Virus record (IMG/VR): IMGVR_UViG_3300023184_000136
Span: 1 to 59,633 of that record
Source of the DNA: a virus
Taxonomy: Duplodnaviria; Caudoviricetes
DNA length: 59,633 nucleotides
Direction: 5' to 3' (one strand)
Under the pieces are notes generated by a model. That model ran no database searches, was not told where the DNA came from, and was given only the letters and a program-made list of their open reading frames with translations. How positions within the stretch are numbered: position 1 is the first letter of the stretch; every line of letters begins with the position of its first letter. A program made the translations under genes and the position numbers. Below, one piece after another: positions 1-59,633 of this stretch.

Positions 1-1
1 A

Positions 2-2569
2 AATACCCCAAGTGAAACTCCAACAAACACGCCAAGCGAAACGCCTACAAATACACCAACCAATACTGAAACTCCAACTAATACTCCAAGCGAAACTCCA
101 ACAAACACGCCAAGCGAAACGCCTACAAACACACCAACCCAAACTAACACACAAACACAAACAGCCACAACAACTAATACACCTACGCCAACACTTACTC
201 CGACAGTGACTCAAACACCGGGACTAACAACTCAATTCCAAGATTGTAGTGATGGTGTTATTTTTAGATTCCATAACGGAGCTCTACCAACGACAACAGG
301 ATTTACTTATAATATTACTGGTGGAAATGACTTTGTTGGATGTGCAACAATAGTTCCAACTACGGGTGAAGGTCCATTATATGACGGTACAGGTGTTATA
401 TTCACACAAACAACTGGATGTGGTGACCCCGTATGTCCAAGAACAAGTCAATCGCCATCTTTATTATCTGAATGTTCAACAGGTCAGGTAGTATACTTTA
501 ATGTTGATACTGACACTGCTTTCGTAGGTGCCGTATATCTTGTTAGTGGTCATTGTTATTCATTTATTGAGTTCTCAGGACCAGGTGGAGAGTATGTGCC
601 AGGTCCATCATACAGTAGATGTGTGGATTGTATACCTGTGCCTGTTACACCAACACCTTACCCATCACCAACAAATACGCCAACGGTTTCATTAACACCA
701 TCAGCATGTTCGACAACCTATTGTTTTAGTACAACAGATTCTGTTCTATCGGGTTATAGTGGAAATTATACTTATACAGGTTCTTACAATGGAAGGTCGA
801 CTTTTATTGGAGACGGAACATCAGTAGGGTTTATCTATTATAATAATACTTCTTGGTGTTTAAGTACTTCAGTAGGAGGAACTTGTTTATATCAAGGAGC
901 TTCCCCTTGTTACTTTAGTTGCCCTGATTTCCCATCAAACGTATTTTATACTGGACCATGTGTAACACCAACACCAACTCCAATTAACTGTAGTATTTTT
1001 GACTTTAATGCATATTTTGATTGTGATTGGGAACCAATACCAACGCCAACTCCAACCGTCCCATGTGACGATGTTAATTTTGATTTATTAACGATTGGAG
1101 TAACACCGACACCAACACCATCGAAAAATTGTTCTGGTAAATCAGTTGTTTTCAGTTTGAGTGGATTTACAACACAACCTACGCCAACGCCAAGTAATAC
1201 ACCAACAGTTACTTTAACAAGAACTGTAAACGTTGCTAATTCTATTAGTTATGTAATACTTGATGAAACATTTAGTTGTACATCAGCTAAAGTCTTAATT
1301 GATTGTTCAAATGGTGATGAGGTTTATGTATGTGGTACATTGGCATTAAGTGGAACACCGGCAACTATCGGTACTGTTCTATTGGTTGATTTGGATGATG
1401 ATACAAGAAGATGTGTTATCTATGATAGAGATGATTCCAATATTTCATCAAACGTAAATGTCAATGAGGTTATTGCGTTGTATAATGAATGTGGATTCTG
1501 TAATGTTGTTCCAACACCGACTCCTACGGTTACTCAATCTCCAACAGCAACAAACACGAGCACACCAACACAAACACCGACAAATACTGCAACACCGACT
1601 TTAACACCATCACCAACATCAACAAACGGAACAACACCACCTCCAACGCCAACACAAACAACAACAATGACTCCAACCAATTCACCAACACATACAATTA
1701 CACCAACACCTTCTGTAACACCAAACTATGTTTATGTTTATGAAAGTTGTTCACCAATATCTTATGGTAGTCCATTGAATACTCAGGTTATTCAAAATGA
1801 AAGAGTTTCTTTCACAAACGTACAAGGAACAATATTCAAAGATAGTGTAGGGAATTGTTGGAATTATCAAGGTAGATTTGATTCCGATTATATTGCACCT
1901 CCAACAGTTAATGCCGTTAGTTATGAAGGTAACTATTTCAGTGGAGGTCCTACAACAGTTTACCCAACATGTCAAGATTGTCAGATAATACCAGTAGTGG
2001 CGTGTGAATACATTTACTTCAATGCTGTAAGATGTGATAACGGACAAAGTGTTGTTGTTGCGGCTTGTAACCTTGGTACAGGTGTATCTCTAAATTCTGG
2101 TGGATTTGATTTAGGTACATTAACTCTTACGCCAACAGTTGGTCAAACACATTCAGTATCTGTACCAAACGGAGATGATTATTGTGTTATCTTAAGTTCA
2201 GTTACAACTTCGGTAGCTAACCCTAAATTAATAGGAACTCCGGCTTGGTCCACATATACATGTTCAACATGTCCAATTTATAAAACATATTATGTAAATG
2301 CTTGTGACGGAAGTGCTCAAAATGTTTTAATATATGCACCTTCAAATTCGGTAACATTATCAGTTGGAACAGCGGTGAGCGTTGATATTAGCACAACTTG
2401 TTATACTATTATAAGCTACGAAGGAATCCAAACAGAGGTTTACTTATTACCTGGAATAACACCACAATTGTCTCAGTCATTCGTTACTTGTCAAGAATGT
2501 TTTGACGCGTTTGCAAGTCAAGGTGGTGGAGGTGGAGGAGACACTGGTGGAGGAGGTTCAAGTTCATAA
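2..2569 (+). CDS. Thr/Pro-repeat, Cys-rich putative virion surface/structural protein (5' truncated by window)
   Basis: The frame of ORF 206..2569 is open from base 2 ([15 protein letters not shown]...). PT/TPT linkers alternate with Cys-rich modules. Confidence 0.75.
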
Positions 2570-2572
2570 TGT

Positions 2573-3220
2573 ATGACAACATTTAACAAGACAGCTAATC
2601 TACATCAATACTTTCATTATCAAAGAGGTAGTGTTCATACAGGAACTGCTTGGAATAGACCATCGTACAAATCCATCAAAGATTTTTTCACAGTTATAAG
2701 TCAAGAGACGAATATCTTATCAAAATATGATGTTTATTTAATGGGAGGAATTCTATATGACTTCAAAGAAACTTGGGACGTTGATTTATGTTTAACAGGA
2801 GACATAACAAGTTATGAAGACCTTGAAAATGATATGAACTTAATGTATGACTTAGCGTTAAATCATTTCAAATTACTTTTAGATATTCAATGGTATGAGA
2901 AACCATTACCTGTTATTACTTATGAAGAAATAACTTCAAAAAATTTTGTTCATCATAAACTAAAATACATTAAAACGACATATATCAAGAAAGAAATAGG
3001 TCAAGAAGTAACCGAATTTGATGTTAGAGATAATGAAGGTGTGACAAAATTAACCGAATATTTGGTTAAAGGATATCATGAAGAATATCCGGGAACCAAA
3101 GAAAAAGTAATTAATAGAATAAAAAACAACCCTAATAGAGTATTAAAATCAGTATTTGATGTTAAAACATTTTTAACAACAGACGAACAATATTTTATTA
3201 ATAATACAAATAGAGTTTAA
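2573..3220 (+). CDS. Pol-beta-superfamily minimal nucleotidyltransferase-like protein
   Basis: Motif VYLMGG...TWDVDL (hG[GS]...DhD), plus a later LLDIQ third Asp. Confidence 0.55.
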   Translation: MTTFNKTANLHQYFHYQRGSVHTGTAWNRPSYKSIKDFFTVISQETNILSKYDVYLMGGILYDFKETWDVDLCLTGDITSYEDLENDMNLMYDLALNHFKLLLDIQWYEKPLPVITYEEITSKNFVHHKLKYIKTTYIKKEIGQEVTEFDVRDNEGVTKLTEYLVKGYHEEYPGTKEKVINRIKNNPNRVLKSVFDVKTFLTTDEQYFINNTNRV

Positions 3221-3222
3221 AG

Positions 3223-3230
3223 TATTTATA
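3223..3230 (+). promoter_or_regulatory. TATTTATA putative phage late promoter
   Basis: 3 nt before ATG 3234. The same motif recurs before many structural genes. Confidence 0.5.
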
Positions 3231-3233
3231 GTT

Positions 3234-3452
3234 ATGGCAGTACAAGTTACAATCAGTGGTATTACAGGAACTTCCCCTTATGACATTTACATATGTCAGT
3301 CAGGAGGAACAGGTTGTTTTTATATTACAACCACCTCAACAATACCTTATGTATTTGACATACCAGCACCCAATAACACATCGTTATCGTATATGTTAAA
3401 AATAAAAGATGGGGATGGTTGTACATTTAATGCCATAGCGAACGTATCATGA
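3234..3452 (+). CDS. small beta-rich structural protein, paralog of the N-terminus of the next gene
   Basis: VQVTISGITGTSPYDIYIC...PYVFDIP...KIKDGDGC matches QVTITSVTANTPVEIYYC...PYTFDVP...KIIDTQGC in 3449..4096. Confidence 0.7.
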   Translation: MAVQVTISGITGTSPYDIYICQSGGTGCFYITTTSTIPYVFDIPAPNNTSLSYMLKIKDGDGCTFNAIANVS

Positions 3453-4096
3453 GTCAACAAGTTACAATAACATCGGTTACTGCGAATACCCCTGTAGAAA
3501 TTTATTATTGTGATTCTACTAGTGGGTCTTGTGTTTATGTCCAAACCGTATCAACTTTTCCATATACCTTTGATGTACCTGACCCATATGACACTGAAGA
3601 CTTTGTTATTAAAATCATTGACACCCAAGGATGTATTGACGGAGATATAATCTATATTACACCAACACCAACACCCTCAATTACGCCAAGTCAAACAATC
3701 ACACCTACAGTTACAACAACACCAACTAATACACCATCTCACACTCCAACGACAACACCAACAATTACAGTAACATCAACAGTGACTCCAACAATTACAC
3801 CAACTCCATCAGTAACTCCTGTTCTTTACTATCATGCCAAAGGCCAAAACACATACGTAACATCAGGAGATTGTTGCGGAGATATAATAACTTCAACATA
3901 TTATTACACTTATTTAAGTGATGGTAATACAGTACCTGTGGTTGGAATTAAAGTTTATACTACGCAAGTTTCAGGAGTACTTTATAATCCTTTTAATGGT
4001 AATAATAGATATATTAAAATGATTTGGAATGGAAGTAATTATGCTGTTAGAATTGATATTGTAGGGAACATTGTTGATTTTAGTTTGTGTTCTTAA
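3449..4096 (+). CDS. Thr/Pro-repeat structural protein
   Basis: Central TPTPTPSITP linker between two small beta domains; ATGA overlap with the previous gene. Confidence 0.75.
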   Translation: MSQQVTITSVTANTPVEIYYCDSTSGSCVYVQTVSTFPYTFDVPDPYDTEDFVIKIIDTQGCIDGDIIYITPTPTPSITPSQTITPTVTTTPTNTPSHTPTTTPTITVTSTVTPTITPTPSVTPVLYYHAKGQNTYVTSGDCCGDIITSTYYYTYLSDGNTVPVVGIKVYTTQVSGVLYNPFNGNNRYIKMIWNGSNYAVRIDIVGNIVDFSLCS

Positions 4097-4157
4097 ACAT
4101 TAATCTATACAAAATATTCTAAAATCTTATACTTATAGGATATAATAAATTCAATTA

Positions 4158-6143
4158 ATGGCGACAACAACTCCAACACCAACTCCATCAGTCACACCAA
4201 TATTTTGTGGTAGTGGTGTTACAACTGGTGGTTATTATTATACCGATTGTTGCGGCAACTTTGTTCAAGGTGCTGACGCCAATGTTATTGTTAGTTTAGA
4301 TTATACAAAACCAAGTAATGGTGTTACTAAGCTGAACGTTATTGCGACAACATCTTGTCCAACACCCACTCAAACTCCAACACCAACTAATACACCAACA
4401 ACAACAAATACGCCAAGTGTTACTCCAACACAAACTCATACGCCAACAACTACAATAACTCAATCACCTACCCCTTCTAATGCTGCCGCTTACAGGTTAA
4501 AAAATGACTGTGATGTGTTCACATTGTTTGACATGGGAATAAGATGTCAAGTATTGAAACAACCATCTTCAAATGGAACTTTTGATGGTATATTAACATT
4601 AAGAGTTACAGGTGGAACAGCTCCATATTCATATTATTGGTCAGGAGGTCAAAGAACTCAAACTTTGAGAAATATACCTGCGGGTAATTATCCAATCACA
4701 GTTGTTGATTATTACGGTGATTATACCGCATCAACAATATGTAGTATTTTTGCACCTAGCCCAACTCCGACAACAACAAATACACCAAGTCCAACACTTA
4801 CACCATCACCAACATGGCCGAACTTGTGTTTAATTGTAACATATGCGACACAAGCTTATGGACCTTATCAATTTGTGATAAGTGGAAGTCAAAATGGAAG
4901 ACCACAATGGACTTCAGGTTCATTGGTGCTTGGATGGTCAACAAGAAACTTAAGATGGGAAATTCAGGGTTGGACGAATACTGTTGGATTACCTGTAAGT
5001 ACAGACCCATCAAACATACCGGTAAGTTCATGGTCAATCGCAGGAGGAGTAGGAACACAACCTTCAATCTCAATGACACAAGGAACTTGTCCATCTTACT
5101 TACCTTTATCAACTAACGTAGTGGCAACAAATACATCATGTAGCGGAACACTTAACTGTAATGGTTCAATTAGTGTTACAACAATGGGTGGAGTACCTCC
5201 GTACATCTATTCAATTAATAATGGAAACACTTATCAATCAAGTAACGTATTTAATGGTTTATGTCAAAATACTTACACTGTGATAATAAAAGACTCTCTT
5301 AACAATAGTCAAACTCAAGTTGTTCAAGTAGGATTTGATTCGGCACCAACAACATATGCAATTACAACTGTTCTTGATAGAATTGAATTAATTGCTGGAA
5401 ACACTCAAATTGCTTATTGGTATGTGGATGTTCAACCACCAATTACTGACGGCTCAATTGTGAACTTTGACTTGAATGTAAGTATTAGTAAGAACTACAA
5501 TCAACCTGGTGAAGGTAGTATTGTTAGTGATATAACAGTTGCTCAAAATGAAGTATCTCAATATCCATCATCAACATCATCAATTACAACAACTTCACCA
5601 AGACCTTATTGTAGTCCTTATGAAACAATCAATATTAATGATGTTCAAGTTTACTCATTACAAGTTAGTAAGGATATTAAAGTTTCTGGTACATCAACAT
5701 CAAGTTTACAAATTACAAATGGACAGGTTGGGGCTAATGGTTGTGTAACTAAGTTAGACCAAACAATATTAACTTCAGTTTCAACTTCAATTATTGATGG
5801 TTGTTTATGTTGTACAATAACGGATGATGATATACCACAAGGTATACAAAACCATAATATACAATATGGTCAAAATGTGGACCAACAACCTTTAGATTAT
5901 ACAGTGGTGGCTGCGGGTGTTGGTTATACCCAATCAGAAGCTTGTGGAGACTATAACCTTAATCCAATAAGATATGTTAATGGACCTTCATTCCAAACTG
6001 GACTTGGTTTATATGGTGGAAATCCTTCACACCCACGTTTGTTGACTCAATACCCATATTGTACTGACGGTTCGGGAAGATTATATGAATTAAACAACGG
6101 AATTATTGGGCAAGAAATTGGTTATAGTTGCAGTAGTTATTAA
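4158..6143 (+). CDS. Thr/Pro-repeat protein with SprB-like repeats (putative adhesin/virion appendage)
   Basis: GGTAPYSYYWS and NGSISV...GGVPPYIYSINNG...YTVIIKDS resemble Flavobacterial SprB repeats; PT linkers. Confidence 0.7.
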   Translation: MATTTPTPTPSVTPIFCGSGVTTGGYYYTDCCGNFVQGADANVIVSLDYTKPSNGVTKLNVIATTSCPTPTQTPTPTNTPTTTNTPSVTPTQTHTPTTTITQSPTPSNAAAYRLKNDCDVFTLFDMGIRCQVLKQPSSNGTFDGILTLRVTGGTAPYSYYWSGGQRTQTLRNIPAGNYPITVVDYYGDYTASTICSIFAPSPTPTTTNTPSPTLTPSPTWPNLCLIVTYATQAYGPYQFVISGSQNGRPQWTSGSLVLGWSTRNLRWEIQGWTNTVGLPVSTDPSNIPVSSWSIAGGVGTQPSISMTQGTCPSYLPLSTNVVATNTSCSGTLNCNGSISVTTMGGVPPYIYSINNGNTYQSSNVFNGLCQNTYTVIIKDSLNNSQTQVVQVGFDSAPTTYAITTVLDRIELIAGNTQIAYWYVDVQPPITDGSIVNFDLNVSISKNYNQPGEGSIVSDITVAQNEVSQYPSSTSSITTTSPRPYCSPYETININDVQVYSLQVSKDIKVSGTSTSSLQITNGQVGANGCVTKLDQTILTSVSTSIIDGCLCCTITDDDIPQGIQNHNIQYGQNVDQQPLDYTVVAAGVGYTQSEACGDYNLNPIRYVNGPSFQTGLGLYGGNPSHPRLLTQYPYCTDGSGRLYELNNGIIGQEIGYSCSSY

Positions 6144-6157
6144 AAAAGAAAAAAGAA

Positions 6158-6165
6158 TATTTATA
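6158..6165 (+). promoter_or_regulatory. TATTTATA putative late promoter
   Basis: 4 nt before ATG 6170. Confidence 0.5.
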
Positions 6166-6169
6166 AACA

Positions 6170-8383
6170 ATGGCATACATTATAAAAAATACGGCAGGAT
6201 TAATTAACACAAGACTTACTGATGTAGGTAGAAGAAACTTATCTCAGGGAAACTTTAATATTTCATATTTCCAAATCGGAGATAGTGAAGTATCTTATTC
6301 TGCGGTGACTAACTATAACCAAGTTAACAATAATATTTTAATGCCAGCGTTTAATGCTCAGAACGATACTGGTTCACCACAGTCAAACAAAGAAAATATT
6401 AAATATCCTTATTATGTTAGTGGACAAAAAGGTAATACCTATGGTCTTCCTTTTATGGATAGTGCGGTACAATCAGTTTATAACTCTGCGGGACCTAAAG
6501 GATTTTTTACAACAGGAGGAACTCAAGGAGCTTGGACGGCTCAAACAGCTTCAGCATATACTGTAACATCTAACTATACTGTTGATATGTTAACATTAAC
6601 AGGTCAAACTACAATCAATATTAATTTAGATTTATCAGTATGTTCACCTTCATCTGGAACTCCATCAGTTAATGACTTTATTACATTGTTTTTAGACGGA
6701 TATGGAGGATGTGGTGATTTTGGGACTTATCCAATTTTGACTTATAGAATTCAAGATATTACACCATCTACTGGAACTTCTGCAACAACGGTTTGGACTC
6801 TAACTTTAGATAGAAGTGTACCTAATTATTCATTTTTAACTGGAGGTACTAAAGACGCTCGAGCGCTAATCTATCCATCAGGAATGACCGCGTTATACGA
6901 TTCGATAACACCGGCACCTTATTGGCAGACAGACACACTTAACTTCGAATCACCTTGTGATGTTGTTAATAGAGAAAATACTTTGATATGGAATATGAAT
7001 ATTCCTTGGTCAGTAAATCCAGCAGGATTAGATAATAATGCATGGGAGGGATACAACCAATTTGGTTCGGTAAGTTATATTGGAACTAAAGAATATTTGG
7101 GATATCAAGAACCAAGTGGACAAACAGACACAAGCCAAGTTTATTACTATAACTCTTTCGATGAGAAAGTTATTGTTACACCAAAACAACAAAAAGCTAT
7201 TGCAATTATTCACTACACTAATCAAGACATTGATAATGTGTACGGTGAGAAATTTGCAACAGTACCATATGACCCACAAAATCCAAATGACAATACTGGA
7301 TTAGCTAGACATCTAAAATTGACTTTACCTACACTAATGTGGCACAAATCAACAGGAAGTTCAATTGGAGAAACGTTTTGGATTGACCCACCAAATTACG
7401 ATTTGTGTTATCCTTATTACATAAAATCTGCGGTTAATACAGATATGAATGACCCTGGTATTAGATATTACCATCTATGGGATACAAACCCTGATGACAA
7501 TGGTAATCTTAACAGGATTGGTAAAGTGTTCCCTGACCAACAAACAATTGTTGTTGATGATGAAGAGGTTGTTGCAGCACTTTCAAACAAAGCCAACAGA
7601 AATTGGACATTACCAGCACCTAAATTATCGTTATTAACACCAAATACTTGTTATACTAACAACTCAACGGCAACAGGTTTATTCTCAGCAACAACACAAG
7701 CGATGTGGGTTACATATAGATTTGATTCTACTGCGTTTACTCAGTCATTACATTGTAATTACTATTCTTATATTAAAGCTGATTCAACTGTCACTGCAAA
7801 CACACAGAACGTGGCTGTTAGATTTGGTCCTGAATTCTCATTCTTGAATCCTAGTTTTCAAACTAATTTAACAGGATATACCGCTAACTCAATTAAATTA
7901 TTGTGTCAGATAGTTTCAGGTGATACACAACCAAATCCAATTTTATGGAGAGAGATTGATATTACAAGTGAAATTAGTGGTTCATCAATAAACAATTATT
8001 TAACGATGAGTGGTTTGACTGGAACTACATTCCAAATTTCAAAGTCAGAATATGATTCGGCACCTTACTATGACTTAAGTGATTACATTGATTTAACACC
8101 TTTAAATGACACTGATGTATTGAATTTCGGCGATGAATATTACTATTATGGGAATTTCGAAACTGACATTTCCGCAACCATTTATGAGATGAGATATCTC
8201 ATTACACTTGGGCGTAATCAGTTCACCAACACATCAAATCCGACATGGACTTCAGGAACAACTTCATATGTAACTGAAATTGGCCTTTACGATACAAATA
8301 AAGACCTTATTGTTATATCTAAACTACAGTCTCCTGAATTAAGACAAGGTATTCAGCAATACGTAGTCAAATTGGATTTCTAA
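6170..8383 (+). CDS. tail/baseplate structural protein (tail-collar DUF3751-like termini)
   Basis: N-terminal LTDVGRR...YFQIGDSE and C-terminal YVTEIGLYD...LIVISKL resemble tail-collar fibre motifs. Confidence 0.6.
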   Translation: MAYIIKNTAGLINTRLTDVGRRNLSQGNFNISYFQIGDSEVSYSAVTNYNQVNNNILMPAFNAQNDTGSPQSNKENIKYPYYVSGQKGNTYGLPFMDSAVQSVYNSAGPKGFFTTGGTQGAWTAQTASAYTVTSNYTVDMLTLTGQTTININLDLSVCSPSSGTPSVNDFITLFLDGYGGCGDFGTYPILTYRIQDITPSTGTSATTVWTLTLDRSVPNYSFLTGGTKDARALIYPSGMTALYDSITPAPYWQTDTLNFESPCDVVNRENTLIWNMNIPWSVNPAGLDNNAWEGYNQFGSVSYIGTKEYLGYQEPSGQTDTSQVYYYNSFDEKVIVTPKQQKAIAIIHYTNQDIDNVYGEKFATVPYDPQNPNDNTGLARHLKLTLPTLMWHKSTGSSIGETFWIDPPNYDLCYPYYIKSAVNTDMNDPGIRYYHLWDTNPDDNGNLNRIGKVFPDQQTIVVDDEEVVAALSNKANRNWTLPAPKLSLLTPNTCYTNNSTATGLFSATTQAMWVTYRFDSTAFTQSLHCNYYSYIKADSTVTANTQNVAVRFGPEFSFLNPSFQTNLTGYTANSIKLLCQIVSGDTQPNPILWREIDITSEISGSSINNYLTMSGLTGTTFQISKSEYDSAPYYDLSDYIDLTPLNDTDVLNFGDEYYYYGNFETDISATIYEMRYLITLGRNQFTNTSNPTWTSGTTSYVTEIGLYDTNKDLIVISKLQSPELRQGIQQYVVKLDF

Positions 8384-8385
8384 TT

Positions 8386-8988
8386 ATGGCAAAAAATATA
8401 GTAAAAGATTCACCCAAAATTCTTGGGTTGGATGTATCGACAAAGACTATCGGATGGGCACTATTTGACATCGATAGTAAGAGCTTATTGGAATTAACTC
8501 ACGTTTCTCCAAGACCTAAACCAACAACTGATAGCAAAATTGAAGAACTATTACTTAAGAGTGGTGTGTTCAGAAACAAGCTTGAGGCATATGTTGGTAT
8601 GGGTATTACCAAAGTAATCATCGAAGAACCATTATTAAACTCAAATAACGTATGGACTGTAGGTACTCTCATGAGATACAACACATTGATTTGTAAAGAA
8701 ATCTATGATGTATTAGGAGTTATCCCTGAGTTCATTTCAACATACAATTCAAGAAAATTCGCATTCCCACATCTTGTTCAACCAAACGATAAAGGTAAAT
8801 ACGTCCTATTCGGTGGTTTTGAAAAAGATGCCGACAAGAAAGTCATCATATGGGAATTGGTTGCAAAAAGAGAACCTCAAATCACTTGGCAATATACCAA
8901 GAACAATACCCTCAAGAAAGAAAACTATGACCAAACAGATGCTTATTGTGCTACTTTAGGTTATATGAAATTTAAAGAAATTTGGTAG
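8386..8988 (+). CDS. RuvC-like Holliday junction resolvase
   Basis: RNase H-fold acidic motifs ILGLDVST..IGWA, IIEEP, DQTDAY. Confidence 0.8.
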   Translation: MAKNIVKDSPKILGLDVSTKTIGWALFDIDSKSLLELTHVSPRPKPTTDSKIEELLLKSGVFRNKLEAYVGMGITKVIIEEPLLNSNNVWTVGTLMRYNTLICKEIYDVLGVIPEFISTYNSRKFAFPHLVQPNDKGKYVLFGGFEKDADKKVIIWELVAKREPQITWQYTKNNTLKKENYDQTDAYCATLGYMKFKEIW

Positions 8989-9004
8989 TTTAAACTATTC
9001 TACG

Positions 9005-9012
9005 TATATTTG
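9005..9012 (+). promoter_or_regulatory. Bacteroidetes-type -7 promoter element TATATTTG
   Basis: Matches TAnnTTTG; 6 nt before ATG 9019. Confidence 0.55.
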
Positions 9013-9018
9013 TCTTCT

Positions 9019-9378
9019 ATGGCAAGATATATTATAGAAGATATTGAAACTAAAGGAATTAAGAAGTCACTCAAAAAGTGGGGTGAAATACCTATTAATA
9101 CAGAATATTTGGACGGAGTCATTAAAATCAACAATTATAGAAAATATACTTGGGCTGAAGAAGTTGATATAATTTTTGAAGGAAAAATATCTGTCAGAGT
9201 GGGGGTTGAGAATAGAACGTGGTATACCACCTCAATATTAAAAAAATATAGTATTTCAAAAGTTAAACTTAACAGATTTTTAAGGAAAAATTCTTTATTT
9301 GAAGTTAAAACAAGGATGAAATATTTTGGTGTTGAGATAAAAGATTATTACAATATAACAAAAATTAAATGGGAATAA
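9019..9378 (+). CDS. hypothetical protein
   Basis: ORF 9010..9378; ATG 9019 preferred because it lies downstream of the promoter element. Confidence 0.7.
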   Translation: MARYIIEDIETKGIKKSLKKWGEIPINTEYLDGVIKINNYRKYTWAEEVDIIFEGKISVRVGVENRTWYTTSILKKYSISKVKLNRFLRKNSLFEVKTRMKYFGVEIKDYYNITKIKWE

Positions 9379-9397
9379 TATGATTATATTTGCTTAC

Positions 9398-9550
9398 ATG
9401 TGGGTTGTTGGTTTGTTATTGGTAACCCTATTTATGATAGTGGCTGGAGTTGTTGAAAAGAATTTCAACGAATCTCATCCTGTGAAGAAGTGGTGGAGAC
9501 GCAATATTATTGCGCCAGACCCATATGATAAAACACCGTATAATGACTGA
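9398..9550 (+). CDS. small membrane protein (50 aa, absent from ORF track)
   Basis: MWVVGLLLVTLFMIVAGVV...KKWWRRNIIAPDP; preceded by TATATTTG at 9385-9392; overlaps the primase start. Confidence 0.6.
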   Translation: MWVVGLLLVTLFMIVAGVVEKNFNESHPVKKWWRRNIIAPDPYDKTPYND

Positions 9551-10457
9551 TGAAGTTGATTTATTAGTTGAACTCTTAACTGATGTCTTAGGTAAACCAC
9601 ATCAGCACTATGGGTCAAAAGGTCAGATATCTTTTGACTGTCCGGCTTGTGCTGCTGAGAAAGGTTTGGAAGAGGGTGATGGTAAGGGTAACTTGGAAAT
9701 TAACTACGGTAAACACGTATACAAGTGTTGGGCTTGTGGTGAATTATATGGTACACACGGTCCACTCGGTAAACTATTTGATAAGTACGGAACCAAAAAA
9801 CAGAAGAAGGTCTATGACCTAATCAAACCTGAGGAGTTGAAACAGGAGGACATCAAACGTCCTCGACTAAGACTACCCGAAGGATATACCCAATTCAAAG
9901 AATCTAACCCAAGATTTATACCTCATATCGAGGCTTATAATTATCTGGTCTCAAGAGGTATCACAGATGACATTATAGAACGATTTAAGATAGGTTATAC
10001 CGCAGTTGGGGATTATGCCTACCGAATCGTTGTCCCGTCTTATAACACAGAAAACACCCTAAATTACTTCGTTGCAAGGGCTTGGGTACCCAAAAAGATG
10101 AAATACAAGAACCCTCCTGTGCCCAAGGATGAAATTATTTTTAATGAAAGTGCTATAGATTGGAAAAAAAACGTATATTTGTGCGAAGGAGTATTTGATT
10201 CGTTCTTTTTAACTAACCCAATAGTGATGTTGGGGAAGAAAATGAGTAAGTTGTTGTTTGAGACGTTATACAACAAAGCTGAAGCGAATATCATCATCTG
10301 TACAGATGGAGATGCGTGGACAGACGGATTGAAACTTTACCACGAGTTAAATGGTGGGAGATTATACAACAAGATTAAAATCATCAAGTTGCCTAATGAC
10401 AAAGACGTTTGTGATTTAAGGGGACAAATTGACGAGTATTATTATGAAATTAAGTAA
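9543..10457 (+). CDS. dnaG: DNA primase (Zn-finger + TOPRIM)
   Basis: CPAC...CWAC zinc finger, YLVSRGI, LCEGVFD and DGD TOPRIM motifs; ATG 9543 preferred. Confidence 0.9.
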   Translation: MTDEVDLLVELLTDVLGKPHQHYGSKGQISFDCPACAAEKGLEEGDGKGNLEINYGKHVYKCWACGELYGTHGPLGKLFDKYGTKKQKKVYDLIKPEELKQEDIKRPRLRLPEGYTQFKESNPRFIPHIEAYNYLVSRGITDDIIERFKIGYTAVGDYAYRIVVPSYNTENTLNYFVARAWVPKKMKYKNPPVPKDEIIFNESAIDWKKNVYLCEGVFDSFFLTNPIVMLGKKMSKLLFETLYNKAEANIIICTDGDAWTDGLKLYHELNGGRLYNKIKIIKLPNDKDVCDLRGQIDEYYYEIK

Positions 10458-11292
10458 CATCGCACAAGAAATCAGAGAGTTAGTTAAAACAAGACAACAA
10501 GAACTTGGATTGACCTTTGAAGAAGACAAACACATCTACACAATGAATGGAAGGAAAGATTATCCTTCAGTTTCTAAAGTCCTCAAACAATTTTACACAG
10601 AGTTTCCATCAGAAGAAATATCTTATCACAAAGCGGGTGGTGACCCACAAAAACAACAACAATTACTTGACGAGTGGGCAGCAGCTGGTGAATACTCAAC
10701 CAATATGGGTAGTAGAGTTCACTATGTGTTGGAGAAGAATGTTATTGAACGTAACGGAAATTACAAAGAAGTGAGACAACCTATCTTTGATTGTGATTTA
10801 ACCCAAATGATGAAGGGTGATGCAATGATTAATGCCGGTAAGAAGTATGTTGATTTAATGGAAGAGAGAGGTGCCGTTCTATTAGATACGGAGATGGTTC
10901 TTGGTGACCCTGAATTGGGGTATACAGGACAACCCGATAAAATATGGTTGATGATGAACAGAGCAAAAACAGAATTTGGATTTGTTGTTACCGATTGGAA
11001 GACTAATAAGAAAAAGAATTTTCAAGAGACAGGTTATACTAAAAGATTAAAAGACCCATTTGGTAAGTTCCCTGATACCGCCTTAGGTCACTACTACCTT
11101 CAATTACCTTTATATGCTAAATTACTTTTAAAGATGTTACAGGGCACCAAATATGCCGATGTTAAGTTATTAGGATGTGTTATCACTCACTTATCAGATG
11201 AAGCTCAATTTGAAGAATTTAAAGTACCTCAAGAGATTGTTAACACTGTCTTAGACATGGATATTAAAAAATATTTGATAAGTAAGAAGTAA
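10444..11292 (+). CDS. PD-(D/E)XK exonuclease (Cas4/RecB-like)
   Basis: YPSVS, GSRVH, GQPD...VTDWKT, HYYLQLPLY. Confidence 0.85.
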   Translation: MKLSNIAQEIRELVKTRQQELGLTFEEDKHIYTMNGRKDYPSVSKVLKQFYTEFPSEEISYHKAGGDPQKQQQLLDEWAAAGEYSTNMGSRVHYVLEKNVIERNGNYKEVRQPIFDCDLTQMMKGDAMINAGKKYVDLMEERGAVLLDTEMVLGDPELGYTGQPDKIWLMMNRAKTEFGFVVTDWKTNKKKNFQETGYTKRLKDPFGKFPDTALGHYYLQLPLYAKLLLKMLQGTKYADVKLLGCVITHLSDEAQFEEFKVPQEIVNTVLDMDIKKYLISKK

Positions 11293-11324
11293 TTGATTAT
11301 ATTTTAAACAATAAAAAAGAGAAT

Positions 11325-11564
11325 ATGCAAGATTTACAAAGACCTAAAATTAATCTAAGAGATTGTCCGACTATCAAATGTGAAAGTTGTGGTAGTATCT
11401 ATTTTAGAGAGGTTATTTATCTTAAGAAAGTATCTAAGATAATGACGGGGGATTCTGAGGATACAACAGTACCGTTCCCAATTTATAAGTGTGACGATTG
11501 TGGTCACATAAACGAAGGATTCAATCCTTTTGAAGGTTTAAAAACTATAACAGATGGAGAATAA
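11325..11564 (+). CDS. zinc-ribbon protein
   Basis: CESCG...CDDCGH. Confidence 0.75.
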   Translation: MQDLQRPKINLRDCPTIKCESCGSIYFREVIYLKKVSKIMTGDSEDTTVPFPIYKCDDCGHINEGFNPFEGLKTITDGE

Positions 11565-11703
11565 ATTCATGAAATTTTGGAAAAAATTCGGTCCTTACCT
11601 ATTAATTGGTACCGGTATCAGTCAATTCATAGTGTTTGAAAATTGGGCTGTAGGCTCCTTATTTATGATTTTAGGATTTATATTAATGACCGACAATGAT
11701 TAA
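11554..11703 (+). CDS. small two-TM membrane protein (49 aa, absent from ORF track)
   Basis: MENKFMKFWKKFGPYLLIGTGISQFIVFENWAVGSLFMILGFILMTDND fills the gap and overlaps both neighbours. Confidence 0.55.
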   Translation: MENKFMKFWKKFGPYLLIGTGISQFIVFENWAVGSLFMILGFILMTDND

Positions 11704-12475
11704 AAGATTAATACATTTTTCTGATTTACATATCAGATTGTTTAAGGACCACGACTTGTATCGTAGCGTCCTTGAAACAGCATTAAAGGAGTGGGAGACA
11801 CTACGACCTGACCGAATAGTATTCACAGGTGACTTGGTGCACTCCAAGAATCAAATGACACCCGAGTTGGTGGAGTTTGTTGCGTGGGTGTTAACTGAGT
11901 GTGCGAAGATTGCGAAGACCGTTGTTATCATTGGTAACCACGACTTCCTTGAAAACAACAACACTCGTCTTGATGCGTTGACTCCTGTTATTGATTCATT
12001 GAAGAACGATAACATATCTTATTATAAGAGTAGAGGTGTGTATGAGGATGAGAACATCAATTGGTGTGTCTATTCATTAATGGACCACAATATTCCTCCT
12101 GACGTTCAAAAGTCAGATAAAATAAACATAGGATTATTCCACGGACCAGTTCAAGGTTTGTATACTGACATCGGATACAAGTTTGAAGATGGATTTGATG
12201 TGAGCAAGTTCAAAGGATGCGATTTGGTTCTTTGTGGTGATATCCATAAACGACAAATATTTGATATCCCAAATGGCAAAAAGGCATATATGGTCGGTTC
12301 TACCATACAACAGAACTTCGGTGAGACAATTAGAAAACACGGCTATGGCGTATATGAAGTTGAAAAAGACGAGTATACTTTTGTGGATTTACCTAATCCT
12401 AAACCTTTTCTTTCTTTTTACATTAATTCGATTGAGTGTTTAGAGAAAGGAACTGAAAAATTGGTTAACTACTAA
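11696..12475 (+). CDS. sbcD: SbcD/Mre11-like metallophosphoesterase nuclease subunit (short)
   Basis: SDLH, GDLVH, GNHD, FHG and GDIH motifs; SbcC lies nearby. Confidence 0.88.
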   Translation: MIKRLIHFSDLHIRLFKDHDLYRSVLETALKEWETLRPDRIVFTGDLVHSKNQMTPELVEFVAWVLTECAKIAKTVVIIGNHDFLENNNTRLDALTPVIDSLKNDNISYYKSRGVYEDENINWCVYSLMDHNIPPDVQKSDKINIGLFHGPVQGLYTDIGYKFEDGFDVSKFKGCDLVLCGDIHKRQIFDIPNGKKAYMVGSTIQQNFGETIRKHGYGVYEVEKDEYTFVDLPNPKPFLSFYINSIECLEKGTEKLVNY

Positions 12476-12476
12476 A

Positions 12477-13286
12477 ATGGAAGTCAAACTTACTCTCACC
12501 AATTCCGAACATAAAGATTTAATTTCTTTCTGTAATCTGAATGATTTATTGGTAAGTCAAGTTGTCAAGGATTCCTTTACAACTGGATTCAATATCGAAA
12601 GGTATGGTCTCCTGAATGCAGGTAATGAGGTTAAAGAGAAAGAGGTTATTAAGGAAGTAATCAAGTATGTTGAGGTTCCTGTGGTAGAAGAGAAAGAGGT
12701 TATCAAGATTGAATATGTTGAAGTACCTGTTGAGAAGATTGTAACCAAAGAAGTAATAGTTGAGAAGATTGTTGAGGTAATTAAAGAGGTTCCAGTAGAC
12801 AGAGTTGTTGAAAAAATCGTTGAAATAACCAAAGAAATTCCTGTTGAAAAGGTAGTTATTAAAGAGGTGATTAAGGAGATTCCTGTTGAGAAAATTGTCA
12901 CCAAAACAGAATACGTTAGTGATGATACTCAGATAAATGAACTGTTGTTAAAAATACAAGAGTTGGAAGATACACCTCCAAAGGTAGTTGAGGTAATCAA
13001 AGAAGTACCTGTGGACAGAGTGGTGATACAGGAGAAGATAGTTGAAACTATTAAGGAAGTGGCTGTTGAGGTAATCAAAGAGGTGATAGTGGAGAAAGAA
13101 GTAGGCGGGGTGGATAAGAGTAAGTTAGATGCTCTCCAAGCTACCGTTCAAAAGATAAGAGCCGACAATCTTGAAAAGGATAGATTGATAAAAGAATATG
13201 AGAAGACAATTCAAGATATTCAAAAATTCCAAGAGAATAAACAAGCGGTTTATCTCAGCGGGTCAAACTTAAATAAAACATTATAA
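12477..13286 (+). CDS. V/E/K/I/P repeat protein (EVPVEKIV repeats) with C-terminal coiled coil
   Basis: Many VIKEVPVEKIV-type repeats. Confidence 0.75.
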   Translation: MEVKLTLTNSEHKDLISFCNLNDLLVSQVVKDSFTTGFNIERYGLLNAGNEVKEKEVIKEVIKYVEVPVVEEKEVIKIEYVEVPVEKIVTKEVIVEKIVEVIKEVPVDRVVEKIVEITKEIPVEKVVIKEVIKEIPVEKIVTKTEYVSDDTQINELLLKIQELEDTPPKVVEVIKEVPVDRVVIQEKIVETIKEVAVEVIKEVIVEKEVGGVDKSKLDALQATVQKIRADNLEKDRLIKEYEKTIQDIQKFQENKQAVYLSGSNLNKTL

Positions 13287-13486
13287 TGGGAGAAATCGAA
13301 TGGGGTAAATGTGAGATTTGTGATAACGAAGGTCAGCTACATCGCAAGTATTATATGTACGGGATTAAATGTGAATGTTGTAGTAATGAACACTTCGAAA
13401 TTGTGTGGCATTGTGGGAACTGTGAACCCAAAGACCCAGGGGTTAGAAAAATCCAATTAAGTAACGAATTAAAACACAAAATATGA
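13286..13486 (+). CDS. small Cys-rich zinc-binding protein
   Basis: CEIC, CECC, HCGNC. Confidence 0.65.
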   Translation: MGEIEWGKCEICDNEGQLHRKYYMYGIKCECCSNEHFEIVWHCGNCEPKDPGVRKIQLSNELKHKI

Positions 13487-13836
13487 TAACACAATTAATT
13501 TTATGGATGCTAATGGCTTATGGAATGAGCAATATCCTTGTTTACGGGAGCATTTTCAACGGACCAAGAAATTACATTTTCAATGAAGCTGACCATGGTG
13601 TCGGATTCCTTAATGGATTTTTTGTATTTCTTAAGGATATGTTGAAATGTATGATGTGTACTCCAACGTGGGTTGGATTCTTTTTCGGAATTTTCTTATA
13701 TTCACCTGTACACGAAATGCTCGGGGTAACAAAGATTATCTCATGGTTTTTTGATGGTATGTTGGCATCAGGTTCAGTATGGGCAATTAATTCAATAATA
13801 GAATGGTTTGAAGAGAACCGACCAAAAAAACAATAA
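13483..13836 (+). CDS. membrane protein, DUF1360-like
   Basis: Hydrophobic helices and LKCMMCTPTWVG (CxxC..W). Confidence 0.6.
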   Translation: MITQLILWMLMAYGMSNILVYGSIFNGPRNYIFNEADHGVGFLNGFFVFLKDMLKCMMCTPTWVGFFFGIFLYSPVHEMLGVTKIISWFFDGMLASGSVWAINSIIEWFEENRPKKQ

Positions 13837-13837
13837 A

Positions 13838-14005
13838 ATGGGTAAGAACGAGAAAGAACACCGCAAGAAAGTTGCGGCAAGAAACTTAAAGTTAAAGGCG
13901 GAACAAAGCGCGTTCCAAAAATTATTCAATGAGTCTATGAAGACTCAGATTGAAGAAATGAAAAAGAAAGATGCTGCGGCGTCTGGTCTTACAGTAAAAC
14001 AATAA
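13838..14005 (+). CDS. small basic hypothetical protein
   Basis: MGKNEKEHRKKVAARN...; ATG 13838 directly follows the upstream stop. Confidence 0.65.
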   Translation: MGKNEKEHRKKVAARNLKLKAEQSAFQKLFNESMKTQIEEMKKKDAAASGLTVKQ

Positions 14006-14007
14006 AA

Positions 14008-16386
14008 ATGAAATGGGATTTATTCAATCCAATTCCTGAGTATAACTACGCATATATGTCAACAAAATTAGATATATCTACTTTGGAGAACCCGAACATA
14101 CAAGTAATATGGGAGGACACTCCGGATAACTTCACACAAGAAAGAATCAAGTCTGTTAAACAATATTTTAACAAGAAGTATAGCACAACGAACGTTAATG
14201 TTATTACTAAGGTTAAGATGACTGAGGAGACACAACAGACCATCGATGTTGCTGTGAATATCATGGACAAGAACTACCAGAACGAATTGATTAAGTCTCT
14301 TCTTGAAGGTAAACAACAAGACCAATACTACGACCAAGTGATGAACATCGACCTTTCGGTTGAGAACAGAATGATGGCTAACGAGGTAGAGGTGACTCCA
14401 TTCAAGAGATGGTACATCAAGAAGATTGAGTTCAGTAACTTCTTATCCTATGGTGAGAATCAGGTTATTGACTTCGACAAGTGTGATGGTATCACCGTGG
14501 TTGAATCAGACCCTCCAAACTTTGGAGGTAAGACGGTATTGACCGTTGACTTGTTATTATTCTTATTCTTCAACACGACAACCAAGACACAGAAAGCCGA
14601 GGAAATCTTCAACAGATTCACAGACAAGAATTCGGTATCGGTTAAGGGTGACATCATCATTGATGGTGAGGAGTATATTATTGCTCGTAAGATTGAAAGA
14701 AAGAAATCTAAAGCTGGTGAATGGAATGTTAAGACTGAGTTGGACTTCTTCAAGAAGTTAGCTGATGGTCAATTGCAGAACTTTACAGGGGAGCAAAGAC
14801 GTGAGACTGAGAACTTTATCAAGACATCTATTGGAGACATGGATGACTTCCTAATGACCATTGTAACGACAGCGTCAAACCTTGAAGACTTGTTGGAGGC
14901 AAAACCTACAGCTCGTGGTCAGGTGTTGAGTAGATTCTTAGGTCTTGAATTCTTGAAGAAGAAGGAAGAGACAGGTAAAGAAATATTTGCTGAGTTCTCA
15001 AAGGGAATGATGTCCAATGTGTATAACACGGAGTCATTGAAACAGGATAATGAAACCAATAGAGAAGAGATAACAAGACTTGAAAATGAGACTGAGGAAT
15101 CAACCTTAAAGGTTCAAGACGTGGATAAGAGATTACAAAAGGGTCAGGATTATAAGGATGAGTTATTGAAGTCCAAGTTCTCTGATTTGGACCAAGAGTT
15201 GATTGTGTTGAATCCAATCAAACTTCAATCAGACATCAGTGACTTTGAGTCTAGTAGTGAAAGAATCAAAGGACAAATCAAGGATATTAAAATCGTTGAA
15301 CCTAAAGAGTTCTATCACGAAGACAAACACGATGAGGTTAAGGGTGAGTTGAAACGAGTTGCTGGTGAGTTAATCCTTGCACAGAAACAAGTTAGCGACA
15401 TCCAAGAACTTATTAAAAAATATGGAGATGGGATTCAATGTGAGCACTGTGGAATCAAATTAAGGGAAGCGGCTCTCACAAAGAAAAAGATTGATGAGTT
15501 GAAGGATTGGGAGAAGAAAGTTAAAGACCTTGATAAAGAACAAACCAAACTTGAGAAGAAAGAAGAATCATTCACTCAACTTAAGAAAGACTTTGATGAA
15601 TATGAGAGAAACAAACTAATCAAGGAGAAGTATGAACTGTCGTTGGAATCCAATGATTTGAAATTGGGACAAGCTAAAGACAAACTTAAGAGATACCAAG
15701 AGGTTCAAGATAAGATTAAGAAGAACAATGAGGTGGATGCTCAGTTGGTTAAAGCCGGTCTTCGTATTGACGAGTTGATTAATGAGAAGAGAGGGTACGA
15801 AAGAATTCAATCAAGTAATGCAACTCAAATCAAAAACCTTGAAGGTCGTATCGAGAAGAACAACGATATCATCCTCAGAATTGCTGAAGAGTTTGAACGT
15901 GAGAAGATTTATAAAATCTACGTTGATGTCTTCGGTAAGAACGGAATCAGTAAGATTATTATGAAGACAATGATGCCATTGATTAACTCTGAACTTCAGA
16001 GATTACTTCAGGACTCTTGTTTCTTCAACTTGGAGATTCGTATTAACGACAAGAACGAGGTTGACTTTATTATGATTGACAACGGAACAGGTATTGAAAA
16101 ACCAATGACCGCTGGCTCAGGGTATGAGAAAACCGTGGGAGCGTTGGCTATCAGAGCGGTACTTGCTAAGGTATGTTCACTTCCAAAACCTAATATATCA
16201 GTATATGATGAGACGTGGGGTAAGGTGTCTAACGATAATCTTGAGATGGTTGGGGACTTCTTCATGAAGTTGAAGGATTACTTTGAAAAAATATTTGTCA
16301 TATCACATAATCCTTTAATATCAAATTGGGCGGATAACGTAGTCCATATTACAAAAACCGAAAATGTATCAAAAGTCTCACAATAG
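14008..16386 (+). CDS. sbcC: SbcC/Rad50 SMC-family ATPase with N-terminal extension
   Basis: FSNFLSYG, Walker A NFGGKT, zinc hook CEHC, coiled coils, GSGYEK signature, Walker B VYDE, H-loop ISH. Confidence 0.92.
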   Translation: MKWDLFNPIPEYNYAYMSTKLDISTLENPNIQVIWEDTPDNFTQERIKSVKQYFNKKYSTTNVNVITKVKMTEETQQTIDVAVNIMDKNYQNELIKSLLEGKQQDQYYDQVMNIDLSVENRMMANEVEVTPFKRWYIKKIEFSNFLSYGENQVIDFDKCDGITVVESDPPNFGGKTVLTVDLLLFLFFNTTTKTQKAEEIFNRFTDKNSVSVKGDIIIDGEEYIIARKIERKKSKAGEWNVKTELDFFKKLADGQLQNFTGEQRRETENFIKTSIGDMDDFLMTIVTTASNLEDLLEAKPTARGQVLSRFLGLEFLKKKEETGKEIFAEFSKGMMSNVYNTESLKQDNETNREEITRLENETEESTLKVQDVDKRLQKGQDYKDELLKSKFSDLDQELIVLNPIKLQSDISDFESSSERIKGQIKDIKIVEPKEFYHEDKHDEVKGELKRVAGELILAQKQVSDIQELIKKYGDGIQCEHCGIKLREAALTKKKIDELKDWEKKVKDLDKEQTKLEKKEESFTQLKKDFDEYERNKLIKEKYELSLESNDLKLGQAKDKLKRYQEVQDKIKKNNEVDAQLVKAGLRIDELINEKRGYERIQSSNATQIKNLEGRIEKNNDIILRIAEEFEREKIYKIYVDVFGKNGISKIIMKTMMPLINSELQRLLQDSCFFNLEIRINDKNEVDFIMIDNGTGIEKPMTAGSGYEKTVGALAIRAVLAKVCSLPKPNISVYDETWGKVSNDNLEMVGDFFMKLKDYFEKIFVISHNPLISNWADNVVHITKTENVSKVSQ

Positions 16387-16397
16387 TGGGACTTTTT
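16371..16397 (+). terminator. intrinsic terminator
   Basis: AAAAGTCTCAC-aata-GTGGGACTTTTT. Confidence 0.7.
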
Positions 16398-16414
16398 CAT
16401 GTGAATAACTTTTA

Positions 16415-16446
16415 TTTGGTGGATTGAAATGGGTTCCATATCTTTG
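16415..16446 (+). promoter_or_regulatory. Bacteroidetes sigma70 promoter (TTTG-N20-TATCTTTG)
   Basis: Full -33/-7 consensus, with the same spacing as the promoters at 58255, 58563 and 58744. Confidence 0.75.
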
Positions 16447-16474
16447 TATTCACAAACAAATAAACAAATACAAT

Positions 16475-17029
16475 ATGAAAAAAATCCTTATGGTCGCAAT
16501 CGCCTTAATTGCAACGGTTTCAACTTTCGCTCAAAAACAAATCACTTACAATGAAATGAAAACTTTCAGCAAAGGAGCTTTTGAAGCTGCAGATTTTGAT
16601 TCTTATGTTGGTGCTGACGGTCATACTTATAAAATAGGTGATACATTAAAACTTGGTCGACCATCATCAAACAAAACATTTGCATTTATTGATGAAGGTA
16701 ATGTATTAGTTACCCCAACTCCAACAACTGCTAGTTCTAGTGGTACAAATTCAATTATCAAAAGAATTTATGTTGGTGGAAGTAAAAGAATGGGTTTTAG
16801 AATTTATTTTGTTGGTAAAGGGATATGTGGAATGTGTCCACAATATTACATTAATGTTGAAGAAGCTATGGCAGTTGGTGAATTAAAATCTTTCGGAATG
16901 AGTAGAGAAGATGCTATTGCAAAACTTAAAGAACAAAAAGATTTGTTAGATTTGGGGATGATTACCAAAGAACAATTTGAAAAAATTAAAACAGAACTCA
17001 CACCAATCGTGATGAAGTCATTACAATAA
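16475..17029 (+). CDS. exported protein with C-terminal SHOCT domain
   Basis: Signal peptide MKKILMVAIALIATVSTFA-Q; C-terminus LKEQKDLLDLGMITKEQFEKIK. Confidence 0.75.
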   Translation: MKKILMVAIALIATVSTFAQKQITYNEMKTFSKGAFEAADFDSYVGADGHTYKIGDTLKLGRPSSNKTFAFIDEGNVLVTPTPTTASSSGTNSIIKRIYVGGSKRMGFRIYFVGKGICGMCPQYYINVEEAMAVGELKSFGMSREDAIAKLKEQKDLLDLGMITKEQFEKIKTELTPIVMKSLQ

Positions 17030-17035
17030 GATTTG

Positions 17036-17083
17036 AACCCTCACCCTCAACGGTGGGGGTTTTTAATTACAAAGATATTTATT
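17036..17083 (+). repeat. terminator + TATTTAT promoter junction, copy 1
   Basis: AACCCTCACC-ctcaac-GGTGGGGGTTTTT, then TATTTATT at 17076. Confidence 0.7.
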
Positions 17084-17088
17084 GTGAG

Positions 17089-18270
17089 ATGAAAGAATTG
17101 ATTAGACATATATTGTACAACCATATTAACGAACAAAGAGGAGGAGGTAATAAATTAGATACTCAAAAATTCATTGAAAGGGCAAAAGAAATTCATGGAA
17201 ATAAATTTGATTATTCTAAAGTAAATTATGAGGGAATGAGAATTCCTGTTGAAATCATTTGTCCAATACATGGTAAAACAATCCAAACACCTTTGGACCA
17301 TTTAAGAGGCAGTGGATGTAGTAAATGTGGTAATGAATTAAAAAAATATATTAGACTGAAACCTGTTGAGGAGTTTTTGAAACAAGCAAAGGAAGTTCAT
17401 GGGGACAAATATGATTATTCTAAAGTTGATTATAAAAATACAGAAACTAAAGTTAAAATAATATGTCCGATACATGGAGAATTTTTACAATCACCACACA
17501 GTCATTTGGGTGGTAAGGGATGTCCTAAATGTTCAGGTAAAAATCAAACAGAGGACGATTTTATTAGAAAGGCTCAAGAAGTTCATGGAAATAAGTATGA
17601 TTATTCACAATTGAATTTCAAAAATATGTCATCTCCTGTAACAATTATCTGCCCAATTCATGGTAAATTTACTCAAAATGTTGGCCATCACTTAAATGGT
17701 CATGGATGTTTTGAATGTGGAAACGAAAAGAAAATAGAAAACAGAAGAATGTCCATTGATGATTTTGTTAAACAATCACAGGAAATTCATGGGGACAAAT
17801 ATGACTATTCAAAAACTGAAAATGTTAAATTAAACAAAGATTTAACTACAATTATATGTCCAGTACATGGGGAATTTTTACAATCTAGAAATTCACATTT
17901 AAGAGGTAGAGGATGCCCACTATGTAGAGAATCAAAAGGTGAAAAGTTAATAAATAATTTATTAAAACAAAATAGTGTAAATTTTAAGAGACAATATAGA
18001 TTTGATGATTGTACAAATAAGTTTGAAAAATTTTGTGTGAAATTACCATTTGATTTCTATTTACCCGATTTAAATGTTGCAATTGAGTATGACGGAGTCC
18101 AACATTTTGTTCCATCATTTGGCCCCCGTTCATTTGAAATTACTCAAAGAAACGATAAATTTAAAAACAATTATTGTCGTAAAAAAAATATTAAACTAAT
18201 AAGAATACCTTATACTTGGGATGCTGAAAAAGTCAAAACTCAATTAATTAAAAAATTAGGAATTAAATAG
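17089..18270 (+). CDS. putative homing endonuclease: four DUF723-like Zn repeats + C-terminal PD-(D/E)XK/Vsr-like nuclease
   Basis: 4x F..xA.E.HG.KYDYSK...IICP.HG.F.Q....HL.G.GC..C; C-terminal SKGE, LPFDFYLP, IEYDGVQHF. Confidence 0.8.
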   Translation: MKELIRHILYNHINEQRGGGNKLDTQKFIERAKEIHGNKFDYSKVNYEGMRIPVEIICPIHGKTIQTPLDHLRGSGCSKCGNELKKYIRLKPVEEFLKQAKEVHGDKYDYSKVDYKNTETKVKIICPIHGEFLQSPHSHLGGKGCPKCSGKNQTEDDFIRKAQEVHGNKYDYSQLNFKNMSSPVTIICPIHGKFTQNVGHHLNGHGCFECGNEKKIENRRMSIDDFVKQSQEIHGDKYDYSKTENVKLNKDLTTIICPVHGEFLQSRNSHLRGRGCPLCRESKGEKLINNLLKQNSVNFKRQYRFDDCTNKFEKFCVKLPFDFYLPDLNVAIEYDGVQHFVPSFGPRSFEITQRNDKFKNNYCRKKNIKLIRIPYTWDAEKVKTQLIKKLGIK

Positions 18271-18313
18271 ACCCCACCCTGTGTGGGGTTTTTTATTCTA
18301 TATGGTATTTATT
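18270..18313 (+). repeat. terminator + TATTTAT promoter junction, copy 2
   Basis: GACCCCAC-cctgt-GTGGGGTTTTTT, then TATTTATT at 18306. Confidence 0.7.
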
Positions 18314-18317
18314 GTAT

Positions 18318-18767
18318 ATGAAATTCATTATAAAAGAATCACAATATCAAAGGTTATTATTAGAGAGTAACCATATGAATTTTTATGATAATTTTCCTAC
18401 TATATTGGAAGAACTATTACAAGTTCCAGAATTTAGGGAGGATTTAAAAGAACATTCATATAATAAAAATGGTTATGTTAATTGGTGGAAGAGAGCGAAG
18501 GAAGATATGCAATTTTTAATTCGTGACAAATACTGTGGGTTATTTAAACAATTGGCTAGAAAGTATAAATTTAAATTAGATGTGGATGGGTATGGCGAAA
18601 AATATTTATGTATGACGTATGGAGGGATGTTTGGAGAAGCATTTTTTCACCAACTAAGGGGAAATAGATATGTTGGTGATGATGCACCAATAGATGATGG
18701 TCCCTATGAATATGAAGGACCCCCTTGGGTTTCTGAGTTTTTTATGAAAACATTTTACGGTAAATAA
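18318..18767 (+). CDS. hypothetical protein with N-terminal IKESQ...LLES peptide
   Basis: ORF 18312..18767; ATG 18318 preferred. Confidence 0.7.
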   Translation: MKFIIKESQYQRLLLESNHMNFYDNFPTILEELLQVPEFREDLKEHSYNKNGYVNWWKRAKEDMQFLIRDKYCGLFKQLARKYKFKLDVDGYGEKYLCMTYGGMFGEAFFHQLRGNRYVGDDAPIDDGPYEYEGPPWVSEFFMKTFYGK

Positions 18768-18773
18768 AATTAT

Positions 18774-18799
18774 GACCCCACCCACCAGTGGGGTTTTTT
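18774..18799 (+). terminator. terminator, copy 3 of the ACCCCAC/GTGGGGT family
   Basis: GACCCCAC-ccacca-GTGGGGTTTTTT. Confidence 0.75.
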
Positions 18800-18865
18800 A
18801 TTTTTATCTAGCTTGATATTGACTAGATAAATTATTAATTGTATATTTTATAAAAAGTAAAGTAT

Positions 18866-19270
18866 ATGTCACCAATTGAAAAAGTAATCAAAGAAAATCA
18901 AGAAGAGTTTATGGACATGGTAATTAAGTTTGTAAACGAAAAAACTTTGACAAAACAAAAGAAAGCACCAAAAACTATTTGTCATTTCCAAGCGTTGGGA
19001 AAAACGTATGATAGTAATATTTTTGCAAGAAACTATGAAAGTTTTTTACAAGACGTTTCTAAAATAATGGAGTATGATAAATTTAAATCAATCCTTAAAG
19101 GATTTGTTAGAGAGAGTGAGAATGATTTCTCAGAATCTCATGAAGGAAAAACATCTATGATTAAATTACATAATGGAGGTGTAGCGACTTGTTATTCAGG
19201 AACCCCAAAAAAATTGGAACACATTAAAGGACTATGCGATGTTATGGGGGTTAGTTTAATAATCAAATAA
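18866..19270 (+). CDS. hypothetical protein
   Basis: 134-aa ORF downstream of TTGACT-N17-TATATT. Confidence 0.7.
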   Translation: MSPIEKVIKENQEEFMDMVIKFVNEKTLTKQKKAPKTICHFQALGKTYDSNIFARNYESFLQDVSKIMEYDKFKSILKGFVRESENDFSESHEGKTSMIKLHNGGVATCYSGTPKKLEHIKGLCDVMGVSLIIK

Positions 19271-19324
19271 TAACAAGTAAGTTGGTTTTATAAAAATTTT
19301 TATTTACATTTCTAAAAAAGAAAT

Positions 19325-19873
19325 ATGGAATCAATTAACAATCTTAAAAAGATTATCAAAGATAATTGGGGATTAATTATTAATGATTTTAATGCACATA
19401 TTGAAGAAAAGTTTGAGCAATTTTTCTTTATGTCTTATTCGGATTATTTTAAGAATAATAAAACACAAGAAATAACTAAAATAATTTCACCTGTATTCAA
19501 TGCCATATTGTGTAAAAATTTAAAGCCTTTTGGTTTTAATAGGTGTGAAAGTGATGGTTCAGATTATGTGTTTGATAACGTTTTTATTGAAGGTAAAATC
19601 ACATTATCAAAAGATAATTCTTGGACCGGTAATGGATATAAGAAAACTAGCTGGCATTTATTAATCAAGTTAGATTTGGATGAAAATGGTATGATTCGTT
19701 ATTCATTCTGTGGTTTAGTTCCATTAGATGAGTGTATTTCAGACTGGACCAAGCCAACACTTGGTAGTAATTTTAGCTCATTAAAATTTGAAAATCAGGA
19801 CTATCAAAAAATAAATATTATTAATGGTATGATTGAAAGAAAGACTAGTCTTTTATCTATTATTTTGTTATAA
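19325..19873 (+). CDS. putative type II restriction endonuclease
   Basis: DGSDYVF...FIEGKIT (PD-(D/E)xK-like); lies directly upstream of an MTase. Confidence 0.5.
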   Translation: MESINNLKKIIKDNWGLIINDFNAHIEEKFEQFFFMSYSDYFKNNKTQEITKIISPVFNAILCKNLKPFGFNRCESDGSDYVFDNVFIEGKITLSKDNSWTGNGYKKTSWHLLIKLDLDENGMIRYSFCGLVPLDECISDWTKPTLGSNFSSLKFENQDYQKINIINGMIERKTSLLSIILL

Positions 19874-19881
19874 TTATTAAT

Positions 19882-20706
19882 ATGGAATTAAATAAAATAT
19901 ACAACGAAGACTGTCTAATAACTCTATCTAACGTACCTGATAATACTATTGACCTAACTGTAACATCACCTCCCTACGATGATTTAAGAACGTATAATAA
20001 TCATATCTCAGGTATTAAAACTGAATTTAATGGATACTCTTTTGACTTTGAAAAAATTGCAAGAGAATTGTATAGAACAACTAAAGAAGGAGGAGTAGTT
20101 GTATGGGTTGTTGGAGACGGAACAGAGAAAGGAAGTGAAACAGGAACATCATTCAAACAAGCATTATTCTTCAAAGAGATTGGATTTAATATTCATGACA
20201 CAATGATTTACATGAAGAATAATTTTTCAAATCCATCTTCAAATAGATACCATCAAATTTTTGAATACATGTTTGTTTTATCTAAGGGTAAACCAAAGAC
20301 ATTCAATTCAATTAAAGATAGAAAGAATGTTTATGGTGGTCAGGTTGGTAGTTGGGGTAAGAATACTTCTCGACAAGTGGATGGAACGATGGTAGAAAGA
20401 AAGAAAAAAATCATTGAAGAGTACGGTCAAAGATATAATGTATGGACATTTAAGACATCTAAGAACGGTCAGGAGGATGAAATAGCTTATCAACACCCTG
20501 CAATATTCCCAATTCAGTTGGTTAAGGACCATATAATGAGTTGGTCAAACCCTGGTGATTTAATTTTTGACCCGTTTATGGGTAGTGGGACAACGGCAAA
20601 AGCTGCAGTTCAAACTGAAAGGTCTTACTTGGGTAGTGAACTTTCTGAGGAGTACTATGGTATTTGTTTAAAAAGATTAGAAACGATTCAAAAAGAATTA
20701 AGATAA
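19882..20706 (+). CDS. DNA amino-methyltransferase, beta class (N4-C/N6-A)
   Basis: TSPPY precedes HPAIFP and DPFMGSGTT. Confidence 0.92.
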   Translation: MELNKIYNEDCLITLSNVPDNTIDLTVTSPPYDDLRTYNNHISGIKTEFNGYSFDFEKIARELYRTTKEGGVVVWVVGDGTEKGSETGTSFKQALFFKEIGFNIHDTMIYMKNNFSNPSSNRYHQIFEYMFVLSKGKPKTFNSIKDRKNVYGGQVGSWGKNTSRQVDGTMVERKKKIIEEYGQRYNVWTFKTSKNGQEDEIAYQHPAIFPIQLVKDHIMSWSNPGDLIFDPFMGSGTTAKAAVQTERSYLGSELSEEYYGICLKRLETIQKELR

Positions 20707-20768
20707 ATTAACAGATGCTAGTTATTACTAGTTTTTCTTAATATTGACGATATTTATTAATGAATATC

Positions 20769-20810
20769 AATCCCATCCGCATCTCGCAAGAGTTATGTGA
20801 TGGGATTTTT
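20769..20810 (+). other. long hairpin in the 5' leader of the beta-barrel gene
   Basis: AATCCCAT...CTC-GCAA-GAG...ATGGGATT followed by a T-run. Confidence 0.55.
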
Positions 20811-20836
20811 ATTTATAAACATTAAACAAAACGAAA

Positions 20837-21286
20837 ATGAAGAAAAAATTTTTGTTAGTTTTTGCTCTCGTAAGTTCGTTAGTAGTGTTTGGACAAGACC
20901 ACAAAAAGGGATGGGATGTCTCAGTGGGACCAACATTATTCGTACCGATGGCAAAAACTGTTGATTGGAACTCCAAAGCTTATGGAGAAACCGTGAAATT
21001 TCACAAAGAAAACATGGTGGTAACTGTGGGTTTTATGCAGGATAAGAACAACTTTGTTGTTGCTCCTGTATTAATTGGAGGTCGAAAGCATCTTAATCAT
21101 AACCTACAACTAGGTCTTGATGCGGGTGTTACTTTTTTCCATGGTCAAAAGGGACAATTTACATACGTTCCTTCCCTTGGTTACAAGATAAACAAAAAAT
21201 GGTGCTTAGAACAATCACTTCTAAGGACTGTAAAAGATGGTAAGACAACCAACCGAGTAGGGTTAGGGTTGCTTTATAATCTTTAA
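20837..21286 (+). CDS. small outer-membrane beta-barrel protein
   Basis: Signal peptide, alternating amphipathic strands, C-terminal GLGLLYNL. Confidence 0.7.
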   Translation: MKKKFLLVFALVSSLVVFGQDHKKGWDVSVGPTLFVPMAKTVDWNSKAYGETVKFHKENMVVTVGFMQDKNNFVVAPVLIGGRKHLNHNLQLGLDAGVTFFHGQKGQFTYVPSLGYKINKKWCLEQSLLRTVKDGKTTNRVGLGLLYNL

Positions 21287-21310
21287 AGTCAAAAAAAACA
21301 AAAAATTCAT

Positions 21311-21418
21311 ATGGAGCAATTCGAATTTTTATGGCATTGGCACTTCTTATTAGGAGTACTTGTCGGAATTGTGGTGGGACCACATGTTCACAAGCTTATT
21401 TCAAAATTTAAGAAATAA
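21311..21418 (+). CDS. 35-aa membrane peptide (absent from ORF track)
   Basis: MEQFEFLWHWHFLLGVLVGIVVGPHVHKLISKFKK, between an A-rich leader and a terminator. Confidence 0.5.
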   Translation: MEQFEFLWHWHFLLGVLVGIVVGPHVHKLISKFKK

Positions 21419-21421
21419 GAG

Positions 21422-21451
21422 AAAAAGCCCCTGATTATTCAGGGGTTTTTT
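21422..21451 (+). terminator. intrinsic terminator
   Basis: AAAAAGCCCCTGA-ttat-TCAGGGGTTTTTT. Confidence 0.75.
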
Positions 21452-21483
21452 GTTTATATGAGTTTATTGTGTATATTTGCTCC

Positions 21484-21963
21484 ATGCAGATATTCCTACC
21501 ATACAACGACTTTAGAAAATCCCTTAGAGTGTTGGACAATAAACGATTGGGTAAACAACGTGTTGAGACTTATCAGATTATATCTGCCATCACTCGTAGA
21601 CCAAAGTTGGATGGAACTCCTTATAAGGGTTGGTTGAACCATCCTTGTACCATTATGTGGAAGGATTATGTTCCAGCCCTTAAGTTGTATTTGAATTATT
21701 CAATTGACGAGTGGATTGCACGAGGATTCAAAAACACAATGAATATGGAATCATTTGAGGAAGATATTGTATATCCTCATTGGTTTGGTAATGAGAAGTT
21801 TCATTCCTCACATAGAGCCAACCTATTAAAAAAAGAACCTGACTTTTATAATCAATATGGGTGGACTGAAGACCCATTAAATCCATATGTTTGGATGGAC
21901 AAAGAAAATAAATGGTATGAACAACATTCAGGAGTAAAAGGAAGAGTATATTATGAACAGTAA
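21484..21963 (+). CDS. pyrimidine-dimer DNA glycosylase (DenV/MSMEG_6728-like)
   Basis: MQIFLPY..F......LD.KRLGKQRVE, GW.NHP...MW, HSSHRANLL.K; TATATTTG at 21472. Confidence 0.8.
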   Translation: MQIFLPYNDFRKSLRVLDNKRLGKQRVETYQIISAITRRPKLDGTPYKGWLNHPCTIMWKDYVPALKLYLNYSIDEWIARGFKNTMNMESFEEDIVYPHWFGNEKFHSSHRANLLKKEPDFYNQYGWTEDPLNPYVWMDKENKWYEQHSGVKGRVYYEQ

Positions 21964-22444
21964 AGAACTATTAGCGTTTATTAAACAACACTCGGACAAT
22001 CCGTTGGAGTTGTTGGTTGAAACATTGAATGACTTCAAAAACGAGAAAGGGTTTGAACAGGACTTGTTAACTCCTGGTTTCTTGAAGGAGTGGCAAATAT
22101 CTGAATTGCTTAATCACATATGTCATAAGACCAAACATGGAGCTGATGCAACCAATCAAGAAGGTACTGAGAACTATGAATATTTAAGTTGTAAGGACGG
22201 AGGTTCATTCCAATTGGATAGAATCCATAAGGATAACCTTCACCGTATTGAACGTAATACCAAGTTCTTTTTTGCATTATATGATAAGGAAAATGGATTG
22301 AAGTGTTCAAAGATTTGGTCAATTGATGCTACCGTTGTATTGGAGGAAGCTAAGGTTAAAATTGCCAAGATGAAGGAAAGTTCCAACCACATTGGATTCT
22401 CTCAAAGTTGGGTGGAAGAACACGGTATGGTAGTTTATAGTTAA
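21953..22444 (+). CDS. restriction-endonuclease-like protein (degenerate PD-(D/E)XK)
   Basis: HGADA...NYEYLS pattern. Confidence 0.4.
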   Translation: MNSKELLAFIKQHSDNPLELLVETLNDFKNEKGFEQDLLTPGFLKEWQISELLNHICHKTKHGADATNQEGTENYEYLSCKDGGSFQLDRIHKDNLHRIERNTKFFFALYDKENGLKCSKIWSIDATVVLEEAKVKIAKMKESSNHIGFSQSWVEEHGMVVYS

Positions 22445-22514
22445 AAAATATAAAAAAATAATCAGTATTTGTACTGATTTTAAAAATAAAAGAATACCTT
22501 CGTAAAAATAATAT

Positions 22515-23039
22515 ATGATAATGAAAAAATACTTTTTGATTTTGTTCGGAGAATTTGAATCCGAAGAATTTTGTAAAGATGTTGCGTTAACAATTGCACC
22601 ACTTGTGGATTCACCACAATTAAAGTTTCAACATAGTAATGGTGGATTATTATTCCATTTCGCCAGTGAGGTGGACCAAGTTGAAATGTATGAGTTCCTT
22701 TCTATTTCATTCTTTGGTCTTGTGACTTCGTTCATTTTGACAGAGAATACTGACAATTTGTCACTTTATATGCCTGAGGATGCGAAAACACACCTATTAG
22801 ATTTGGAAAACGCGAGTGGTGATATATCTATTAATATGGACTTATCTAAACCAAATTTCTTTGAGGATGAGTTTGAAGAAGACGATGAAGATGATTTTAT
22901 GGCACTAGTTTTGAACAGAGTTAAAGATAAAGTAAAGAAGCCATCCTTGGACCAGTTATTGGAAAAGGTTGGAAACAAAGGGGTTGAATCATTAACACCA
23001 TTTGAAAAAGATACGTTGGATGCGTATAGTAAAAATTAA
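22515..23039 (+). CDS. hypothetical protein with DUF6576-like C-terminus
   Basis: LDQLLEKVGNKGVESLTPFEKDTL resembles the short domain found on Bacteroidetes rhomboids. Confidence 0.6.
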   Translation: MIMKKYFLILFGEFESEEFCKDVALTIAPLVDSPQLKFQHSNGGLLFHFASEVDQVEMYEFLSISFFGLVTSFILTENTDNLSLYMPEDAKTHLLDLENASGDISINMDLSKPNFFEDEFEEDDEDDFMALVLNRVKDKVKKPSLDQLLEKVGNKGVESLTPFEKDTLDAYSKN

Positions 23040-23041
23040 TT

Positions 23042-23839
23042 ATGAGAGAAAAAGCAGTAATACCAATTAACCAAGACGAGATTGCAAGTTATTTAAAAGA
23101 CATTCGAAAGTTAACTGTAATGACGGTTGAAAGAGAACGTGAACTTGCAGATAGAATGTTATCGGGAAACATTACCGATGAAGAAAAGGCGGAGATAAAG
23201 AAGGAGATACTTGAAGGTAACCTTCGTTTCGTTATCACCGTGAGTAAACAATATCAAAACCAAGGGTTGGACTTCCCTGATTTGATTGCCGAAGGAAACT
23301 ATGGTTTGTTGAAAGCCATCGAGAACTTTGATTGGTCCAAGAAATTAAGATTTATATCTTATGCCGTTTGGTGGGTTCGTCAATCCATCCTGCAATCTCT
23401 TAATGAGAATGCAAGAACCATTCGTCTTCCCGTGAATGTGGTACAAGAGTTACAGAAAGCTAAGAAAGAGTTAGATAGAGAGGGTGTTGAATTACCTGAT
23501 AAGTTTGTTAACCTACCTTATACTGTTAACTTGGATTCACCTTTAAATGAAGATGGAGACACTTTGATGGACGTATTGAATAATCCTAACGCTGAGTGGG
23601 CTGATTCCAACTTGACTACTGAACAGACTTTGAAAGATAAGTTATTGGGTATGTTGGATGTATTGGATGAGAGAGAAAGAATTATCGTGGAGGATTATTT
23701 TGGACTATCTGGCTCAACAAGAACCTTGGAAGATATAGGTAATGACTTCGACTTAACGAAGGAAAGGGTACGACAGATTAAGGAAAAAGCTCTCAGAAAA
23801 CTGAGAAATGAGACGGGTTCTCTGTTCGATTATATGTAA
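23042..23839 (+). CDS. rpoD: RNA polymerase sigma70 factor (Bacteroidetes RpoD-like)
   Basis: NLRFVITVSKQYQNQG, DLIAEGN, RFISYAVWWVRQSI, region 4 LTKERVRQIKEKAL. Confidence 0.93.
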   Translation: MREKAVIPINQDEIASYLKDIRKLTVMTVERERELADRMLSGNITDEEKAEIKKEILEGNLRFVITVSKQYQNQGLDFPDLIAEGNYGLLKAIENFDWSKKLRFISYAVWWVRQSILQSLNENARTIRLPVNVVQELQKAKKELDREGVELPDKFVNLPYTVNLDSPLNEDGDTLMDVLNNPNAEWADSNLTTEQTLKDKLLGMLDVLDERERIIVEDYFGLSGSTRTLEDIGNDFDLTKERVRQIKEKALRKLRNETGSLFDYM

Positions 23840-23847
23840 AATTAGTT

Positions 23848-23876
23848 AAAGGGTGTATTTATTCAATACACCTTTT
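23848..23876 (+). terminator. intrinsic terminator
   Basis: AAAGGGTGTATT-tattc-AATACACCTTTT. Confidence 0.65.
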
Positions 23877-23908
23877 ATATTTTAGGGTGTGTATTAAAAT
23901 TAAAAATT

Positions 23909-24190
23909 ATGAAAAAATTTATAGAAAACAACTTTACGGTTATTGTATTAGTAATTGCTCTTTTAACATTCTTTAAAGGATGCGGTGACACAAGAGAGTT
24001 ATCAAAGATTAAAAAAGAAATTACAGCAATCAAAGATTCAACTTATACTAAAGGTGAGTTGGATAGAGAACTTAAGATTTCGGGTCTTGAATCAGAAAAA
24101 AGAATGATTCAGGCGACTGACAGAAAATTATTAGATGTTAGAAGACAAACTGAAATTGAAGAAGAGATAAAAAGACTAAACAAAAAATAG
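23909..24190 (+). CDS. membrane-anchored coiled-coil protein (possible lipoprotein, lysis region)
   Basis: N-terminal TM followed by FKGCG. Confidence 0.6.
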   Translation: MKKFIENNFTVIVLVIALLTFFKGCGDTRELSKIKKEITAIKDSTYTKGELDRELKISGLESEKRMIQATDRKLLDVRRQTEIEEEIKRLNKK

Positions 24191-24191
24191 A

Positions 24192-24908
24192 ATGAATTGG
24201 TTTCAAAAAAACTTTAAAACGATAATCTATATTGCGTTTTTGGTTCCAATCCTAACTGTTGCGGGAGTATCAATTTCTCACGTAACAAAATGGTATGGTT
24301 TATCTAACCCGTTTAGTTGGGCGATATATCTATCAGTTGGTATCGAAATAGCTGCGTTATCGGCATTGGCTGCGATTTCTGCAAAAATGGGTAAAAAAGT
24401 TTACTTCCCATTTGGTATCGTAACCCTAATTCAATTTATTGGTAACATATTCTTTGCTTATCAATACATTGATGTTAACAGTCAGTCCTTCAAAGATTGG
24501 GTGGACATGGTTGACCCTATTGTTAGTTTGTTGGGTGTTGATTCAGGAGACCCTGTTGGTCATAAAAGATTCTTGGCATTATTTGCTGGTGGTATGTTAC
24601 CTATTATCTCTTTATCTTTCCTACATATGTTGGTAAAATTTGAAGAGGAAGATAAGAATACTGATTTATTGGTTAAAGATATTAATATTGATTTGTTAAG
24701 TACTGAGGCCGGTAAAAAAGAAGCTGAATTCTTTGAAGAAAAACTTAATCCAACTGACGAAGAACTTAGAATATTGGAGGAAGAATTACGAAAAATTAAC
24801 GAAAAGAAATTTGGTAATTTGGTTGAACAATACGAACCAATGGAAGAAATACCAGAAAAAATAATTCCAGAAAAAAAAATCCTTACTTACACTAGAAGAG
24901 ATGCTTGA
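24192..24908 (+). CDS. multi-TM membrane protein (holin candidate)
   Basis: About four TM helices and an acidic tail; directly upstream of the amidase. Confidence 0.5.
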   Translation: MNWFQKNFKTIIYIAFLVPILTVAGVSISHVTKWYGLSNPFSWAIYLSVGIEIAALSALAAISAKMGKKVYFPFGIVTLIQFIGNIFFAYQYIDVNSQSFKDWVDMVDPIVSLLGVDSGDPVGHKRFLALFAGGMLPIISLSFLHMLVKFEEEDKNTDLLVKDINIDLLSTEAGKKEAEFFEEKLNPTDEELRILEEELRKINEKKFGNLVEQYEPMEEIPEKIIPEKKILTYTRRDA

Positions 24909-25506
24909 TATAATAAAATATGGAAATTTTAAATCGGTAGGTAAACAAAAAAAGAAGAGACAAATAATCTTATGTCATACGTCAAGGGAGGTTGAGGAAT
25001 ACTTAGCCTCCCTTAAATTTAGGTATAATGGAAAGTACGATAAGATACCTAACTATATTGTAACAACAGAAGGTAAAGTCATTCAACTACTTGACGATAT
25101 ATCTTATTCAAATTATTTCACTGAGCAAAACATTAACAGGAACTCTGTTGTTGTTTGTTTAGAAAATTTGGGATGGTTGGAAAAGAAACCACTAACCAAC
25201 TATTATATTAACTGGAAAGGGAGTATTTATAATAAACAGGTTTACGAAAAAAAGTGGAGAGATTTCTTTTTCTGGCAACCTTACACAACAAGTCAAACGG
25301 AAACAACAGGTGAATTGTGTAACCAAATAATTGAATCTCTTAACTTGGAAAGAAAGTTCATAGGACATAATACCAAGGTTGAAGGTGTTAGTAGATTTGG
25401 AGGTATCGTATCCAAAAGTAATTTTGATACTGCATTCACTGACTTGAACCCATCTTTCAATTTCGAAACTTTTACAAAATTTATAGAACATGAGCAACTT
25501 GCATAA
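24901..25506 (+). CDS. N-acetylmuramoyl-L-alanine amidase (Amidase_2-like endolysin)
   Basis: IILCHT, NYIV...G.VIQ, N.NSVVVCLE, IGH, DLNPSF. Confidence 0.72.
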   Translation: MLDIIKYGNFKSVGKQKKKRQIILCHTSREVEEYLASLKFRYNGKYDKIPNYIVTTEGKVIQLLDDISYSNYFTEQNINRNSVVVCLENLGWLEKKPLTNYYINWKGSIYNKQVYEKKWRDFFFWQPYTTSQTETTGELCNQIIESLNLERKFIGHNTKVEGVSRFGGIVSKSNFDTAFTDLNPSFNFETFTKFIEHEQLA

Positions 25507-26092
25507 TGAAAGATACGATGAGATTAAATCTCTTCTAAAGAAATCAAGAATGTTAATGGAGCAAACAACAGATGAAGCTCCACCCAACATTGCCGCAGAT
25601 ATCGAACAAAAAATAGACCAAGACAATCAAGAGTACGAGACTGCAAATGATGTTGAAACAGACAACGACAATGAAGGTTCTAATGAACAACCTACAGCCA
25701 AAGATAAAGTACAAAAGTACAGAATCTCTGGTGGTATCTTAGCTCTTCACGGAAAAAGCAAAACTGATACTGACATCACTACTGATGATAAATTAGCCTT
25801 CCAAGAAACAATGGATGAATTTGTTAATGAGGTTTCTGACCTTGTTGACTTCAACACGTTAAATGTGTATCCAAATAATGTTGATTGGTCGGGTAAAATC
25901 ATTGATTCAGATTTAGATTTTACTTTCACAATCGGAGAAAATAGTGGAATCTATGTTGATGGAGAAATGTTAAAGGTTGACGAAAGCTTCTTACAATTAT
26001 TAAATAAACTTCAACAATACTATCAAAAATTCAAATCCAAGTGGTCAAGAATTTTAGCTAGTAGGAAAAAAACAAGAGAAACAAATGATTAA
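25490..26092 (+). CDS. hypothetical acidic protein (possible head protein)
   Basis: 200-aa ORF; N-terminal ...SRMLMEQ. Confidence 0.7.
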   Translation: MSNLHNERYDEIKSLLKKSRMLMEQTTDEAPPNIAADIEQKIDQDNQEYETANDVETDNDNEGSNEQPTAKDKVQKYRISGGILALHGKSKTDTDITTDDKLAFQETMDEFVNEVSDLVDFNTLNVYPNNVDWSGKIIDSDLDFTFTIGENSGIYVDGEMLKVDESFLQLLNKLQQYYQKFKSKWSRILASRKKTRETND

Positions 26093-26438
26093 TTTCCTTA
26101 AAAAGAACTACAAAACAATTGCAAAAGTCTTAGTTGGACTATTCCTATTGTATTGGGTAATATTCGTTTTAACTCCAAGAGTTGGAATGGATGCGTTAGA
26201 GAAAGCAAAGATTGATTCATTAAACAACACTATCAAAGAACTTTACAAAGAACAACAAAAATTAGATAGTGCAATTGAAGGATATAATGAAAAGATTGAT
26301 GAGGTTGACAACCACATCGACAAAATAAAAGGTCAAAAAACAATCGTAAAAGAAATATACCATGAAGAAATTAATCGCGCTGGTAACTATACTGAGCCTC
26401 AGCTTGACAGCTTTTTCTCAGCAAGATACCACAATTAA
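26085..26438 (+). CDS. TM + coiled-coil protein (i-spanin-like)
   Basis: N-terminal TM and heptad-rich body; 77-nt overlap with the next gene. Confidence 0.55.
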   Translation: MINFLKKNYKTIAKVLVGLFLLYWVIFVLTPRVGMDALEKAKIDSLNNTIKELYKEQQKLDSAIEGYNEKIDEVDNHIDKIKGQKTIVKEIYHEEINRAGNYTEPQLDSFFSARYHN

Positions 26439-26772
26439 AACTAAATGTTTACCCGTTAGTGTTTTCAAACTAATTGCTAAAGATTTATTATCTGGTGATT
26501 CTGCTAAAGCTGAATTGAAATTGGCAGAACAAAACATTGTAAGCCTTGAAAGTAAAGTAGGTTTAAAAGATAGTGTTATTAACACAATGAAAGTTAAAGA
26601 AACTAACTACGTTAAAATCATTGATACACAAAATGAAAAATATAATGTGTTAGATGGATATTCTAAAAGATTAGAATGGGATTTGAAGAAAGAGAAAGTA
26701 AAAGGTAAATTCAAGTCAATTTTAGGGACTGGTATGATTGCAGTATTAACATTTTTCTTAATAACAAAATAA
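26362..26772 (+). CDS. signal peptide + coiled coil + C-terminal TM (spanin-partner-like)
   Basis: MKKLIALVTILSLSLTAFS-Q; C-terminal ILGTGMIAVLTFFLI. Confidence 0.55.
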   Translation: MKKLIALVTILSLSLTAFSQQDTTIKTKCLPVSVFKLIAKDLLSGDSAKAELKLAEQNIVSLESKVGLKDSVINTMKVKETNYVKIIDTQNEKYNVLDGYSKRLEWDLKKEKVKGKFKSILGTGMIAVLTFFLITK

Positions 26773-27017
26773 TGGCACTTACATCTTCAGAAAAAAATGA
26801 AATAGAGGTTATTGTACGTAAAGAGATTAAAAACTTTATGGGTAATAGCACTGTTAAACAATTTGAGGATAAACTTATGGATAGAATCCAAAAGGATATC
26901 AAAAAAGGTAAGTTGGAAGGTGATATTAAAGATATCACATTAAGAATGTTCCGTGAGTTCTATCAGTTCATGTGGATGAATAGAAGTTATTGGGAACCAA
27001 GATTAAAGAACGCTTAA
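26772..27017 (+). CDS. hypothetical protein
   Basis: 81-aa ORF coupled to its neighbours. Confidence 0.7.
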   Translation: MALTSSEKNEIEVIVRKEIKNFMGNSTVKQFEDKLMDRIQKDIKKGKLEGDIKDITLRMFREFYQFMWMNRSYWEPRLKNA

Positions 27018-27018
27018 C

Positions 27019-27639
27019 ATGGGAAAAATCGGTGATTTATTTAAAAACAAGTTAGCAAAGGCGTATAACGAACCAGGAATACAAATCAATGCTTCAACAA
27101 TGAAAGACTTTTCAAATTACACTCGTAATTTAAAAGAGAAAGAGGAAACTAAAGAAGCAACGGGTTCTGGGTCAAGTGGAGCTTATTCGGCACCATTATT
27201 CGGGGGAGAAACAGACGAGTTTATTGAGAAAAGTGACAAAGAAACTCCAAAATTAGAAACAAAAGAACAAAAGAAGAAAGTAAAAAAAGTTAAAAAGGTT
27301 ACTGAAGAGGTAGAGAAAGTAGAAGCTAAAGAGGCTACAGGTTCGGGTTCAGTTGGTGGTTATGAATCACCGGCAATGTGGGCTAAATCAACTAAGAAGA
27401 AAGATTGGGGACCAAGTAGAAAACCACAAATACCTGGAGGAGGATTTGTTAAGATTAAGAAAAGATGTACTAAGTTCCCTTATTGTAATCAAGGAGATAT
27501 TAATAATCTTAAAATTACTAAAAACGAATCAGTCCAGAATGCAATTAGAAATGTATCCAAGAAAATGAAAATCAGTGAAGAGAGAATTAAAAAGATTCTT
27601 GAACAAGAGATGATTAAATTGAATAAAAGAACTAAATAA
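27019..27639 (+). CDS. putative head/internal protein with duplicated KEATGSGS.G.Y..P motif
   Basis: ETKEATGSGSSGAYSAP and EAKEATGSGSVGGYESP. Confidence 0.65.
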   Translation: MGKIGDLFKNKLAKAYNEPGIQINASTMKDFSNYTRNLKEKEETKEATGSGSSGAYSAPLFGGETDEFIEKSDKETPKLETKEQKKKVKKVKKVTEEVEKVEAKEATGSGSVGGYESPAMWAKSTKKKDWGPSRKPQIPGGGFVKIKKRCTKFPYCNQGDINNLKITKNESVQNAIRNVSKKMKISEERIKKILEQEMIKLNKRTK

Positions 27640-27663
27640 AGATATTTATAATAAAAAATTACG

Positions 27664-29424
27664 ATGAACAACTTTGAAAATAATATTGACAAAATGGTCT
27701 CAAAAATTCTTTCTGAGGAAATTGAGAAGAAATCTAAACAAATTTCTGAACAACTTGAAGAAGAATTGAGTACTGGTCAAAAAAAAATAGCTAAACAAGC
27801 TGAGCCAAAAGATAAAATTACAGGTGCGGATTTTAAGAAATTAAGAGATGCAAAGAAACATAAAGAAGAAGTTGAAGAATTCTTTTTCTCTGATGACGAA
27901 GAAGATGAATCAACTTCAGGTGATTACGAAGGAGACGAAGATGCAGAAGATGAAGCTGAAAAATTATCGGCTCAAGAACCTACGTATGTAGGTAAAGGTC
28001 TACGTAAACCAAAAATGATTGGCTCATTTGATGATGAACATGGTTGGTTTGACGAACATGACAGACAAACACATCCTGATGATTTAGAAGATTATGACGA
28101 AGAGGAGTTTCATGATGTAGATTCATTACTTGCAAAACACGGTAGAAAACAACCTTGGTTTGGACCTAACGACGGAGAAAGATTTTTTAAAAGATATCAA
28201 GATAAATTTGGTGGTAAACCATTTAGAGTTAGACTTGCAAAAGGTTTAGAAGAAGACGCTGAAACTGATGAAGGAAATGAATTTTCAGGTGCTTTAGACA
28301 ATGCTAGAAAACATCATGAAAAAAGTTTTGAAGTTGGCGGTCACAAATATCCTGTTAAAGAAGCGAAGGGTAAAAAATGTCCTAAATGTGGAATGGTTGA
28401 TTGTAAATGTAATCACAAAAAAGAAACTAAAGAATCTGAGAAAAAGTGGATTCAAAAAACAGATATGAAAAAAGGTGCATTACATAAAAAGTTAAATGTT
28501 CCTGAAGACAAGAAAATCCCAAAAACTTTATTAAACAAATTAAAAAAAGAATTAATGGCTAAAGGTGAAGGAGACAAGAAATTATCTGCGGCCGATTCAA
28601 AATTATTGAAACAAGTTAATTTGGCGTTAACTCTTAAAAGTGTAAAAGAAAATAGAAACGTTCTTTCTTTGACTGAGAATGAATTAATTGATATGATTGA
28701 GAGTTTAGTTTTAGAACAAAAAGTTAAAGACATTGCAGAAAAAGATAACATCAGTAAGAAAGAAGCAACAGGTTTAAAGAAAACTGAAAAAGTTTTAGGA
28801 AAGAATAAATCAGAGGGAGACGCATACTTCAAAGAATTGGCTAAAAAAATGACTGATTACTTAAAAGATGGTACTAAAGCAAAATATGAAATGAATCCTG
28901 AAAAATTCCCTGAAAGTAACTATCAAATGGATAAAGATGCTAAGGTTATGAAATACAATCCATCTGAGGCGGTTGAAGAATATATTGATGCTTTCTCTTA
29001 TCCGGGAATGACAAATTTAGTATATGATGAAATCAAACCTGATGATAAAAGAATTGATAAGCAATTAAAAGGAGATTCAACATTTGGTAATGCTGTTACT
29101 GATAAAGAAGGAAAAGCGTTAGGTAATGTAGTCCCAAGTAAAGTTGGTGAAAAATTCAAGAAAAACTATGATGAAAATTTATATGGTGCTGAGCAAATGA
29201 AAGCGTCTTATAAGAGACAACCACAACCTGTTGAGGTTGAGGGTAATGGTCAAACTAAAGGTTCTTTAAAATCTAAAAAAGGAGCTGACAGTCAAAGTTC
29301 AATTGCAAAGGCAAGTAAAATACTTAACACGTTAGAATCTACTGAAAACAAAGCAGAAAAACTTGTTAACGAAGATATGGAAAAAATGAAAAATTTGATT
29401 GATTATAATAGAAAAACTCAATAA
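27664..29424 (+). CDS. highly charged putative prohead core/internal protein
   Basis: E/K/D-rich with many xxE sites and internal LTENELIDMIESLVLEQ; TATTTATA at 27643. Confidence 0.6.
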   Translation: MNNFENNIDKMVSKILSEEIEKKSKQISEQLEEELSTGQKKIAKQAEPKDKITGADFKKLRDAKKHKEEVEEFFFSDDEEDESTSGDYEGDEDAEDEAEKLSAQEPTYVGKGLRKPKMIGSFDDEHGWFDEHDRQTHPDDLEDYDEEEFHDVDSLLAKHGRKQPWFGPNDGERFFKRYQDKFGGKPFRVRLAKGLEEDAETDEGNEFSGALDNARKHHEKSFEVGGHKYPVKEAKGKKCPKCGMVDCKCNHKKETKESEKKWIQKTDMKKGALHKKLNVPEDKKIPKTLLNKLKKELMAKGEGDKKLSAADSKLLKQVNLALTLKSVKENRNVLSLTENELIDMIESLVLEQKVKDIAEKDNISKKEATGLKKTEKVLGKNKSEGDAYFKELAKKMTDYLKDGTKAKYEMNPEKFPESNYQMDKDAKVMKYNPSEAVEEYIDAFSYPGMTNLVYDEIKPDDKRIDKQLKGDSTFGNAVTDKEGKALGNVVPSKVGEKFKKNYDENLYGAEQMKASYKRQPQPVEVEGNGQTKGSLKSKKGADSQSSIAKASKILNTLESTENKAEKLVNEDMEKMKNLIDYNRKTQ

Positions 29425-29463
29425 AAATTCACATTTCAAATGTATAACTTATATTCTCCATAG

Positions 29464-29934
29464 ATGAACTCTATGGAGAATTTTTTTAATTGGATGTCTA
29501 AGCCTATACCTAAAGAAGAAGTAGTGGTATGGTTCAATGTTCATAACATGAATTATGAAAAAATTGAACTGTACGGTGATATATTTAAGTCACTTAACTT
29601 TATCATTACCGATACCTACCTTGGGGAGAATGTGCTAGAAACAAAGATATTAATGTCTGAAGAAGATAATACGTTGCACTTTGATTGGTGCTGGAATAAA
29701 TTATTGGATGACTTTAAGAAAGAAAACATTATAATTAAACACGGAGGACAACATAAAGATTATCTCGAATCATTCTTTTCAGACAGTTATTATAATCAAA
29801 AAGAAGATAATATTAAGAGTGTGATTCCTGAATTTATTTCAGAAGTATTTGATATAGAAAAACCATTCAGTAAGTCAGATTTAGATATCCTGACCGAACT
29901 TTATAAACTACTAGAAAAAAATATTGAAGTATAA
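29464..29934 (+). CDS. hypothetical protein
   Basis: 156-aa ORF. Confidence 0.7.
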   Translation: MNSMENFFNWMSKPIPKEEVVVWFNVHNMNYEKIELYGDIFKSLNFIITDTYLGENVLETKILMSEEDNTLHFDWCWNKLLDDFKKENIIIKHGGQHKDYLESFFSDSYYNQKEDNIKSVIPEFISEVFDIEKPFSKSDLDILTELYKLLEKNIEV

Positions 29935-30018
29935 AAAAGCGTTGATTCTATTTACACCAGGACAAAAAAATTTATATTTCAGGTTATAACCAATAAACAA
30001 TTTTTAACATTTTAAAAG

Positions 30019-30201
30019 ATGGAAACTTTAGAGCAAATTAAAGAATTAACAGAACTTCTTTCAGTTGATTCAACAAAATTCTTCAAGGGAAATAAAAGTG
30101 CGGGTACAAGAGCAAGAAAGTCAGCACAAGAATTGAAGGCTTTACTACAAAAGTTAAGAGGAGAAATCCTTGAACACAAAAAGACAGAAGATAATGCATA
30201 A
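30019..30201 (+). CDS. histone H1-like (Hc1-family) nucleoid protein
   Basis: KFFKGNKSAGTRARKSAQELK, typical of Bacteroidetes Hc1-like proteins. Confidence 0.8.
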   Translation: METLEQIKELTELLSVDSTKFFKGNKSAGTRARKSAQELKALLQKLRGEILEHKKTEDNA

Positions 30202-30382
30202 TATTGACGCTTTATATTTTTTTATATTCGTATTCACAATATTAGTGTCATTGAAAAATGTCACAAAGTTTATAAGTGCCTTAGCACAACGTGAACCTAA
30301 ACCGTTAACGTATAGTGTTAAGGAACTTATATTCCTTGGTTTATCAATAAGTTACATATTCACATACATTTTTAAATTATGA
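30194..30382 (+). CDS. small two-TM membrane protein
   Basis: MHNIDALYFFIFVFTILV...LIFLGLSISYIFTYIF. Confidence 0.6.
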   Translation: MHNIDALYFFIFVFTILVSLKNVTKFISALAQREPKPLTYSVKELIFLGLSISYIFTYIFKL

Positions 30383-30819
30383 GTTTTTACAAAGAAATAG
30401 TACCATTTATAGATTATATCCATTCAATCAGGAAACTTAAAACTTATGTTAGTTTTGATATGGTTTTCCCAACCAAGTGGAGCATGCCGAAGAGTATGTT
30501 AGAAGAAGGTGAAACAGTTGCATTCCAAGCGGAAGACCAAAACTACAAAGGTATTTCCTTTGTTTCACAGATAGATGAACTGAATGTTTCAACAGTCCTT
30601 ACAAAAATAGCCAAAGTTATCAAACTTAACCAAGAGAGAGAACTCAAAGAAAAATTATTTAAACAGACAGTTGAACAACTCAAACAAACATTTGAGAAAA
30701 CAGATTTAGATAAACTTCAAAATCTATATTTTGATTTTGATGAGGATGACGCACCAAATTTAGATATCGATGAGCAATATGGAGACGAGCCAGAGGATGC
30801 TGAATTGGCTGGAGAGTGA
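30379..30819 (+). CDS. hypothetical protein
   Basis: 146-aa ORF with an acidic tail. Confidence 0.7.
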   Translation: MSFYKEIVPFIDYIHSIRKLKTYVSFDMVFPTKWSMPKSMLEEGETVAFQAEDQNYKGISFVSQIDELNVSTVLTKIAKVIKLNQERELKEKLFKQTVEQLKQTFEKTDLDKLQNLYFDFDEDDAPNLDIDEQYGDEPEDAELAGE

Positions 30820-30964
30820 GAAAAAAAGGGATGACTTACAAGAGAAATCCTATAAAAACAAAATCGTTAAAGAGATTAAACAATTTAAGAAGGAAGAATT
30901 TTTTCCTGTTCCTAAAGAATTAACATTATGGCAGAAGATAAAAATACTAATCCTGGGGAATTAG
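30770..30964 (+). CDS. hypothetical protein
   Basis: 64-aa ORF ending LTLWQKIKILILGN; overlaps both neighbours. Confidence 0.55.
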   Translation: MSNMETSQRMLNWLESEKKRDDLQEKSYKNKIVKEIKQFKKEEFFPVPKELTLWQKIKILILGN

Positions 30965-31161
30965 AGAAACTAGCATTAATTGCTGAGTCAGTACAAACTT
31001 TGTTCAGTGGTAAAGGTACTATTATATTTGAGCTACCTAAGGGAGAATATTCAAGTGTGATTAATCACTTTAGAGAAATTGATAGAAACCACAAACAATT
31101 TTCAATAGACATCTCAGGAACTGAGTTCCATTTTATTTTAATGGAGGAGAGTAAGTCGTAA
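30928..31161 (+). CDS. hypothetical protein
   Basis: 77-aa ORF. Confidence 0.6.
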   Translation: MAEDKNTNPGELEKLALIAESVQTLFSGKGTIIFELPKGEYSSVINHFREIDRNHKQFSIDISGTEFHFILMEESKS

Positions 31162-31780
31162 ACTTTCTGTAAAGGACTTTCTTATCATATCCTTTGGATT
31201 CTAACAAACTATACATATATTTTCTTTGAGGGGTTGAGTAATCTTTGATAAAAAGACAATCACCCCTTTTTATTTTATGGAAGTGATTAGATAAACAATC
31301 TATAAATCTGGAAGATTCGATTTCATTTTTACACGAGAACAAATTAACAACATCATCGTTCTGAACAACAATCTTATTATTAAGAACAGACACCATCTTC
31401 AACCCATCAGATTTCAAATACTTCTTTATAAACTCTTGAGTGAATATTTTTTTATTGATTTGAATATCAAATAAAGATTCTTCTTTTTTAAATTGAGTTA
31501 TTTTAAACAATGTCATACCTTCTTCATCGAGTTTAACCTTTTTACTTCGACCCATTTCATCGGTCATATAAACTGGAACAAGTTGCCTTGAGCTCAACTC
31601 AATAATACCAATCTCATATTGAGACAGTTGTCCATTTTCAACTACCACATCAAAGATAACATCATTAGACTCCGCCAATTTTTTTTCATAAAACTGAGTT
31701 GCCTTCTTTAAAGTTACAAACTTCTTTATTATCTTTTTCTTTAGTTTATTCTTAAACAATACTACAAAGTAGTTTACCAT
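31133..31780 (-). CDS. hypothetical protein
   Basis: ATG 31780 (MVNYFVVLFKN) avoids overlap with dnaJ. Confidence 0.7.
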   Translation of the reverse strand: MVNYFVVLFKNKLKKKIIKKFVTLKKATQFYEKKLAESNDVIFDVVVENGQLSQYEIGIIELSSRQLVPVYMTDEMGRSKKVKLDEEGMTLFKITQFKKEESLFDIQINKKIFTQEFIKKYLKSDGLKMVSVLNNKIVVQNDDVVNLFSCKNEIESSRFIDCLSNHFHKIKRGDCLFIKDYSTPQRKYMYSLLESKGYDKKVLYRKFTTYSPPLK

Positions 31781-31782
31781 AT

Positions 31783-32709
31783 ATGAAAGATTATTACAAA
31801 ATACTGGAAGTTGAAGAGCAATCGTCAGAAGATGACATAAAAAAAAGTTATCGAAACCTTTCAAAAAAGTATCATCCTGATGTAAACCCTGGTGGTGAAG
31901 AGATGTTTAAAGACATTGCCGAGGCGTATGAAGTGTTAGGTAATAAAGACAAACGTGCACAGTATAATAACCGAAAGAGTAATCCCTACGGTGGAACACC
32001 ATTTGAAGATTTATTCACTCAAATGTTTAACCAACGAAATCAGCAACAGCAACAACATTTCAGAAGAAAGTCTGCTCCTGACAAAGTTATAAAGGTTCAG
32101 ATATCACCTATAGAGTCTTATAAGGCTTCAGTCAAAACCGTTAACTATTTTAGAGAACAAGGGTGTAGTGTTTGTAAAGGAACTGGTGGTGATACTAATA
32201 CTTGTGGTACTTGTGGAGGAGCGGGATTCCAACTAAAAACATTTGGAACAGGATTTATGGTTCAACAAGTAAGAACTGCATGTCCTTCTTGTAATGGTAG
32301 AGGAAGCATAATCATCAACAAATGTCATCACTGTTCAGGTAAAGGTACCAAGACGGCAACACAAGAGATTAGAGTGAACATTCCATATGGTGCCGATGAC
32401 GGTCAGTTCCTTAAGTTACAAAATTTGGGTGACTTCAGTAACGGTGAGTACGGAGACTTAGTTTTACAAATAGAAATGACTCCGACAGACGGATATGAAA
32501 AAATGAATAATGATTTAATTTATAATCTATATTTGAACTTAGAACAATTACAACAAGATAAGTTTAACATTCCACATCCAGATGCAGACCTTATGATGTC
32601 TGCGCCAGCAACGTTCGATACCTCCAAACCATTAAGATTAAGAGGTAAAGGATATAGCGGTGGAGATATGTATGTAAAACTTCATGTGAAGTTTGAGAGA
32701 ACTACTTAA
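31783..32709 (+). CDS. dnaJ: DnaJ chaperone
   Basis: J-domain with HPD, four CxxCxGxG repeats and a C-terminal domain. Confidence 0.93.
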   Translation: MKDYYKILEVEEQSSEDDIKKSYRNLSKKYHPDVNPGGEEMFKDIAEAYEVLGNKDKRAQYNNRKSNPYGGTPFEDLFTQMFNQRNQQQQQHFRRKSAPDKVIKVQISPIESYKASVKTVNYFREQGCSVCKGTGGDTNTCGTCGGAGFQLKTFGTGFMVQQVRTACPSCNGRGSIIINKCHHCSGKGTKTATQEIRVNIPYGADDGQFLKLQNLGDFSNGEYGDLVLQIEMTPTDGYEKMNNDLIYNLYLNLEQLQQDKFNIPHPDADLMMSAPATFDTSKPLRLRGKGYSGGDMYVKLHVKFERTT

Positions 32710-32848
32710 AGTAATTAATTATTTCTTTAACTATTTGATAGGTTCCATAGCATGATGAGAACAACATATAGAAACCAAAGAGTATAGTTCCAACTTGAAA
32801 TTTCCCTGGTCCTTTTTGTTTACAGGTCTGACATTCTTTTTCTGACAT
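32702..32848 (-). CDS. 48-aa CxxC + TM peptide (absent from ORF track)
   Basis: MSEKECQTCKQKGPGKFQVGTILFGFYMLFSSCYGTYQIVKEIINYFK. Confidence 0.5.
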   Translation of the reverse strand: MSEKECQTCKQKGPGKFQVGTILFGFYMLFSSCYGTYQIVKEIINYFK

Positions 32849-33071
32849 ATTTATAAGTATGATTAGTGAACAAATTATTAAAAGAGTCCTTTATCAATTT
32901 CTTGATGAAAAGGAATCAGGTAAATTTAAGAAACCTCGCAAGTATAGTCAATCTTATTGTAAATCTACACCTTGTAATAAGATGGGTTTCACACAGAAAG
33001 CCTCTTGTAGACCATACAAAAATTGTTATAAGTAAATTTGCTTTTTTAATTTTTTTTATTATACTTCTAAT

Positions 33072-33911
33072 ATGTTAAGTTATATCGGAGGTAAATCAAA
33101 AATTGGGAAATGGATAGTTCCATTATACCCACAAGACATGGAAACATATGTAGAAACATTCGGAGGAATGTTTTGGTGTTTCTTTAATATGGATTTGAGT
33201 CAATACCCAAATCTTAAGAAAGTTGTGTACAACGACTTCAACCCATTAAATTATAATTTGTTTCGGTGTGTTCAAAATCCAACTGAACTAAAAAGAGCAA
33301 TGGACGCAATTCCTGTTCAACAAGTTGGGGTTACTGTCACTCCTCCTGAAATGAAGGAACAATTTGTTGCATTCCAAAAAGAATTGTTTGGTAGTGGTTT
33401 TACAATAAACTACCCTGACTATGAGGTAGCCGCCAAATACGCGTACGTCCTCACACAGGTCTTTTCAGGTAGTAAGCCTGAGACATCTTCATTTATAGAT
33501 TTAAAAGGGAACTACAAGTCTAAATTCATCACATTTAGGGATAAATTATCAAAACCTGCATGGATTACACATTTTGATAAAATAACTCATGTTGAAAATT
33601 TAGATTTTGAAGATGTTATTAGAAAATATGATTCACCAACAACTTACATTTATTTAGACCCTCCATATTGGAAGACCGAGAATTATTATAATAATCATGA
33701 TTTTGACCGTGAAGACCACGAAAGACTGGCAAATGTTCTTAGTGGAGTTCAGGGTAAATTTAGTTTATCATATTACGATTTTCCGTTATTACATGATTGG
33801 TTTCCTGAGAATCAGTATAGGTGGGAACGTAAACAATTTGCTAAAGCGGCTGCTGCGAAAAAAAATGTCAAACAAAATATGGCTGAAGAGCTGTTGATAT
33901 TGAATTATTAG
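33072..33911 (+). CDS. Dam/D12-class DNA adenine methyltransferase
   Basis: YIGGKS, YVETFGG, VYND, YLDPPY. Confidence 0.9.
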   Translation: MLSYIGGKSKIGKWIVPLYPQDMETYVETFGGMFWCFFNMDLSQYPNLKKVVYNDFNPLNYNLFRCVQNPTELKRAMDAIPVQQVGVTVTPPEMKEQFVAFQKELFGSGFTINYPDYEVAAKYAYVLTQVFSGSKPETSSFIDLKGNYKSKFITFRDKLSKPAWITHFDKITHVENLDFEDVIRKYDSPTTYIYLDPPYWKTENYYNNHDFDREDHERLANVLSGVQGKFSLSYYDFPLLHDWFPENQYRWERKQFAKAAAAKKNVKQNMAEELLILNY

Positions 33912-33954
33912 TTATTTTTGTATTCACAATATATTTATAATTAAATCAAAAGAG

Positions 33955-35301
33955 ATGAAGTTTACGTCGTTATTGAAGTCTGTTATATTAGAGCAATCTA
34001 AATTTGAAGTGTTATTGAACGCTTTGACAAAACCTTCTGTGGATAAAGAAGGGAAAAAAATGAAACCAAAACTTTCAAAAGAAGAGTTCTATGAGCTTAT
34101 GCAAGCTGACCCAACGACTAAATTAAACGACGTTGATTTACAAACTTCAGACCCTGAAGAGTTGAAGAAGGTTAAAGCTGGTAAGTTTACTGCTTGGATT
34201 ATTAAGAACTACTTAACTCCAAAAACTGAAAGACAGCCAGGTGAGAGAGGATATGAAGAAGAAGTAAAACAAGCTAAATTAACTTATATTGAGGACTTAA
34301 GTAAGATTACAAATGACTTAAATAAGTTTATTAGATTTAAAGATAGAATTGAAGGTGAGAGAGATTTAAACAAATTGACTCCATCTGAACTTTATGATAA
34401 GGTAAAAGATTTCTCATTAGAAAAAACTAAAGCGTCCGCTGAAGAAAAGAAGGAAGCTTCCAAAACATTTGAACACCCAGGTGGTCAAGTTATTTACAGA
34501 GGAGATGAGTGGACTGTTGTTAAAATTTCTGATAAGTCTCAATTGGGTAAAGACGCTGCTTGTTTCTATGGTGGTTACTATTTGGAACCATCTAAAGGTG
34601 AAACAAGATGGTGTACTTCAGGTCCTGGTTTAACTTATTTTGAAAGATATATTAAAGATGGTCCTCTGTATGTAATCATTAAAAATGATGATACTAGATT
34701 AGGTCAAAAATCAATGTTGCCGGCAACAAGATATCAATTCCATTTCCCATCTAACCAATTTATGGATTCTGCTGACCATTCAATTGATTTAGTTCAGTTC
34801 TTAAATGGACCAATGGCGGAATTAAAGAATTTATTTAAACCTGAGTTTGCTAAAGGATTAACTGTTGGTGGCGAGAAACTTGTTATTGATAGTTTCAGTC
34901 ACGGAGCAATTGGTAAATTTATTGCGTTATATGGATTGGATGATTTAATTGGTAACTTACCAGATACTTTAAAAGAATTCCAAATTCAAAATAGAGACAG
35001 TAAAAATAATGATGTAATCATTAACATTCCTGAAGAGATTGGAAGATTCAAAGATTTGAATATGATTCTTTTGGATAACTGTATTGATTCAATTCCTGAA
35101 GCAGTTTGTCAGTTACCTAAGTTAAGATTTATGGCGTTAATTAATAACCCTAAGTTGACTTCAATACCTGAATGTATTGCTGATTTACCAAACTTATATT
35201 TCTTGAACTTAAAAGGTTCACCAAATGTAAAAATACCTCAAGCGATATTAGCTAAGGGTGAAGATTTGGGTAATGGTATGTTGGATTTACAATCACATTA
35301 A
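33955..35301 (+). CDS. WCT-motif (PcfJ-related) domain protein with C-terminal leucine-rich repeats
   Basis: ACFYGG...TRWCTS...FERY..DGPLY; LRRs IPEEIGRFKDL, IPEAVCQLPKL, IPECIADLPNL; TATTTATA at 33932. Confidence 0.7.
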   Translation: MKFTSLLKSVILEQSKFEVLLNALTKPSVDKEGKKMKPKLSKEEFYELMQADPTTKLNDVDLQTSDPEELKKVKAGKFTAWIIKNYLTPKTERQPGERGYEEEVKQAKLTYIEDLSKITNDLNKFIRFKDRIEGERDLNKLTPSELYDKVKDFSLEKTKASAEEKKEASKTFEHPGGQVIYRGDEWTVVKISDKSQLGKDAACFYGGYYLEPSKGETRWCTSGPGLTYFERYIKDGPLYVIIKNDDTRLGQKSMLPATRYQFHFPSNQFMDSADHSIDLVQFLNGPMAELKNLFKPEFAKGLTVGGEKLVIDSFSHGAIGKFIALYGLDDLIGNLPDTLKEFQIQNRDSKNNDVIINIPEEIGRFKDLNMILLDNCIDSIPEAVCQLPKLRFMALINNPKLTSIPECIADLPNLYFLNLKGSPNVKIPQAILAKGEDLGNGMLDLQSH

Positions 35302-35312
35302 AATTGATTTAT

Positions 35313-35612
35313 ATGAGTGTTGATGTTGAAATATACATGAATAACTTGATTAAGTTTTTTAAGGAAAACCCTAAAGACTTGTTGAATCTTATCCCAAAGA
35401 ACAAAGAGGATGAGTTCTATGTCAAGATTAAAGAGGTTGCGGCTCAGAATTATGAAAAAGGTGAAGAGGCGGCACTAACTCAACCACAACTAATAGACAT
35501 TTGTAGGGTATTGAATGGTCAGGTGATTGATGAGAAGATTGAAGAAAAAGTTGAAGAATTAGATAAGAGGATTTTTATAAAATACAAAAACGGTTATATC
35601 TGTTTAAATTAA
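35313..35612 (+). CDS. hypothetical protein
   Basis: ORF 35304..35612; ATG 35313 preferred. Confidence 0.7.
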   Translation: MSVDVEIYMNNLIKFFKENPKDLLNLIPKNKEDEFYVKIKEVAAQNYEKGEEAALTQPQLIDICRVLNGQVIDEKIEEKVEELDKRIFIKYKNGYICLN

Positions 35613-35614
35613 AT

Positions 35615-35641
35615 AAGTGGGAGACATTGTCTCCCATTTTT
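35615..35641 (+). terminator. intrinsic terminator
   Basis: AAGTGGGAGAC-att-GTCTCCCATTTTT. Confidence 0.7.
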
Positions 35642-35661
35642 ATTTTCACTATATTTGCAAG

Positions 35662-37302
35662 GTGAAAGAAGAAATCTACAAGAAAAGTTTTGAGAGGTAC
35701 AGTACCACAAAGTATAAAGACTATAATAGTATTGTGCCAATAGATGGACATAATCCTGAATTTATTTTTGGTGCAACCGAAAAACATCCTGCATTCCAAA
35801 AAGAAGAATCTTGGGAAGAGGAAGAGTATTATATGAAACATTTGAAAGACCCTATGTATTCAGTTCGCAAAGAGTATACGATGATTGTGGTTGAAAAGAA
35901 TGGGGATAAGGTTAGTATAAAATTTTTTACGGGAATGATGTCTAGACGAGAGGGAAAACCTTGGTTTAAAGTAGAAAAAAATGTTGATTACATTTCAGTA
36001 AATTTAAAAACAGGGGATGTTTATAATGGGCATTTAAGAGGGTTTAATAAGAAAAAGAAATGTATTAAGAATGTAAGAAGGAATTGTTTCTTTTTGGAAC
36101 CAGCGAATAGTATTAAGTCTAAAATGAAAAATTATTTAACTCTTTTTACTAATACTGCATTTAATGAAGTTACAACCGCATTCTCGGAGTTTTTATTTCA
36201 AATTGACCAAAGGGAAAACTTTGAAAATTTGAATTATGAAGATAGACTATTTAGGTTTTATCTTAACAAAAGAGGAATCAAATATCCTAACAACTTTAAA
36301 GTTTATACAGGTGAACTGAGAGGACCTGAAATAAAAAAGATATTGAAGAAAAACGACAATAAGCTAGTCGAATCAATTATGATTAGACATAATCTTTCAG
36401 GTAAGAAAGTAAGACATGCTTTACATTTTTGTAATAAGTTAAATCTACCTTTATATGAAGTCGCAAGAAAATTATTTGGAGATGATTGGTTGAACCAAGA
36501 TAAAGAAAGTATTATATTGGATTTGTTAAATCAACCATCTTCTTTTATAAATGTACCGGCTCAGTTTACTGAATTGATTTCAAAAGAGGAGTTGAAAAAA
36601 GTTTACACACTTTTCAAACAAGTTTTCATACATGAAAATTTAGATTCAACGACCTTCGGCGACCACATAAGAATGTATGTTGAATTAAAATCATTCGGGG
36701 AACATGATTTGAAGTGGAAGTCAGTTGAAAGTAAACCTGATTTTCGTAAAGAACATTTGGATTGGACAGAGAAACTCCAACATTATAAAATGGGTAATTA
36801 CACAAGACATTATCCTGAGTATATGTATGAAATGATATCTCAACCTTCACATGCCGATTTTCATCAAGTACTTTTGGATACAAGTTCAAACTATAATGAT
36901 GAGAGTAGTTATCAGTCCAACTGTGTTAAAGGATATATTGGAAAACCAAGTTGTTTAATTATTTCTGTAAGGTATGGGAAATTTTTAGAAGAAAGGGCAA
37001 CGATTGAATATAAGTTAACTATGAACAACGGAGTAGTATATGCTGATAGAGTTCAAAGTTTGGGTAAGTTCAATCAAAAATTGGAAGATTCATGGACTAC
37101 AGTTCTATTGAAATTGGATAAACAAGTATTATCTTGTGTTAGAGACAAACGATTTGAAACTGTTAAAATAACCAAAGAGTGTAAGAACGGAGCAATTCTC
37201 AAATCTGATACTTATTGGGATAAAGAGGGTAGTCTTCGATGGACATTTAAAAACATTGACTCACAAGAATCGATTTTCCACTTTAACCTTCCATTATTAT
37301 GA
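35662..37302 (+). CDS. PcfJ-like domain protein
   Basis: C-terminal ESSYQSNCVKGY...IISVR...RATIEY...VQSLGKFN; GTG start after TATATTTG (35650). Confidence 0.72.
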   Translation: MKEEIYKKSFERYSTTKYKDYNSIVPIDGHNPEFIFGATEKHPAFQKEESWEEEEYYMKHLKDPMYSVRKEYTMIVVEKNGDKVSIKFFTGMMSRREGKPWFKVEKNVDYISVNLKTGDVYNGHLRGFNKKKKCIKNVRRNCFFLEPANSIKSKMKNYLTLFTNTAFNEVTTAFSEFLFQIDQRENFENLNYEDRLFRFYLNKRGIKYPNNFKVYTGELRGPEIKKILKKNDNKLVESIMIRHNLSGKKVRHALHFCNKLNLPLYEVARKLFGDDWLNQDKESIILDLLNQPSSFINVPAQFTELISKEELKKVYTLFKQVFIHENLDSTTFGDHIRMYVELKSFGEHDLKWKSVESKPDFRKEHLDWTEKLQHYKMGNYTRHYPEYMYEMISQPSHADFHQVLLDTSSNYNDESSYQSNCVKGYIGKPSCLIISVRYGKFLEERATIEYKLTMNNGVVYADRVQSLGKFNQKLEDSWTTVLLKLDKQVLSCVRDKRFETVKITKECKNGAILKSDTYWDKEGSLRWTFKNIDSQESIFHFNLPLL

Positions 37303-37649
37303 AACCAGAATACATACAAAATTTAGAATCAAAAGATGGCATCTTTTCAATAATGGGTTGTTATGAATTGAAAGGAGAATTCTTAAAATACTTAAGTGAA
37401 AAAAAACTATCGAGAGTATATGAAAAGGGATTAATGAATGAAAGTAATCAGGTAAAATTTGGGGAAGTAATTTTTAAAAGCCAACAAAACTTTTATTTAT
37501 TTGTTCAAATCCGAGTGATTCCACAGTCAGACACAATTTCAAATTTAACTATTTATTATAAAGCGGAACAATACAACGAATTGTATTTGTTCTTATCACA
37601 ATTATTAAAACAATATAAAAATGCAACAACTAACAACAGAACAACTTAA
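37299..37649 (+). CDS. hypothetical protein
   Basis: 116-aa ORF. Confidence 0.65.
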   Translation: MKPEYIQNLESKDGIFSIMGCYELKGEFLKYLSEKKLSRVYEKGLMNESNQVKFGEVIFKSQQNFYLFVQIRVIPQSDTISNLTIYYKAEQYNELYLFLSQLLKQYKNATTNNRTT

Positions 37650-37944
37650 ACAAAAAATGGCTAACGGTGAGGACTTCATACTAGATTTATTTGCAGTATG
37701 GTGTGGACCTTGTAAGGTTATGTTATCTAACTTAGAAAAAGTGAATGAATCTTTAATTAAAGAATCAACAGAACCTAGATACGGGATTTATAAGTACGAT
37801 ATTGATTCAGACAGAGATTTCGTAATTGAAACCTTAGGTATAAGAAGTGTACCAACAATAAAAATATTTAAGGAAGGCAAGGAAGTATTCTCTCAAGCGG
37901 GAGTAATGTCTCCAACCCAAGTACTTAGTTTAATCGAAGACTAA
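37621..37944 (+). CDS. thioredoxin
   Basis: WCGPC and GIRSVPT motifs. Confidence 0.9.
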   Translation: MQQLTTEQLKQKMANGEDFILDLFAVWCGPCKVMLSNLEKVNESLIKESTEPRYGIYKYDIDSDRDFVIETLGIRSVPTIKIFKEGKEVFSQAGVMSPTQVLSLIED

Positions 37945-38246
37945 TGAAAGATTTATCAGTAGTAGTTTATACAATGCAAGGATGTCCATTCTGTCAGGAC
38001 TTTAAAGATATGCTACAGAAAGAAGGTATTGAATTTTTTGATAGAGATATCGATAAGTACAAACAAGAGTATGATATCTTCAGTGAAATTACAAAGAATG
38101 ATATGATACCAGCTCTTCTAATCATCGAAGGAGACGATAAATCTCATGAGTCATTCTTATATGCTCCTGATAGAGACTATGACGAACTAACAGAGGCGTT
38201 AACCATTGTTAATGAACACAGGAAGAAGGTGGGGATTATTAAATAA
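37944..38246 (+). CDS. glutaredoxin-like protein
   Basis: VYTMQGCPFC, MIPA. Confidence 0.85.
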   Translation: MKDLSVVVYTMQGCPFCQDFKDMLQKEGIEFFDRDIDKYKQEYDIFSEITKNDMIPALLIIEGDDKSHESFLYAPDRDYDELTEALTIVNEHRKKVGIIK

Positions 38247-38928
38247 TAATAAAATCTTTAACCTTTTCTTTTAAGAAAGGATATTCATCAAGTGGATTAG
38301 TTACTTCAACATAACAATCCACTTTTTTTATTTCATTACTAATTGCCGAAGTGTCAAAATCAAAGACATCCAATATAGATGACCTCAAGTTTTCATCATA
38401 GTCTTCAGTATGAATATTATACACCTTAAAATCAGACTCTAACTTTTCTTTGTCCGTCGGAACTTCAAACCTTAATCCTGAGAATGGATAGTTTGATGGT
38501 ATGTTATACACAATATGTTTTGTGTAGTAATATAATAATCGACCTTGATTAAGGGAATAACCGTGAGGAAACTCTGAAACAACAATTAATTCAGAATCAT
38601 CATCAAATACCTCCTCGTTGGTGGGGTATGAACAATTATCGTTATTGAATAAAGTGAATTTATAATCTTTTTTAGATACAAATTTTTTATTGTATTCAAT
38701 CAAATCAATGGTATTCAATGATTTAAAAGAAAATTTTTCACAAAATTCATCTGACAATTTTGAAATATCTAAAGGGATGTTATAAGATGTGAGTCCTTTA
38801 ATAACATAAAAATTATTACAATCTGCAATTTGTATTATTGAATCTTCATCAGAAGGAATACTTTTAAGTATGTAATCGGCAAATAAATTTATTATAGATA
38901 TTTTACTTTTAGGTGACTTTAAATTCAT
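38239..38928 (-). CDS. degenerate S-adenosylmethionine synthetase (MetK)-like protein
   Basis: FADYILK...VIKGLTS...LDI, GRLLYYYTKHIVYNI and ILDVFDFDTSAI parallel MetK segments ISDAILD..GEIT..VDI, DRSAAYAARYVAKNIV and FFDLRPYGI. Catalytic motifs are absent. Confidence 0.5.
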   Translation of the reverse strand: MNLKSPKSKISIINLFADYILKSIPSDEDSIIQIADCNNFYVIKGLTSYNIPLDISKLSDEFCEKFSFKSLNTIDLIEYNKKFVSKKDYKFTLFNNDNCSYPTNEEVFDDDSELIVVSEFPHGYSLNQGRLLYYYTKHIVYNIPSNYPFSGLRFEVPTDKEKLESDFKVYNIHTEDYDENLRSSILDVFDFDTSAISNEIKKVDCYVEVTNPLDEYPFLKEKVKDFIII

Positions 38929-39018
38929 AAAAAAAGAATTAAATTTTAATAATCCTAATACTAATAAAAATTATCTGAAAGTTGTAGTATTCTTTTTTAC
39001 AATAATAAACTTTCGTTG

Positions 39019-39026
39019 TATTTATA
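39019..39026 (+). promoter_or_regulatory. TATTTATA putative late promoter of the collagen-fibre operon
   Basis: 19 nt upstream of ATG 39046. Confidence 0.5.
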
Positions 39027-39045
39027 GGATAACAAAACAGTTTGG

Positions 39046-42012
39046 ATGGCAAATATTATAATTTATCCCAGTAACGCAATTTCAAGACAACCTGGGAGGA
39101 TACCAAAAATAGATTTTTCAAATACCGCAACTATTACTTTACAAGTAATATCTGGGGCTACTATCCAATTTGGAACCAATGCTTTGGTGGTAAATCCAAC
39201 TCTTGGTGCAGTTTCTGCAACAACAATAAATGTTAAAGATTATTATGCTGTCACAGGAGTTCAAGTAATTAATGGTACAAGTTCATGGATTGGACCATCA
39301 ACAAACGTTTTAGGTAATACAGGAGCTCAAGGTAATACAGGAGCTCAAGGCTCAACAGGAGGAGGAGGTTCAGCAGGTGCTCAAGGTAGTACAGGGGCAC
39401 AGGGTTCAACAGGGGCACAAGGTGCAACTGGTAATACAGGTGCTCAAGGTGCTACGGGGGCTCAAGGAGCGATAGGTAATACAGGAGCGATAGGTAATAC
39501 AGGAGCACAAGGTTCAACAGGTGCACAAGGTTCGACAGGTGCTCAGGGCCAAACAGGTAATACAGGTGCTCAAGGTGCTACGGGGGCTCAAGGAGCGATA
39601 GGTAATACAGGAGCAATAGGTAATACAGGAGCCCAAGGAGGAACAGGGGCACAAGGTAGTACAGGTGCTCAAGGCCAAACAGGTAACACAGGAGCCCAAG
39701 GGTCAGGAGGTGCAACAGGAGCCCAAGGTAACACAGGAGCAATAGGTAATACAGGAGCTCAAGGAGCTGGTGGCGGAACAGGAAATACAGGAGCTCAAGG
39801 AGCGACAGGAAATACGGGTGCTCAGGGTTCAGGTGGTGGAACAGGAAATACAGGAGCTCAAGGTCAAACTGGAAATGCGGGAGCTCAGGGAGCGACAGGG
39901 AATGTAGGTACAACAGGACCTGGCGGTAATATAGGTAACACGGGAGCTCAAGGTTTAGGTGGTGGAACAGGAAATACAGGAGCTCAAGGTCAAACTGGAA
40001 ATGCGGGAGCTCAGGGAGCGACAGGGAATGTAGGTACAACAGGACCTGGAGGTAATACAGGAAATACAGGAGCTCAGGGTTCAGGAGGTGGGACAGGAAA
40101 TACAGGAGCTCAAGGGGCACAAGGAGGTGTATATGGTGTAGGCCAAGTATCATATCAAATATGGTCCGTCAATGCTGGTAATGGCAGTCTGTCTCAATAT
40201 GGTCAGTACCCTACTGATTCAACTGATTTTAACAAATGGTTTAATACCGCATATTCTAACTCAACTTTATACTCATCAGGTAATTCTACACCTGGAGTAA
40301 TTTGGGATTTTGTAGTTTGGACGACAATTACAAATGCTGGTATAACAATTCCAGCTACAGCGGGAGATTATATTGCGGTACAAACTTTTTCAACATTCAG
40401 ACCAACAGAAACTGGAACTTATACGTTTACCGCAGAATCAGACGATTCTTGCGACCTTTTTATTAACGGCACAAATGTTGCTAGTTTTTACGGTGGTAGA
40501 GGTACACCCGCATTAGGTACCACAGTGGGAACAATATCTTTAACCGCTGGAGTTAATTACTCAATGAGAGTAAGAATGCAGGAATATGCTGGTGGAGAGG
40601 GATTAAGAATATTTTGGAAAAAACCGTCTCAATCAACTGGAGGCACGTGGTATCAAAATACGGAGGAGGTTGGATTATCAGGCGCTCTTGGTCCAATAGG
40701 AGTTCAAGGAGCTCAGGGCCAAACAGGTCATCCAGGAGCTCAAGGGTCAGGAGGAGCAACGGGAGCTCAAGGTAATCCAGGTCAAACGGGTAATACAGGG
40801 GCTCAAGGAGCGGGAGGAAACGTAGGTACAACAGGACCTGGCGGTAATATAGGTAACACGGGAGCTCAAGGGTCAGGAGGAGCAACGGGAGCTCAAGGTA
40901 ATCCGGGTCAAACAGGACATCCAGGAGCTCAAGGAGCGTTAGGGGCAGGAGGACCACAAGGAGCTGGAGGAGCCACAGGAGCACAAGGTGCTCAAGGTGC
41001 TCAAGGTACTGTGGGACCACAAGGGGCACCAGGATTTCAAGGTAATAGAGGACCACAAGGACCGGGAGGACCAACAGGTGCTCAAGGTTCTCAAGGAGCT
41101 CCAGGATTTCAAGGAGGTGGAGGAGGACAAGGTTCTCAAGGAGCCACAGGACCAGGTGGTGGTACAGGACCTCAAGGTGCACAAGGAGCCACAGGACCAG
41201 GTGGTGGTACAGGACCTCAAGGTGCACAAGGTGCCGGTGGAAACGGAGGGCCAGGTGGTGGACAAGGTGCACAAGGTGCAGGTGGAAACGGAGGACCACA
41301 AGGAGCTCAAGGGTCTCAGGGTGGTTCAGGAAATAGTGGTGCTCAAGGAGCTCAAGGTCCAACAGGACCACAAGGAGCTCAAGGTCCAACAGGACCTCCT
41401 GGAATCAATTGTTATGGCGTTTATTTTTATCTAAATAATAACTGTTATTTTGCGTGTAATTATAATCAATATTATCTTTTAGGTTATCAACAATATTATA
41501 ATTATTTTGTATTTGCAACACCACACTATACAAGTTATACTAACTGTTTGAATACGAACTGTGATTTTGCTGGTCGTCAGTCAATTTACGGTAGTTATAT
41601 GAGTAATTTAATAGAATGTTGGTATGTATTTCCAACCTGTGGTGATGGAGATACTCTACAATATTATTGTTCTTATTTTTCGGATGAAGCATTAAAGACA
41701 GGTATTAAAACGCTTAAGGATGCTCTCCCTAAGTTGTTAGAACTTGAGGCGGTTGAATATGATTGGAATCAAAATCTTGGTGCTGACAAATACGATTACT
41801 TTAAAAGAAGAGGTAAATTACATACCATTGGATTAATTGCTCAAGACGTTAGAAAATATTATCCCGAAGTTGTAGGTATGCATGAAGATGGGTATTATTT
41901 TGTTGAATACCACAAATTAAATGCTGTTTTAGTTGAAGCTATAAAATCACAACAAATATTTATAGAAGATATTAAAGATGAATTAAACTTACTTGAAACT
42001 CTAATAAATTAA
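39046..42012 (+). CDS. collagen-like tail fibre 1 with PA14 domain, Cys/Tyr-rich tip and peptidase S74 chaperone
   Basis: Two long (Gly-X-Y)n tracts; PA14 motifs GTYTF...SDD..DLFING and QEYAGGE; S74 SDEALK...GLIAQDV..YPEVV. Confidence 0.85.
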
Positions 42013-44093
42013 TGGCAAACGTACTCATATATCCTCAAGGGAAAGGTGGTAACACCAATCCACACGTTTTATTTGATGATGGAACTAATAAGCTTCAAAT
42101 AAATGTTACTAACGCATTGGTTTTTTCATCTACAACGGTGTCAAGTGGTGTAACTATTGGAACAGCAAGTATTATTGTTTCAGGGTCATCGACTGCGGGT
42201 TCTACTTATGTTGGTGCAACTCAAATGATTGATGCTACAGGTGTATGGGTAGGACCAACAACAGCAATTAAAGGACTCCAAGGAGCTCAAGGTGCTCAAG
42301 GTAATACAGGTGCACAAGGTAATACAGGAGCACAAGGTGCATCAACAGGTGCTCAAGGTAATACAGGTGCTCAAGGGGGTCAAGGTGCTCAGGGAGCTCA
42401 AGGGGCTGCAACGGGAGCTCAAGGTAATACAGGAGCACAAGGAGGACAAGGTGCTCAAGGTGCACAAGGAGCCGCAACAGGAGCTCAAGGTAATACAGGA
42501 GCTCAAGGAGGAACTGGTGCTCAGGGAGCTCAAGGAGCCGCAATAGGAGCTCAAGGTAATACAGGAGCACAAGGAGGACAAGGTGCTCAAGGTGCACAAG
42601 GAGCTGCAACAGGAGCCCAAGGTAATACAGGAGCCCAAGGAGGAACTGGTGCTCAGGGAGCTCAAGGAGCTGCAACAGGAGCCCAAGGAGCTATAGGTTC
42701 TCAAGGCGCTCAAGGTTCTCAAGGTGCTCAAGGAGCTTCAACAGGAGCCCAAGGTGCCCAAGGAGCTCAAGGAGGAACAGGAGCCCAAGGTGCTCAAGGA
42801 GCTTCAACAGGAGCCCAAGGAGCCCAAGGTGCTCAAGGAGGAACAGGAGCTCAAGGTGCTCAAGGAGCTTCAACAGGAGCTCAAGGAGCTCAAGGAACTT
42901 TAGGTTTCCAAGGAGCTCAAGGTGCTCAAGGAGCCGCAACAGGAGCCCAAGGTGCTCAAGGAGCTCAAGGAGGAACTGGTGCCCAAGGAGCTCAAGGAGC
43001 CGCAACAGGAGCCCAAGGTGCTCAAGGAGCATTAGGTTTCCAAGGAGCCCAAGGTGCTCAAGGAGCCAACACAGGAGCCCAAGGTGCTCAAGGTTCTCAA
43101 GGACCAACAGGAGCACAAGGAGCACAAGGAGCTTCAACAGGTGCACAAGGAGCACAAGGAGCTTTAGGTTTCCAAGGAGCCCAAGGTGCTCAAGGTGGTA
43201 ATACAGGAGCCCAAGGTGCTCAAGGTTCTCAAGGACCAACAGGGGCTCAGGGAGCTCAAGGGGCCAACACAGGGGCTCAAGGTGCTGCAGGAGCTGGAGG
43301 ACCGCAAGGGGCTCAAGGTACTGCGGGAAGTACGGGAGCACAAGGTTCTCAAGGAGCGGTAGGCGCTCAAGGGCCTCAAGGACCAGCAAGTGGAGTTGCA
43401 GGTGCCCCTGGACCAACAGGACCAACAGGTGCTCAAGGTTCCCAAGGACTACAAGGTGGAGGAGGTGCGACAGGAGCCCAAGGAGCCCAAGGTTCAGGTG
43501 GTGGTGGTGGTGGCCAAGGTTCTCAAGGTGCTCAAGGTTCAGGTGGTGGTGGTGGTGGCCAAGGTTCTCAAGGTGCTCAAGGTTCAGGTGGTGGAGGAGG
43601 AGCCACAGGTGCACAAGGTTCTCAAGGAGGAGGAGGAGGACAAGGTGCTCAAGGTCCGGTAGGTGCTGACGGTCCACAAGGAAATACAGGACCCCAAGGA
43701 GATACGGGTAATCAAGGCCATCAAGGTCTTGCAGGACCAGGAGGACCTTCGGATATAAGACTTAAAGATAATGTTGTTAGACTTGAAAATAATTTAGATG
43801 TAATTCAAAAACTTCAAGGTGTCCTTTTTGAATGGGATGACGATAGTGTTTATTTAAGAGGTAACAAAAGTCTTCAATCCCAAGCAGCATTTTCAGGTGA
43901 TTCATTTGGGTTTATTGCTCAGGAGATGGAAAAAGTTATACCTGGAGTTGTTGATACTAATAGAGATGGGTATAAATCTATTGAATATGGTCAACTTGTA
44001 AGTTTAGGGATTGGTTCAATACAAGAACAACAAAAAAGAATAGATTCGATATTAGAAAGAATAAACAAACTTAAAGAATTAGTAAGTGGCTGA
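42012..44093 (+). CDS. collagen-like tail fibre 2 with peptidase S74 chaperone
   Basis: GAQ collagen with periodic GAAT interruptions; SDIRLK...[11 protein letters not shown]. Confidence 0.85.
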
Positions 44094-46215
44094 AGATATA
44101 ATAATAACCCCAGCGTCGGGTAAAATAGACTTTTATGATTCTGCATCCACAGTTACAACATGGGTGATAGAAACAGGTACGCTTAAATTTAAAAGAGGCG
44201 CAACTACGTATCTTTCTATGGATAATACTTATCCAAACTTCAGAGTGACTTCTGCAGATTTAAGATTAATTACATCACTTACAAACAACTCAGGAAACTT
44301 GATAGATTCAACGGGTTGGTTAGGTACAAGATATACTCAAGGTGCTCAAGGTGCTCAAGGAGGACAAGGTGCTCAGGGAGCTCAAGGTGGAACTGGAGGA
44401 CAAGGAGCACAAGGTGCTCAAGGTTCTACAGGTGCTCAAGGCTCTACAGGTGCCCAAGGAGGACAAGGAGCACAAGGAGCTCAAGGAGCAACAGGAACGG
44501 CCGGAGCTCAAGGTTCACAAGGAGGACAAGGTGCTCAAGGTGCTCAAGGTTCAACAGGAGCCCAAGGTTCACAAGGAGCTCAAGGAGGACAAGGAGCACA
44601 AGGTGCTCAAGGGGCGACAGGAACGGCCGGAGCTCAAGGTTCACAAGGAGGACAAGGTGCTCAAGGAGCCCAAGGTTCGACAGGTGCTCAAGGAGCCCAA
44701 GGTGCTCAAGGAGGACAAGGCGCTCAAGGAGCTAAGGGAGGTCAGGGAGCCACAGGAGCTCAAGGTTCACAAGGAGGTCAAGGAGCTCAAGGAGCACAAG
44801 GTGGTGGTGGAGCCACAGGAGCCCAAGGTGCTCAAGGAGGTCAAGGAGCTCAAGGAGCGCAAGGTGGTGGTGGAGCCACAGGAGCCCAAGGTGCTCAAGG
44901 TGGACAAGGAGCTCAAGGAGCTCAAGGAACTAAAGGAGGTCAAGGAGCTCAAGGTTCACAAGGTGGACAAGGAGCTCAAGGAGCACAAGGTGGTGGTGGA
45001 GCCACAGGAGCCCAAGGTGCTCAAGGAGGACAAGGTGCTCAGGGAGCTCAGGGTGGAACTGGAGGACAAGGAGCTCAAGGTTCACAAGGAGGTCAAGGTT
45101 CACAAGGAGGAGCTGGAGGCGCTGGTGCTCAAGGTTCACAAGGAGGAACAGGAGCCCAAGGTGCTCAAGGTGGACAAGGAGCTCAAGGAGCTCAAGGAGC
45201 TCAAGGTTCACAAGGAGGTCAAGGTTCACAAGGAGGAGCTGGAGGTGCTGGTGCTCAAGGTTCACAAGGAGGAACAGGAGGACAAGGTTCTCAAGGTGCT
45301 CAAGGACCTAAGGGTGTTCAAGGAGCTCAAGGTTCACAAGGAGGTCAGGGAGCTCAAGGAGGAGCTGGAGGAGCCGGAGCTCAAGGTTCACAAGGAGGAA
45401 CAGGAGGCCAAGGAGCTCAAGGTGCTCAAGGTTCCCAAGGAGGTCAAGGAGCTCAAGGAGCGACTGCTGCAACCGGTGCTCAAGGTGCTCAAGGAGCTTC
45501 ACCAACAGGACCAACAGGACCAGGAGGTGCTCAAGGTTTCCAAGGAGGACCAGGAGGGCAAGGAGCTCAAGGGTCTCAAGGACCAACAGGACCAGGTGGA
45601 GGACAAGGTGCTCAAGGAGCTCAAGGACCAACAGGACCAGGAGGTGCAACAGGAAGTCAAGGTGCTCAAGGACCAGTAGGACCGGGGGGTGCAACAGGAA
45701 GTCAAGGTGCTCAAGGACCAGTAGGACCAGGTGGAGGTCAAGGTGCTCAAGGAGCTCAAGGACCAGGAGGACCGCAAGGACCAGGAGGTAATCAAGGAGC
45801 TCAAGGACTTCAAGGTGGTGCAGGTATTCAAGGAGCTCAAGGAGCCAAAGGACCTGTCGGAGACCAAGGACCAACAGGACCACCTTCGGATATAAGATTT
45901 AAAAAGAATATTAGAAATATAGAGACACCACTTACAAAATTATTAAAAATAAGAGGAGTTGAGTTTATTTGGAAAAGACCAAATGATGATGGTGATAATA
46001 CGGTTGACATAGGATTTATTGCGCAAGAAGTTGCGGAGATATTCCCTGAATTAGTTTATAGTGGTAATAACACAACGGATTTGAAAAAAGTTAAGTATCA
46101 CGAAATAGTTTCAATTTGTCTTGAGGCGATAAAAGAACAATTTGAAGAATTAGATGAAAGTGAGACTAGATTAGAATATTTTGAAAATAGAATAAAAGAA
46201 AAGGGGTTGATTTAA
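44086..46215 (+). CDS. collagen-like tail fibre 3 with peptidase S74 chaperone
   Basis: GAQ/GGQ collagen; SDIRFK...GFIAQEV.EIFPELV. Confidence 0.85.
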
Positions 46216-46227
46216 ACCCCTTCTTTA
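46195..46227. terminator. bidirectional terminator between convergent genes
   Basis: AAGGGGTT-gattta-AACCCCTT flanked by A and T runs. Confidence 0.55.
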
Positions 46228-47057
46228 TTTAATAACATTTCTATTTCGTCTTTTGTGTTGTATAACATTGTTAAGAATCTTGGCCACATTTTAGGATTAT
46301 GTTTCTTAACTAATTCGATGTAAGTTAAATAATAAGGTTCATCTTTCTTATCAATGAGTTCTGTGGTTTGTGGATAGTCAACTGAGATATCTCCAAGAAT
46401 TTTAGATATTTTATTATCTCCGATGTTTTCATCATTTAACCTATCTAAGATATCTAATGACAATTTGGAAAGCTTCTCATTTTTTCCAAAATAGTTTACA
46501 ATATTATTTAAAGACTTAAGGAGGAATTTTTTATTTTCTACATTTTTTAATCTATTAAATCTTCTTGAGAATTCACCAACCAAAGCTTCTAAGAATTCAT
46601 TTGTGATTGCTCTAAATTCAATTGGATGACCCCAATAATCTTTATCTGACTTTTCATTATATCTTGATTGATATTTGATATTCATTTTTGTAGACTGTGA
46701 TGGGTCTGTGGCGTGTAACATTTCGTGATAGATGGTTAAGAAAAGGTTTTTCTTGGAACCATACTTTTTTGGATTCAATTGAATTACCAAATCTAACGGG
46801 TCTCTTGAACCTTTTGGTCTTGTATCTAATTCACCGAAATGAGGATATCTTGGATTGATATAAATTTGAACTAAAGCATCTGAACCATCTGAAGTTTTAA
46901 ATTGTAGTTGGTCTACTTTTGTTTTCTTATCGTATTGTTTGTTTCTATTAGACCACAACTTATTAGTTAACTCTATCAACCTTGTATAGGTTTCAGGGTC
47001 AAATCTAAATCTCTTTTGTTCTGAGATAACTGTTTCTAATATATTAATAAACTTCAT
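46212..47057 (-). CDS. HExxH zincin-like metallopeptidase
   Basis: TIYHEMLHATD...YWGHPIEFRA. Confidence 0.65.
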   Translation of the reverse strand: MKFINILETVISEQKRFRFDPETYTRLIELTNKLWSNRNKQYDKKTKVDQLQFKTSDGSDALVQIYINPRYPHFGELDTRPKGSRDPLDLVIQLNPKKYGSKKNLFLTIYHEMLHATDPSQSTKMNIKYQSRYNEKSDKDYWGHPIEFRAITNEFLEALVGEFSRRFNRLKNVENKKFLLKSLNNIVNYFGKNEKLSKLSLDILDRLNDENIGDNKISKILGDISVDYPQTTELIDKKDEPYYLTYIELVKKHNPKMWPRFLTMLYNTKDEIEMLLNKEGV

Positions 47058-47845
47058 TAGTCTAAATCAGTACTCCAATCAATTTGGAGTTTTTTTGGTT
47101 TAATTTTGTCTGCGTATTGGTCAAAGACATTTTTAAAAGGAATTTGAGCTTGTTTGATATCTTTAATCCTTCTCATGTCATCACCAATACCTGTAGATAA
47201 ATATGATTGAATCTCATCATCTACAACTTTCTCAGCATATCCCATACCAGTTATCTTCTTGGCAACTTGATTTCTTACCGATTGATTCATGTTCTCGATG
47301 TTAGAGAATTGTTTGTTTCTGTAAGCTGGAGTTGAGAACCATAGACCGTGAGCAACCTCATGGAATATTAAAGATGGGTCATCACCTGTAGATTGGTCGA
47401 TACCAATTAAGTAATAGTTATCACCACCAACAATGGCTCTTACGGTATCAACAATGCTAAACATAATTAAATCGTAGAAGTTAAGGTCAGGAATCATAGA
47501 CATACAAGATTCAATTGAATCACAAGGTATGTTATAACCAGCCCAATCTTCGTGGTATGTGAAGATGTCGTTCTTTGTTTTCTCTTTGTAGAATTTTGTG
47601 TAGTCTTGCCACTTGAATCCTTTACCTCTGAAACTATCTGAATCAGATTCATAGAACTCTTGGTAACGCATAAAAACTCTAGCTCTTAACTTATCGTTCT
47701 TAATAACAACAGCAAATATCTTCGGGTACATCTCAAACAACTCAATCTGTGATAAAATTGATTTGATGTTTGGTGGTGGAGTTTTACGTGGAGTAAAACC
47801 TCTTTGTTCCCTTAATACTTTTAATATAAGTTTATCTTTACTCAT
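47057..47845 (-). CDS. HExxH zincin-like metallopeptidase
   Basis: LIFHEVAHGLW...DDEIQSY. Confidence 0.65.
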   Translation of the reverse strand: MSKDKLILKVLREQRGFTPRKTPPPNIKSILSQIELFEMYPKIFAVVIKNDKLRARVFMRYQEFYESDSDSFRGKGFKWQDYTKFYKEKTKNDIFTYHEDWAGYNIPCDSIESCMSMIPDLNFYDLIMFSIVDTVRAIVGGDNYYLIGIDQSTGDDPSLIFHEVAHGLWFSTPAYRNKQFSNIENMNQSVRNQVAKKITGMGYAEKVVDDEIQSYLSTGIGDDMRRIKDIKQAQIPFKNVFDQYADKIKPKKLQIDWSTDLD

Positions 47846-48843
47846 TAAATGTAATCTTTAAAATACTCATTAATATTTTTATCTACTTTACGACTATCAG
47901 GGTAATCAGGTGGGTTTACAGATAAACAATCTCTGTCTTCCGCCATTATAGCTATGAAACTACCGTGGTATTCTAAAGTCCCTGAATTACCATAACCTTT
48001 ATTATTGTTTAGGTAATCATTTATATCTGTCTCAAATGCAGTCAAAGGTAACTTATTATATTGAATTTCCGTATTCTTTTTATATGGGTGGGGTTTTGTT
48101 ATCCATTCACCTGGACCTATTACATAATCTTGTAATTCGTACCATATTGAACGATAAATATCATCCTCATACGCTGAGTTATAGGATGAACTATGTATCG
48201 AGTATAATTCACTTTTTAATTCATCTAATGGGCCGTTAAGTAGTTCATTCATACTCTCTTTATCATCAACTATTCGCTTAACATTTTCCATATTAACTTC
48301 GACATAGTCAGGATGACCTTGTTCTGATGCAATTAATTGTAGTTCGTCACTCAATCCTGTAACTTCTTGACCCTCTAAAATATTAACAATATATTCTTGT
48401 AATCTTTTATCATTTTCAGGTGTAAGTTCTTCAATAACGTCGCTATAAACATCATCGGTTGTGTTATAGTAAGGTTCCCAATCGCTTTCACCATTCAAAA
48501 CAGATTCGATAGTATCTCTATCAGGTCCATTTCTATCGTTTTTACAAAACAATCTTGCCAAATCACCTCTATCATTAAGTTCCAAATATGCTTTCCCATC
48601 TTCAATTACTACATCATTCAACAAAGTTTGAATCCATTTATAATAATTTTCTCTATCGTTTTCATACAACCAAAGAAGATATTCGTTTTGCCAATATCCA
48701 CCATTATCAGCATTGTTGGGGTCAATGTCTCCCATACGGCCTCGTTTCTTCAACATATTGAAGAATGTTTGGTAGTCATTGAAGTATTTCTCAACCTCTA
48801 AGTCGTTGTTATTAAATTTTTCTATAATGTCATCTATGTCCAT
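47845..48843 (-). CDS. highly acidic hypothetical protein
   Basis: D/E/N-rich; ATG 48843 lies 4 nt after TATTTATA on the minus strand (48848-48855). Confidence 0.75.
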   Translation of the reverse strand: MDIDDIIEKFNNNDLEVEKYFNDYQTFFNMLKKRGRMGDIDPNNADNGGYWQNEYLLWLYENDRENYYKWIQTLLNDVVIEDGKAYLELNDRGDLARLFCKNDRNGPDRDTIESVLNGESDWEPYYNTTDDVYSDVIEELTPENDKRLQEYIVNILEGQEVTGLSDELQLIASEQGHPDYVEVNMENVKRIVDDKESMNELLNGPLDELKSELYSIHSSSYNSAYEDDIYRSIWYELQDYVIGPGEWITKPHPYKKNTEIQYNKLPLTAFETDINDYLNNNKGYGNSGTLEYHGSFIAIMAEDRDCLSVNPPDYPDSRKVDKNINEYFKDYI

Positions 48844-48856
48844 TACATATAAATAC

Positions 48857-48884
48857 AAAAAAAGGGACATTTTATTGTCCCTCT
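48857..48884 (-). terminator. intrinsic terminator
   Basis: AGGGACA/TGTCCCT stem with a T-run on the minus strand. Confidence 0.6.
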
Positions 48885-48908
48885 TAATAGTTTTTTTGAA
48901 TTAGGTTA

Positions 48909-49088
48909 TTATTTCACCCAACCGTTAGTGTTAGTCTTGTTAACGTTGTAGTACTTCTCAATCGTTTTCTTGATTGCTGACTTAACATCTTCGTTAACAT
49001 TTGGCTTCGCTGGTGGTGGAGCTTGTTGAACATTAGACTGTGCTGGTGGTTGACTTTCATTACCTTTATTTTTGCATCCGCATCCCAT
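48909..49088 (-). CDS. 59-aa MGCGCK protein (absent from ORF track)
   Basis: MGCGCKNKGNESQPPAQ...NGWVK; TATTTATT upstream (49117-49124) and a terminator downstream. Confidence 0.65.
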   Translation of the reverse strand: MGCGCKNKGNESQPPAQSNVQQAPPPAKPNVNEDVKSAIKKTIEKYYNVNKTNTNGWVK

Positions 49089-49175
49089 GGTATTAATTTT
49101 TTCTTTGGTTTATCATAATAAATATTATCTTTAGTGAAATATAAACTTAAAAGAATATTTATCAAATAAAACAGA

Positions 49176-50927
49176 ATGGATTTTTTAAAATTGATTAGTG
49201 AAGGTAGAATAGAACAGTTTGAAACAAAGTACGGTAAAAAGTTTTCACCTGAACAACTAAAAAGAATGAGTAAACTTATTCCACCAAAGTATTTGGATTG
49301 GGTGGGTAAAAATATCGATTCAATTAACTTTGATGAGAACTTTGATAAATTAGCTGACGCAGTTAATAAATTCGTTTCAATTGGCTCTAACTTACCTGTA
49401 ACAGATTTATATCAATATCCAAATACTACAAAATTATTTCAAGCGTTAGCTGACTACGAAAACAAAACTAGAAGAACTGTAAGAAAAGTTGAAGGTGGTA
49501 ATGTTGTTTATGATGACTCACGTTTTTTTGTTGTTAATCCTTTAACTCATGAATCATCTTGTTATTATGGAAAAGGTACAAAGTGGTGTACTGCGGCGGA
49601 ATCGAATAGCCATTTCAATCGGTACAATGAAGACGGTAAATTATTTTACGTTATTGATAAAAGTCTCCCAACCAACAACCCTGAATATAAAATAGCTATT
49701 CTTAAAAAGTTTGATGGTCTTGAATCATATTGGAACGCCCTTGATGAAAGTATAACTCATGGGTGGATTTTTGGTACAGATGAATTAAAAAAAGTTAACG
49801 AAGGTATTACCAACTATATGGAGGCCGAATATGCTGACCAATTAAAAATATTTAGAGATAAAGAGGCGGCTAAAAAAGAAAGAGATAGATTGGAAAAATT
49901 AAGACTACAAAACATATTAAACGAACAAAGAGCTGAAGCACAAGAGAGAAGAGAAAACGGAGAATGGGATTTAGGTCCCGACTGTCCTGAAGAAGGATTG
50001 AAAGCACACGCCCTTTTAGATTGGCTTGAAAGTAATGATAATGTTGAAGTTAAAACAAACGAAGATAGAATTGAGATTCAAAGATTAAAAGATGAGATTG
50101 AAAGATTAGAAAGTGAGTACGATAATAGTGAAGATGTTAGAACAGATTTGTTAGATGAAAAAGAAACTTTAGAAGATGAACTAGAGACATTAGAAAGTAG
50201 TATTGATGTTTATAATATTATTCCAACAGGTAGACATTATGATATGACTGAATTTGAGGTAATTGATTCAGATGTAGAAGGACGTAGATATGCCGTTGGT
50301 ACACAGGGCGAAGTTGATACAAGTGCTTATGATTGTGTTGATAATCTAATTGATGATATTGGGTATAATGGATTTAATCAAGGATTTGCCCGAGGATATA
50401 TTGATGAAGAAGCGGTTGCCTCTTATGCTGAAGAGGTTTATGATGATGATGTTAGAGACAACCCAGAGTCTTATTTTGATGATAGCGAAAGACAACTTTC
50501 AAGCGAACAAGATGAAAAGATAGAAATATTAGATAGTAGAATAGAACAGACTGAGGCTTTAATTGAGAGACTTGAAAATGAAATGACTGGTGATGATTCA
50601 GATATTGAGGAACAAATAGATGAACTTAATGATAGAATTACCGAATACAAAGATGAAATTGAAGAAATTGAAGCAGACCCCGAGGGTGAGTTTCCTGATG
50701 ACTTGATTAACGATAAAGTTAGTGACTTGGTTTCAGATGTAAGACGTGACCCAGAAGAGTTTATGGAAACATTTGGATTGAATTGGGAAGACTATATTGA
50801 CAAAGATGATTTCATTCAAGGAGTTATAGATTCTGATGGATATGGTTCTTGTTTAAGTAGTTATGATGGAAATTCGGATGAGGTATATGTCCAAGGACAA
50901 CTATTTTACGTAATCAGAATTGATTAA
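49176..50927 (+). CDS. WCT-motif (PcfJ-related) domain protein with acidic coiled-coil C-terminus
   Basis: SCYYGKGTKWCTAA...FNRY..DGKLF is paralogous to 33955..35301; TATTTATC at 49156. Confidence 0.7.
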   Translation: MDFLKLISEGRIEQFETKYGKKFSPEQLKRMSKLIPPKYLDWVGKNIDSINFDENFDKLADAVNKFVSIGSNLPVTDLYQYPNTTKLFQALADYENKTRRTVRKVEGGNVVYDDSRFFVVNPLTHESSCYYGKGTKWCTAAESNSHFNRYNEDGKLFYVIDKSLPTNNPEYKIAILKKFDGLESYWNALDESITHGWIFGTDELKKVNEGITNYMEAEYADQLKIFRDKEAAKKERDRLEKLRLQNILNEQRAEAQERRENGEWDLGPDCPEEGLKAHALLDWLESNDNVEVKTNEDRIEIQRLKDEIERLESEYDNSEDVRTDLLDEKETLEDELETLESSIDVYNIIPTGRHYDMTEFEVIDSDVEGRRYAVGTQGEVDTSAYDCVDNLIDDIGYNGFNQGFARGYIDEEAVASYAEEVYDDDVRDNPESYFDDSERQLSSEQDEKIEILDSRIEQTEALIERLENEMTGDDSDIEEQIDELNDRITEYKDEIEEIEADPEGEFPDDLINDKVSDLVSDVRRDPEEFMETFGLNWEDYIDKDDFIQGVIDSDGYGSCLSSYDGNSDEVYVQGQLFYVIRID

Positions 50928-50953
50928 AATTAAATTTAAAGTTATATTTTGGT

Positions 50954-51733
50954 ATGGCAAGAAAAAAGAAGATGTCGTTTAAGCTTAATCCCGAATGGTT
51001 ATTGAAGGAGCCGGTTGACTTTGAATACAACAAATATACTTTATTGGACTACTTGCAAAAGTGTGAAAAAGGTTTCGACAGGTTAGAGATATATCCTGAC
51101 TTCGTTGAGTTATCACTACATCTTGCAAACTTACAATCATTAGTTAAAGAAAATACTTTATTACTTACAAAAAAGAAATTTGAATCTTGTGATGATGAGA
51201 TTCTATTGAAAGAACTCTACCCAAAAAAACCAAGAGATTTAAGTACCGAAGAGGAAAATGAATTAGATAAAACCATCAAGTATTCGGGTAATAAACTATT
51301 CGACGCATTCAATATGGCAAAGTCAATTTGGAACATGGCTTATGATGCGGTTACCATCTCAATTAAAAAGAATAAACATTCTTTAAATGGAGGATTAGGT
51401 TACATCTTTTATTATGATAAGGAAGATGTAAAATTATATGTTTGGGAATATCAAATCAAGAAAGTCAAAGGTGATGATGTTAATAATAAAACGCACCTTA
51501 ATCTAATCTACAAAGACGAGCCGAAAGATATTACTCTTTCATCATTAATAGATACGTACTCAACGTGGAAAGATTTAGGAGACCATCATGATTTTTCAGT
51601 ATTTGAAATGAAAACAACACATAGATTCCCAATGGATGCAACCCTAATTCCAATTATGAAAAGAAAAGTGATGGCATATGTTTTCCAAGTAGTTAATTTA
51701 GAAAAGATAAAAAACTTTGACTCAGAAGATTAA
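50954..51733 (+). CDS. hypothetical protein
   Basis: 259-aa ORF (PVDFEYNKYTLLDYLQ). Confidence 0.75.
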   Translation: MARKKKMSFKLNPEWLLKEPVDFEYNKYTLLDYLQKCEKGFDRLEIYPDFVELSLHLANLQSLVKENTLLLTKKKFESCDDEILLKELYPKKPRDLSTEEENELDKTIKYSGNKLFDAFNMAKSIWNMAYDAVTISIKKNKHSLNGGLGYIFYYDKEDVKLYVWEYQIKKVKGDDVNNKTHLNLIYKDEPKDITLSSLIDTYSTWKDLGDHHDFSVFEMKTTHRFPMDATLIPIMKRKVMAYVFQVVNLEKIKNFDSED

Positions 51734-51751
51734 ATTTCCTATATTTGTTTT

Positions 51752-51973
51752 ATGGGATTTAATCAACGTTATGTAAGTTTTGAGAGATGCTATAACGCAT
51801 TAACCAATGGTGGTTTAAAAAACTATTATGGAAAAAGTGATGGACTCACTTTTGAAGATGATGAAAGTGTAAAGATATATGAACTATTCGTTCAGGGAAA
51901 AACTGATGAAGAAATTCTATCAATTATAAATAACAAAAAAAACATGGAGGAAACAACCAATGAAGTGTATTAA
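51752..51973 (+). CDS. hypothetical protein
   Basis: TATATTTG at 51740, 4 nt before the ATG. Confidence 0.65.
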   Translation: MGFNQRYVSFERCYNALTNGGLKNYYGKSDGLTFEDDESVKIYELFVQGKTDEEILSIINNKKNMEETTNEVY

Positions 51974-52208
51974 AGCATTACGAGCAGGAAAAGATGTACA
52001 AGTAGGTGACATCAAAAGAGTAGACGAAAAAACAGCCTATAACATGGTGGGTTCATCATGGGCTTACATTTCCAAAACAGAATGGAAATTATCAAGAGGT
52101 AAAAAAGTTGCTGAAGAAGTAACAGAACAATCAAGTGACCAACCAACCGAACAAGTTGAAAAGAAACCTTACAAGAAAGGTAGTAAACCTGAAAAAAATT
52201 CTAAGTAA
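51960..52208 (+). CDS. hypothetical basic protein
   Basis: 82-aa ORF coupled to its neighbours. Confidence 0.65.
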   Translation: MKCIKALRAGKDVQVGDIKRVDEKTAYNMVGSSWAYISKTEWKLSRGKKVAEEVTEQSSDQPTEQVEKKPYKKGSKPEKNSK

Positions 52209-52435
52209 TGGTACAAAATGAAATGGTAAATGGACCTGCTCATTATGGCGGGGTGGATAATCCATACGAAGTAATTAAAGTCTGCGAAGCTTGGGGATTA
52301 GATTTCGATGCGTATCTTTTCAACGTGGTTAAATATGTTGCAAGGGCTGGTAAGAAAGATGAAACAAAAGAACTTGAAGATTTGAAAAAGGCTGCATTTT
52401 ATTTAGACCGTAAAATTAAAAACTTAGAGAAATGA
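52208..52435 (+). CDS. DUF3310-family protein
   Basis: VNGPAHY, NVVKYVARAGKK, EDLKKAAFYL. Confidence 0.85.
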   Translation: MVQNEMVNGPAHYGGVDNPYEVIKVCEAWGLDFDAYLFNVVKYVARAGKKDETKELEDLKKAAFYLDRKIKNLEK

Positions 52436-52866
52436 TATATTGGTTAACAGGACAACCTGGTGCTGGTAAGACAACATTAGCCACTTGGATACAATCAAGT
52501 TTTCCCAATAAGTCTATGATTGTGGATGGGGACGACCTTCGTGAAATCTTTATTAACAAAGACTACAGCGAGGAAGGTAGACGTAAGAATATTGAGAAGG
52601 CTCAGATACTTGCCAAATTTTTACATCATAAAGGATATACTGTGATTGTATCTTTAGTATCACCTTTTAGGGACCAAAGAGAAGAATTCAAGGTAGAGAT
52701 GAAAGATGATTTAATAGAGGTATATGTACATACCCAAAATGTTAGAGGTAGAGAACAGTTTCACGTAAACTATGAAGAACCTTTAAGTCTCTTCATTGAT
52801 TGTGACACTACAGATAGTAGTGAGTATGCAACATTTTTAGAATTAAGAAGAAAATTAAAAATATAA
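52432..52866 (+). CDS. cysC: adenylylsulfate (APS) kinase
   Basis: WLTGQPGAGKTT, DGDDLR, SLVSPF...R, EVYV, YEEP. Confidence 0.85.
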   Translation: MIYWLTGQPGAGKTTLATWIQSSFPNKSMIVDGDDLREIFINKDYSEEGRRKNIEKAQILAKFLHHKGYTVIVSLVSPFRDQREEFKVEMKDDLIEVYVHTQNVRGREQFHVNYEEPLSLFIDCDTTDSSEYATFLELRRKLKI

Positions 52867-53267
52867 TGGAAAAAATTCACGTAGAAGGAGACCCGAAACT
52901 AAAGAATACTCAAGGTAAACAATATTCAATGTTTATCGGAAGATGGCAACCGTGGCATTCTGGTCACAAATGGTTAATTGACCAAAGATTAAAGGAAGGT
53001 AAAAATGTTTTGATTTGTATCAGAGATGTCAAACCTGATGAAAAAAACCCCTTTACCACTGAACAAGTTCATTCGAATATATTATTTGAATTGTTGGATT
53101 TAATTAGTGAAGGAAGAGTTGAAATTATCAAAATCCCTGACATCGAATCAGTAAACTTTGGTAGAGGAGTTGGTTATGATATTATTGAACATATACCACC
53201 AACAGAAATAAGTGAGATATCGGCAACTAAAATTAGAGAACAATTAAAACAAGAGGGAAAGTTATGA
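52866..53267 (+). CDS. HIGH-superfamily nucleotidyltransferase (NadM/cytidyltransferase-like)
   Basis: FIGRWQPWHSGH, KNPF, GRGVGY, ISATKIR. Confidence 0.8.
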   Translation: MEKIHVEGDPKLKNTQGKQYSMFIGRWQPWHSGHKWLIDQRLKEGKNVLICIRDVKPDEKNPFTTEQVHSNILFELLDLISEGRVEIIKIPDIESVNFGRGVGYDIIEHIPPTEISEISATKIREQLKQEGKL

Positions 53268-54118
53268 TAGAAGATTACATAGGGAAAGTTATTAATGGGG
53301 ATTGTATTGAAGTGATGGCGAAGATGCCAGAATCTTCTGTGGATTTAATTGTAACGTCACCACCTTATGGTGTTGGAATTGCTTACGACTCATTCAACGA
53401 CGACATTGAATTTGAACAATATAAATTATTCAGTGCTAGTTGGTTAAGAGAGGCTTATAGAGTGTTAAAAGATGACGGCAGAATTGCCTTAAACATTCCT
53501 TATGAAATTAACAGACAAGACAAAGGTGGAAGAATACTGATGGTGTCTGAACTTTGGCAAGTGATGAAGAGTATTGGTTACAAGTTTTATGGTATTGTGG
53601 ATTTAGAAGAAGATTCTCCACATAGAAGTAAGACTACTGCGTGGGGTTCATGGATGTCACCATCGGCACCTTATATCTATAACCCAAAAGAATGTGTGTT
53701 GTTGGCGTATAAAAAGACTCATATAAAAAAGATTAAGGGAGAACCTGAATGGGTTGGTGAGGTTATGGATATTGAACAGGAAGATGGGACAACAAAAAAG
53801 AAAACAATGTATCAAGATGAACATAAGAAAGAATTTATGGAGTTGGTATACGGACAGTGGGATTATTTTGCTGATACAAAACAAATGACTAAGGCAACAT
53901 TCTCAATGGATATTCCAATGAAAGCTATTAAAATTCTAACATACAGGAACGATATTGTTCTTGACCCATTTACAGGTTCTGGTACAAGTATTTGTGCCGC
54001 TGAGATTGGTGGACGTAGGTGGATAGGGATTGAATTAAGTGAGAATTATTCTAAGGTGGCGAAAGACAGAGTTCAACATTTTATTGATAAAAAGAAACAA
54101 ACTAAATTAGATTTATAA
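53264..54118 (+). CDS. DNA amino-methyltransferase, beta class
   Basis: TSPPY...ATFS...DPFTGSGTS. Confidence 0.9.
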   Translation: MIEDYIGKVINGDCIEVMAKMPESSVDLIVTSPPYGVGIAYDSFNDDIEFEQYKLFSASWLREAYRVLKDDGRIALNIPYEINRQDKGGRILMVSELWQVMKSIGYKFYGIVDLEEDSPHRSKTTAWGSWMSPSAPYIYNPKECVLLAYKKTHIKKIKGEPEWVGEVMDIEQEDGTTKKKTMYQDEHKKEFMELVYGQWDYFADTKQMTKATFSMDIPMKAIKILTYRNDIVLDPFTGSGTSICAAEIGGRRWIGIELSENYSKVAKDRVQHFIDKKKQTKLDL

Positions 54119-54120
54119 TT

Positions 54121-54146
54121 AAAGGGTCGTTATGACCCTTTTTTTT
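54121..54146 (+). terminator. intrinsic terminator
   Basis: AAAGGGTC-gttat-GACCCTTTTTTTT. Confidence 0.8.
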
Positions 54147-54181
54147 ATTTACAGGATATTTATAAGGATATTATAAATAAA

Positions 54182-55141
54182 ATGGCTGACATCGTTATAA
54201 ACAAAAAACAATTAAATTTAATCAAGGAACAACAAGTACTTAACGAGTCGTTGTTAAGCATCGAGAATGTATTAATGGCTGTTGGATTCGTACCTGTTAT
54301 TGGAGAATTGGCTGACATTGCTTTAATATGCTATTATCTTTATAAAGGTGAAAAATTATACGCGGCGTTAATGTTGATTGCTCTTATACCTACAGTTGGT
54401 GATTTTATTGTTAAACCAATTATAAAATTATTTCAAGGTAGTAGAAAAGGAGCGGTTGCGTTAAAAACTGGCGGTGTAAAATTAACTGAGTATTTAGCCA
54501 AAAATCCTGAAGCTGCTGCTAAATTTGCTAAATTAGGAAAATATGTAAAAACTCCTGCAGTTGAAAAAACAGTACAGGGGATTACAAAGGTGAACTCAAG
54601 CTTAGGTTCAAAATTAAAATCAGGATTGAGTGAAATAAGTGGAGGAAGTGTTATTGCCGGAACCAAGGCAGCTGCAAAAGAAGTTGCTGCGGGAGGTAAA
54701 TTTGGTAAAGGACTTAAGGACTATTTTCAAGGAGAAAGATTAACTAATTACTTTGTTAAACATGGTGTTGCACCTGAAACTGGAATTAAAAGATGGTGGT
54801 TGAACGTACAAGCTGGTGGAGATAGAAGAGCTGCGTTCAGAAAATTTATTAGTACTAATAATTTACTTGCTTACTTTGGAATTCCTTCTTTGACAACATT
54901 TGAAAGGAAGATGTCTGAAGATGCTGAATTTAGAAAAAAAGTTGCTGATGACCCTAAAACAAGTGACTACATTGCCAAGAATTATAATGATGACTCTAAA
55001 AAATCGTCAGAATCACAAGCATCTAACAACACGGCACAAACCACACAAACTACACCAAATAAAAACGATAACCCATTAGTAGGATTAATTGGAGGTTTGT
55101 TTAATAATCAATTAGGTAAAGCCGCCTTATCAACAATTTAA
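54182..55141 (+). CDS. putative virion/ejected membrane protein with pre-toxin TG-like hairpin
   Basis: AVGFVPVIGELADIA...AALMLIALIPTVGD; TATTTATA at 54157. Confidence 0.55.
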   Translation: MADIVINKKQLNLIKEQQVLNESLLSIENVLMAVGFVPVIGELADIALICYYLYKGEKLYAALMLIALIPTVGDFIVKPIIKLFQGSRKGAVALKTGGVKLTEYLAKNPEAAAKFAKLGKYVKTPAVEKTVQGITKVNSSLGSKLKSGLSEISGGSVIAGTKAAAKEVAAGGKFGKGLKDYFQGERLTNYFVKHGVAPETGIKRWWLNVQAGGDRRAAFRKFISTNNLLAYFGIPSLTTFERKMSEDAEFRKKVADDPKTSDYIAKNYNDDSKKSSESQASNNTAQTTQTTPNKNDNPLVGLIGGLFNNQLGKAALSTI

Positions 55142-55151
55142 AATAAAAGAT

Positions 55152-55523
55152 ATGAAAGAAGAAATAACACTCAAACTTGTCCAAATACAATTACAGTTCA
55201 AATTTTTACATTGGCAAACATTTGGAGATGCTAAACATAAAGCTTATGGAGAAATTTATGAGGCTATGGGAGGTAATATAGATAAGTTAGTAGAGGCTAT
55301 GATGGGAAAATATGGAAGAGTCCAATTTGATTCAGAATTTTCTATTATGTTCCAAGACATCTCAGCATTAAGTGTTCAAAACTTTATGGATGGAATCACT
55401 GAATTCTTAGTGGGTATGACAGAACAATTAGACCCAAAATATGATAGTGACTTATTAAACATCAGAGATGAAATTTTGGGTGACATAAATCAAACAAAAT
55501 ACAGACTTACATTAAAATATTAA
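55152..55523 (+). CDS. ferritin/Dps-like protein (DUF5856-like)
   Basis: LHWQT...AKHKA.GE.YE.....D.LVEA.MG, DLLNIRDEIL. Confidence 0.7.
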   Translation: MKEEITLKLVQIQLQFKFLHWQTFGDAKHKAYGEIYEAMGGNIDKLVEAMMGKYGRVQFDSEFSIMFQDISALSVQNFMDGITEFLVGMTEQLDPKYDSDLLNIRDEILGDINQTKYRLTLKY

Positions 55524-55524
55524 T

Positions 55525-55869
55525 ATGGCAAAAAAAGTAATACGATTGACTGAGGCTGACTTAACAAATGTCATCAAGAGAGTAATCACAGAACAAAGTG
55601 AAGAAAGAAATATCACAAGGGCTATTCAAAAGTTTTTAAACAAAACAATGAAAGCAGGATTAAGTGAAGATGGTAGAACAGGACGTAATTCTGCAACAGA
55701 AGCAGCAATTTCAAAATACCAATCTAGAATTGGAGTATATCCTTCAGATGGTACGTGGGGTCCAAACACATGGGATAAGATGCCGGAACAAGATAGAAAA
55801 TTATTGAAGGACCTTATTGCTAAAGAGGGTGGACCCGTGGATACATTTTTAAATTGGTTAGGAGTTTAA
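55525..55869 (+). CDS. peptidoglycan-binding domain protein
   Basis: IQKFLN...DGRTGRNSATEAAISKYQ...DGTWGPNT. Confidence 0.75.
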   Translation: MAKKVIRLTEADLTNVIKRVITEQSEERNITRAIQKFLNKTMKAGLSEDGRTGRNSATEAAISKYQSRIGVYPSDGTWGPNTWDKMPEQDRKLLKDLIAKEGGPVDTFLNWLGV

Positions 55870-57266
55870 TGAAAAAAATAATATCAGAATCAGGATTAAG
55901 AGACATTTCAGCTTTAAGGAAAAGATATCCTAAAGCTGAAATTTATTTTCACCAAGACTTGGACGGTGTCACAACCGCTATTGCGATGAAGAAATATCTT
56001 GAAGATAATGGTATTAAGGTTGTTGGTTCTCACATAATTCAATACGGAGATAAAGAATTTGCCGTTAAAAAGAATGATGCTAAAGGAGACGTAATGCCGG
56101 TTTTAGTTGATTTTGCTCATGGTAAACCAATGTTCAAGATACATACGGACCACCATGATAGACAAGTAGGTGCTGATAAAGACACATCAAAGTCATTCAG
56201 ACAAGCTCGTTCAAATGTTGAAACAATATCTCAAATTGTTTCTCCAAAAGATTTATTTCCAAGTTCGGATGTCCTTTTAATTAATACTGTAGACTCTGCA
56301 GATTTTGCCCGTCAGAATATTACACCTGAAGATGTTGTAAATTACCTTTTTCGTTTTGATAAAGAATTACCACTTCAAAAAAACAAAATGTTATTAGGGT
56401 TTGTTATTAACAAATTAGTTTTAGCTTTCAAAAACAGACCAGGATTTTTGGAAGGATTGGTTATGGATAGTGAGCCTTCATTAATGTCAATTCTTACTAA
56501 CATAAAGAAATGGATGAAAGAAACTAATGCCGTTGGTACAGAAGAACTTCAACATAATGCCAAAGACTATATGAAATCAATGGAAGGGGTTCCAAAAGTT
56601 GAAGATAGTATTATATCTCAATACGGAGGAGGTTCAATGTTTAAACCAGGTTCATATGACCGTTATACCCCTTTTAAGAACAATCCTGACGCTGATTTTT
56701 TAATCATGTCTTGGCCAATGGGGTTAGTTCAAGCGTCTTGTAATCCATTTAAAAAGGACAGAGAATTGAAAGGAGTTAACTTAGGTGAGATAGCTCAAGA
56801 AGTTTTGGGAAGATGGGAGTCTAAACTTAAAGAAAAGATGATTCCTTTGTCTACAGTTAAATGGGTTAGTGAAACAAGCGTTGGACCTGAAAGTATTGGA
56901 TTTACATTTCAAGACTTTAATGCCATTTATGGTGGAAAGTTTGAGAACCTACCAAACGGAGAAAAAGCGCTTAATCATATTAAAGATATGATGGAGACAC
57001 CATTCAAAGACTTACCTGAGGAACATAGAGAAATGTTAGATAAGATTAAAGTAAGTGCGTGGGATATAATTCAAGCCAATTCAGGAGGTCACAAATGTAT
57101 TACAAACATCGGAGGTTTAAGTTATTTAGGGAGAGGTACAAGACCACCTCAAGGAACATATCGTTATGACTCAAACAAAGAAGACCATCCGTACGTTAAG
57201 TTCGTGAAGATGATTGCCCAAGAATTTGAAAATAAATTAAAAGAGAAGATTCAAGAATCAAAATAA
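55869..57266 (+). CDS. DHH-family phosphoesterase
   Basis: HQDLDG, VDFAH, HTDHH, VDSAD, C-terminal GGH. Confidence 0.75.
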   Translation: MKKIISESGLRDISALRKRYPKAEIYFHQDLDGVTTAIAMKKYLEDNGIKVVGSHIIQYGDKEFAVKKNDAKGDVMPVLVDFAHGKPMFKIHTDHHDRQVGADKDTSKSFRQARSNVETISQIVSPKDLFPSSDVLLINTVDSADFARQNITPEDVVNYLFRFDKELPLQKNKMLLGFVINKLVLAFKNRPGFLEGLVMDSEPSLMSILTNIKKWMKETNAVGTEELQHNAKDYMKSMEGVPKVEDSIISQYGGGSMFKPGSYDRYTPFKNNPDADFLIMSWPMGLVQASCNPFKKDRELKGVNLGEIAQEVLGRWESKLKEKMIPLSTVKWVSETSVGPESIGFTFQDFNAIYGGKFENLPNGEKALNHIKDMMETPFKDLPEEHREMLDKIKVSAWDIIQANSGGHKCITNIGGLSYLGRGTRPPQGTYRYDSNKEDHPYVKFVKMIAQEFENKLKEKIQESK

Positions 57267-57605
57267 GTATTCAACGGTATCACCAGGTTGAATATTCAAC
57301 TCTTCGCAAGTTCCACCATCCAATTCCAAAACTATATTACCTCTACCACAATAAGATGGGCAAGGTTTTTTATTACATGGAGGACAATTGGAGTGTATAT
57401 TAACAATAACGTTATTTTTAATCATTATTATATCTAAAGGTATAATACAGTTCTTCATCCAAAAACATTGTTTCTTTCCACCCATTAAGAATAACAAACC
57501 TTCAAAAGATTTATTAAACTTTTTACCCATCATCCCAATTCTTTGGGATTTTTCATCAACAAGTGTTTTGATTTTAAAAATATTATTGTTAACTTTAACT
57601 CTCAT
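57258..57605 (-). CDS. DUF192-family protein
   Basis: GMM, GLLF, FWMKN..IPLDII, PC...PC.SY, VLEL.GG. Confidence 0.85.
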   Translation of the reverse strand: MRVKVNNNIFKIKTLVDEKSQRIGMMGKKFNKSFEGLLFLMGGKKQCFWMKNCIIPLDIIMIKNNVIVNIHSNCPPCNKKPCPSYCGRGNIVLELDGGTCEELNIQPGDTVEYLF

Positions 57606-57619
57606 AACTAATAAATACC

Positions 57620-58039
57620 ATGGATAAAAAAAGATACACAGGAATCATCGTAAAATGTGGAGATAAAATCTTACTTTGTAAAAGAAATAACTTAGGTTCA
57701 TTCCCGGGAATGTGGTCAATACCTGGAGGTAAACTTGAAGAAGATGAGACAACTCAAGAGGGTGCGAAGAGAGAATTCTTTGAAGAAACTGCGGTTGACA
57801 TCCAAGACCAAGAGTTAACTTTTGTTGGTATGATACCTCGACACACCAGAGATGGTAAGAAGATTAAAGGATTGATGTATGTGTATTTATTAAAAGTTGA
57901 TAGCCCAATTCATCCTGATTTGGTTAATGCTATCGATGGAGAAGAACACACTGAATGTGGTTATTTTTCTATTGATGAAATAACCGAAGAGAAGTCAGGT
58001 GAGTATCTTCATAAACTCGCAGAAATAGTTTTACAATGA
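57620..58039 (+). CDS. Nudix hydrolase
   Basis: Nudix box GGKLEEDETTQEGAKREFFEETA. Confidence 0.9.
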   Translation: MDKKRYTGIIVKCGDKILLCKRNNLGSFPGMWSIPGGKLEEDETTQEGAKREFFEETAVDIQDQELTFVGMIPRHTRDGKKIKGLMYVYLLKVDSPIHPDLVNAIDGEEHTECGYFSIDEITEEKSGEYLHKLAEIVLQ

Positions 58040-58152
58040 TAGTTGATGTAATAATATTCGGACTTATGGCAGTAGTAATTGTCGTTGGACTTTATGGTTG
58101 GTGGTCAATAGAGAGACAAATTAAAAAAAATATTGACGATATGGACCTTTAA
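58036..58152 (+). CDS. 38-aa membrane peptide (absent from ORF track)
   Basis: MIVDVIIFGLMAVVIVVGLYGWWSIERQ...; ATGA overlap with the Nudix gene. Confidence 0.5.
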   Translation: MIVDVIIFGLMAVVIVVGLYGWWSIERQIKKNIDDMDL

Positions 58153-58254
58153 TTGAAAAAAAGTATTACCTTTGTAAGACTTTGATGGAAATGGAGATAT
58201 TTATATTTCCACACCTGAAAAGGTGAACATCCCCAAAAAATAGTTTCATAGAAA

Positions 58255-58286
58255 TTTGGCAGTGTCAAAACTGTTGATTACTTTTG
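58255..58286 (+). promoter_or_regulatory. Bacteroidetes sigma70 promoter P1 (TTTG-N20-TACTTTTG)
   Basis: Consensus -33/-7 elements with an A-rich upstream tract. Confidence 0.75.
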
Positions 58287-58362
58287 TGAGACAACCCTAT
58301 CCCACAAGTGAAAAGATTGAGAGATTTGATTAACTTGTGGGGTTTTTTATCGGATGTTGTTT

Positions 58363-58378
58363 AGCTCTTTAAAAATTT
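58363..58378 (+). promoter_or_regulatory. boxA-like antitermination element 1
   Basis: AGCTCTTTAAAAATTT vs rrn boxA TGCTCTTTAACAATTT. Confidence 0.6.
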
Positions 58379-58447
58379 GATTACACCCGCTGGTACAACC
58401 AGCGCATGACGTGGATAGGTGACCGTGGGGAAGTGGGATTGTAATCA
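58378..58447 (+). ncRNA. unidentified small structured RNA A
   Basis: Closing helix TGATTACA/TGTAATCA and internal hairpin CGCTGGT-aca-ACCAGCG; GC-rich in an AT-rich context. Confidence 0.5.
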
Positions 58448-58458
58448 TTAAGATATAT

Positions 58459-58530
58459 CGTGAGGTAGAGCAGTGGTAGCTCGGAAGGCTCATAACCTTT
58501 AGGTCGCGAGTTCGAATCTCGCCCTCGCAA
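58459..58530 (+). tRNA. tRNA-Met(CAT), initiator (fMet) type; CCA not encoded
   Basis: Full cloverleaf, anticodon loop CTCATAA, T-loop TTCGAAT; C1:A72 mismatch and A11:U24. Confidence 0.93.
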
Positions 58531-58562
58531 CAAAAAATAGTTTAACTATTTTTAAAAAAAGA

Positions 58563-58594
58563 TTTGACGAATTGAAAAGTTCTTCATATCTTTG
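58563..58594 (+). promoter_or_regulatory. Bacteroidetes sigma70 promoter P2 (TTTG-N20-TATCTTTG)
   Basis: Consensus elements with the same spacing as P1. Confidence 0.75.
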
Positions 58595-58617
58595 AAAAAC
58601 AATCGGGTAAAACCGAA

Positions 58618-58630
58618 AGTTCTTTAACAT
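58618..58630 (+). promoter_or_regulatory. boxA-like element 2
   Basis: AGTTCTTTAACAT, preceded by the hairpin TCGG-gtaaaa-CCGA. Confidence 0.6.
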
Positions 58631-58631
58631 C

Positions 58632-58693
58632 GAGATGCAGTTAACCTGTCCCATTAGGAGTGGGAGGTGATTGAGGGTGAATAACACATCTTC
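58632..58693 (+). ncRNA. unidentified small structured RNA B
   Basis: GAGATG/CATCTT closing helix; nested CAGTTAACC/GGTGATTG and TCCCAT/GTGGGA stems. Confidence 0.45.
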
Positions 58694-58743
58694 AATGAAG
58701 AATAACGAATTCAGTTATTTTGTTAAAAAAACTTACAAAAAAG

Positions 58744-58775
58744 TTTGATTGTTTCCCAAAACATTCTTACCTTTG
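58744..58775 (+). promoter_or_regulatory. Bacteroidetes sigma70 promoter P3 (TTTG-N20-TACCTTTG)
   Basis: Consensus elements with the same spacing as P1 and P2. Confidence 0.75.
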
Positions 58776-58857
58776 TAAGACAAAAGAAGAGAAGGGGTAG
58801 TTAAGGTCCCAAGTTTACTTGGCCGTAAAGTTTTCCCTTTTCTTCTTTTTAAAAAAA

Positions 58858-58870
58858 AGTTCTTTGAATA
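58858..58870 (+). promoter_or_regulatory. boxA-like element 3
   Basis: AGTTCTTTGAATA after the long hairpin at 58782-58849. Confidence 0.55.
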
Positions 58871-58944
58871 AAAATATTGTCTGTTCAGAATGTTTGATAA
58901 TGAGACCTTCGGGTTGATTTTGAATAACAAAATGATAAGATATA

Positions 58945-59633
58945 TTGGGCGGTCTATAGTCCATAAAATAAACCATGAAAGTGGTATAAAGTGATTTGTT
59001 CTTGATTGGAACGGTTGCGGCTTCGGGAACGGAGCTCGAGTAGACAAGCGGGATATCATTCGACCTTGAGTACTGAGGGTAACACTGTAGGGAAAGTGGT
59101 TGAGTGACTAAGCGATGTGGGTCGTTTAGTTGAGGTGGGAACACCGATAAGAATAACTCGTAGAGCTGTTGTAAGAAGTATGGTCGTCCAACTATACAAT
59201 TACGGAGTTCAATATTAGAGTAGATTTAAAACCGAAAGGTAAGAGTTCGTACAGGTGGTGCTGTTGCTCTCCTTATCAGATACCTACCAAGGTGTCAGTT
59301 ATGAAGTAAACTCAAAGTATGGAGGTCGGGAGACTTCAAGGTGTAGTTCAGTATCGTCTCATTCAAAAGATGAGATGACTGGTTTGACGGACCGCTACAT
59401 CTATTATCCACAAATCACAACTTTGTTAATTAAGGTTTAACAACTTATAAATCAATAAAGGAAAAGTGTTCGTCAGTCGTGGTAGACAGGTCACTACTTA
59501 GTCATGAGTTGTTCATGGCCGTAAAGGGTCCCAAACCCGATACGATTGTTTTGAAAGTTCTCTAATCCCGCAAGGATGAGTTTGGGTGGCAACCTAGAAG
59601 AGTGATGAGTAAGAATAGAGTATATTACGACTT
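58945..59633 (+). ncRNA. large ornate structured ncRNA, GOLLD-like (3' truncated by window)
   Basis: No credible ORF; many GNRA-capped hairpins; long-range helices GTGATTTGT(58991)/ACAAATCAC(59410) and AGTCGTGGTA(59475)/TATTACGACT(59623); close to a phage tRNA. Confidence 0.7.

Follow-up and report, generated by a model that had tools for sequence, protein, structure and literature searches.

A conserved N-terminal tag on otherwise unrelated proteins of giant Bacteroidetes phages and its possible role as a capsid-targeting propeptide

The window analyzed here (the whole 59,633-nt stretch of the virus record IMGVR_UViG_3300023184_000136) is about one fifth of a ~317-kb bS21-encoding Bacteroidetes phage, and its complete relatives (G001 to G004) are 309–321 kb in size. 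The lineage is that of the giant, freshwater, bS21-encoding Bacteroidetes phages and is not phiKZ-like. The gene set of the window (n = 74) was derived from 82 greedy ORFs. Eight ORFs were left out (12–209, 31133–31864 on the minus strand, 32866–33078, 48914–49165 on the minus strand, and four in the RNA region 58381–59440), and nine starts were shifted to the first ATG. The gene starts of G001 and G003 come from a simple ORF caller. DnaJ is encoded in the window and Hsp20 in G001.

The initial annotation had listed eleven proteins whose N-termini end a short peptide with hydrophobic-x-Glu, and all eleven N-termini were found in the window where it had placed them. In that list, 47057 and 47845 refer to the start codons of 46212–47057 and 47057–47845, two genes on the minus strand. 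Table 1 collects the features.

Table 1. Tags, tag-like peptides, and TATTTAT elements of the window (bits, score with the tag profile)
Feature	Position	Strand	Peptide	Protein or context	Bits
Tag, long form	55525..55596	+	residues 1–24, MAKKVIRLTEADLTNVIKRVITEQ	114-aa PG_binding_1 protein (55525–55869)	44.8–53.7 across tag profiles
Tag, short form	18318..18368	+	residues 1–17, MKFIIKESQYQRLLLES	149-aa protein, no assigned family (18318–18767)	29.0
Tag-like N-terminus	33955..33996	+	residues 1–14, MKFTSLLKSVILEQ	448-aa protein, C-terminal LRR domain (33955–35301)	just 3.9
Tag-like N-terminus	47016..47057	-	MKFINILETVISEQ	281-aa HEMLH protein (46212–47057)	5.1
Tag-like N-terminus	47804..47845	-	MSKDKLILKVLREQ	262-aa HEVAH protein (47057–47845)	6.2–7.3
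Tag-like N-terminus	25490..25564	+	residues 1–25, ...EIKSLLKKSRMLMEQ	200-aa protein, acidic linker after Glu-Gln	2.5 (weak, first profile only)
Tag-like N-terminus	54182..54232	+	MADIVINKKQLNLIKEQ	319-aa protein	2.2
Short h-x-E N-terminus	49176..49205	+	MDFLKLISEG	583-aa protein (phrog_17056)	no score
First half of tag only	55869..55892	+	MKKIISES	465-aa DHH/DHHA1-like protein	5.5
Internal long-form-like tag	28663..28719	+	residues 334–352, LSLTENELIDMIESLVLEQ	586-aa protein (27664–29424); from G001/G003 ortholog alignment
Doubtful tag	17089..17136	+	MKELIRHILYNHINEQ	393-aa HNH/DUF723 homing-type endonuclease	no score
TATTTAT, late-promoter-like	48849..48855	-		heads leftward unit 48843 to 46212, including the 46212 and 47057 genes
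Other TATTTAT copies	17076–17082, 18306–18312 (12 nt ahead of the 18318 ATG), 27643, 33932–33938, 49156–49162, 54157–54163			upstream of claimed tag genes
TATTTAT copies	3223, 6158, 39019			before structural genes

The motif as first defined, (I/L)xE, is not in excess over chance; 36 of the 74 proteins carry [ILMV]xE within residues 1–30, and the rate in the window is 2.34 per 100 residues in N-termini versus 1.70 elsewhere. Is the whole pattern an effect of chance or of the composition of AT-rich N-termini? The loose motif is equally common elsewhere, and one or two [ILMV]xEQ matches are expected randomly in the window, the DnaJ protein at 31783 being one of them. However, the stricter motif h-h-x-E-Q (h, hydrophobic) occurs six times in 2220 N-terminal residues of the window and twice in the remaining 16,200 (N-terminal expectation 0.27; Poisson P = 5e-7 in a post hoc test), while no enrichment was seen for h-h-x-D-Q, h-h-x-Q-E, or h-h-x-E-E. 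The long form of the tag reads M-x-K-I-I-R-L-T-E-S-D-L-x-R-L-V-K-R-V-x-K-E-Q, and shorter forms exist. A profile of the tag matches 20 of 478 N-termini with at least 8 bits; the internal tiles gave 6 such matches among 1931, and the shuffled N-termini 1 among 4780. In G003, which lay outside the profile training, 25 of 404 N-termini and 2 of 1651 internal tiles match (P = 3e-16). These controls refute chance for the core tag set, and as an account of the pattern it is hardly credible; it may still account for the peptide at 17089 and the piece at the N-terminus of the 27664 protein. Further long-form matches in G002 (11) and G004 (6) served as the positive control for tag searches in other phages. 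In public data, 8562 protein-cluster representatives match the profile (E ≤ 1e-3). Of the best 150 of these, 147 have their first tag copy starting no more than 15 residues from the N-terminus, and 52 have two or three copies, some of them C-terminal.

The tag is real, N-terminal, under selection at the protein level, and fused to unrelated cargo. As had been claimed, it ends in hydrophobic-x-Glu; both Glu residues of the tag are invariant (18/18) and preceded at position -2 by a hydrophobic residue. Since the synonymous codons of the tag vary freely while the amino acids stay, it is the peptide rather than the DNA that is under selection. Sequence similarity between tagged proteins ends directly after E-Q. 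A BLASTP comparison without the first 35 residues found the cargo proteins to be unrelated save for a few paralog pairs, which bears out the view of the tag as a module common to otherwise unrelated proteins. The 49176 and 33955 proteins have one domain in common. There are about 25–40 tagged genes per genome, and none of the window proteins annotated as replication, repair, or methylase proteins reaches a score with the profile, as expected from the initial annotation. In three genomes, 22 copies are N-terminal and two are internal. Internal copies are also known from multi-domain proteins, where they lack a promoter and Met. It might be argued that mobile gene cassettes share the tag as their conserved 5′ end, with the promoter and the first codons serving as a recombination site and the peptide having no common function. 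Tagged genes are clustered in variable islands (177–221 kb in G001 and 183–241 kb in G003), the 18318 and 17089 genes lie in a segment missing from G001, and many tagged genes are downstream of TATTTAT. The free variation of the codons around fixed amino acids and the promoterless internal copies make such an origin very unlikely, and nucleotide identity across tags beyond the amino-acid requirement was not seen.

The window tags at 55525 and 18318 are firm. In the former, E10 and E23 are invariant among 17 orthologs, and the claimed peptidoglycan-binding domain was confirmed as PG_binding_1. Neither G001 nor G003 encodes a homolog of the 18318 protein, and its segment has no DNA match in G001. 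In the 33955 protein, the Glu of h-x-E is kept at 80 of 80 related loci, and F3, T4, L7, and E13 are invariant among 28 sequences; the claimed LRR domain was verified by a fold match (E = 9e-5). In the AlphaFold2 models of the 55525 and 33955 proteins, the tag forms a loose N-terminal helix of low confidence that lies outside and ahead of the folded part. In the 55525 model, pLDDT is below 50 at residues 1–25 and the block means of the domain (residues 26–100) are 76–87. In the 33955 model, a helix at residues 2–13 (pLDDT below 50 at 1–3 and 5–11) is followed by a break at 14–15.

In G001 and G003, the orthologs of the 25490, 27664, 33955, 46212, 47057, 49176, and 55869 genes retain the Glu. 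The ortholog sequences read FLFEQ and LIFEQ for 25490, ISEQ (G001) and LSEA (G003) for 46212–47057, IILEN and LILEN for 49176, and LINES and LITET for 55869, while the orthologs of 47057–47845 vary in the length of the N-terminus and keep h-x-E-Q followed by RGFTP. The G001 homolog of the 54182 protein (...KQLAVIQEN) retains the Glu as well. The 54182 protein has long hydrophobic, membrane-like stretches at residues ~30–85. In the 27664 protein, the N-terminal piece (27664–27720, ...MVSKILSEE; 2.8 bits) is weaker than the internal copy, which reaches 10.7 bits in the G001 ortholog. The N-terminal half of this protein is very acidic. As for the proposed enzymes, the two HExxH proteases have their motifs but nothing beyond them (Peptidase_M91 match, E = 0.024). 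The DHH phosphoesterase at 55869 has an Atlas DHHA1 lead (0.92), but its DHH match is under the cut-off (19.4 versus 28.1 bits, E = 1.3e-3). The endonuclease at 17089 was confirmed (phrog_559, 2e-83), but among the eleven peptides its tag has the weakest support; the peptide has no profile score, and the protein lacks homologs in both G001 and G003. Its phrog_681 match starts at residue 17 and leaves the first 16 residues outside.

Nearly all of the eleven genes were said to lie in units headed by TATTTAT. The element is indeed associated with them; 6 of the 11 genes have it in the 60 nt ahead of the start, compared with 8 of the 63 others (P = 0.004). In G001, 9 of 19 tagged and 78 of 373 untagged genes have it upstream (P = 0.019). 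The association of TATTTAT with the tag is modest. In G001, the spacing before start codons is 11–12 nt (37 genes) or 21–23 nt (25 genes), and the element precedes the scaffold candidate, the protease, a 231-aa head-module gene, large tail/baseplate genes, and a tail-fibre gene. It is not over-represented genome-wide (221 versus ~304 expected from base composition); its position is non-random, while its number is not raised.

The window contains no head gene and no protease gene. The phage family has a T4-type head module with a Peptidase_S77 (gp21-type) protease, which is present in all four complete relatives and in none of 14 control genomes. The module consists of TerL, the Gp20 portal, the S77 protease, an acidic scaffold candidate, and the Gp23 capsid protein. 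The T4 cleavage sites of capsid protein and protease are retained in the relatives as (I/L)xE; gp23 ...GSFLTE65/A (slash, cleavage) aligns with ...ASFLINE60/A, and gp21 MNEPQLLIE9/ corresponds to MKNLRILE8/. Tagged genes lie in or beside the head module at 98879 and 113594 in G001 and at 100272 and 102702 in G003.

With a probability of roughly 0.55, the tag serves as an N-terminal propeptide module of the T4 capsid-targeting kind. I infer docking, cleavage, packaging, and ejection of the tagged proteins. Through the short strand and amphipathic helix of the tag (the long form from its K-I-I onward, or a truncated version), the new protein would dock on the prohead's scaffolding core. After closure of the shell, the gp21-type prohead protease would cut behind one or both of the invariant Glu residues, before the Ser of L-T-E-S and the Gln of h-x-E-Q. 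The small fragments would exit, and the mature protein would remain in the head beside the DNA, available for ejection into the Bacteroidetes host. Internal tags in multi-domain proteins may be cut sites of polyproteins. The core of the 33955 protein (residues 112–278) is homologous to PA5oct EST35_0205, annotated as "structural protein, ESI-MS/MS", and this homology to a virion protein detected by mass spectrometry counts in favor of a capsid propeptide, as do the tendency of tagged proteins to be small and basic and the occurrence of TATTTAT before tagged genes as well as before head and tail genes. On the other hand, a cleavage site would require nowhere near the length and conservation that the tag shows, and the number of tagged genes per genome would mean many more packaged species than in T4. 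A homing-type endonuclease would be odd as head cargo, and the label of an injected "anti-host arsenal" is conjecture resting on thin annotation.

Alternatively, the tag may be a docking or assembly helix rather than a capsid label, perhaps never cleaved, whose common hub, different from the prohead core, could be a tail/baseplate part, a DnaJ- or Hsp20-like chaperone (DnaJ being encoded in the window and Hsp20 in G001), or a replication or assembly compartment. Conservation over 20 residues goes well beyond a protease site, and the repeated copies in 52 of the best 150 metagenomic representatives fit a repeated docking element. In addition, other phages with an S77 protease lack the tag. In a profile search, the long form was absent from T4, PA5oct, Mel-JY01, LR745206, LR756501, and Flavobacterium phage immuto, and the S77 protease was found in the latter five; LR756508 has one weak tag match. 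Thus, an S77 protease does not predict the tag. Nevertheless, a docking helix is doubtful, since an invariant Glu with a hydrophobic residue at -2 is the pattern of the self-cleavage sites of capsid protein and protease, similarity breaks off exactly past E-Q, N-terminal copies far outnumber internal ones, and tagged genes lie within or adjoin the head module in G001 and G003.

It is unlikely that the tag is a cationic amphipathic helix for targeting the host membrane or envelope in the infected cell. L, V, or I alternate with K or R in the helix part, and the cargo includes peptidoglycan-binding domains and the protein with membrane-like stretches. However, the amphipathicity of the helix is not significant (7% of shuffles reach the same hydrophobic moment), a charged residue occurs every few positions without a signal-peptide-like hydrophobic core, and the invariant acidic T-E-S-D and terminal E-Q are unexpected for a membrane anchor. 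The cargo is mostly soluble-looking and basic; the median pI and length are 8.97 and 148 aa for tagged proteins and 6.0 and 180 aa for others, and pI exceeds 8.5 in 22 of 43 tagged and 248 of 839 other proteins (P = 0.004).

Short and portable cargo-loading peptides of encapsulins bring diverse cargo inside an HK97-fold shell, but are C-terminal and not removed by a protease. Their likeness to the tag is functional only, and the sequences are unrelated. In T4, according to the available parts of two reports (PMC9958956, PMC5694885), short N-terminal propeptides removed by gp21 are present on IPII, IPIII, IPI, Alt, and gp24. The phage of the window and its relatives likewise have short N-terminal peptides with a hydrophobic-x-Glu end on unrelated proteins, which are head-internal proteins in T4. 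The relatives share with T4 the S77 protease, the head order (portal, small core genes, protease, scaffold, and capsid protein), and the positions of the self-cleavage sites. With up to 23 aa, the tag exceeds the T4 peptides in length; it is also bipartite, contains two invariant Glu residues, is found on ~25–40 genes per genome rather than a handful, and also occurs internally in multi-domain proteins, where it may be cleaved as well; it has no sequence similarity to them, and the profile search of the T4 genome was empty. Capsid-targeting propeptides of the T4 type are known, while the long bipartite tag on dozens of genes is probably new. If the tag is an address label for the head, as is most likely, it represents the T4 strategy on a larger scale, with dozens of unrelated proteins.

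The accessible part of PMC5694885 describes a similar situation in phiKZ, 201phi2-1, and SPN3US, where inner-body and ejection proteins are cut C-terminal to Glu by a gp21 homolog. These phages are likewise large with many Glu-processed head proteins, conserved N-termini are found on diverged paralogs, and a propeptide can have several sites. One ejection protein has a membrane helix behind the propeptide, comparable to the 54182 protein. In contrast, as far as that part goes, the phiKZ-type motif is A/S/G-x-E, whereas I, L, V, or M lies two positions before Glu here, and the propeptides often exceed 100 residues, compared with 8–25 residues for the tags.

The available text of Chen et al. (bioRxiv 10.1101/2021.10.11.463225) makes no mention of an N-terminal tag. 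The location of the bS21 gene in G001 matches the description in the same text; it lies on the opposite strand inside the T4-like head module, with the portal gene on one side and the protease gene on the other.

Eleven window proteins had been described in the initial annotation as sharing a short N-terminal peptide ending in (I/L)xE, and every one of these N-termini was found in the window sequence. As a discriminator, (I/L)xE was rejected: 36 of the 74 window proteins contain it in their first 30 residues, and its rate is 2.34 per 100 residues in N-terminal stretches versus 1.70 elsewhere. (The set of 74 was derived from 82 greedy ORFs, of which eight were removed; nine starts were shifted to the first ATG.) The stricter pattern h-h-x-E-Q, in which h is a hydrophobic residue, was found six times in 2220 N-terminal residues of the window and twice in the 16200 others (P = 5e-7, post hoc). 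In G001, a complete relative of 317 kb, it was found 18 times N-terminally versus 19 times elsewhere, a 6.7-fold excess. None of h-h-x-D-Q, h-h-x-Q-E, and h-h-x-E-E was enriched. G001 revealed a longer, bipartite peptide, composed of a strand-like M-x-K-I-I-R-L followed by T-E-S-D-L, and a second part, x-R-L-V-K-R-V-x-K-E-Q. This tag varies from 8 to 25 residues in length, and its shorter forms retain one half or a compressed version, such as MKIIVTESQFNRVLSEQ.

A first profile was trained on the N-termini of the window and G001. At a threshold of at least 8 bits, it matched 20 of 478 N-termini, 6 of 1931 internal 45-residue tiles, and 1 of 4780 shuffled N-termini. In G003, a complete relative of 321 kb outside the training set, 25 of 404 N-termini were matched versus 2 of 1651 tiles (P = 3e-16). 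Since the genes of G001 and G003 were called with a simple ORF caller of my own, some of their starts are wrong. The long form was matched 11 times in G002 and six times in G004, two further complete relatives. Over the window, G001, and G003, 22 tag copies are N-terminal and two are internal. Chance recurrence of a short peptide is excluded for the core set.

In all 18 long-form tags aligned, E10 and E23 are invariant, position 8 is L or I, and position 21 is V, I, L, or M. At single tag positions, the synonymous codons vary, with four Leu, four Thr, and four Ser codons in use. Because the amino acids are kept while the synonymous codons vary, selection acts on the peptide and not on the DNA or RNA. 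The similarity between tagged proteins stops abruptly after E-Q, and BLASTP of the proteins with the first 35 residues removed finds them unrelated except for orthologs and three paralog pairs. One might regard such a tag as the 5′ end of a gene cassette, but the codon data oppose this explanation.

In an AlphaFold2 model of the protein encoded at 55525 (genes are named by their starts in the window), residues 1–25 fall below a pLDDT of 50 and contain a short helix (10–20), and a peptidoglycan-binding domain begins at residue 26 (block means 76–87). The model of the 33955 protein shows the tag as a helix of low confidence, residues 2–13, followed by a break at Q14-S15. A ribbon-helix-helix reading of the strand and helix was dropped because the similarity ends after the first helix. 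A Sec or lipoprotein signal peptide was also rejected; read directly, the tags have no uninterrupted hydrophobic core of about 10–15 residues behind a basic N-terminus and carry a charge every 2–4 positions. A rival explanation is that the tag is a membrane-targeting helix. Membrane-like hydrophobic stretches follow the tag in the 54182 protein, and the amphipathicity of the tag helix was not significant.

The tags of 55525 and 18318 are firm. Those of 25490, 33955, 46212(−), 47057(−), 49176, 54182, and 55869 are probable, since they resemble the tag and their orthologs keep the Glu, though the profile scores are weak or absent. The N-terminal piece of 27664, as first proposed, is weak; this protein has instead a conserved, long-form-like tag inside, at residues 334–352, behind a very acidic half. 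The tag of the HNH endonuclease at 17089 is doubtful: the profile does not score it, and neither G001 nor G003 encodes a homolog. The 17089 and 18318 genes lie in a segment (see the table) which looks like a mobile insertion.

It had also been proposed that the replication genes lack the peptide and that a peptidoglycan-binding protein is among the tagged proteins. Both points are supported: the profile gives no score to any window protein annotated for replication or repair or as a methylase, and PG_binding_1 was found on 55525 as well as on the G001 proteins at 187546 and 245449. Few known domains occur among the tagged proteins. The 33955 protein has a C-terminal LRR domain (Foldseek E = 9e-5), 55869 gives a weak DHH/DHHA1 signal, and 46212(−) and 47057(−) have HExxH motifs. 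EST35_0205, a protein of the jumbo phage PA5oct annotated as 'structural protein, ESI-MS/MS', is matched by residues 112–278 of 33955 with 30% identity and E = 3e-4; for related phages, E goes down to 1e-5. Tagged proteins have a median length of 148 residues versus 180 for the others and a median pI of 8.97 versus 6.0; the pI exceeds 8.5 in 22 of 43 tagged versus 248 of 839 other proteins (P = 0.004). Tagged and other genes do not differ in conservation between G001 and G003 (homologs for 16 of 20 versus 264 of 384, P = 0.33). In each of these genomes, the tagged genes cluster in a single island of about 45–55 kb, which consists partly of runs of small tagged genes and is reminiscent of the variable internal-protein locus of T4.

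The window is an entire viral contig of 59.6 kb with a GC content of about 33%, and its completeness was estimated by CheckV at 20%. It is syntenic with 241.8–299.3 kb of G001. Pfam and PHROG scans of the 74 genes found a primase, an exonuclease, SbcCD, a RuvC-like protein, three DNA methylases, and three collagen-like tail fibres; many proteins had no family, and no capsid, portal, or protease gene was found. In megablast against cultured phages, the window gave a match of 125 bases only. In IMG/VR, 154 relatives of the 33955 protein were found, the longest of their contigs being 321 kb. The freshwater Bacteroidetes phages of Chen et al. (10.1101/2021.10.11.463225) are characterized by a gene for ribosomal protein bS21 that lies inside the head module on the opposite strand. 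The placement of bS21 in G001 therefore ties the window phage to the bS21-encoding Bacteroidetes phages described there.

Features of the window and related genomes, with positions in nucleotides unless kb is given
Feature	Record	Position	Strand	Remarks
Segment with HNH/DUF723 endonuclease, strongly tagged 18318, N6/N4 methylase, and two signal-peptide-like small proteins	window	16386-21472		No DNA match in G001
Sigma-70-family factor	window	23042-23839		Pfam
Hc1 histone-like protein	window	30019-30201		Pfam
Full DnaJ	window	31783-32709		Pfam
Three tail-fibre genes	window	39046-46215	+	Collagen repeats and Peptidase_S74 chaperone ends; GC 44-51% vs ~33% elsewhere; highly repetitive vs matching G001 region
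Gene with probable start at Met 48843	window	47845-48870	-	Starts MDIDDIIEKF; cf. G001 MEYSWDDIVEKF
tRNA-Met	window	58459-58531		Adjoins GOLLD RNA; 80-91% identity between the GOLLD/tRNA-Met stretch and G001, the highest conservation of any window DNA
GOLLD RNA	window	59339-59633	+	RF02032, 210 bits, E = 6e-58; truncated at contig end
bS21 gene	G001	107686-107871	+	PF01165, 6e-10; between portal and protease genes, strand opposite to head module
Tagged-gene island	G001	177-221 kb		
Run of small tagged genes	G001	196468-204832		Part of the island
Tagged-gene island	G003	183-241 kb		
Weak long-form match	LR756508.1	152407-152478		21.5 bits
S77 protease	LR756508.1	156.5-158.1 kb		

A Peptidase_S77 protease, the type of T4 gp21, was found in all four complete relatives (E ~1e-22) and in none of 14 control genomes; the G001 enzyme matches PDB 5jbl at 1.4e-12. 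The head module of G001 is ordered as in T4: large terminase, Gp20-type portal, a pair of small genes flanking bS21, protease, a very acidic scaffold candidate of 537 residues, and a Gp23-type capsid protein. The closest cultured capsid protein is that of Flavobacterium phage immuto, with 44% identity over 40% of the protein. Cleavage sites were compared with T4 sequences read from NC_000866 (a stroke marks a known or presumed cut). T4 gp23, which is known to be cut after a propeptide of 65 residues, has GSFLTE65/A, which aligns with ASFLINE60/A of G001. T4 gp21 starts with MNEPQLLIE/, nine residues that are self-cleaved (for both T4 cuts, PMC9958956 and PMC5694885), and its G001 counterpart starts with MKNLRILE/A. 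KESLSEQ/ precedes an acidic run in the scaffold candidate, and h-x-E-[QSA] occurs close to the N-termini of other head-module proteins. Since (I/L)xE-type sites are kept in the head proteins, a protease specificity able to cut the tag is plausibly conserved in this lineage.

The tag itself ends in (L/I)-x-Glu, the same pattern as the T4 protease sites. The most coherent reading, as I infer, is that it is a putative capsid-targeting propeptide of the T4 kind. The tag would dock the cargo on the prohead core, the protease would cut it after one or both Glu residues, and the cargo would remain in the head after tag removal; internal tags would be cut sites of polyproteins. Alternatively, the tag may be an uncleaved docking helix for another hub. 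A1, the profile of the 18 long-form tags, had no match in T4 at E ≤ 0.1, while the same search gave matches in G000, G002, and G004 as a positive control. The long form was not found in the S77-bearing phages PA5oct, Mel-JY01, LR745206 and LR756501 (two huge phages), and immuto. Because T4 and these phages lack the tag, it is lineage-specific, which would suit a scaffold-docking element.

The capsid targeting sequence of T4 is the closest known system in function; in both cases, a short N-terminal peptide is found on unrelated proteins. The present tag differs from it in sequence, length, the two invariant Glu residues, copy number (about 25–40 genes per genome), and the presence of internal copies. 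The propeptides of phiKZ and SPN3US, as described in PMC5694885, have the motif (A/S/G)-x-E and are often longer than 100 residues. In contrast, I, L, V, or M stands two positions ahead of the Glu here, the tags have 8–25 residues, and only 27664, with 333 residues before its internal tag, resembles the long propeptides described there. Judged by title, the papers found to contain the phrase 'capsid targeting sequence' concern T4, SPN3US, P1, or CBASS, and none of them Bacteroidetes phages; a literature search for ejection-protein propeptides of jumbo phages in Bacteroidetes returned SPN3US work only.

How widespread is the tag? Against 1.84 billion cluster representatives, A1 gave 8562 protein hits at E ≤ 1e-3, of which 434 reach E ≤ 1e-10. 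In 147 of the 150 best hits, the first tag copy begins no more than 15 residues from the N-terminus, and 52 of the 150 carry two or three copies (for example, among representatives P0020–P0110). These multi-copy proteins look like polyproteins or repeated docking modules. The extra copies in the best 150 sit between domains, often without Met, and some are at the very C-terminus. The residue after the tag Glu is Q in 123 of 180 metagenomic copies and otherwise S, D, N, G, or E. A word-based search with residues 1–40 of the 55525 protein returned 19 orthologs only and was uninformative on the spread of the tag. No Pfam family covers the tag in the 97 of the best 150 representatives that were scanned (mostly the shortest were omitted), and 92 of the 97 have no family at all. 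Likewise, no Pfam or PHROG model covers residues 1–25 of any tagged protein examined, and a literature text search for the core strings LTESDL, RLTESD, LTESQL, and IITESQ gave no match. Whatever its role, a 23-residue module present in 8562 clusters without a Pfam or PHROG model is a testable family.

The full proposal is that a portable address-and-release module loads 25–40 proteins per genome, including polyproteins cut at internal tags, into the heads of a widespread lineage of Bacteroidetes phages of about 300 kb. I give it a probability of roughly 0.35. If it is true, the tag marks, in a large group of abundant uncultured freshwater phages, the proteins that are carried inside the capsid and delivered into the host together with the DNA, and this set would exceed, by a wide margin, every known tag-defined set of packaged and ejected proteins. 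Sequence alone would then suffice to list the 'ejectome' of thousands of uncultured phages; the tag is already present in 8562 protein clusters. The tagged proteins, mostly of unknown function, would be leading candidates for roles in counter-defence and in the early take-over of the host. The tag would also offer a ready means of packaging foreign proteins into phages of Bacteroidetes, in the way the T4 sequence is used in E. coli.

Nearly all of the tagged genes had been said to lie in units headed by TATTTAT. An association was confirmed in the window, where TATTTAT heads 6 of the 11 claimed genes versus 8 of the 63 others (P = 0.004), and in G001, where it heads 9 of 19 strongly tagged versus 78 of 373 untagged genes (P = 0.019). 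In G001, the element is positioned 11–12 or 21–23 nucleotides upstream of start codons. It was rejected as an over-represented word (221 found genome-wide versus about 304 expected); its one unusual feature is the fixed spacing to start codons. Since the G001 genes for the scaffold candidate and the protease, as well as tail and fibre genes, also have TATTTAT upstream, its behaviour is that of a late-promoter-like element, and the sigma-70-family factor of the window is a candidate for its reader. The gene at 47845 probably starts at an internal Met; the longer ORF would run through a TATTTAT placed 12 nucleotides before it. Outside the phage family, the sole weak match to the long form lies about 4 kb from the S77 protease gene of the huge phage LR756508.1.

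Follow-up and report, generated by a model that had tools for sequence, protein, structure and literature searches.

Encapsulins load unrelated proteins into an HK97-fold shell by means of a short conserved cargo-loading peptide, which is usually C-terminal, binds the shell protein directly and is not removed, no protease being involved. In T4, N-terminal tags read MELITE in Alt, MEGLIE in gp67, MLLIPE in gp68 and MAKINELLRE in gp24 (NC_000866). For the T4 internal protein IPIII, PMC9026906 assigns targeting to residues 4 and 7 and processing to residues 8 and 10. The T4 prohead protease gp21 is described as cutting after the Glu of I/LxE, with H85 and S140 as its catalytic residues (PMC12991175), and its active site as being blocked by its own N-terminal peptide (PMC9958956). 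In phiKZ, 201phi2-1 and SPN3US, many head proteins are processed, with multiple sites per propeptide; SPN3US gp53 and gp54 are described as paralogues with diverged bodies and identical N-termini, and one processed ejection protein as having a predicted transmembrane helix (PMC5694885, PMC9026906).

Here we analyze a stretch of viral DNA of 59,633 nucleotides (the window; IMG/VR record IMGVR_UViG_3300023184_000136), in which a sequence-only reading had noticed that 11 proteins start with a peptide ending in hydrophobic-x-Glu. Comparison with related genomes leads us to favor, with moderate confidence, the interpretation that these peptides are removable T4-style capsid-targeting propeptides.

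A giant T4-like phage and its tagged proteins

The source is a giant, freshwater, T4-like phage. The window represents about 20% of a T4-superfamily genome of about 317 kb, and the virus record is rated 20% complete. The 33955 protein (proteins are named by the lower coordinate of their gene) has 154 relatives in IMG/VR, including four complete records of 309 to 321 kb, and shares 62% to 69% identity with its counterparts in those four and 47% to 77% across all 80 loci kept. A search of the window with PF03420 gave 0 matches and the window contains no protease, capsid or portal gene, so the argument depends on these relatives. In one of them, G001, the gp23-like capsid protein matches phrog_138 and 2,563 T4-type records and is nearest to those of T4-like phages of Flavobacterium, Microcystis and Rhodothermus. 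The predicted head genes of the lineage are a gp23-like capsid protein, a gp20-like portal and a gp21-like (Peptidase_S77) prohead protease.

All 11 N-termini translate exactly as first written, at the starts proposed for them, the minus-strand pair being 46212-47057 and 47057-47845. The real signal in these N-termini is a set of longer tag classes rather than a bare (I/L)xE. The S-class has the consensus M-K-x-I-I-T-E-S-Q..phi-phi-x-E and the L-class M-K-K-I-I-R-L-T-E-S-D-L-x-R-L-V-K-R-V-I-x-E-Q, while a third class reads MKF..L..phi-I-x-E-Q and a fourth, on endonucleases, MKxLIRxILRE; every class ends in (I/L)xE (Table 1).

Table 1. Tagged genes of the window, their tags, the TATTTAT late-promoter-like motifs heading their units, and conservation of the tags in orthologues (window positions).
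Feature	Coordinates	Strand	Tag	TATTTAT motif	Conservation
HNH/DUF723-repeat homing-type endonuclease	17089..18270	+	16-residue N-terminal add-on 17089-17136, MKELIRHILYNHINEQ	17076-17082 (+)	
149-aa protein, S-class tag	18318..18767	+	18318-18368, MKFIIKESQYQRLLLES; Glu at 7 and 16	18306-18312 (+)	
200-aa acidic low-complexity protein	25490..26092	+	25490-25564, ending LMEQ	upstream variant ATTTATA only	Glu24 invariant, 29 distinct N-termini
586-aa Lys/Glu/Asp-rich protein	27664..29424	+	27664-27717 (..KILSE)	27643-27649 (+)	Glu18 invariant in 34 distinct orthologues
448-aa protein, C-terminal LRR-like region	33955..35301	+	33955-33996, MKFTSLLKSVILEQ	33932-33938 (+)	Glu13 in 80/80 relatives; P3 I/L; P2 varies; P1' Q/S/N/D/G/A
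281-aa protein, HEMLH at residue 111	46212..47057	-	47016-47057, MKFINILETVISEQ	third gene of the operon behind 47845..48843	Glu13 in ~80% of 11 distinct N-termini
262-aa protein, HEVAH at residue 162	47057..47845	-	47804-47845, MSKDKLILKVLREQ	behind 47845..48843	L7, L11, E13 invariant in 7 distinct orthologues
Possible twelfth member, first gene of the operon	47845..48843	-	likely start MDIDDIIEKF, I-I-E at 6-8	48849-48855 (-), 12 nt upstream of the ATG	G001 orthologue begins MEYSWDDIVEKF; I-V-E kept
583-aa protein, distant central-domain paralogue of 33955	49176..50927	+	49176-49217, MDFLKLISEGRIEQ	49156-49162 (+)	Glu9 in ~90% of 27 distinct orthologues
319-aa protein, hydrophobic membrane-like segments	54182..55141	+	54182-54232, MADIVINKKQLNLIKEQ	54157-54163 (+)	majority form of 31 distinct N-termini MADIIITEKQLALI, S-like; Glu8 in ~70%
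114-aa peptidoglycan-binding-domain protein, L-class tag	55525..55869	+	55525-55596, MAKKVIRLTEADLTNVIKRVITEQ; Glu at 10 and 23	behind 54182	27 orthologues: residues 1-24 hold 9/16 invariant columns; remainder down to 33% identity
465-aa DHH-like phosphoesterase candidate	55869..57266	+	short tag 55869-55889 (MKKIISE)	behind 54182	Glu7 invariant in 50 distinct orthologues

Among the 11, 18318, 55525, 33955 and 17089 are strong candidates for membership. The other seven (47057, 46212, 25490, 27664, 55869, 54182 and 49176) are good candidates, graded so for a tag Glu that orthologues keep without exception or with at least 80% to 90% conservation, with the caveat for 54182 that K replaces the first Glu in the window copy. 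The gene at 47845..48843, absent from the original list and with no Pfam family found, is a weak candidate for a twelfth. Against profiles from which they were left out, 18318 scores 19.1 bits (an S-tag profile made only from G001 proteins) and 55525 scores 31.7 bits (L-tag).

The cargo labels of the sequence-only reading fared unevenly. The endonuclease label of 17089 is borne out (phrog_559, 2.2e-83; DUF723, 3.9e-17), with family matches starting at residue 17 or later; an add-on of the MKxLIRxILRE type is present on 21 of its 120 best homologues, and the first DUF723 core lies a median of 27.5 residues past the Met in tagged homologues versus 10 in untagged ones. The peptidoglycan-binding label of 55525 is also upheld (PG_binding_1, 5.8e-5, residues 31-86, 23.6 bits versus a cut-off of 23). 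In the two proposed HExxH proteases, 46212 and 47057, the motif itself is present, but neither matched a Pfam, PHROG or NCBIfam family, and the only zinc-peptidase leads are Atlas scores below 0.9 (LPD23 0.87 and SprT-like 0.84 for 46212; Peptidase_Mx1, ATLF and M90 at only 0.80-0.81 for 47057). The LRR matches of 33955 fall below cut-off, as does the DHH match of 55869 (19.4 bits versus 28.1 in Pfam), "WCT" corresponds to no known family, and 18318 and 25490 matched no family in Pfam, PHROG or NCBIfam. The cargo had been called otherwise unrelated, a description that needs correcting for 33955 and 49176, which have a common domain (BLASTP 26% over 134 aa, E 6e-8).

Tags are tied to late-type promoters

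Nearly all tagged genes do lie in TATTTAT-headed units, as had been claimed: the motif stands 12 to 25 nt upstream of 6 of the 11, and four more are inside motif-headed operons. There are 14 copies of TATTTATA where 6.6 +/- 2.6 would be expected, and 14 was reached in 0 of 100 shuffles. Six genes have both tag and promoter, five the tag only, six the promoter only and 58 neither (Fisher OR 11.6, p=0.0014). In G001, 95 of 413 genes have TATTTAT no more than 50 nt upstream, among them a scaffold-like gene, the protease, the portal and fibres. The replication genes identified by Pfam lack the tag, again as proposed, and so do the repair and metabolic genes identified in this way; the untagged set includes primase, Metallophos, SbcC-like, three DNA methylases, Pyr_excise, a sigma factor, DnaJ, thioredoxin, glutaredoxin and NUDIX.

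The lineage encodes a prohead-type protease

All 11 relatives that are at least 90% complete encode a member of Peptidase_S77 (PF03420), the family to which T4 gp21, the prohead protease, belongs. The four complete relatives all score above cut-off, as do 8 of another 9 large records that bear tags (7 of the 7 that are at least 90% complete; the one exception is 71% complete). The relatives' protease is 34% identical to T4 gp21 (E 1e-20), and its LNHP and SSRG align, in an alignment counted by hand, with the T4 motifs expected to hold H85 and S140. BLASTP places FLINE/A of the G001 capsid protein opposite the T4 gp23 maturation site FL-TE/A. The N-terminus of the protease itself is MKNLRILE/A, with I6, L7 and E8 invariant in 22 sequences, and parallels the nine self-cleaved residues described for T4 gp21 (PMC9958956). 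Similar recurring N-terminal peptides are also found in a T4-like phage of Flavobacterium that has been cultured and has an S77 protease; there, one such peptide heads a 73-aa ORF lying between the portal and protease genes.

One tag, many cargo proteins

The tags are modular and N-terminal, and BLASTP sorts the 42 tagged proteins into 30 clusters. In IMG/VR, the 24-residue L-tag of 55525 heads at least 130 distinct proteins in at least 62 unrelated clusters, its Thr lying 8 to 9 residues past the ATG in 171 of 175 cases among the matches listed, and the S-tag of 18318 heads at least 135 proteins in at least 65 clusters. A search of a library of 1.84 billion proteins with the profile of the L-tag gives 7,958 cluster representatives at E<=1e-3; in the best 150 of these, the match begins at residue 4 or earlier in 140, and 17 have repeated or C-terminal tag copies. 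Where tag copies share a residue, its codon differs about half of the time, and the peptide is therefore under selection. An internal L-like copy occurs in 27664 at residues 333-344 (~28660-28695; 5.8 bits, and 12.4 bits in the G001 orthologue), and elsewhere a six-orthologue cluster of 55869 has a full S-tag in front (MKIIITESQFRMMIKESG...). Repeated and C-terminal copies would fit a cleavage-and-docking module, by analogy with the C-terminal processing of Alt described for T4 (PMC9026906).

Proposed capsid targeting and its alternatives

If the tags address proteins to the capsid, late TATTTAT promoters would yield proteins whose first 7 to 25 residues are one of several tag classes, and the hydrophobic positions of the tag would dock each protein on the scaffolding core during prohead assembly. 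The protease would then cleave each (I/L)-x-E just past its Glu, frequently twice within one tag, and the mature cargo would remain in the head and exit with the DNA at the next infection. The core idea of the sequence-only reading, a modular tag of the T4 CTS/gp21 type, gains good comparative support from the S77 protease, the I-N-E/A capsid site, the invariant Glu and P3, the modularity and the promoter. The tags are more constrained than the cargo: among orthologues the tag Glu and the P3 Ile/Leu stay invariant even as the cargo diverges. That reading also saw in the cargo a putative injected anti-host or anti-defence arsenal.

The tags could instead be docking peptides for some other late-stage partner, for instance a shared chaperone, a site in the membrane or cell envelope, a different part of the virion or a compartment made by the phage, and be neither cut by the prohead protease nor loaded into the head. 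Conserved, modular, N-terminal tags are expected of any addressing system, and the cargo includes the membrane-like 54182, a peptidoglycan-binding protein, a homing endonuclease and a conserved enzyme (464 relatives, the best 80 of them 76% to 87% identical). These last two resemble no known T4 internal proteins, which counts against a capsid tag, as does the number of tagged genes in G001, at least 31 of 413 ORFs (a partly hand-picked list), far above T4 and high for head cargo. The invariant P1' Gln after the L-tag Glu is no known gp21 determinant and might have another function. We nevertheless consider this alternative unlikely. The gp21 rule calls for Glu at P1 and Ile/Leu at P3, exactly the two positions that never vary in the tags, and the same motif recurs at the capsid-protein maturation site and the protease N-terminus. 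Internal and C-terminal copies would be needless for an N-terminal sorting signal, the tags have no signal-peptide-like hydrophobic core, and no tags occur on the likewise late tail, sheath and fibre proteins.

Having a cleavable (I/L)xE end does not prove that a peptide serves in targeting, and the tags might be protease-cleaved propeptides that mask activity until head maturation or are merely removed, with head incorporation, if any, set by other parts of each protein. In T4, as described in PMC9026906 and PMC9958956, the short (I/L)xE ends of several core proteins are cut, yet targeting is shown only for the IPII/IPIII peptide, and the self-blocking of gp21 mentioned above provides a precedent for masking. 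The pattern of constraint makes this quite improbable. M1, F3, L7 and E13 are the sole invariant residues before A51 in 45 aligned orthologues of 33955, where I11 is conserved; upstream F3 and L7 in this family, and I6, L13 and V20 in the L-class, would be unneeded for I/LxE recognition alone. A near-identical 24-residue peptide on thousands of proteins likewise exceeds the needs of a cleavage site.

Hydrophobic-x-Glu alone, which had been noticed as the shared ending of the peptides, does not stand out, since 23 of 75 proteins have [IL]xE among their first 25 residues where about 20.0 hits are expected from motif density in the remainder of the proteins. A tighter, post-hoc [ILMV]xEQ finds 8 of 75 against 1.6 expected, one of the 8 being a DnaJ J-domain. 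Nor does the description "amphipathic" mark the tags (mean maximal helical moment 0.56 in tagged versus 0.51 in untagged N-termini, p=0.12). In G001, 21 of 375 proteins have hydrophobic-hydrophobic-polar-E-polar within their first 12 residues, versus 5.8 +/- 2.3 (maximum 13) in 500 shuffles, and unbiased enumeration of 1,012 patterns returned TExxL, ESxL, KxxLxE, LTE and ITE (p 6e-8 to 2e-5). Twelve exact patterns drawn from the non-syntenic portion of G001 show only weak replication when applied to the window (1.9-fold, p=0.025), and neither the S-profile nor the L-profile detects the other class. That there is no common system, only several unrelated N-terminal families and some random (I/L)xE hits, the genome being AT-rich and its proteins frequently starting with MK(I/F/K), would agree with the chance-level [IL]xE, this weak replication, classes that do not align as one family and weaker members (49176, 25490) whose conserved Glu lies in N-termini conserved anyway, but is very improbable in view of the G001 excess over shuffles, the enumerated patterns, the (I/L)xE ending and TATTTAT link of all classes, and the recurrence of the add-on among endonuclease homologues.

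Comparison with described systems

The tags resemble encapsulin cargo-loading peptides in being short, conserved and borne by unrelated proteins; those of encapsulins are usually C-terminal and are uncleaved. The phage resembles phiKZ, 201phi2-1 and SPN3US, also jumbo phages, in having a gp21-related protease, which in those phages cuts after Glu and here is predicted to do so (PMC5694885, PMC9026906). As described for those phages, their sites are A/S/G-x-E and their propeptides mostly exceed 100 residues, whereas here P3 is Ile or Leu, the tags are short and the capsid protein is gp23-like.

The closest likeness is to IPI, IPII, IPIII and Alt of T4, with short N-terminal peptides that end in (I/L)-x-Glu (10 to 19 residues in T4, 7 to 25 here), conserved upstream hydrophobics together with P3 and P1, unrelated and fast-diverging cargo, and head genes of the gp23, gp20 and gp21 types. 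Conservation in the 33955 family (F3, L7, I11, E13) mirrors the split between targeting and processing residues described for IPIII (PMC9026906). The system differs from that of T4 in apparently having several tag classes, which are longer, two-site and marked by an invariant Gln after the second Glu, and in its extra internal or terminal copies and homing-endonuclease cargo. It differs also in extent: T4 has a handful of tagged proteins, while G001 has at least 31 and the lineage at least 62 plus at least 65 cargo clusters. If capsid targeting is indeed their role, the tags would represent T4-type cargo loading on a far larger scale than in T4 itself.

The N-terminal motif

Eleven proteins encoded in the window, named here by gene coordinate (17089, 18318, 25490, 27664, 33955, 46212, 47057, 49176, 54182, 55525 and 55869), begin with a short peptide, or tag, ending in (I/L)xE. 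Sequence comparison makes it reasonably probable that these tags are a greatly expanded, multi-class form of the capsid-targeting and propeptide system of T4. All eleven N-termini (11/11) are as the sequence-only reading gave them, and in 11/11 the tag lies at the extreme N-terminus, spanning residues 1-7 to 1-25.

That reading had described the tags as amphipathic peptides ending in hydrophobic-x-Glu; it saw something real, but its definition is too loose. Bare [IL]xE is not enriched, occurring in the first 25 residues of 23/75 window proteins versus ~20 expected from motif density in the remaining parts of window proteins. Amphipathicity does not discriminate either, with a helical hydrophobic moment of 0.56 for the eleven versus 0.51 for the other 60 (p=0.12). 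[ILMV]xEQ is found in 8/75 window proteins versus 1.6 expected, for a pattern picked post hoc that includes one DnaJ J-domain among its matches. In G001, the closest complete relative of the window, a hydrophobic-hydrophobic-polar-E-polar regular expression matched the first 12 residues of 21/375 proteins, versus 5.8 +/- 2.3 (maximum 13) when residues 2-30 were shuffled. This class of motif is commoner at the N-termini of G001 than in any of the 500 shuffles.

We also enumerated 1,012 patterns over those 311 proteins of G001 that are encoded away from its window-syntenic part. The gapped three-residue patterns KxxLxE, KxIxxE, ESxL, TExxL, LTE and ITE were over-represented (p 6e-8 to 2e-5), and the same enumeration gave signal-peptide-like patterns. 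Those exact patterns replicated weakly in the window (13 N-terminal versus 67 elsewhere, 1.9-fold, p=0.025), because most window tags are of other classes. Counts of [IL]xE per protein gave z=3.1 for the ORF between portal and protease and z=2.6 for the scaffold-like protein, but this is weak as evidence since many unrelated proteins have similar z values. A nucleotide-level cassette was rejected as well: tag DNA and upstream regions are dissimilar, and the shared residues differ in codons.

The phage and its lineage

The window is a whole, linear IMG/VR record of 59,633 bases with a CheckV completeness of 20%. Its GC content is 28-38%, except for a 44-51% stretch at 40-46 kb; this island is made up of three fibre genes, the first of which also has a PA14 domain. 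By eye, no Shine-Dalgarno-like sequences were seen in the 25 nt before window gene starts. A megablast of 33000-50000 against cultured phages gave no match, and no near-identical cultured relative was found. The gene 33955 protein has 154 IMG/VR relatives. Four of these lie in complete records of 309-321 kb, and one such record has terminal repeats. G001 has 317,259 bases and 413 ORFs by a simple ORF caller's count, and by gene order the window corresponds to its 243-300 kb region, inverted.

A T4-type head module is present in G001, comprising the capsid protein (phrog_138, 2.5e-64), head maturation protease (phrog_207), portal (phrog_213) and large terminase. The capsid protein matches 2,563 T4-type phage records, and its closest cultured relatives are those of Microcystis phage Mel-JY01 and Flavobacterium phage vB_FspM_immuto (~42%) and of Rhodothermus phage RM378 (37%). 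A Bacteroidota host is hinted at by the SprB-repeat protein of the window and by a true tag found on a contig from a Bacteroidota MAG.

Features annotated in the window
Feature	Position	Strand	Details
SprB-repeat protein	4158-6143	+	661 aa; PF13573, 6e-13; repeat named for Flavobacterium gliding adhesin
Sigma-70 family protein	23042-23839	+	regions 2 and 4; region 3 without match
Fibre genes, three in a row	39046-46215	+	988, 693 and 709 aa; collagen triple-helix repeats and C-terminal Peptidase_S74 chaperone domains
Auxiliary genes	31783-32709, 37621-38246, 52432-53267, 57620-58039	+	DnaJ (full-length); thioredoxin and glutaredoxin; APS-kinase-like P-loop protein with cytidylyltransferase-like neighbour; NUDIX hydrolase
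tRNA-Met	58459-58531	+	GOLLD RNA ~800 nt downstream
GOLLD RNA	59339-59633	+	RF02032, 210 bits, model positions 1-299 of 416; truncated by the 3' end of the record

Tag classes and promoter context

Two recurrent tags stand out in G001. The S-class (M-K-x-I-I-T-E-S-Q..) is found on 12 proteins, mostly clustered at 196-210 kb, and the L-class (..I-I-R-L-T-E-S-D-L-x-R-L-V-K-R-V-I-x-E-Q) on 5-6 proteins dispersed across the genome. Profiles built from G001 proteins alone recovered two window proteins. One is 18318, at 19.1 bits with the S-profile, which matches 13-14/446 N-termini versus 1-2/1,916 internal fragments; the other is 55525, at 31.7 bits with the L-profile, all seven strong matches of which are N-terminal. 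No single profile served for all classes, the S-profile giving no L-class or MKF-class matches and the L-profile no S-class matches. Since the profiles do not cross-detect, we treat S-, L- and MKF-tags as classes and not as one alignable family. They are united by their position, their (I/L)xE ending and their promoter context.

The window contains 14 copies of TATTTATA versus 6.6 expected, and in G001 TATTTAT lies at most 50 nt upstream of 95/413 genes. These include the scaffold-like gene, the protease, the portal, the fibres and a 1,069-aa protein taken to be the tail sheath. Tagged genes had been said to lie nearly all in units headed by TATTTAT, and the association is borne out in the window (OR 11.6, p=0.0014) and in G001 (OR 3.5, p=0.0011). 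With TATTTAT shared by tagged genes and the scaffold-like, protease and portal genes, tagged genes may be expressed late along with the head genes. The T4 late promoter TATAAATA is the reverse complement of TATTTATA. The sigma-70 family protein of the window could be the factor that reads the TATTTAT promoters.

Judged by eye, the spacing from TATTTAT to ATG in G001 peaks at 11-12 nt and at 20-23 nt, with window examples at 17076, 18306 and 48849-48855. The short-spacing class would yield leaderless or nearly leaderless mRNAs.

Unrelated proteins behind the tags

The tags sit at the extreme N-terminus of otherwise unrelated proteins. When they were removed from 42 tagged proteins (31 from G001 and 11 from the window), the remaining bodies fell into 30 BLASTP clusters; besides window-G001 orthologues there were three links among them, one joining 33955 and 49176. 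Four L-tags of G001 have 14-18/21 residues in common on unrelated bodies, with about half of the shared-residue codons differing.

The same pattern extends across IMG/VR, where a degenerate L-tag DNA pattern was found in at least 120 stretches. Among the 176 matches listed, the Thr of T-E lies 8-9 residues after the nearest ATG in 171/175. These L-tags head at least 130 distinct complete proteins of 79-419 aa, whose bodies form at least 62 clusters, 47 of them singletons. For the S-tag DNA pattern (166 matches listed), there is no in-frame ATG upstream in 152/165, TATTTAT occurs within 40 nt in 79/166, and the median ORF is 136 aa. The distinct S-tagged proteins number at least 135 in at least 65 clusters, one of which is a DHH-like (55869-type) protein whose usual start is preceded by a full S-tag.

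We built an L-tag profile from 60 N-terminal 33-mers, that of the window and one from each cargo cluster, and ran it over 1.84 billion cluster representatives. Matches numbered 7,958 at E<=1e-3, with 933 at E<=1e-10; the entries come without context and may not all be viral. In the best 150 of the 7,958, the match starts at or before residue 4 in 140 and at residue 12 in 4, where the start was called too long; the remaining 6 have an internal match plus an N-terminal copy (five complete, while P0125 begins within the tag). Seventeen of the best 150 have, besides the N-terminal tag, a second copy that is internal or C-terminal; tag-body-tag-peptidoglycan-binding domain is one such arrangement. 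No Pfam family was found in 126/129 of the L-tagged representatives scanned. Across 185,579 prokaryote genomes the L-tag DNA pattern is very rare, with 2 matches. The match on a 31%-GC contig of the Bacteroidota MAG is a true N-terminal tag; the other, inside a 1,226-aa Sporolactobacillus protein, is due to chance.

These double-tagged ORFs (e.g. P0123, P0127, P0131 and P0138) resemble either tag-cargo-tag-cargo polyproteins or adjacent tagged genes fused in frame. An L-like tag lies at the C-terminus of the product of G001 216750-217184 (14.6 bits). The charged, 586-aa product of 27664 has an internal L-tag-like segment, LSLTENELIDM.., at residues 333-344 (window ~28660-28695), and in its G001 orthologue the segment is stronger (residues 317-335, 12.4 bits).

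Most of the cargo cannot be annotated. The recognisable cargo of the window includes a homing-type endonuclease, a peptidoglycan-binding domain protein, an LRR-like protein and a membrane-like protein. Two more cargo proteins are highly charged and of low complexity; their likeness to prohead core or internal proteins is limited to composition. The proposed DHH phosphoesterase, 55869, was not upheld: DxD-like and DHH strings are visible, with Pfam DHH at 19.4 bits versus a cut-off of 28.1 and no NCBIfam or PHROG family. Two further cargo proteins, 46212 and 47057, had been called HExxH proteases and are candidate zinc metallopeptidases. HExxH is present in them, Pfam, PHROG and NCBIfam gave no match, and the Atlas leads were below 0.9.

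The window stretch 16424-21286 holds the tagged genes 17089 and 18318 together with two ORFs of unknown function, a DNA methylase and a lipoprotein-like ORF; in its place G001 (278843-281188) has one 781-aa gene. The two tagged genes therefore belong to a variable island.

Conservation of the tags

Within families, the (I/L)-x-Glu ending is constrained at both the Glu (P1) and the Ile or Leu two residues before it (P3), while the bare motif alone is not enriched. In 80 relatives of 33955 that are 47-77% identical overall, Glu13 is present in 80/80 and the residue two before it is I or L in all, with variable residues between P3 and Glu13 and after Glu13. In an alignment of 45 sequences of this family, M1, F3, L7 and E13 are the sole invariant residues before position 51, and T4, I11 and L20 reach at least 90%. 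Among 27 orthologues of 55525, 9/16 invariant columns fall within residues 1-24 (M1 I6 L8 E10 L13 V20 I21 E23 Q24). Both tag Glu are among them, and identity beyond the tag drops to as little as 33%.

Four further families (25490, 27664, 47057 and 55869) likewise keep the tag Glu without exception, and in 46212 and 49176 its conservation is 80-90%. Most orthologues of 54182 start with an S-like MADIIITE (Glu8 in ~70% of 31 distinct N-termini), which the window copy has lost. No orthologues of 17089 and 18318 were found among the loci examined. For the 17089 endonuclease, 21 of the best 120 homologues have an add-on of the MKxLIRxILRE type that is absent from the other 99, and the add-on moves the first DUF723 core from a median of 10 to 27.5 residues after the start.

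The prohead protease

The T4 gp21 prohead protease family, PF03420 (Peptidase_S77), has 0 matches in the window, whose completeness is 20%. It is above cut-off in 4/4 complete relatives and in 8/9 other large tag-bearing records (7/7 at >=90% completeness), which makes 11/11 of the relatives at least 90% complete. The G001 protease (106397-107113) is 34% identical to T4 gp21. Counted by eye, its LNHP and SSRG line up with the T4 motifs expected to contain catalytic His85 and Ser140 (numbering from PMC12991175), and both of these motifs are conserved. Aligned sequences of this protease are 83-95% identical, and a relative is encoded by more than 600 IMG/VR stretches.

gp21 preferentially cleaves after the Glu of (I/L)-x-Glu (PMC12991175). 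The major capsid protein of G001 fits this rule, in that BLASTP places FLINE|A opposite the T4 gp23 site FL-TE|A; the window has no capsid gene. A complex prediction for the G001 protease (22-row alignment) with residues 1-50 of a 55525-family protein scored 0.00 without controls and speaks neither for nor against.

Implications for the phage head

That the tagged cargo might form an injected arsenal, as the sequence-only reading proposed, is a reading by analogy with T4 IPI and Alt (PMC3012670 and PMC9958956). T4 capsid-borne proteins include a restriction-enzyme inhibitor and a host RNA polymerase-modifying enzyme (PMC3012670, PMC9958956). A bolder proposal, which we offer tentatively and hold to be on the doubtful side, is that in a ~300 kb freshwater T4-like lineage a multi-class address code loads a very large, fast-turnover head repertoire that includes endonucleases and polyproteins. 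Under this proposal the lineage would be abundant and would probably infect Bacteroidota. Each genome would carry 31 or more tagged genes, and metagenomes would hold thousands of cargo families, nearly all lacking a known domain. Homing endonucleases would be pre-made, and tag-cargo-tag-cargo polyproteins would be cut apart by the prohead protease. The tags would then allow the injected proteome of uncultured phages to be read from sequence alone, and tag classes might set copy number, position or release order.

A literature search, supplements excepted, found no description of these tags or of the strings LTESDL and IITESQ. Judged by titles and abstract openings, the listed papers on "capsid targeting sequence" concern T4, P1, P22 or SPN3US or cite the T4 work, and none of those listed concerns Bacteroidota or freshwater jumbo phages. 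Only for a few laboratory phages is it known which proteins ride in the capsid and act in the opening seconds of infection. Should these tags prove to be capsid addresses, scanning with a simple profile would yield candidate injected proteins from thousands of uncultured T4-superfamily phages, a rich, unannotated pool for anti-defence discovery. The tags could also serve as packaging tags for engineering Bacteroidota phages, and a cultured relative with analogous recurring N-terminal peptides makes the idea directly testable.

Comparison with immuto and T4

The cultured relative is vB_FspM_immuto, a T4-like phage with an annotated S77 protease and gp23-type capsid protein. In a 50-kb section of its genome (NC_055915 100001-150000), 7/54 CDS start, by eye, with one of two recurring peptides, of the MKKSQL..II.E type and the FDLKKFLVENKL type, each with (I/L)xE and on otherwise different proteins. 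One of these peptides heads a 73-aa ORF between portal and protease, the place held in T4 by the core proteins gp67 and gp68.

In T4 itself (NC_000866), the substrates start MELITE (Alt), MEGLIE (gp67), MLLIPE (gp68) and MAKINELLRE (gp24). The protease of the G001 type starts MKNLRILE|A, with I6, L7 and E8 invariant, and this start is comparable to the nine residues that gp21 removes from itself (PMC9958956). In T4 IPIII, residues 4 and 7 serve targeting and residues 8 and 10 processing, and propeptides span 10-19 residues (PMC9026906). The F3/L7 and I11/E13 pairs of the 33955 family have the same layout as these targeting and processing residues.

Follow-up and report, generated by a model that had tools for sequence, protein, structure and literature searches.

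Gene organisation at the locus

The window (the whole 59,633-nucleotide stretch of IMG/VR virus record IMGVR_UViG_3300023184_000136) encodes on its minus strand a protein of 229 amino acids, P0001. According to the ORF list and its translation, the open reading frame occupies exactly 38239..38928 with the stop codon counted in. A first-pass annotation had described this ORF as a catalytically eroded mimic of the SAM synthetase MetK; the ORF and its length are genuine as given there, and the strand, which was not stated, is added here. The gene is convergent with a glutaredoxin gene on the plus strand (37944..38246; Pfam Glutaredoxin, 2.5e-9), and the 3' ends of the two genes overlap by 8 bases (38239-38246). 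On the other side, a divergent intergenic region of 117 bases (38929..39045) lies between the P0001 gene and the first collagen-like tail-fibre gene. The window also contains three DNA methyltransferases, all of which are SAM-dependent.

Given the divergent layout of 38929..39045, the P0001 gene's own promoter must be located there. A consensus scan gave seven sigma-70-like sites against 8.8 expected from shuffles, which is no excess. A T4-like late promoter, TATAAATA, was considered for the P0001 gene and rejected, as the motif (39019-39027) is on the strand of the fibre gene. The motif recurs on the plus strand directly upstream of plus-strand genes, and its count of three is not above chance (attained by 16 of 100 shuffles); on these grounds it is assigned to the fibre gene. 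Three genes at 46212-47054, 47057-47842 and 47845-48867 have no match in Pfam, PHROGs or NCBIfam. In the ESM Atlas the first of these, which encodes 280 amino acids, matches viral clusters only, and a PDB profile search with the family of a 341-aa neighbour returned matches at E of at least 0.08 only.

Domain layout of P0001

P0001 can be divided into two lobes joined by a linker and a conserved loop, all encoded on the minus strand. Residues 1-94 (38647..38928) form the first alpha-beta-beta-alpha-beta(-beta) lobe, which is the counterpart of the first repeat unit of MetK (the 'central' domain). In the model, this lobe has helices at residues 9-21 and 55-66 and strands at 30-36, 41-47, 73-78 and 88-94. 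The VIA alignments begin at model residues 1-2, opposite residues 6-23 of the matched chains.

Residues 95-117 (38578..38646) are a short, variable linker which coincides with a gap and insertion region of the alignment. These 23 residues stand in for about 170 residues of MetK, comprising the lobe called the N-terminal domain and its flanking strands. The linker is longer in relatives, which run up to 277 amino acids. In P0182, a relative of 270 amino acids, the extra linker residues form strands at 123-128, 132-136 and 147-149, and these also superpose on methionine adenosyltransferase (MAT) structures.

The most conserved motif of the family, SEFPHGYSLNQGR, comprises residues 118-130 (38539..38577), as read from the translation and the family conservation. 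When the hhalign anchor is extended without gaps, it falls at the place of the MetK phosphate loop, GGGAFSGKD..KVDR. Residues 131-229 (38242..38538) form the second lobe, the counterpart of the MetK C-terminal domain; this assignment comes from hhalign and from sub-threshold matches of Pfam S-AdoMet_synt_C on the equivalent part of relatives. The P0001 model has four main helices, compared with six in MetK.

Sequence and structural relationship to MetK

P0001 had no match in Pfam at E <= 10, and searches against Pfam, PHROGs, NCBIfam and PDB sequences returned noise only; the family profile gave zero matches to PDB sequences at E <= 10. None of the MetK Pfam domains (S-AdoMet_synt_N, _M and _C) reaches the gathering score in P0001 or in the relatives examined. 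S-AdoMet_synt_C is the sole Pfam family matched by more than two of the 84 relatives; it is found below threshold in eight of them (the best match has E 4.3e-5 and 23.9 bits, under the cut-off of 25).

When the 84-sequence family alignment is compared with E. coli MetK by hhalign, P0001 residues 127-206 are paired with MetK 270-348 at E 0.047. Against a 27-sequence MetK alignment the same segments are paired at E 0.013, and the hhalign probability for the pairing is only 1-3%. This alignment places NQGRLLYYYTKHIVYNI on KVDRSAAYAARYVAKNI, and ILDVFDFD on VREFFDLR (P0001 on MetK). The second-best alignment pairs residues 3-79 with MetK 10-78 at E 0.4, and by sequence the N-terminal half could be aligned equally well to MetK 140-212. 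Comparison of the family with MetK in global mode returned nothing. The earlier claim that three segments follow MetK in order is thus upheld in part: the second and third segments recur in the profile alignment, with weak statistics, whereas the first appears only in the second-best alignment.

The homology of P0001 with MetK rests mainly on predicted structure, because the sequence-profile statistics taken by themselves are not significant. The AlphaFold2 model of P0001 has a pLDDT of 95.9 and a pTM of 0.91, and the model of P0182 a pLDDT of 96.7. A Foldseek search with the P0001 model found 124 PDB chains at E <= 0.001 (best 2.5e-6), and all 31 of the 31 matches listed out of these 124 are MetK/MAT entries. 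Foldseek was one of the structural checks that the first-pass annotation had named, and among all matches listed the predicted resemblance to MetK holds at the level of fold. In a VIA-align comparison of P0001 with 48,161 chains, only three chains reach Z >= 8. All three are MATs (Z 14.3, 12.9 and 9.7), and the next unrelated chain is at 5.7; the top match aligns 224 of the 229 residues. P0182 gives 16.4, 16.2 and 10.1 against MAT chains, with the next unrelated chain at 4.9 and 262 of its 270 residues aligned on MAT. In both models, beta-alpha-beta-beta-alpha-beta lobes are repeated in the arrangement seen in solved MATs. Judging from these models, P0001 almost certainly has a fold derived from MetK.

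Loss of the residues for SAM synthesis

Each active site of MetK is composed from both subunits. Functional roles are assigned to Asp16, Glu42, Lys165, Lys245, Lys265, Lys269 and Asp271, of which the phosphate loop GGGAFSGKD..K.D carries Lys265, Lys269 and Asp271. According to the available part of PMC3853416, His14 is the catalytic histidine, and Phe230, Arg229, Asp163, Asp238, Glu55, Gln98 and Ile102 take part in binding adenine, ribose and methionine; the same source is the basis for the roles of all eight residues as used here.

In the alignment of P0001 with MetK, His14 corresponds to S8, Asp16 to I10, Glu42 to Q33 and Glu55 to L46; these N-terminal assignments are of low confidence, as they come from the alignment at E 0.4 rather than from a residue-level superposition. 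No histidine conserved within the first 20 residues was found in the family alignment. In the ungapped extension of the hhalign anchor, Lys265 falls on G123, Lys269 on N127 and Asp271 on G129, and in the gapped hhalign alignment the same three residues face a gap in P0001. Asp163, Arg229, Phe230 and Asp238 belong to the stretch of MetK that P0001 lacks.

The GHPDK, GAGDQG and GGGAFSGKD motifs, read from E. coli MetK, have no counterpart in P0001, which agrees with the earlier report that they are gone. The protein is also far shorter than MetK, as had been claimed (229 amino acids against 384 in E. coli MetK). The three complete lobes of MetK take up about 380-400 residues, and neither P0001 nor the best 150 clusters of its family (at most 277 amino acids) have them all. 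The idea of a split MetK whose absent lobe is encoded elsewhere was rejected after a search for S-AdoMet_synt_N, _M and _C, which found none at E <= 1 in the window and four related virus records; this was a sequence search, and one of the four records is complete at 309 kb. As far as alignment can tell, every mappable residue for SAM synthesis has been lost, so the label 'pseudo-enzyme' appears justified with respect to that reaction. P0001 very probably does not synthesise SAM.

A minimal yet working SAM synthetase would be compatible with the MetK fold and the predicted MetK-like dimer, but one third of the fold is absent, and there are no counterparts for the catalytic histidine, for the residues that stack on adenine or bind ribose, or for the phosphate-loop lysines. 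In addition, archaeal MATs at about 10% identity still retain the key residues, as described in the available part of PMC3853416. This reading is extremely improbable.

Distribution, synteny and selection

P0001 has 464 relatives at E <= 0.01, which form 181 clusters at 50% identity, and the family is found only in phage contigs. No match to P0001 was found by tblastn in 50,697 phage records, and megablast of 36000-41000 against phage records also gave none. Genomes of 185,579 species yielded one match; it lies on a contig of 2,570 bases that was binned into a MAG labelled Aquiluna. This contig has a GC content of 41.9%, compared with 50.5% at the metK locus of the same MAG, and for this reason is probably mis-binned. 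A search of the ESM Atlas with P0001 gave no usable match. In BFVD, the sole viral structure at E <= 0.001 is UniProt A0A6J5L9B3 from an uncultured Caudovirales phage (208 amino acids; E 6.1e-9, 25% identity, TM 0.60/0.66), which is evidently a member of the family.

Two sets of loci were collected. The first consists of 40 loci obtained with the relative P0110 as query (P0001 alone confirmed 0 of 13 candidate stretches), and the second of 76 loci obtained via an alignment of the glutaredoxin (a 561-aa neighbour used as query gave only three). The P0001 and glutaredoxin genes are adjacent in all 40 loci of the first set and in both of two distant loci. In the second set, every one of the 76 loci carries the P0001 gene, tail-to-tail with the glutaredoxin gene. 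Synteny is unchanged at 27% identity. The constant neighbours of the P0001 gene are the thioredoxin and glutaredoxin genes, and homologues of the window's methyltransferases are the best-conserved neighbours in relatives (72-80% identity). All ten orthologue pairs have a dN/dS of 0.08-0.15. The P0001 gene behaves as a core gene of one uncultured freshwater jumbo-phage lineage with genomes of about 300 kb.

Predicted dimer and conserved loop

Prediction of a P0001 homodimer gave an ipSAE of 0.57 (0.56, 0.58 and 0.57 in separate runs), compared with 0.01 for the best of three controls. The ipSAE mark used is attained by 20 of 30 proteins solved as one-chain pairs and by 1 of 23 solved as single chains; these counts are only a rough calibration here, since the family alignment was supplied separately. 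At least 97% of contacts are shared between the runs, with a partner pLDDT of at least 89. The interface is a beta-sheet face composed of strands 30-47, residue 76 and strand 111-117. It includes Q33 and L46, which are aligned with the MetK interface residues Glu42 and Glu55, and Y124 and Q128 of the conserved motif contact the partner in the model. Core positions 34, 42 and 76 are hydrophobic in 98-100% of relatives. Residue identity varies elsewhere in the interface: position 33 is Q, E, K or S, position 35 is T, V, A or I, position 44 is K or N, and 112-117 are variable. On the strength of the prediction, P0001 probably forms a homodimer via its sheet face. It should be noted that the homodimer result may stem from the predictor's memory of solved MetK dimers.

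Conservation in the family is concentrated in one loop and is not distributed across surfaces. Within this loop S118 is conserved in 99% of sequences, F120 in 94%, P121 in 100%, G123 in 99%, S125 in 90% and R130 in 86% (with lysine in a further 13%). Only G45 and P121 are invariant in the family. Few polar residues come close to invariance, and most of those that do are Ser, Thr, Tyr, Asn or Asp; His and Lys are absent from the conserved set, and R130 is its sole basic member. The loop is rich in proline and glycine and could be purely structural.

Possible functions

These features can be assembled into a tentative scheme. P0001 is in all likelihood a descendant of MetK that was cut to two of its three lobes and lost the chemistry of SAM synthesis. 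Two copies would stack their beta-sheet faces to give a symmetric dimer, as MetK subunits do. The loop S118-x-F-P-x-G-Y-S...G-R130, placed at the site of the MetK phosphate loop and bordering the predicted interface, may form, together with N14, D18, D75, Y79, S183 and D187, a remodelled cleft in which a small ligand or a peptide of a partner would bind. P0001 might then serve as a non-catalytic binding or regulatory module for the phage's own programme, and would not poison host SAM synthesis. That P0001 is a non-catalytic binder or regulator, as opposed to the rival readings, is quite possible and is advanced tentatively. The best explanation of the whole is a two-lobed MetK descendant without SAM chemistry which pairs with itself and binds without catalysis; this is put forward with some reserve, as just short of an even chance. 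Overall, P0001 represents a new branch of the MetK fold, reduced in size and made up of pseudo-enzymes, and is most likely a binder that pairs with itself and has no catalysis.

The first-pass annotation had instead proposed co-assembly with host MetK. The sheet face of P0001 would pair with a host MetK subunit, the resulting hybrid dimers would be crippled or re-tuned, SAM supply would be lowered or redirected, and SAM-dependent defences would be weakened. The MetK pairing face is retained with its hydrophobic positions conserved, and a phage protein that binds MetK has been described before (PDB 8bb1; 10.1101/2023.02.27.530186, in its available part). The complete 309-kb relative has no canonical MetK domain, so that full MetK during infection would be supplied by the host alone. 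On the other hand, the face lacks one of its three lobes, P0001 is predicted to pair with itself, and the predicted pairing face differs in residue identity among relatives; a face that stays hydrophobic but changes in this way is easier to reconcile with self-pairing than with docking on MetK, whose own face is near-invariant. The lineage also keeps its SAM-dependent DNA methyltransferases, and SAM starvation would therefore hurt the phage itself. Strong purifying selection and core-gene behaviour would suit docking on a highly conserved host protein; however, a syntenic, core-like gene under such selection is no sporadic accessory gene, and this counts against the proposal. Co-assembly with host MetK is disfavoured, and loss or redirection of SAM supply through hybrid dimers is unlikely. 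A related version, in which a dead MetK paralogue swaps into the host dimer and re-tunes SAM synthesis as a brake or 'prozyme'-like modulator, is rather unlikely.

Two further readings set host MetK aside. P0001 could have a structural or assembly role, for instance in the virion or as a scaffold, in which a stable MetK-derived fold is reused with no link to small molecules. Its gene behaves like a core gene of a jumbo-phage lineage and is syntenic there, its same-strand neighbours have no known family, and tail-fibre genes adjoin it in the window and in 8 of the 40 loci. However, the fibre cassette is a variable insertion that is missing from that position in the other 32 of 40, and the thioredoxin and glutaredoxin genes are the neighbours that remain constant. 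Moreover, the P0001 gene has no copy of the motif seen upstream of the fibre and SprB-repeat genes, and conservation falls in one loop rather than over surfaces. A structural role is thus improbable, to about the degree of the 'prozyme'-like version. Alternatively, P0001 could be an active enzyme with new chemistry on the MetK scaffold, acting on a nucleoside, a nucleotide or a sulfonium compound. Its best-conserved residues are at the position of the MetK active-site loop and beside the predicted interface, and constraint is strong. Yet the mapped metal and phosphate ligands are all lost, G45 and P121 alone are invariant, and the near-invariant polar residues are few, with no conserved His or Lys and R130 as the one basic residue, which makes this reading quite improbable.

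Comparison with known systems

MetK is among the most conserved enzymes of life. P0001 shares the overall fold and element order of MetK (EC 2.5.1.6; PDB 5h9u, 4le5, 7p82 and 7r3b), with Z 14.3-16.4, and the C-terminal lobe is still faintly visible in the family sequence. MetK dimers are stacked on their sheet faces, and the P0001 homodimer is predicted to be likewise. The two differ in that P0001 has 229 rather than 384 residues, with one of three lobes, about 170 residues, reduced to a linker, and in that P0001 lacks the catalytic histidine, the lysines and aspartate of the phosphate loop and the residues for substrate binding, or has others in their place. No truncated or catalytically dead relative of MetK was found described in the literature searched, as far as the available parts of the sources extend.

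Phage T3 encodes a SAM lyase (SAMase) that cleaves SAM and, in addition, binds MetK and inhibits it. The contact with MetK is the subject of the available part of 10.1101/2023.02.27.530186, and the title of PDB 8bb1 is 'T3 SAM lyase in complex with S-adenosylmethionine synthase'. The lyase appears to be unrelated to P0001. The chain of 8bb1 that matches the P0001 model is the MetK chain, A; no SAM lyase chain is among the fold matches listed, and there is no PHROG or Pfam match. The sole likeness would be the theme of a phage protein acting on host SAM supply via MetK.

The 'prozyme' of trypanosomatid AdoMetDC resembles P0001 in being related to an enzyme of SAM metabolism while having lost catalysis itself. 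It is a cellular paralogue which heterodimerises with its enzyme and activates it, as stated in the available part of PMC6221367. By analogy, pairing of P0001 with a live enzyme is conceivable, as its parent enzyme is also oligomeric with shared active sites. P0001 differs from the 'prozyme' in being viral, strongly truncated and predicted to pair with itself. A0A6J5L9B3, the family member with a structure in BFVD, is shorter than P0001 and has no annotation.

The P0001 family indicates that a MetK fold of three lobes can lose one of them and remain under strong selection, and P0001 is a compact, confidently modelled test case for the MetK scaffold without its chemistry. If pairing with host MetK were true, P0001 would be the first known MetK pseudo-enzyme and a new form of phage control over the supply of methyl donor. 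Contact with host MetK or with SAM-related ligands would likewise amount to a new route by which large phages act on that supply and on SAM-dependent defences. Several hundred 'hypothetical proteins' of freshwater viromes gain a name and a fold.

The P0001 gene and its family

The window comprises 59,633 bases with 35% G+C, and CheckV gives it a completeness of 20%, which suggests a full genome of about 300 kb. P0001 (229 aa) is encoded on the minus strand at 38239..38928, according to the ORF list and its translation. The gene is convergent with a plus-strand glutaredoxin gene (37944..38246), and the 3' ends of the two share 8 bases. At its 5' end, 117 bases separate it from the first of three facing collagen-like tail-fibre genes (39046..46215), which lie on the opposite strand.

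By itself, P0001 has no significant match in Pfam, PHROGs, NCBIfam or PDB sequences. A collection of 5.8 billion proteins yielded 596 candidates, with 464 relatives at E <= 0.01; the 120 relatives listed are all unnamed or hypothetical except one, which carries the source label 'cupredoxin-like copper-binding protein'. Exhaustive searching with HMMER gave 181 clusters at 50% identity, of which 123 have E <= 1e-10. Members of the best 150 of these are 49-277 aa in length, and none is MetK-sized. G45 and P121 are the sole invariant positions in an alignment of 84 sequences; N14, I32, F40, T47, F62, D75, I77, Y79, S118, F120, G123, S125, Y135, S183 and D187 are near-invariant, and position 130 is R or K in 99%.

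The family has no match at E <= 1 in 50,697 deposited phage records, and BFVD contains one member, the uncharacterised protein A0A6J5L9B3. A single match was found among 185,579 species (one genome each), in a MAG labelled Aquiluna; the contig that carries it (2,570 bases) is probably mis-binned, because its G+C content is 41.9% versus 50.5% at the metK locus of the same MAG. The family has so far been found only in a single lineage of uncultured jumbo phages, called freshwater after the label 'freshwater metagenome'.

Similarity to MetK

The AlphaFold2 model of P0001, made with the family alignment as input, has a pLDDT of 95.9 and a pTM of 0.91. Foldseek matched it to 124 PDB chains at E <= 0.001; each of the 31 rows listed is MetK/MAT, with a best E of 2.5e-6 and TM-scores by query length of 0.30-0.61. 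The resemblance to MetK noted in the first-pass annotation is borne out by the predicted fold. When the model was compared with 48,161 representative chains using VIA-align, three chains reached Z >= 8, all of them MATs: 5h9u_C (Z 14.3, rmsd 4.4, 224 of 229 residues aligned), 4le5_B (Z 12.9) and 7p82_A (Z 9.7). The first non-MAT chain is unrelated (Z 5.7). P0182, a 270-aa relative with 29% identity to P0001 (model pLDDT 96.7), scores Z 16.4 (262 of 270 residues aligned), 16.2 and 10.1 against the same three MATs; the next chain scores 4.9. Judged by these models, longer family forms are closer to MetK than P0001 is, which is consistent with stepwise reduction of the MetK fold.

S-AdoMet_synt_C is the sole Pfam family matching more than two of 84 relatives; it is matched by eight at E <= 10. 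When 38 of these relatives were re-scanned at E <= 0.05, three matched it, with scores of 23.9, 17.8 and 16.3 bits (cut-off 25). P0001 127-206 aligns with E. coli MetK 270-348 in hhalign, with E values of 0.047 against the single MetK and 0.013 against an alignment of 27 MetK sequences (genomes G024 and G007 left out), at a probability of 1-3%. The N-half aligns with MetK 10-78 at E 0.4; by sequence, MetK 140-212 is also possible. The VIA alignment ranges of both P0001 and P0182 begin at the MAT chain N-terminus, and the N-half is therefore assigned to the first repeat unit of MetK. The three segments reported at first pass as collinear with MetK are correct; homology is supported mainly by the predicted fold, with which a faint sequence signal agrees.

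Loss of the catalytic residues

Asp16, Glu42, Lys165, Lys245, Lys265, Lys269 and Asp271 are taken here to be key residues of MetK; the E. coli numbering was verified on the translated gene. To these are added the key residues of E. coli MAT named in PMC3853416, which include His14, Glu55*, Gln98*, Ile102*, Asp163, Arg229, Phe230 and Asp238. The P0001 model consists of two alpha-beta-beta-alpha-beta units with four main helices, and a linker of 23 residues (P0001 95-117) stands in for roughly MetK 100-260. By alignment, the missing part of MetK holds Asp163, Lys165, Arg229, Phe230, Asp238 and Lys245. In the N-half, where the alignment is weak and confidence low, His14 maps to S8, Asp16 to I10, Glu42 to Q33 and Glu55 to L46. 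Lys265, Lys269 and Asp271 map to G123, N127 and G129 or face a gap. The loss of the catalytic motifs noted in the first-pass annotation therefore holds, with low confidence for His14. Retained residues are Phe262 (F120), Arg272 (R130), Tyr276 (Y134) and Asn284-Ile285 (N142-I143).

Neither the rest of the window nor four related virus records, including one that is complete at 309,177 bases, shows a detectable MetK N, M or C domain. By sequence, the missing lobe is supplied by nothing, and the phage appears to have no MetK of its own. The P0001 family is rated as a branch of the MetK fold made up of reduced pseudo-enzymes. Titles and abstract openings in the literature searched on MAT pseudo-enzymes and on MetK-like or truncated MetK present no such protein; those on phage and MetK include work on T3 SAM lyase, and no MetK-fold phage protein was found among them.

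Predicted self-pairing

Two-copy models of P0001 built with the family alignment gave ipSAE values of 0.56, 0.58 and 0.57, versus 0.00-0.01 for three controls; these come from one predictor and may reflect its memory of like complexes, MetK dimers having been solved. Of 30 proteins solved as same-chain pairs, 20 reach the pairing mark, compared with 1 of 23 single-chain structures; this calibration is only roughly valid here, since the family alignment was supplied. The runs have at least 97% of contacts in common, with partner pLDDT of at least 89. The predicted interface, which is symmetric, is on the sheet (31, 33-35, 37-39, 42, 44-46, 76, 111-117, 124, 128). All relatives (100%) have hydrophobic residues at positions 34 and 42, 98% have one at 76 and 89% at 37; residue identity varies at 33, 35, 44, 46 and 112-117. 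Q33 and L46, which align with the MetK interface residues Glu42 and Glu55, are both in the predicted interface, which supports MetK-like stacking. The conserved loop 118-130 comes right after strand 111-117, and Y124 and Q128 contact the partner in the dimer model. From these contact lists, we infer that the best-kept residues of the family would be located at MetK active-site positions.

Possible roles

We propose that P0001 is a self-pairing MetK descendant without catalysis. Its remodelled interfacial cleft would bind a small ligand or a partner peptide, and the protein would serve the phage's own programme. Co-assembly with host MetK, the idea put forward in the first-pass annotation, is the most probable of the alternatives and is itself unlikely. 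A SAM-starving role is disfavoured: three DNA methyltransferases that depend on SAM are encoded in the window, two N6_N4 and one D12/Dam class (19882..20706, 33072..33911, 53264..54118), and no genes of the neighbourhood are better conserved than their homologues (72-80% identity).

A purely structural role, in which the fold would be reused with no tie to small molecules, comes next in order and is doubtful. A new enzyme on the old MetK scaffold, with conserved residues predicted at the former active-site positions, is improbable. That a protein so depleted of MetK key residues is a working mini-MAT is very hard to credit. The self-pairing, non-catalytic MetK descendant remains the preferred reading.

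Gene neighbourhood and conservation

Forty related viral loci were found using a relative 55% identical to P0001 as the query, and in 40 of 40 the family gene and the glutaredoxin gene stand tail-to-tail. On the other side, 11 loci have a homologue of window gene 46212..47057 on the same strand and 20 have a homologue of 47845..48870; one locus has an additional unmatched ORF in between. The remaining eight resemble the window in having tail-fibre genes on the opposite strand, so the fibre cassette is a variable insertion. In loci lacking the cassette at this gene, the flanking genes abut directly. An independent search with a glutaredoxin alignment gave 76 loci, many sharing contigs with the 40, and the family gene is directly beside the glutaredoxin gene in all 76. 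The sole locus matching profile positions 1-180 only is on an IMG/VR contig (L127, 3796-4455); this copy may be truncated or frameshifted. Contigs of related loci reach 309-326 kb. A distant branch (27% identity) is represented by two loci with identical gene order. All 10 orthologue pairs compared have a dN/dS ratio of 0.08-0.15.

Thioredoxin and glutaredoxin genes lie side by side at 37621-38246, and the glutaredoxin is unusually conserved in the lineage (mean column identity 79%, 14 sequences). The Dam-class methyltransferase has the top conservation in the neighbourhood (73-80% identity, including the distant branch). The tail-fibre genes (39046-46215) encode collagen repeats and S74 intramolecular-chaperone ends, and one has a PA14 domain. 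Beyond them, on the minus strand like the P0001 gene, are three genes of 280, 261 and 340 aa (46212-48870) that belong to no Pfam, PHROG or NCBIfam family. In relatives, two of these are conserved upstream neighbours of the P0001 gene; many acidic and aromatic residues are invariant in the family of the 340-aa gene.

Possible transcription signals

In four loci (L011, L016, L027, L029) a GC-rich hairpin followed by a T run was seen by eye in the gap between the upstream gene and the P0001 family gene, about 50-90 bases upstream of the latter. Several other loci share an AT-rich promoter-like string, also found by eye: TTCGTTTT, a gap of ~15 bases, and TAYTATAAT. The hairpins and the promoter-like motif make the family gene look like a separate transcription unit. 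A consensus scan of the window's upstream region gave nothing above shuffles, and this region fits the string poorly.

A TATTTATAGGATA-like motif, possibly a late-promoter or leader element in this phage, is present 15-50 bases upstream of two tail-fibre genes and also near other plus-strand genes; it does not precede the P0001 gene. The exact 9-mer TATTTATAG (plus-strand reading) occurs on the plus strand at 39019-39027, 41957-41965 and 3223-3231, a count of three that is not above chance (reached in 16 of 100 shuffles). Similar strings are found just upstream of 4158 and 54182.

Host and other phage genes

Shine-Dalgarno motifs (GGAG or GAGG at -20 to -4) precede 5 of 59 genes, against a background of 11%; Shine-Dalgarno-led starts are not used by the phage. 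Such motifs are rare in Bacteroidota. Their scarcity and a gene for a SprB-repeat protein (4158-6143) are together a hint that the host belongs to the Bacteroidota. Among deposited phages the nearest, all very distant (22-28% identity in an SbcC-like protein), are huge uncultured ones and a Microcystis phage. Other genes encode a sigma-70-family factor (23042-23839), a full DnaJ with J, zinc-finger and C-terminal domains (31783-32709) and a tRNA-Met (58459-58531). An APS-kinase-like P-loop gene and the cytidylyltransferase-like gene that comes after it (52432-53267) match a single PHROG 'kinase' family, phrog_10255, one half each. The first ORF of the window (2-2569) is open at the 5' end of the record, where the DNA starts C/A-rich and repetitive.

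Follow-up and report, generated by a model that had tools for sequence, protein, structure and literature searches.

Why would a phage place a row of non-coding RNAs behind leaders of the kind that bacteria use for their ribosomal RNA (rrn) operons? The question is raised by the last 1.5 kb of a viral DNA fragment of 59,633 nt (IMG/VR record IMGVR_UViG_3300023184_000136; "the window" denotes this whole stretch), the source of which is a large phage with promoters of the Bacteroidota type. This end of the fragment holds RNA genes only, namely small RNAs, an initiator-like tRNA and a GOLLD RNA, arranged in four short plus-strand units: a small structured RNA (unit 0), sRNA A followed by the initiator-like tRNA-Met (unit 1), sRNA B (unit 2) and the GOLLD RNA (unit 3). 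The last protein gene upstream, taken from the list of open reading frames, is a plus-strand ORF of 38 aa with a hydrophobic stretch (58036-58152), the C-terminal part of which aligns as coding sequence among relatives (columns 1-130). Units 1-3 have in common a portable leader cassette, in which a sigma-A promoter is followed by a covarying hairpin and then by the 8-nt word GUUCUUUG/A.

The three promoters of these units all have the form TTTG-N20-TAnnTTTG, each with a 20-nt spacer, and lie on the plus strand at 58255-58286 (TTTG-N20-TACTTTTG), 58563-58594 (TTTG-N20-TATCTTTG) and 58744-58775 (TTTG-N20-TACCTTTG), in agreement with the identical geometry claimed in a preliminary description of this DNA. 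The broader pattern TTTG-N18-21-TAnnTTTG matches the window nine times versus 3.2 times expected, a number reached by 0 of 100 shuffles, and three of the nine matches fall in the last 1.4 kb. According to PMC9723704, the Bacteroidota sigma-A consensus has its TAnnTTTG box at -12 to -5. The three promoters fit this consensus, as the earlier assignment of TAnnTTTG to the primary sigma factor had proposed, and the -12 to -5 rule of the same source places the predicted starts at ~58291, ~58599 and ~58780. Both elements that characterize a Bacteroidota sigma-A promoter, the -7 box TAnnTTTG and a TTTG near -33, are present in the sequence and kept in relatives, and a scan of 21 homologous loci showed the promoters together with the boxA-like motif in every one. 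A sigma-70/terminator scan was uninformative, with 9 promoter-like sites found versus 8.2 expected and hairpin 1 unflagged.

Between promoter and boxA-like word, each unit contains a hairpin (58301-58341, 58603-58616 and 58782-58849, with z-scores of -3.0, -2.5 and -4.6, respectively). Hairpin 1 (CCCACAAGT/ACTTGTGGG) is followed by U6, extending the element to 58348, and its stem and U-rich tail are kept in relatives; in the predicted fold it looks like a terminator sited upstream of boxA. Hairpin 2 (TCGG-GTAAAA-CCGA) has compensatory forms (ACGAC..GTCGT/GTTGT), with TCGGAAACGTCCGA and TCAGGAAAAGACCTGA in other GOLLD lineages. Hairpin 3, which is rich in purines in its 5' arm and in pyrimidines in its 3' arm, was equalled by 0 of 200 shuffles, and 11 of its 12 basal pairs show compensatory changes among 18 sequences. 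Neither hairpin 2 nor hairpin 3 has a regular U-run. A leader peptide encoded in hairpin 3 was considered and rejected, since the window has AAA at the place where relatives have ATG.

The boxA-like words (GYTCTTTRA) begin at 58363, 58618 and 58858, each 3' of its hairpin, so that the proposed order of promoter, hairpin and boxA-like word was borne out in all three units together with its coordinates. Word 1 (AGCTCTTTAAAAA, 58363-58375) matches GYTCTTTAANA perfectly, and among 18 aligned loci 12 have it in strict form and four have GTTCTTA[AG]A; word 2 (AGTTCTTTAACAT, 58618-58630) is strict in 13 of 17; and word 3 (AGTTCTTTGAATA, 58858-58870) contains GTTCTTTG, which is invariant before GOLLD in 21 of 21 loci. 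The forms GCTCTTTAAAA and GTTCTTTAACA of units 1 and 2 fit exactly the consensus GYTCTTTAANA, as given in PMC5725501. In the window as a whole, GYTCTTTRA matches eight times where 3.9 would be expected, a count that 6 of 100 shuffles attain; of the other five matches, four are on the minus strand and one is within the ORF at 27664-29424, and none lies in a leader. By itself this count is weak; the true support comes from conservation. The invariance of GTTCTTTG across 21 loci with a mean column identity of 56% indicates that the motif is under sequence-level selection, and conservation in homologous phage loci, which had been set beforehand as a test, was found in all 21. The consensus fold of the complete GOLLD unit leaves word 3 unpaired. 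The words are located 19-78 nt downstream of the predicted starts and are included in contigs from RNA libraries; at many loci only 5-25 nt separate them from the point where the mature tRNA, the mature tmRNA or the GOLLD core begins.

The word found in Bacteroidota rrn leaders and spacers is the same (GTTCTTTGAAT). Of 62 Bacteroidota 16S leaders, 24 contain GTTCTTT[AG]A in the 300 nt before the gene and 0 have it on the antisense strand; in rrn leaders it lies downstream of TTTG..TAnnTTTG promoters, 80-200 nt from 16S. GTTC[AT]T[AT][AG]A, a pattern that covers either the leader motif or the GTTCATTGA variant, is present in 42 of 54 16S-23S spacers, with one antisense match. In E. coli, boxA occurs in both the rrn leader and the spacer, and the presence of the word in both places fits this distribution. 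Flanking preferences agree between 61 phage and 27 host contexts, and Pedobacter rrn leaders carry a form similar to GTTCTTA[AG]A. Judged by sequence, the phage motif is the rrn boxA of Bacteroidota, an identification that is new here, and the comparison with rrn leaders that had been suggested as a check upheld the likeness: the word after each hairpin corresponds to the boxA of the Bacteroidota rrn leader and spacer. The rrn boxA differs by lineage (GTTCATTGA in Flavobacteriales and GTTCTTTGA elsewhere), a difference that could aid host assignment for such phages.

The preliminary description had also placed a structured RNA behind each boxA. This holds for sRNA A with the tRNA, for sRNA B and for the large RNA; the hairpin with a UUCG loop, located between boxA and the GOLLD core (58880-58941), is an optional module present in 10 and absent from 11 of the 21 loci. 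sRNA A (58379-58446; ~68 nt) is closed by a helix and has the invariant core CAACCAGCGCAUGACGUGGAUAGGUGAC. Its outer stem covaries (GATTACACCC/GGGATTGTAATC, CTACTCAAG/CTTGAGTAG and CTACCC/GGGTAG), and the RNA is itself optional, missing from loci L003, L006, L069 and L011. The tRNA-Met (CAT) that follows at 58459-58531 was detected by ARAGORN and by Rfam (63.7 bits). Bacterial initiator tRNAs are distinguished by a C1xA72 mismatch, A11:U24 and three G:C pairs in the anticodon stem. Here the mismatch and A11:U24 are present, and two of the three basal pairs of the anticodon stem are G:C (30:40 and 31:39, with A:U at 29:41); locus L011 has GGG/CCC. The body of sRNA B (58631-58738), supported by its fold, conservation and RNA-library contigs, consists of a conserved hairpin, AACCUGUCCyAUUAnGAGUrGGrGGU (58644-58668), a variable hairpin (58670-58696) and an A-rich tail.

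Upstream of these three units lies unit 0 (58167-58235), which was missing from the preliminary description. It has a -7 box (TACCTTTG, 58167-58174) without TTTG at -33 and without boxA, followed by an RNA of ~55 nt (58179-58235) that folds into an outer stem (58184-58187/58228-58231) and two hairpins (~58192-58211 and 58212-58225). Relatives show compensatory changes from GGAGATAT/ATATTTCC to GGATATAT/ATATATCC, from CACCTG/GGTG to GTCCG/GGAC and from GATG/CATC to GGGG/CCCC. An Rfam search of 57900-59633 with E values up to 5 returned only GOLLD, the tRNA and three eukaryotic matches at chance level; neither of the two sRNAs matched a family, nor did unit 0.

The ">690-nt ornate RNA" of the preliminary description, in contrast, matches RF02032 (210 bits versus a gathering score of 150; E = 5.6e-58) and is therefore a member of a known family, GOLLD. 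The match spans positions 1-299 of the 416 in the model, as the window end removes ~117 model positions; relatives span the whole model with scores of 315-335 bits and finish with an intrinsic terminator of the form CCCUG..GGGG-U6. The RNA occupies 58942-59633, where a structured and covarying 5' part of ~400 nt precedes the conserved 3' domain (59339-59633), and 98 of the 243 predicted pairs of the unit show compensatory changes. A variable 5' domain before a conserved 3' domain, with a total of ~800 nt or more, is thus found here, and this is how PMC12286853 describes the family. The same source presents GOLLD as an RNA with a solved structure and unknown function, and already reports GOLLD downstream of a Met-tRNA, for example in env-38, which shares the phage context and the neighbouring tRNA-Met with our locus. 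The locus here differs in its promoter-hairpin-boxA leader, of which a search of the accessible literature on GOLLD with boxA or antitermination found no account.

This leader is found well beyond the window. Of 15 Rfam-verified GOLLD loci that came from an independent motif scan, 14 have the cassette 464-524 nt before the 3' domain, most of them with the small hairpin as well, and in LR745206.1, a huge phage from GenBank, the cassette lies between tRNA-Met and GOLLD. On these sequence data, it appears to be general for GOLLD in the Bacteroidota-type phages that the analysis covered. The motif also precedes both of two phage tmRNA genes and none of five host tmRNA genes. In the phages only 5-6 nt lie between it and the 5' end of the tmRNA, which rules it out as a promoter element. 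Plain tRNA arrays were negative: in the tRNA island of a complete 317-kb relative the motif precedes 0 of 19 tRNAs, and Cellulophaga phage phi4:1_13, a Flavobacteriaceae phage inspected for a boxA variant matching that of its host, contains neither GTTCTTTRA nor GTTCATTGA in its array of 23 tRNAs, with one GCTCTTTGAAA after the last tRNA. Over the whole 317-kb relative, AGTTCTTTRA has 9 matches versus 7 for the reversed control, those at 89.7 and 90.2 kb being antisense within ORFs and four more lying outside the cluster, and the 270-kb relative G002 has no motif cluster. Its presence before phage tmRNA and not before host tmRNA or in the 19-tRNA island, together with the lack of any other window match in a leader, indicates that the motif is used selectively.

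Sequences from this locus are present in RNA libraries, with 14 runs on record as RNA containing part of the stretch. Among the metatranscriptome contigs, one with a depth of 485 links the hairpin and boxA to the GOLLD 5' end; two 138-nt contigs span 58601-58738, that is, unit 2 including its hairpin and boxA; and an 867-nt contig runs from 58901 to 134 nt beyond the window end. Such contigs give neither starts, ends nor levels, nor proof that the material was RNA, summed depths are not expression levels, and gaps in their cover (58828-58931 in X1) are uninformative. The contigs that begin at 58601, beside the predicted start at ~58599, are the only hint of transcription starts.

Taken together, we read units 1-3 as driven by an rrn-type boxA/Nus antitermination leader, with a probability of about 0.6. 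Host NusB-NusE (S10) would bind boxA on the nascent RNA and, together with NusA and NusG, would turn RNA polymerase into an rrn-type elongation complex able to withstand Rho. As the RNAs are untranslated, they would be exposed to Rho without a Rho-resistant complex. The complex may also aid co-transcriptional folding, which would be most important for the ~870-nt multi-domain GOLLD. What the data show directly is how the leader is built, that it is conserved, that its word is identical to the rrn boxA and that RNA libraries contain it; Nus binding, antitermination and folding help are inferred.

The closest parallel is the boxB-boxA-boxC leader of E. coli rrn operons (NusB/NusE/NusA/NusG/SuhB), which shares with the phage units the promoter, the hairpin, a single-stranded boxA with the same core and an untranslated stable RNA as product. 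Both a boxA sequence and a hairpin just upstream of it are found in all three units; boxB is without sequence consensus. The rrn operons are 5 kb long and encode rRNA, whereas the phage units measure 0.14-1 kb and encode tRNA, small RNAs and GOLLD. Unlike in rrn operons, one hairpin is terminator-like and no rrn-like helix between leader and trailer is predicted around GOLLD, where a consensus fold computed from 12 complete units gives only a 4-bp pairing of A/U-rich ends. In lambda nut sites boxA precedes boxB and N protein is required; the hairpin-then-boxA order of all units rules against a site of this type. According to published accounts, lambda likewise carries boxA on a phage element to recruit host NusB/NusE, but its products are protein-gene operons rather than non-coding RNAs. 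The suhB 5' UTR shows that boxA and Nus-factor regulation reach beyond rrn operons, as proposed here, although in PMC5725501 such targets are gamma-proteobacterial mRNAs with expression lowered by boxA, not phage non-coding RNAs. By its own statement, the boxA search of that paper left out non-coding RNAs.

The preliminary description had the phage disguise its RNAs as rRNA operons. The rrn boxA word, the hairpin-then-boxA order and the phage tmRNAs speak for this, since a motif present at phage and lacking at host tmRNA genes fits phage RNAs dressed as rRNA; the lack of a predicted leader-trailer helix and the U-run of hairpin 1 do not. The tRNA islands without the motif and the GTTCTTA[AG]A form in 4 of 18 unit 1 loci also count against a boxA leader. 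The terminator-like hairpin 1 is left unexplained by the rrn model, because a complex assembling at boxA could not bypass a terminator upstream of it. With boxA 5-25 nt from mature 5' ends and units this short, antitermination would moreover hardly be needed. This proximity could instead mean that GUUCUUUG/A is a processing or stability site, read by a nuclease or RNA-binding protein of the host or the phage, that rRNA precursors and these phage RNAs happen to have in common. The word lies 5-6 nt from tmRNA, ~11 nt from tRNA-Met (L003, L006 and L069) and ~8 nt before the GOLLD core at loci without the insert, and tRNA and tmRNA leaders need removal. RNase P cuts these leaders, and we know of no cleavage signal of boxA-like sequence. 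Since neither host tmRNA nor the phage tRNA island needs the word for its processing, and in rrn operons it stands 80-200 nt from 16S and again in the spacer, the textbook distribution of boxA, we regard a processing site as unlikely.

The resemblance of hairpin 1 with its U6 to the GOLLD terminator, together with the covariation of the hairpins, would also suit a quite different scheme, in which the hairpins act as attenuators or terminators that yield very short RNAs or gated read-through, and the boxA-like word is a passenger of a captured rrn leader. A passenger, however, would neither remain invariant in 21 of 21 loci with variable flanks nor be met again in further lineages and ahead of tmRNA, and hairpins 2 and 3 lack a regular U-run, which makes this scheme improbable. 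It is more doubtful still that the boxA RNAs, above all sRNA B, serve as decoys that titrate NusB/NusE off host rrn operons and so depress ribosome synthesis. Three or four copies lie within 0.6 kb, the two unit 2 contigs from 58601 retain hairpin and boxA, and in the depth-485 contig boxA is still joined to the GOLLD 5' end; but these contigs give neither RNA ends nor levels, and the leader is expected to be lost from the tRNA and tmRNA units. Chance resemblance in AT-rich DNA would agree with the window count (8 versus 3.9) and with the 9 matches versus 7 in the 317-kb relative, yet position, strand, invariance across loci and the 24 sense versus 0 antisense matches in rrn leaders leave it hardly any room.

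A host-matched boxA leader offers a concrete handle on the synthesis of GOLLD, which in size is among the top non-coding RNAs of bacteria and phages, and suggests host Nus dependence and Rho protection. One could go further and propose, quite speculatively, that the rRNA-mimic leader is a standard module of GOLLD, phage tmRNA and companion sRNAs in Bacteroidota phages, with GOLLD made by the host's Nus-modified polymerase of the rRNA type and the abundant transcripts that carry boxA, including sRNA B, possibly draining NusB/S10 from host rrn operons. If true, this would tie the function of GOLLD, a nanocage RNA, to the takeover of ribosome biogenesis. We found little literature on antitermination in Bacteroidota. 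If the boxA/Nus reading is correct, it would place this control in Bacteroidota and add the non-coding RNAs of phages to its targets, next to rRNA, lambdoid operons and a small number of mRNAs.

The IMG/VR virus record (59,633 bases) is estimated to be ~20% complete, and its gene content, which includes an SprB-repeat protein, points to a large phage with a Bacteroidota host. Nearly all ORFs of the window lie on the plus strand. The genes encode, for example, a sigma-70 family protein with regions 2 and 4 (23042–23839), a full-length DnaJ (31783–32709) and three collagen-repeat proteins encoded in succession, all with an S74 chaperone domain and one also with a PA14 domain (39046–46215). A NUDIX gene (57620–58039) is among the last protein genes before the RNA cluster, and the very last is an ORF of 38 aa that includes a hydrophobic segment (58036–58152). 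This small ORF has a conserved tail, ..YGWW.IERQIKKNIDDMDL, and is kept in relatives directly 5′ of the RNA cluster. From 58153 to the window end the ORF list contains no credible ORF; two minus-strand ORFs of ~108 aa each fall within the large RNA.

Inspection of the sequence placed TTTG-N20-TAnnTTTG at 58255, 58563 and 58744, confirming the three promoters of identical geometry proposed in the preliminary description. With a spacer of N18-21, the window holds nine such sites versus 3.2 expected, a number reached in 0 of 100 shuffles, and the cluster promoters account for three of the nine. The boxA-like word GYTCTTTRA has eight matches versus 3.9 expected (eight or more in 6 of 100 shuffles), so that its count alone is weak evidence. 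All three cluster copies (58363, 58618 and 58858) are on the plus strand, while the five copies outside the cluster comprise four on the minus strand and one within an ORF. A hairpin lies between promoter and word in each of units 1, 2 and 3, again as described from the sequence. Hairpin 1 (58301–58348) is followed by U6 and resembles the intrinsic terminator of GOLLD in relatives, yet it is situated upstream of boxA.

The large RNA of unit 3 matches Rfam RF02032 at 59339–59633 with 210 bits (gathering score 150), over model positions 1–299 of 416 up to the cut at the window end, which identifies it as GOLLD. In longer relatives the full model is matched at 315–335 bits, and a canonical intrinsic terminator with compensatory changes (CCCUG..GGGG plus U6-7) follows 10–45 nt past the match. 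The GOLLD core begins at ~58942 according to the alignment of 21 loci, and its consensus fold contains 243 pairs, 98 of which show compensatory changes. In unit 1, ARAGORN and Rfam both call a tRNA-Met (CAT) at 58459–58531. Initiator tRNAs are distinguished by a C1xA72 mismatch, A11:U24 and three G:C pairs in the anticodon stem; this tRNA has the mismatch, A11:U24 and two of the three G:C pairs. Three relatives in which the tRNA-Met is absent or displaced have, after sRNA A, a tRNA-like stretch with a CUCAUAA loop and a T-arm that ARAGORN does not call (L079 at ~8950–9040; L061; L074). Neither sRNA A (58379–58446) nor sRNA B of unit 2 (58631–58738) has an Rfam match at E up to 5. The preliminary description counted two of its RNAs as unrecognised; the large RNA belongs to a known family. 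The closing helix of sRNA A covaries around an invariant core, and of 18 aligned loci, 4 lack this RNA. In sRNA B a 26-nt hairpin is invariant and includes one compensatory pair. A fourth unit, unit 0 (58167–58235), had been overlooked. It consists of a -7 box without TTTG at -33 and a small RNA of ~55 nt with neither boxA nor an Rfam match, whose three stems each show compensatory changes in relatives.

IMG/VR yielded 464 relatives when searched with the 470-aa ORF at 55854–57266, and 80 loci were retained. DNA shared with 58100–59633 is present in 45 of these, from which 21 loci covering the region were taken for comparison. Promoter and motif matches occur in the same order in 21/21 loci, and conservation of the boxA-like words, proposed beforehand as a check, was borne out to a degree that differs between units. 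Before GOLLD, GTTCTTTG is invariant (21/21) in an alignment with a mean column identity of 56%. The unit 2 motif has the strict form in 13/17 loci, an xxATCTTTGA-like form in three and a different one in one, and the unit 1 motif is strict in 12/18, GTTCTTA[AG]A in four, ATCTTTGA in one and absent in one. The basal stem of hairpin 3 is maintained at 12 bp, 11 of its pairs showing compensatory changes (18/21 sequences, leaving aside L003, L006 (40-nt insert) and the redundant L056), and hairpin 2 switches between TCGG..CCGA and ACGAC..GTCGT. The third boxA had been described as followed by a UUCG hairpin and a large RNA. Both are present, but the UUCG-loop module (58880–58941), between boxA 3 and the GOLLD core, is an optional insert found in 10/21 loci and absent from 11/21. 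The module measures 62–75 nt and has two forms; an 867-nt RNA contig from metatranscriptome X3 starts inside it, at 58901.

To compare the word with host rrn operons, Bacteroidota loci were fetched by a 16S probe target, giving at least 121 matches, 80 of them with flanks (L082–L161). Among the matches listed, 62 loci have ≥250 nt upstream of 16S, and GTTCTTT[AG]A occurs within 300 nt upstream in the sense orientation in 24 of these and antisense in none. Counted from the last TTTG..TAnnTTTG promoter it lies 18–250 nt downstream, and hairpins plus an A-rich run usually precede it. Also among the matches listed, Flavobacteriales leaders carry GTTCATTGA at this place, and Pedobacter leaders GTTCTTA.AAGAG; in Bacteroidales, Sphingobacteriales and others the rrn boxA is GTTCTTTGA. 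The rrn boxA thus varies by lineage; that of the phage is the T form, evidence against a host in the Flavobacteriaceae. In the 16S-23S spacer, (A/C)GTTC(A/T)TTGACATAT is found in sense in 42 of 54 loci and antisense in one, among the matches listed. Since the word occurs in rrn leader and spacer alike and fits the boxA form GYTCTTTAANA (PMC5725501), it is boxA by sequence and placement. A comparison of 61 distinct phage and 27 host contexts showed the same flank preferences, namely A/C before G, then G/A, and A after the U-run.

A GOLLD-word scan of IMG/VR gave 119 loci, of which 37 passed a second word; 20 were sent to Rfam and 15 are GOLLD (one, L231, is the same contig as locus L047). The motif is located 464–524 nt before the GOLLD 3′ domain in 14 of the 15; in the remaining one GTTCTTTG precedes a U, as at locus L080. 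The antisense control yielded six matches in four loci, the leading G in none. Most of the 15 come from other lineages, in which a promoter and TAAAACAAA precede a small covarying hairpin and then GTTCTTTGAAAA, the layout of unit 2 of the window. LR745206.1, a huge phage in GenBank, shows two arrangements: promoter-boxA-tRNA, and the series tRNA-Met, boxA, GOLLD. Two phage tmRNA loci, both minus-strand and convergent with GOLLD (L242 2528–2915; L258 2463–2833), each have a -7 box and the motif 5–6 nt before the tmRNA 5′ end, and the motif was found at 0/5 host Bacteroidota tmRNA genes examined. No boxA-like word was found in the main 19-tRNA island of the complete 317-kb relative (G001:C1:131600-138900), nor the motif in the 23-tRNA array of Cellulophaga phage phi4:1_13. 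In the former, tRNA-Met stands apart from the island, beside GOLLD; in the latter (L332 4828), one GCTCTTTGAAA after the array and before a small CDS may be chance. Absent from both arrays and present at GOLLD and phage tmRNA loci, the cassette is therefore not a property of tRNA genes in general; it accompanies GOLLD, the small neighbours of GOLLD and tmRNA.

Part of the stretch is contained in 19 public runs, 14 recorded as RNA, from 11 studies, and contigs were placed on it from four metatranscriptomes, one per study. In X1 and X7 the GOLLD part lies under hundreds of contigs, and in X3 a single 867-nt contig extends to 134 nt beyond the window end. A depth-485 contig of X7 links hairpin 3 to the 5′ end of GOLLD, with a doubled boxA in between. 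Two 138-nt contigs of X1 cover exactly 58601–58738, that is unit 2 from two bases past the start that the -12..-5 rule predicts for its -7 box. These contigs support expression of the units; they are not end mapping and prove neither ends, strand nor level, and DNA may be present in an RNA library.

Previous work covers GOLLD and its tRNA surroundings, antitermination through boxA and Nus factors, and lambdoid phages that use boxA; GOLLD beside tRNAs, once downstream of a Met-tRNA, has been published (PMC12286853). In the literature searched, neither GOLLD nor other phage non-coding RNAs are described with an rrn-type boxA leader, and an earlier mention is possible.

Combined, an 8-nt single-stranded word is under strict sequence selection, is identical to the rrn boxA of the host phylum, and sits behind a promoter and a conserved hairpin, 5′ of untranslated structured RNAs. 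A Nus mechanism meets several objections: hairpin 1 and its U-run resemble a terminator that stands 5′ of boxA, several units are very short, and the consensus fold predicts no leader-trailer helix around GOLLD. Less probably, the word is instead a processing or stability signal or a Nus decoy, or the leader acts by attenuation centred on the hairpin. As for the Nus reading itself, in E. coli boxA is bound by NusB-NusE, and the complex resists Rho and aids rRNA folding (PMC5725501). By analogy, NusB-NusE would bind the phage boxA, and the resulting complex would resist Rho and may assist folding of the RNA. Rho would be expected to terminate an untranslated RNA like the ~870-nt GOLLD, which provides a rationale for the cassette.
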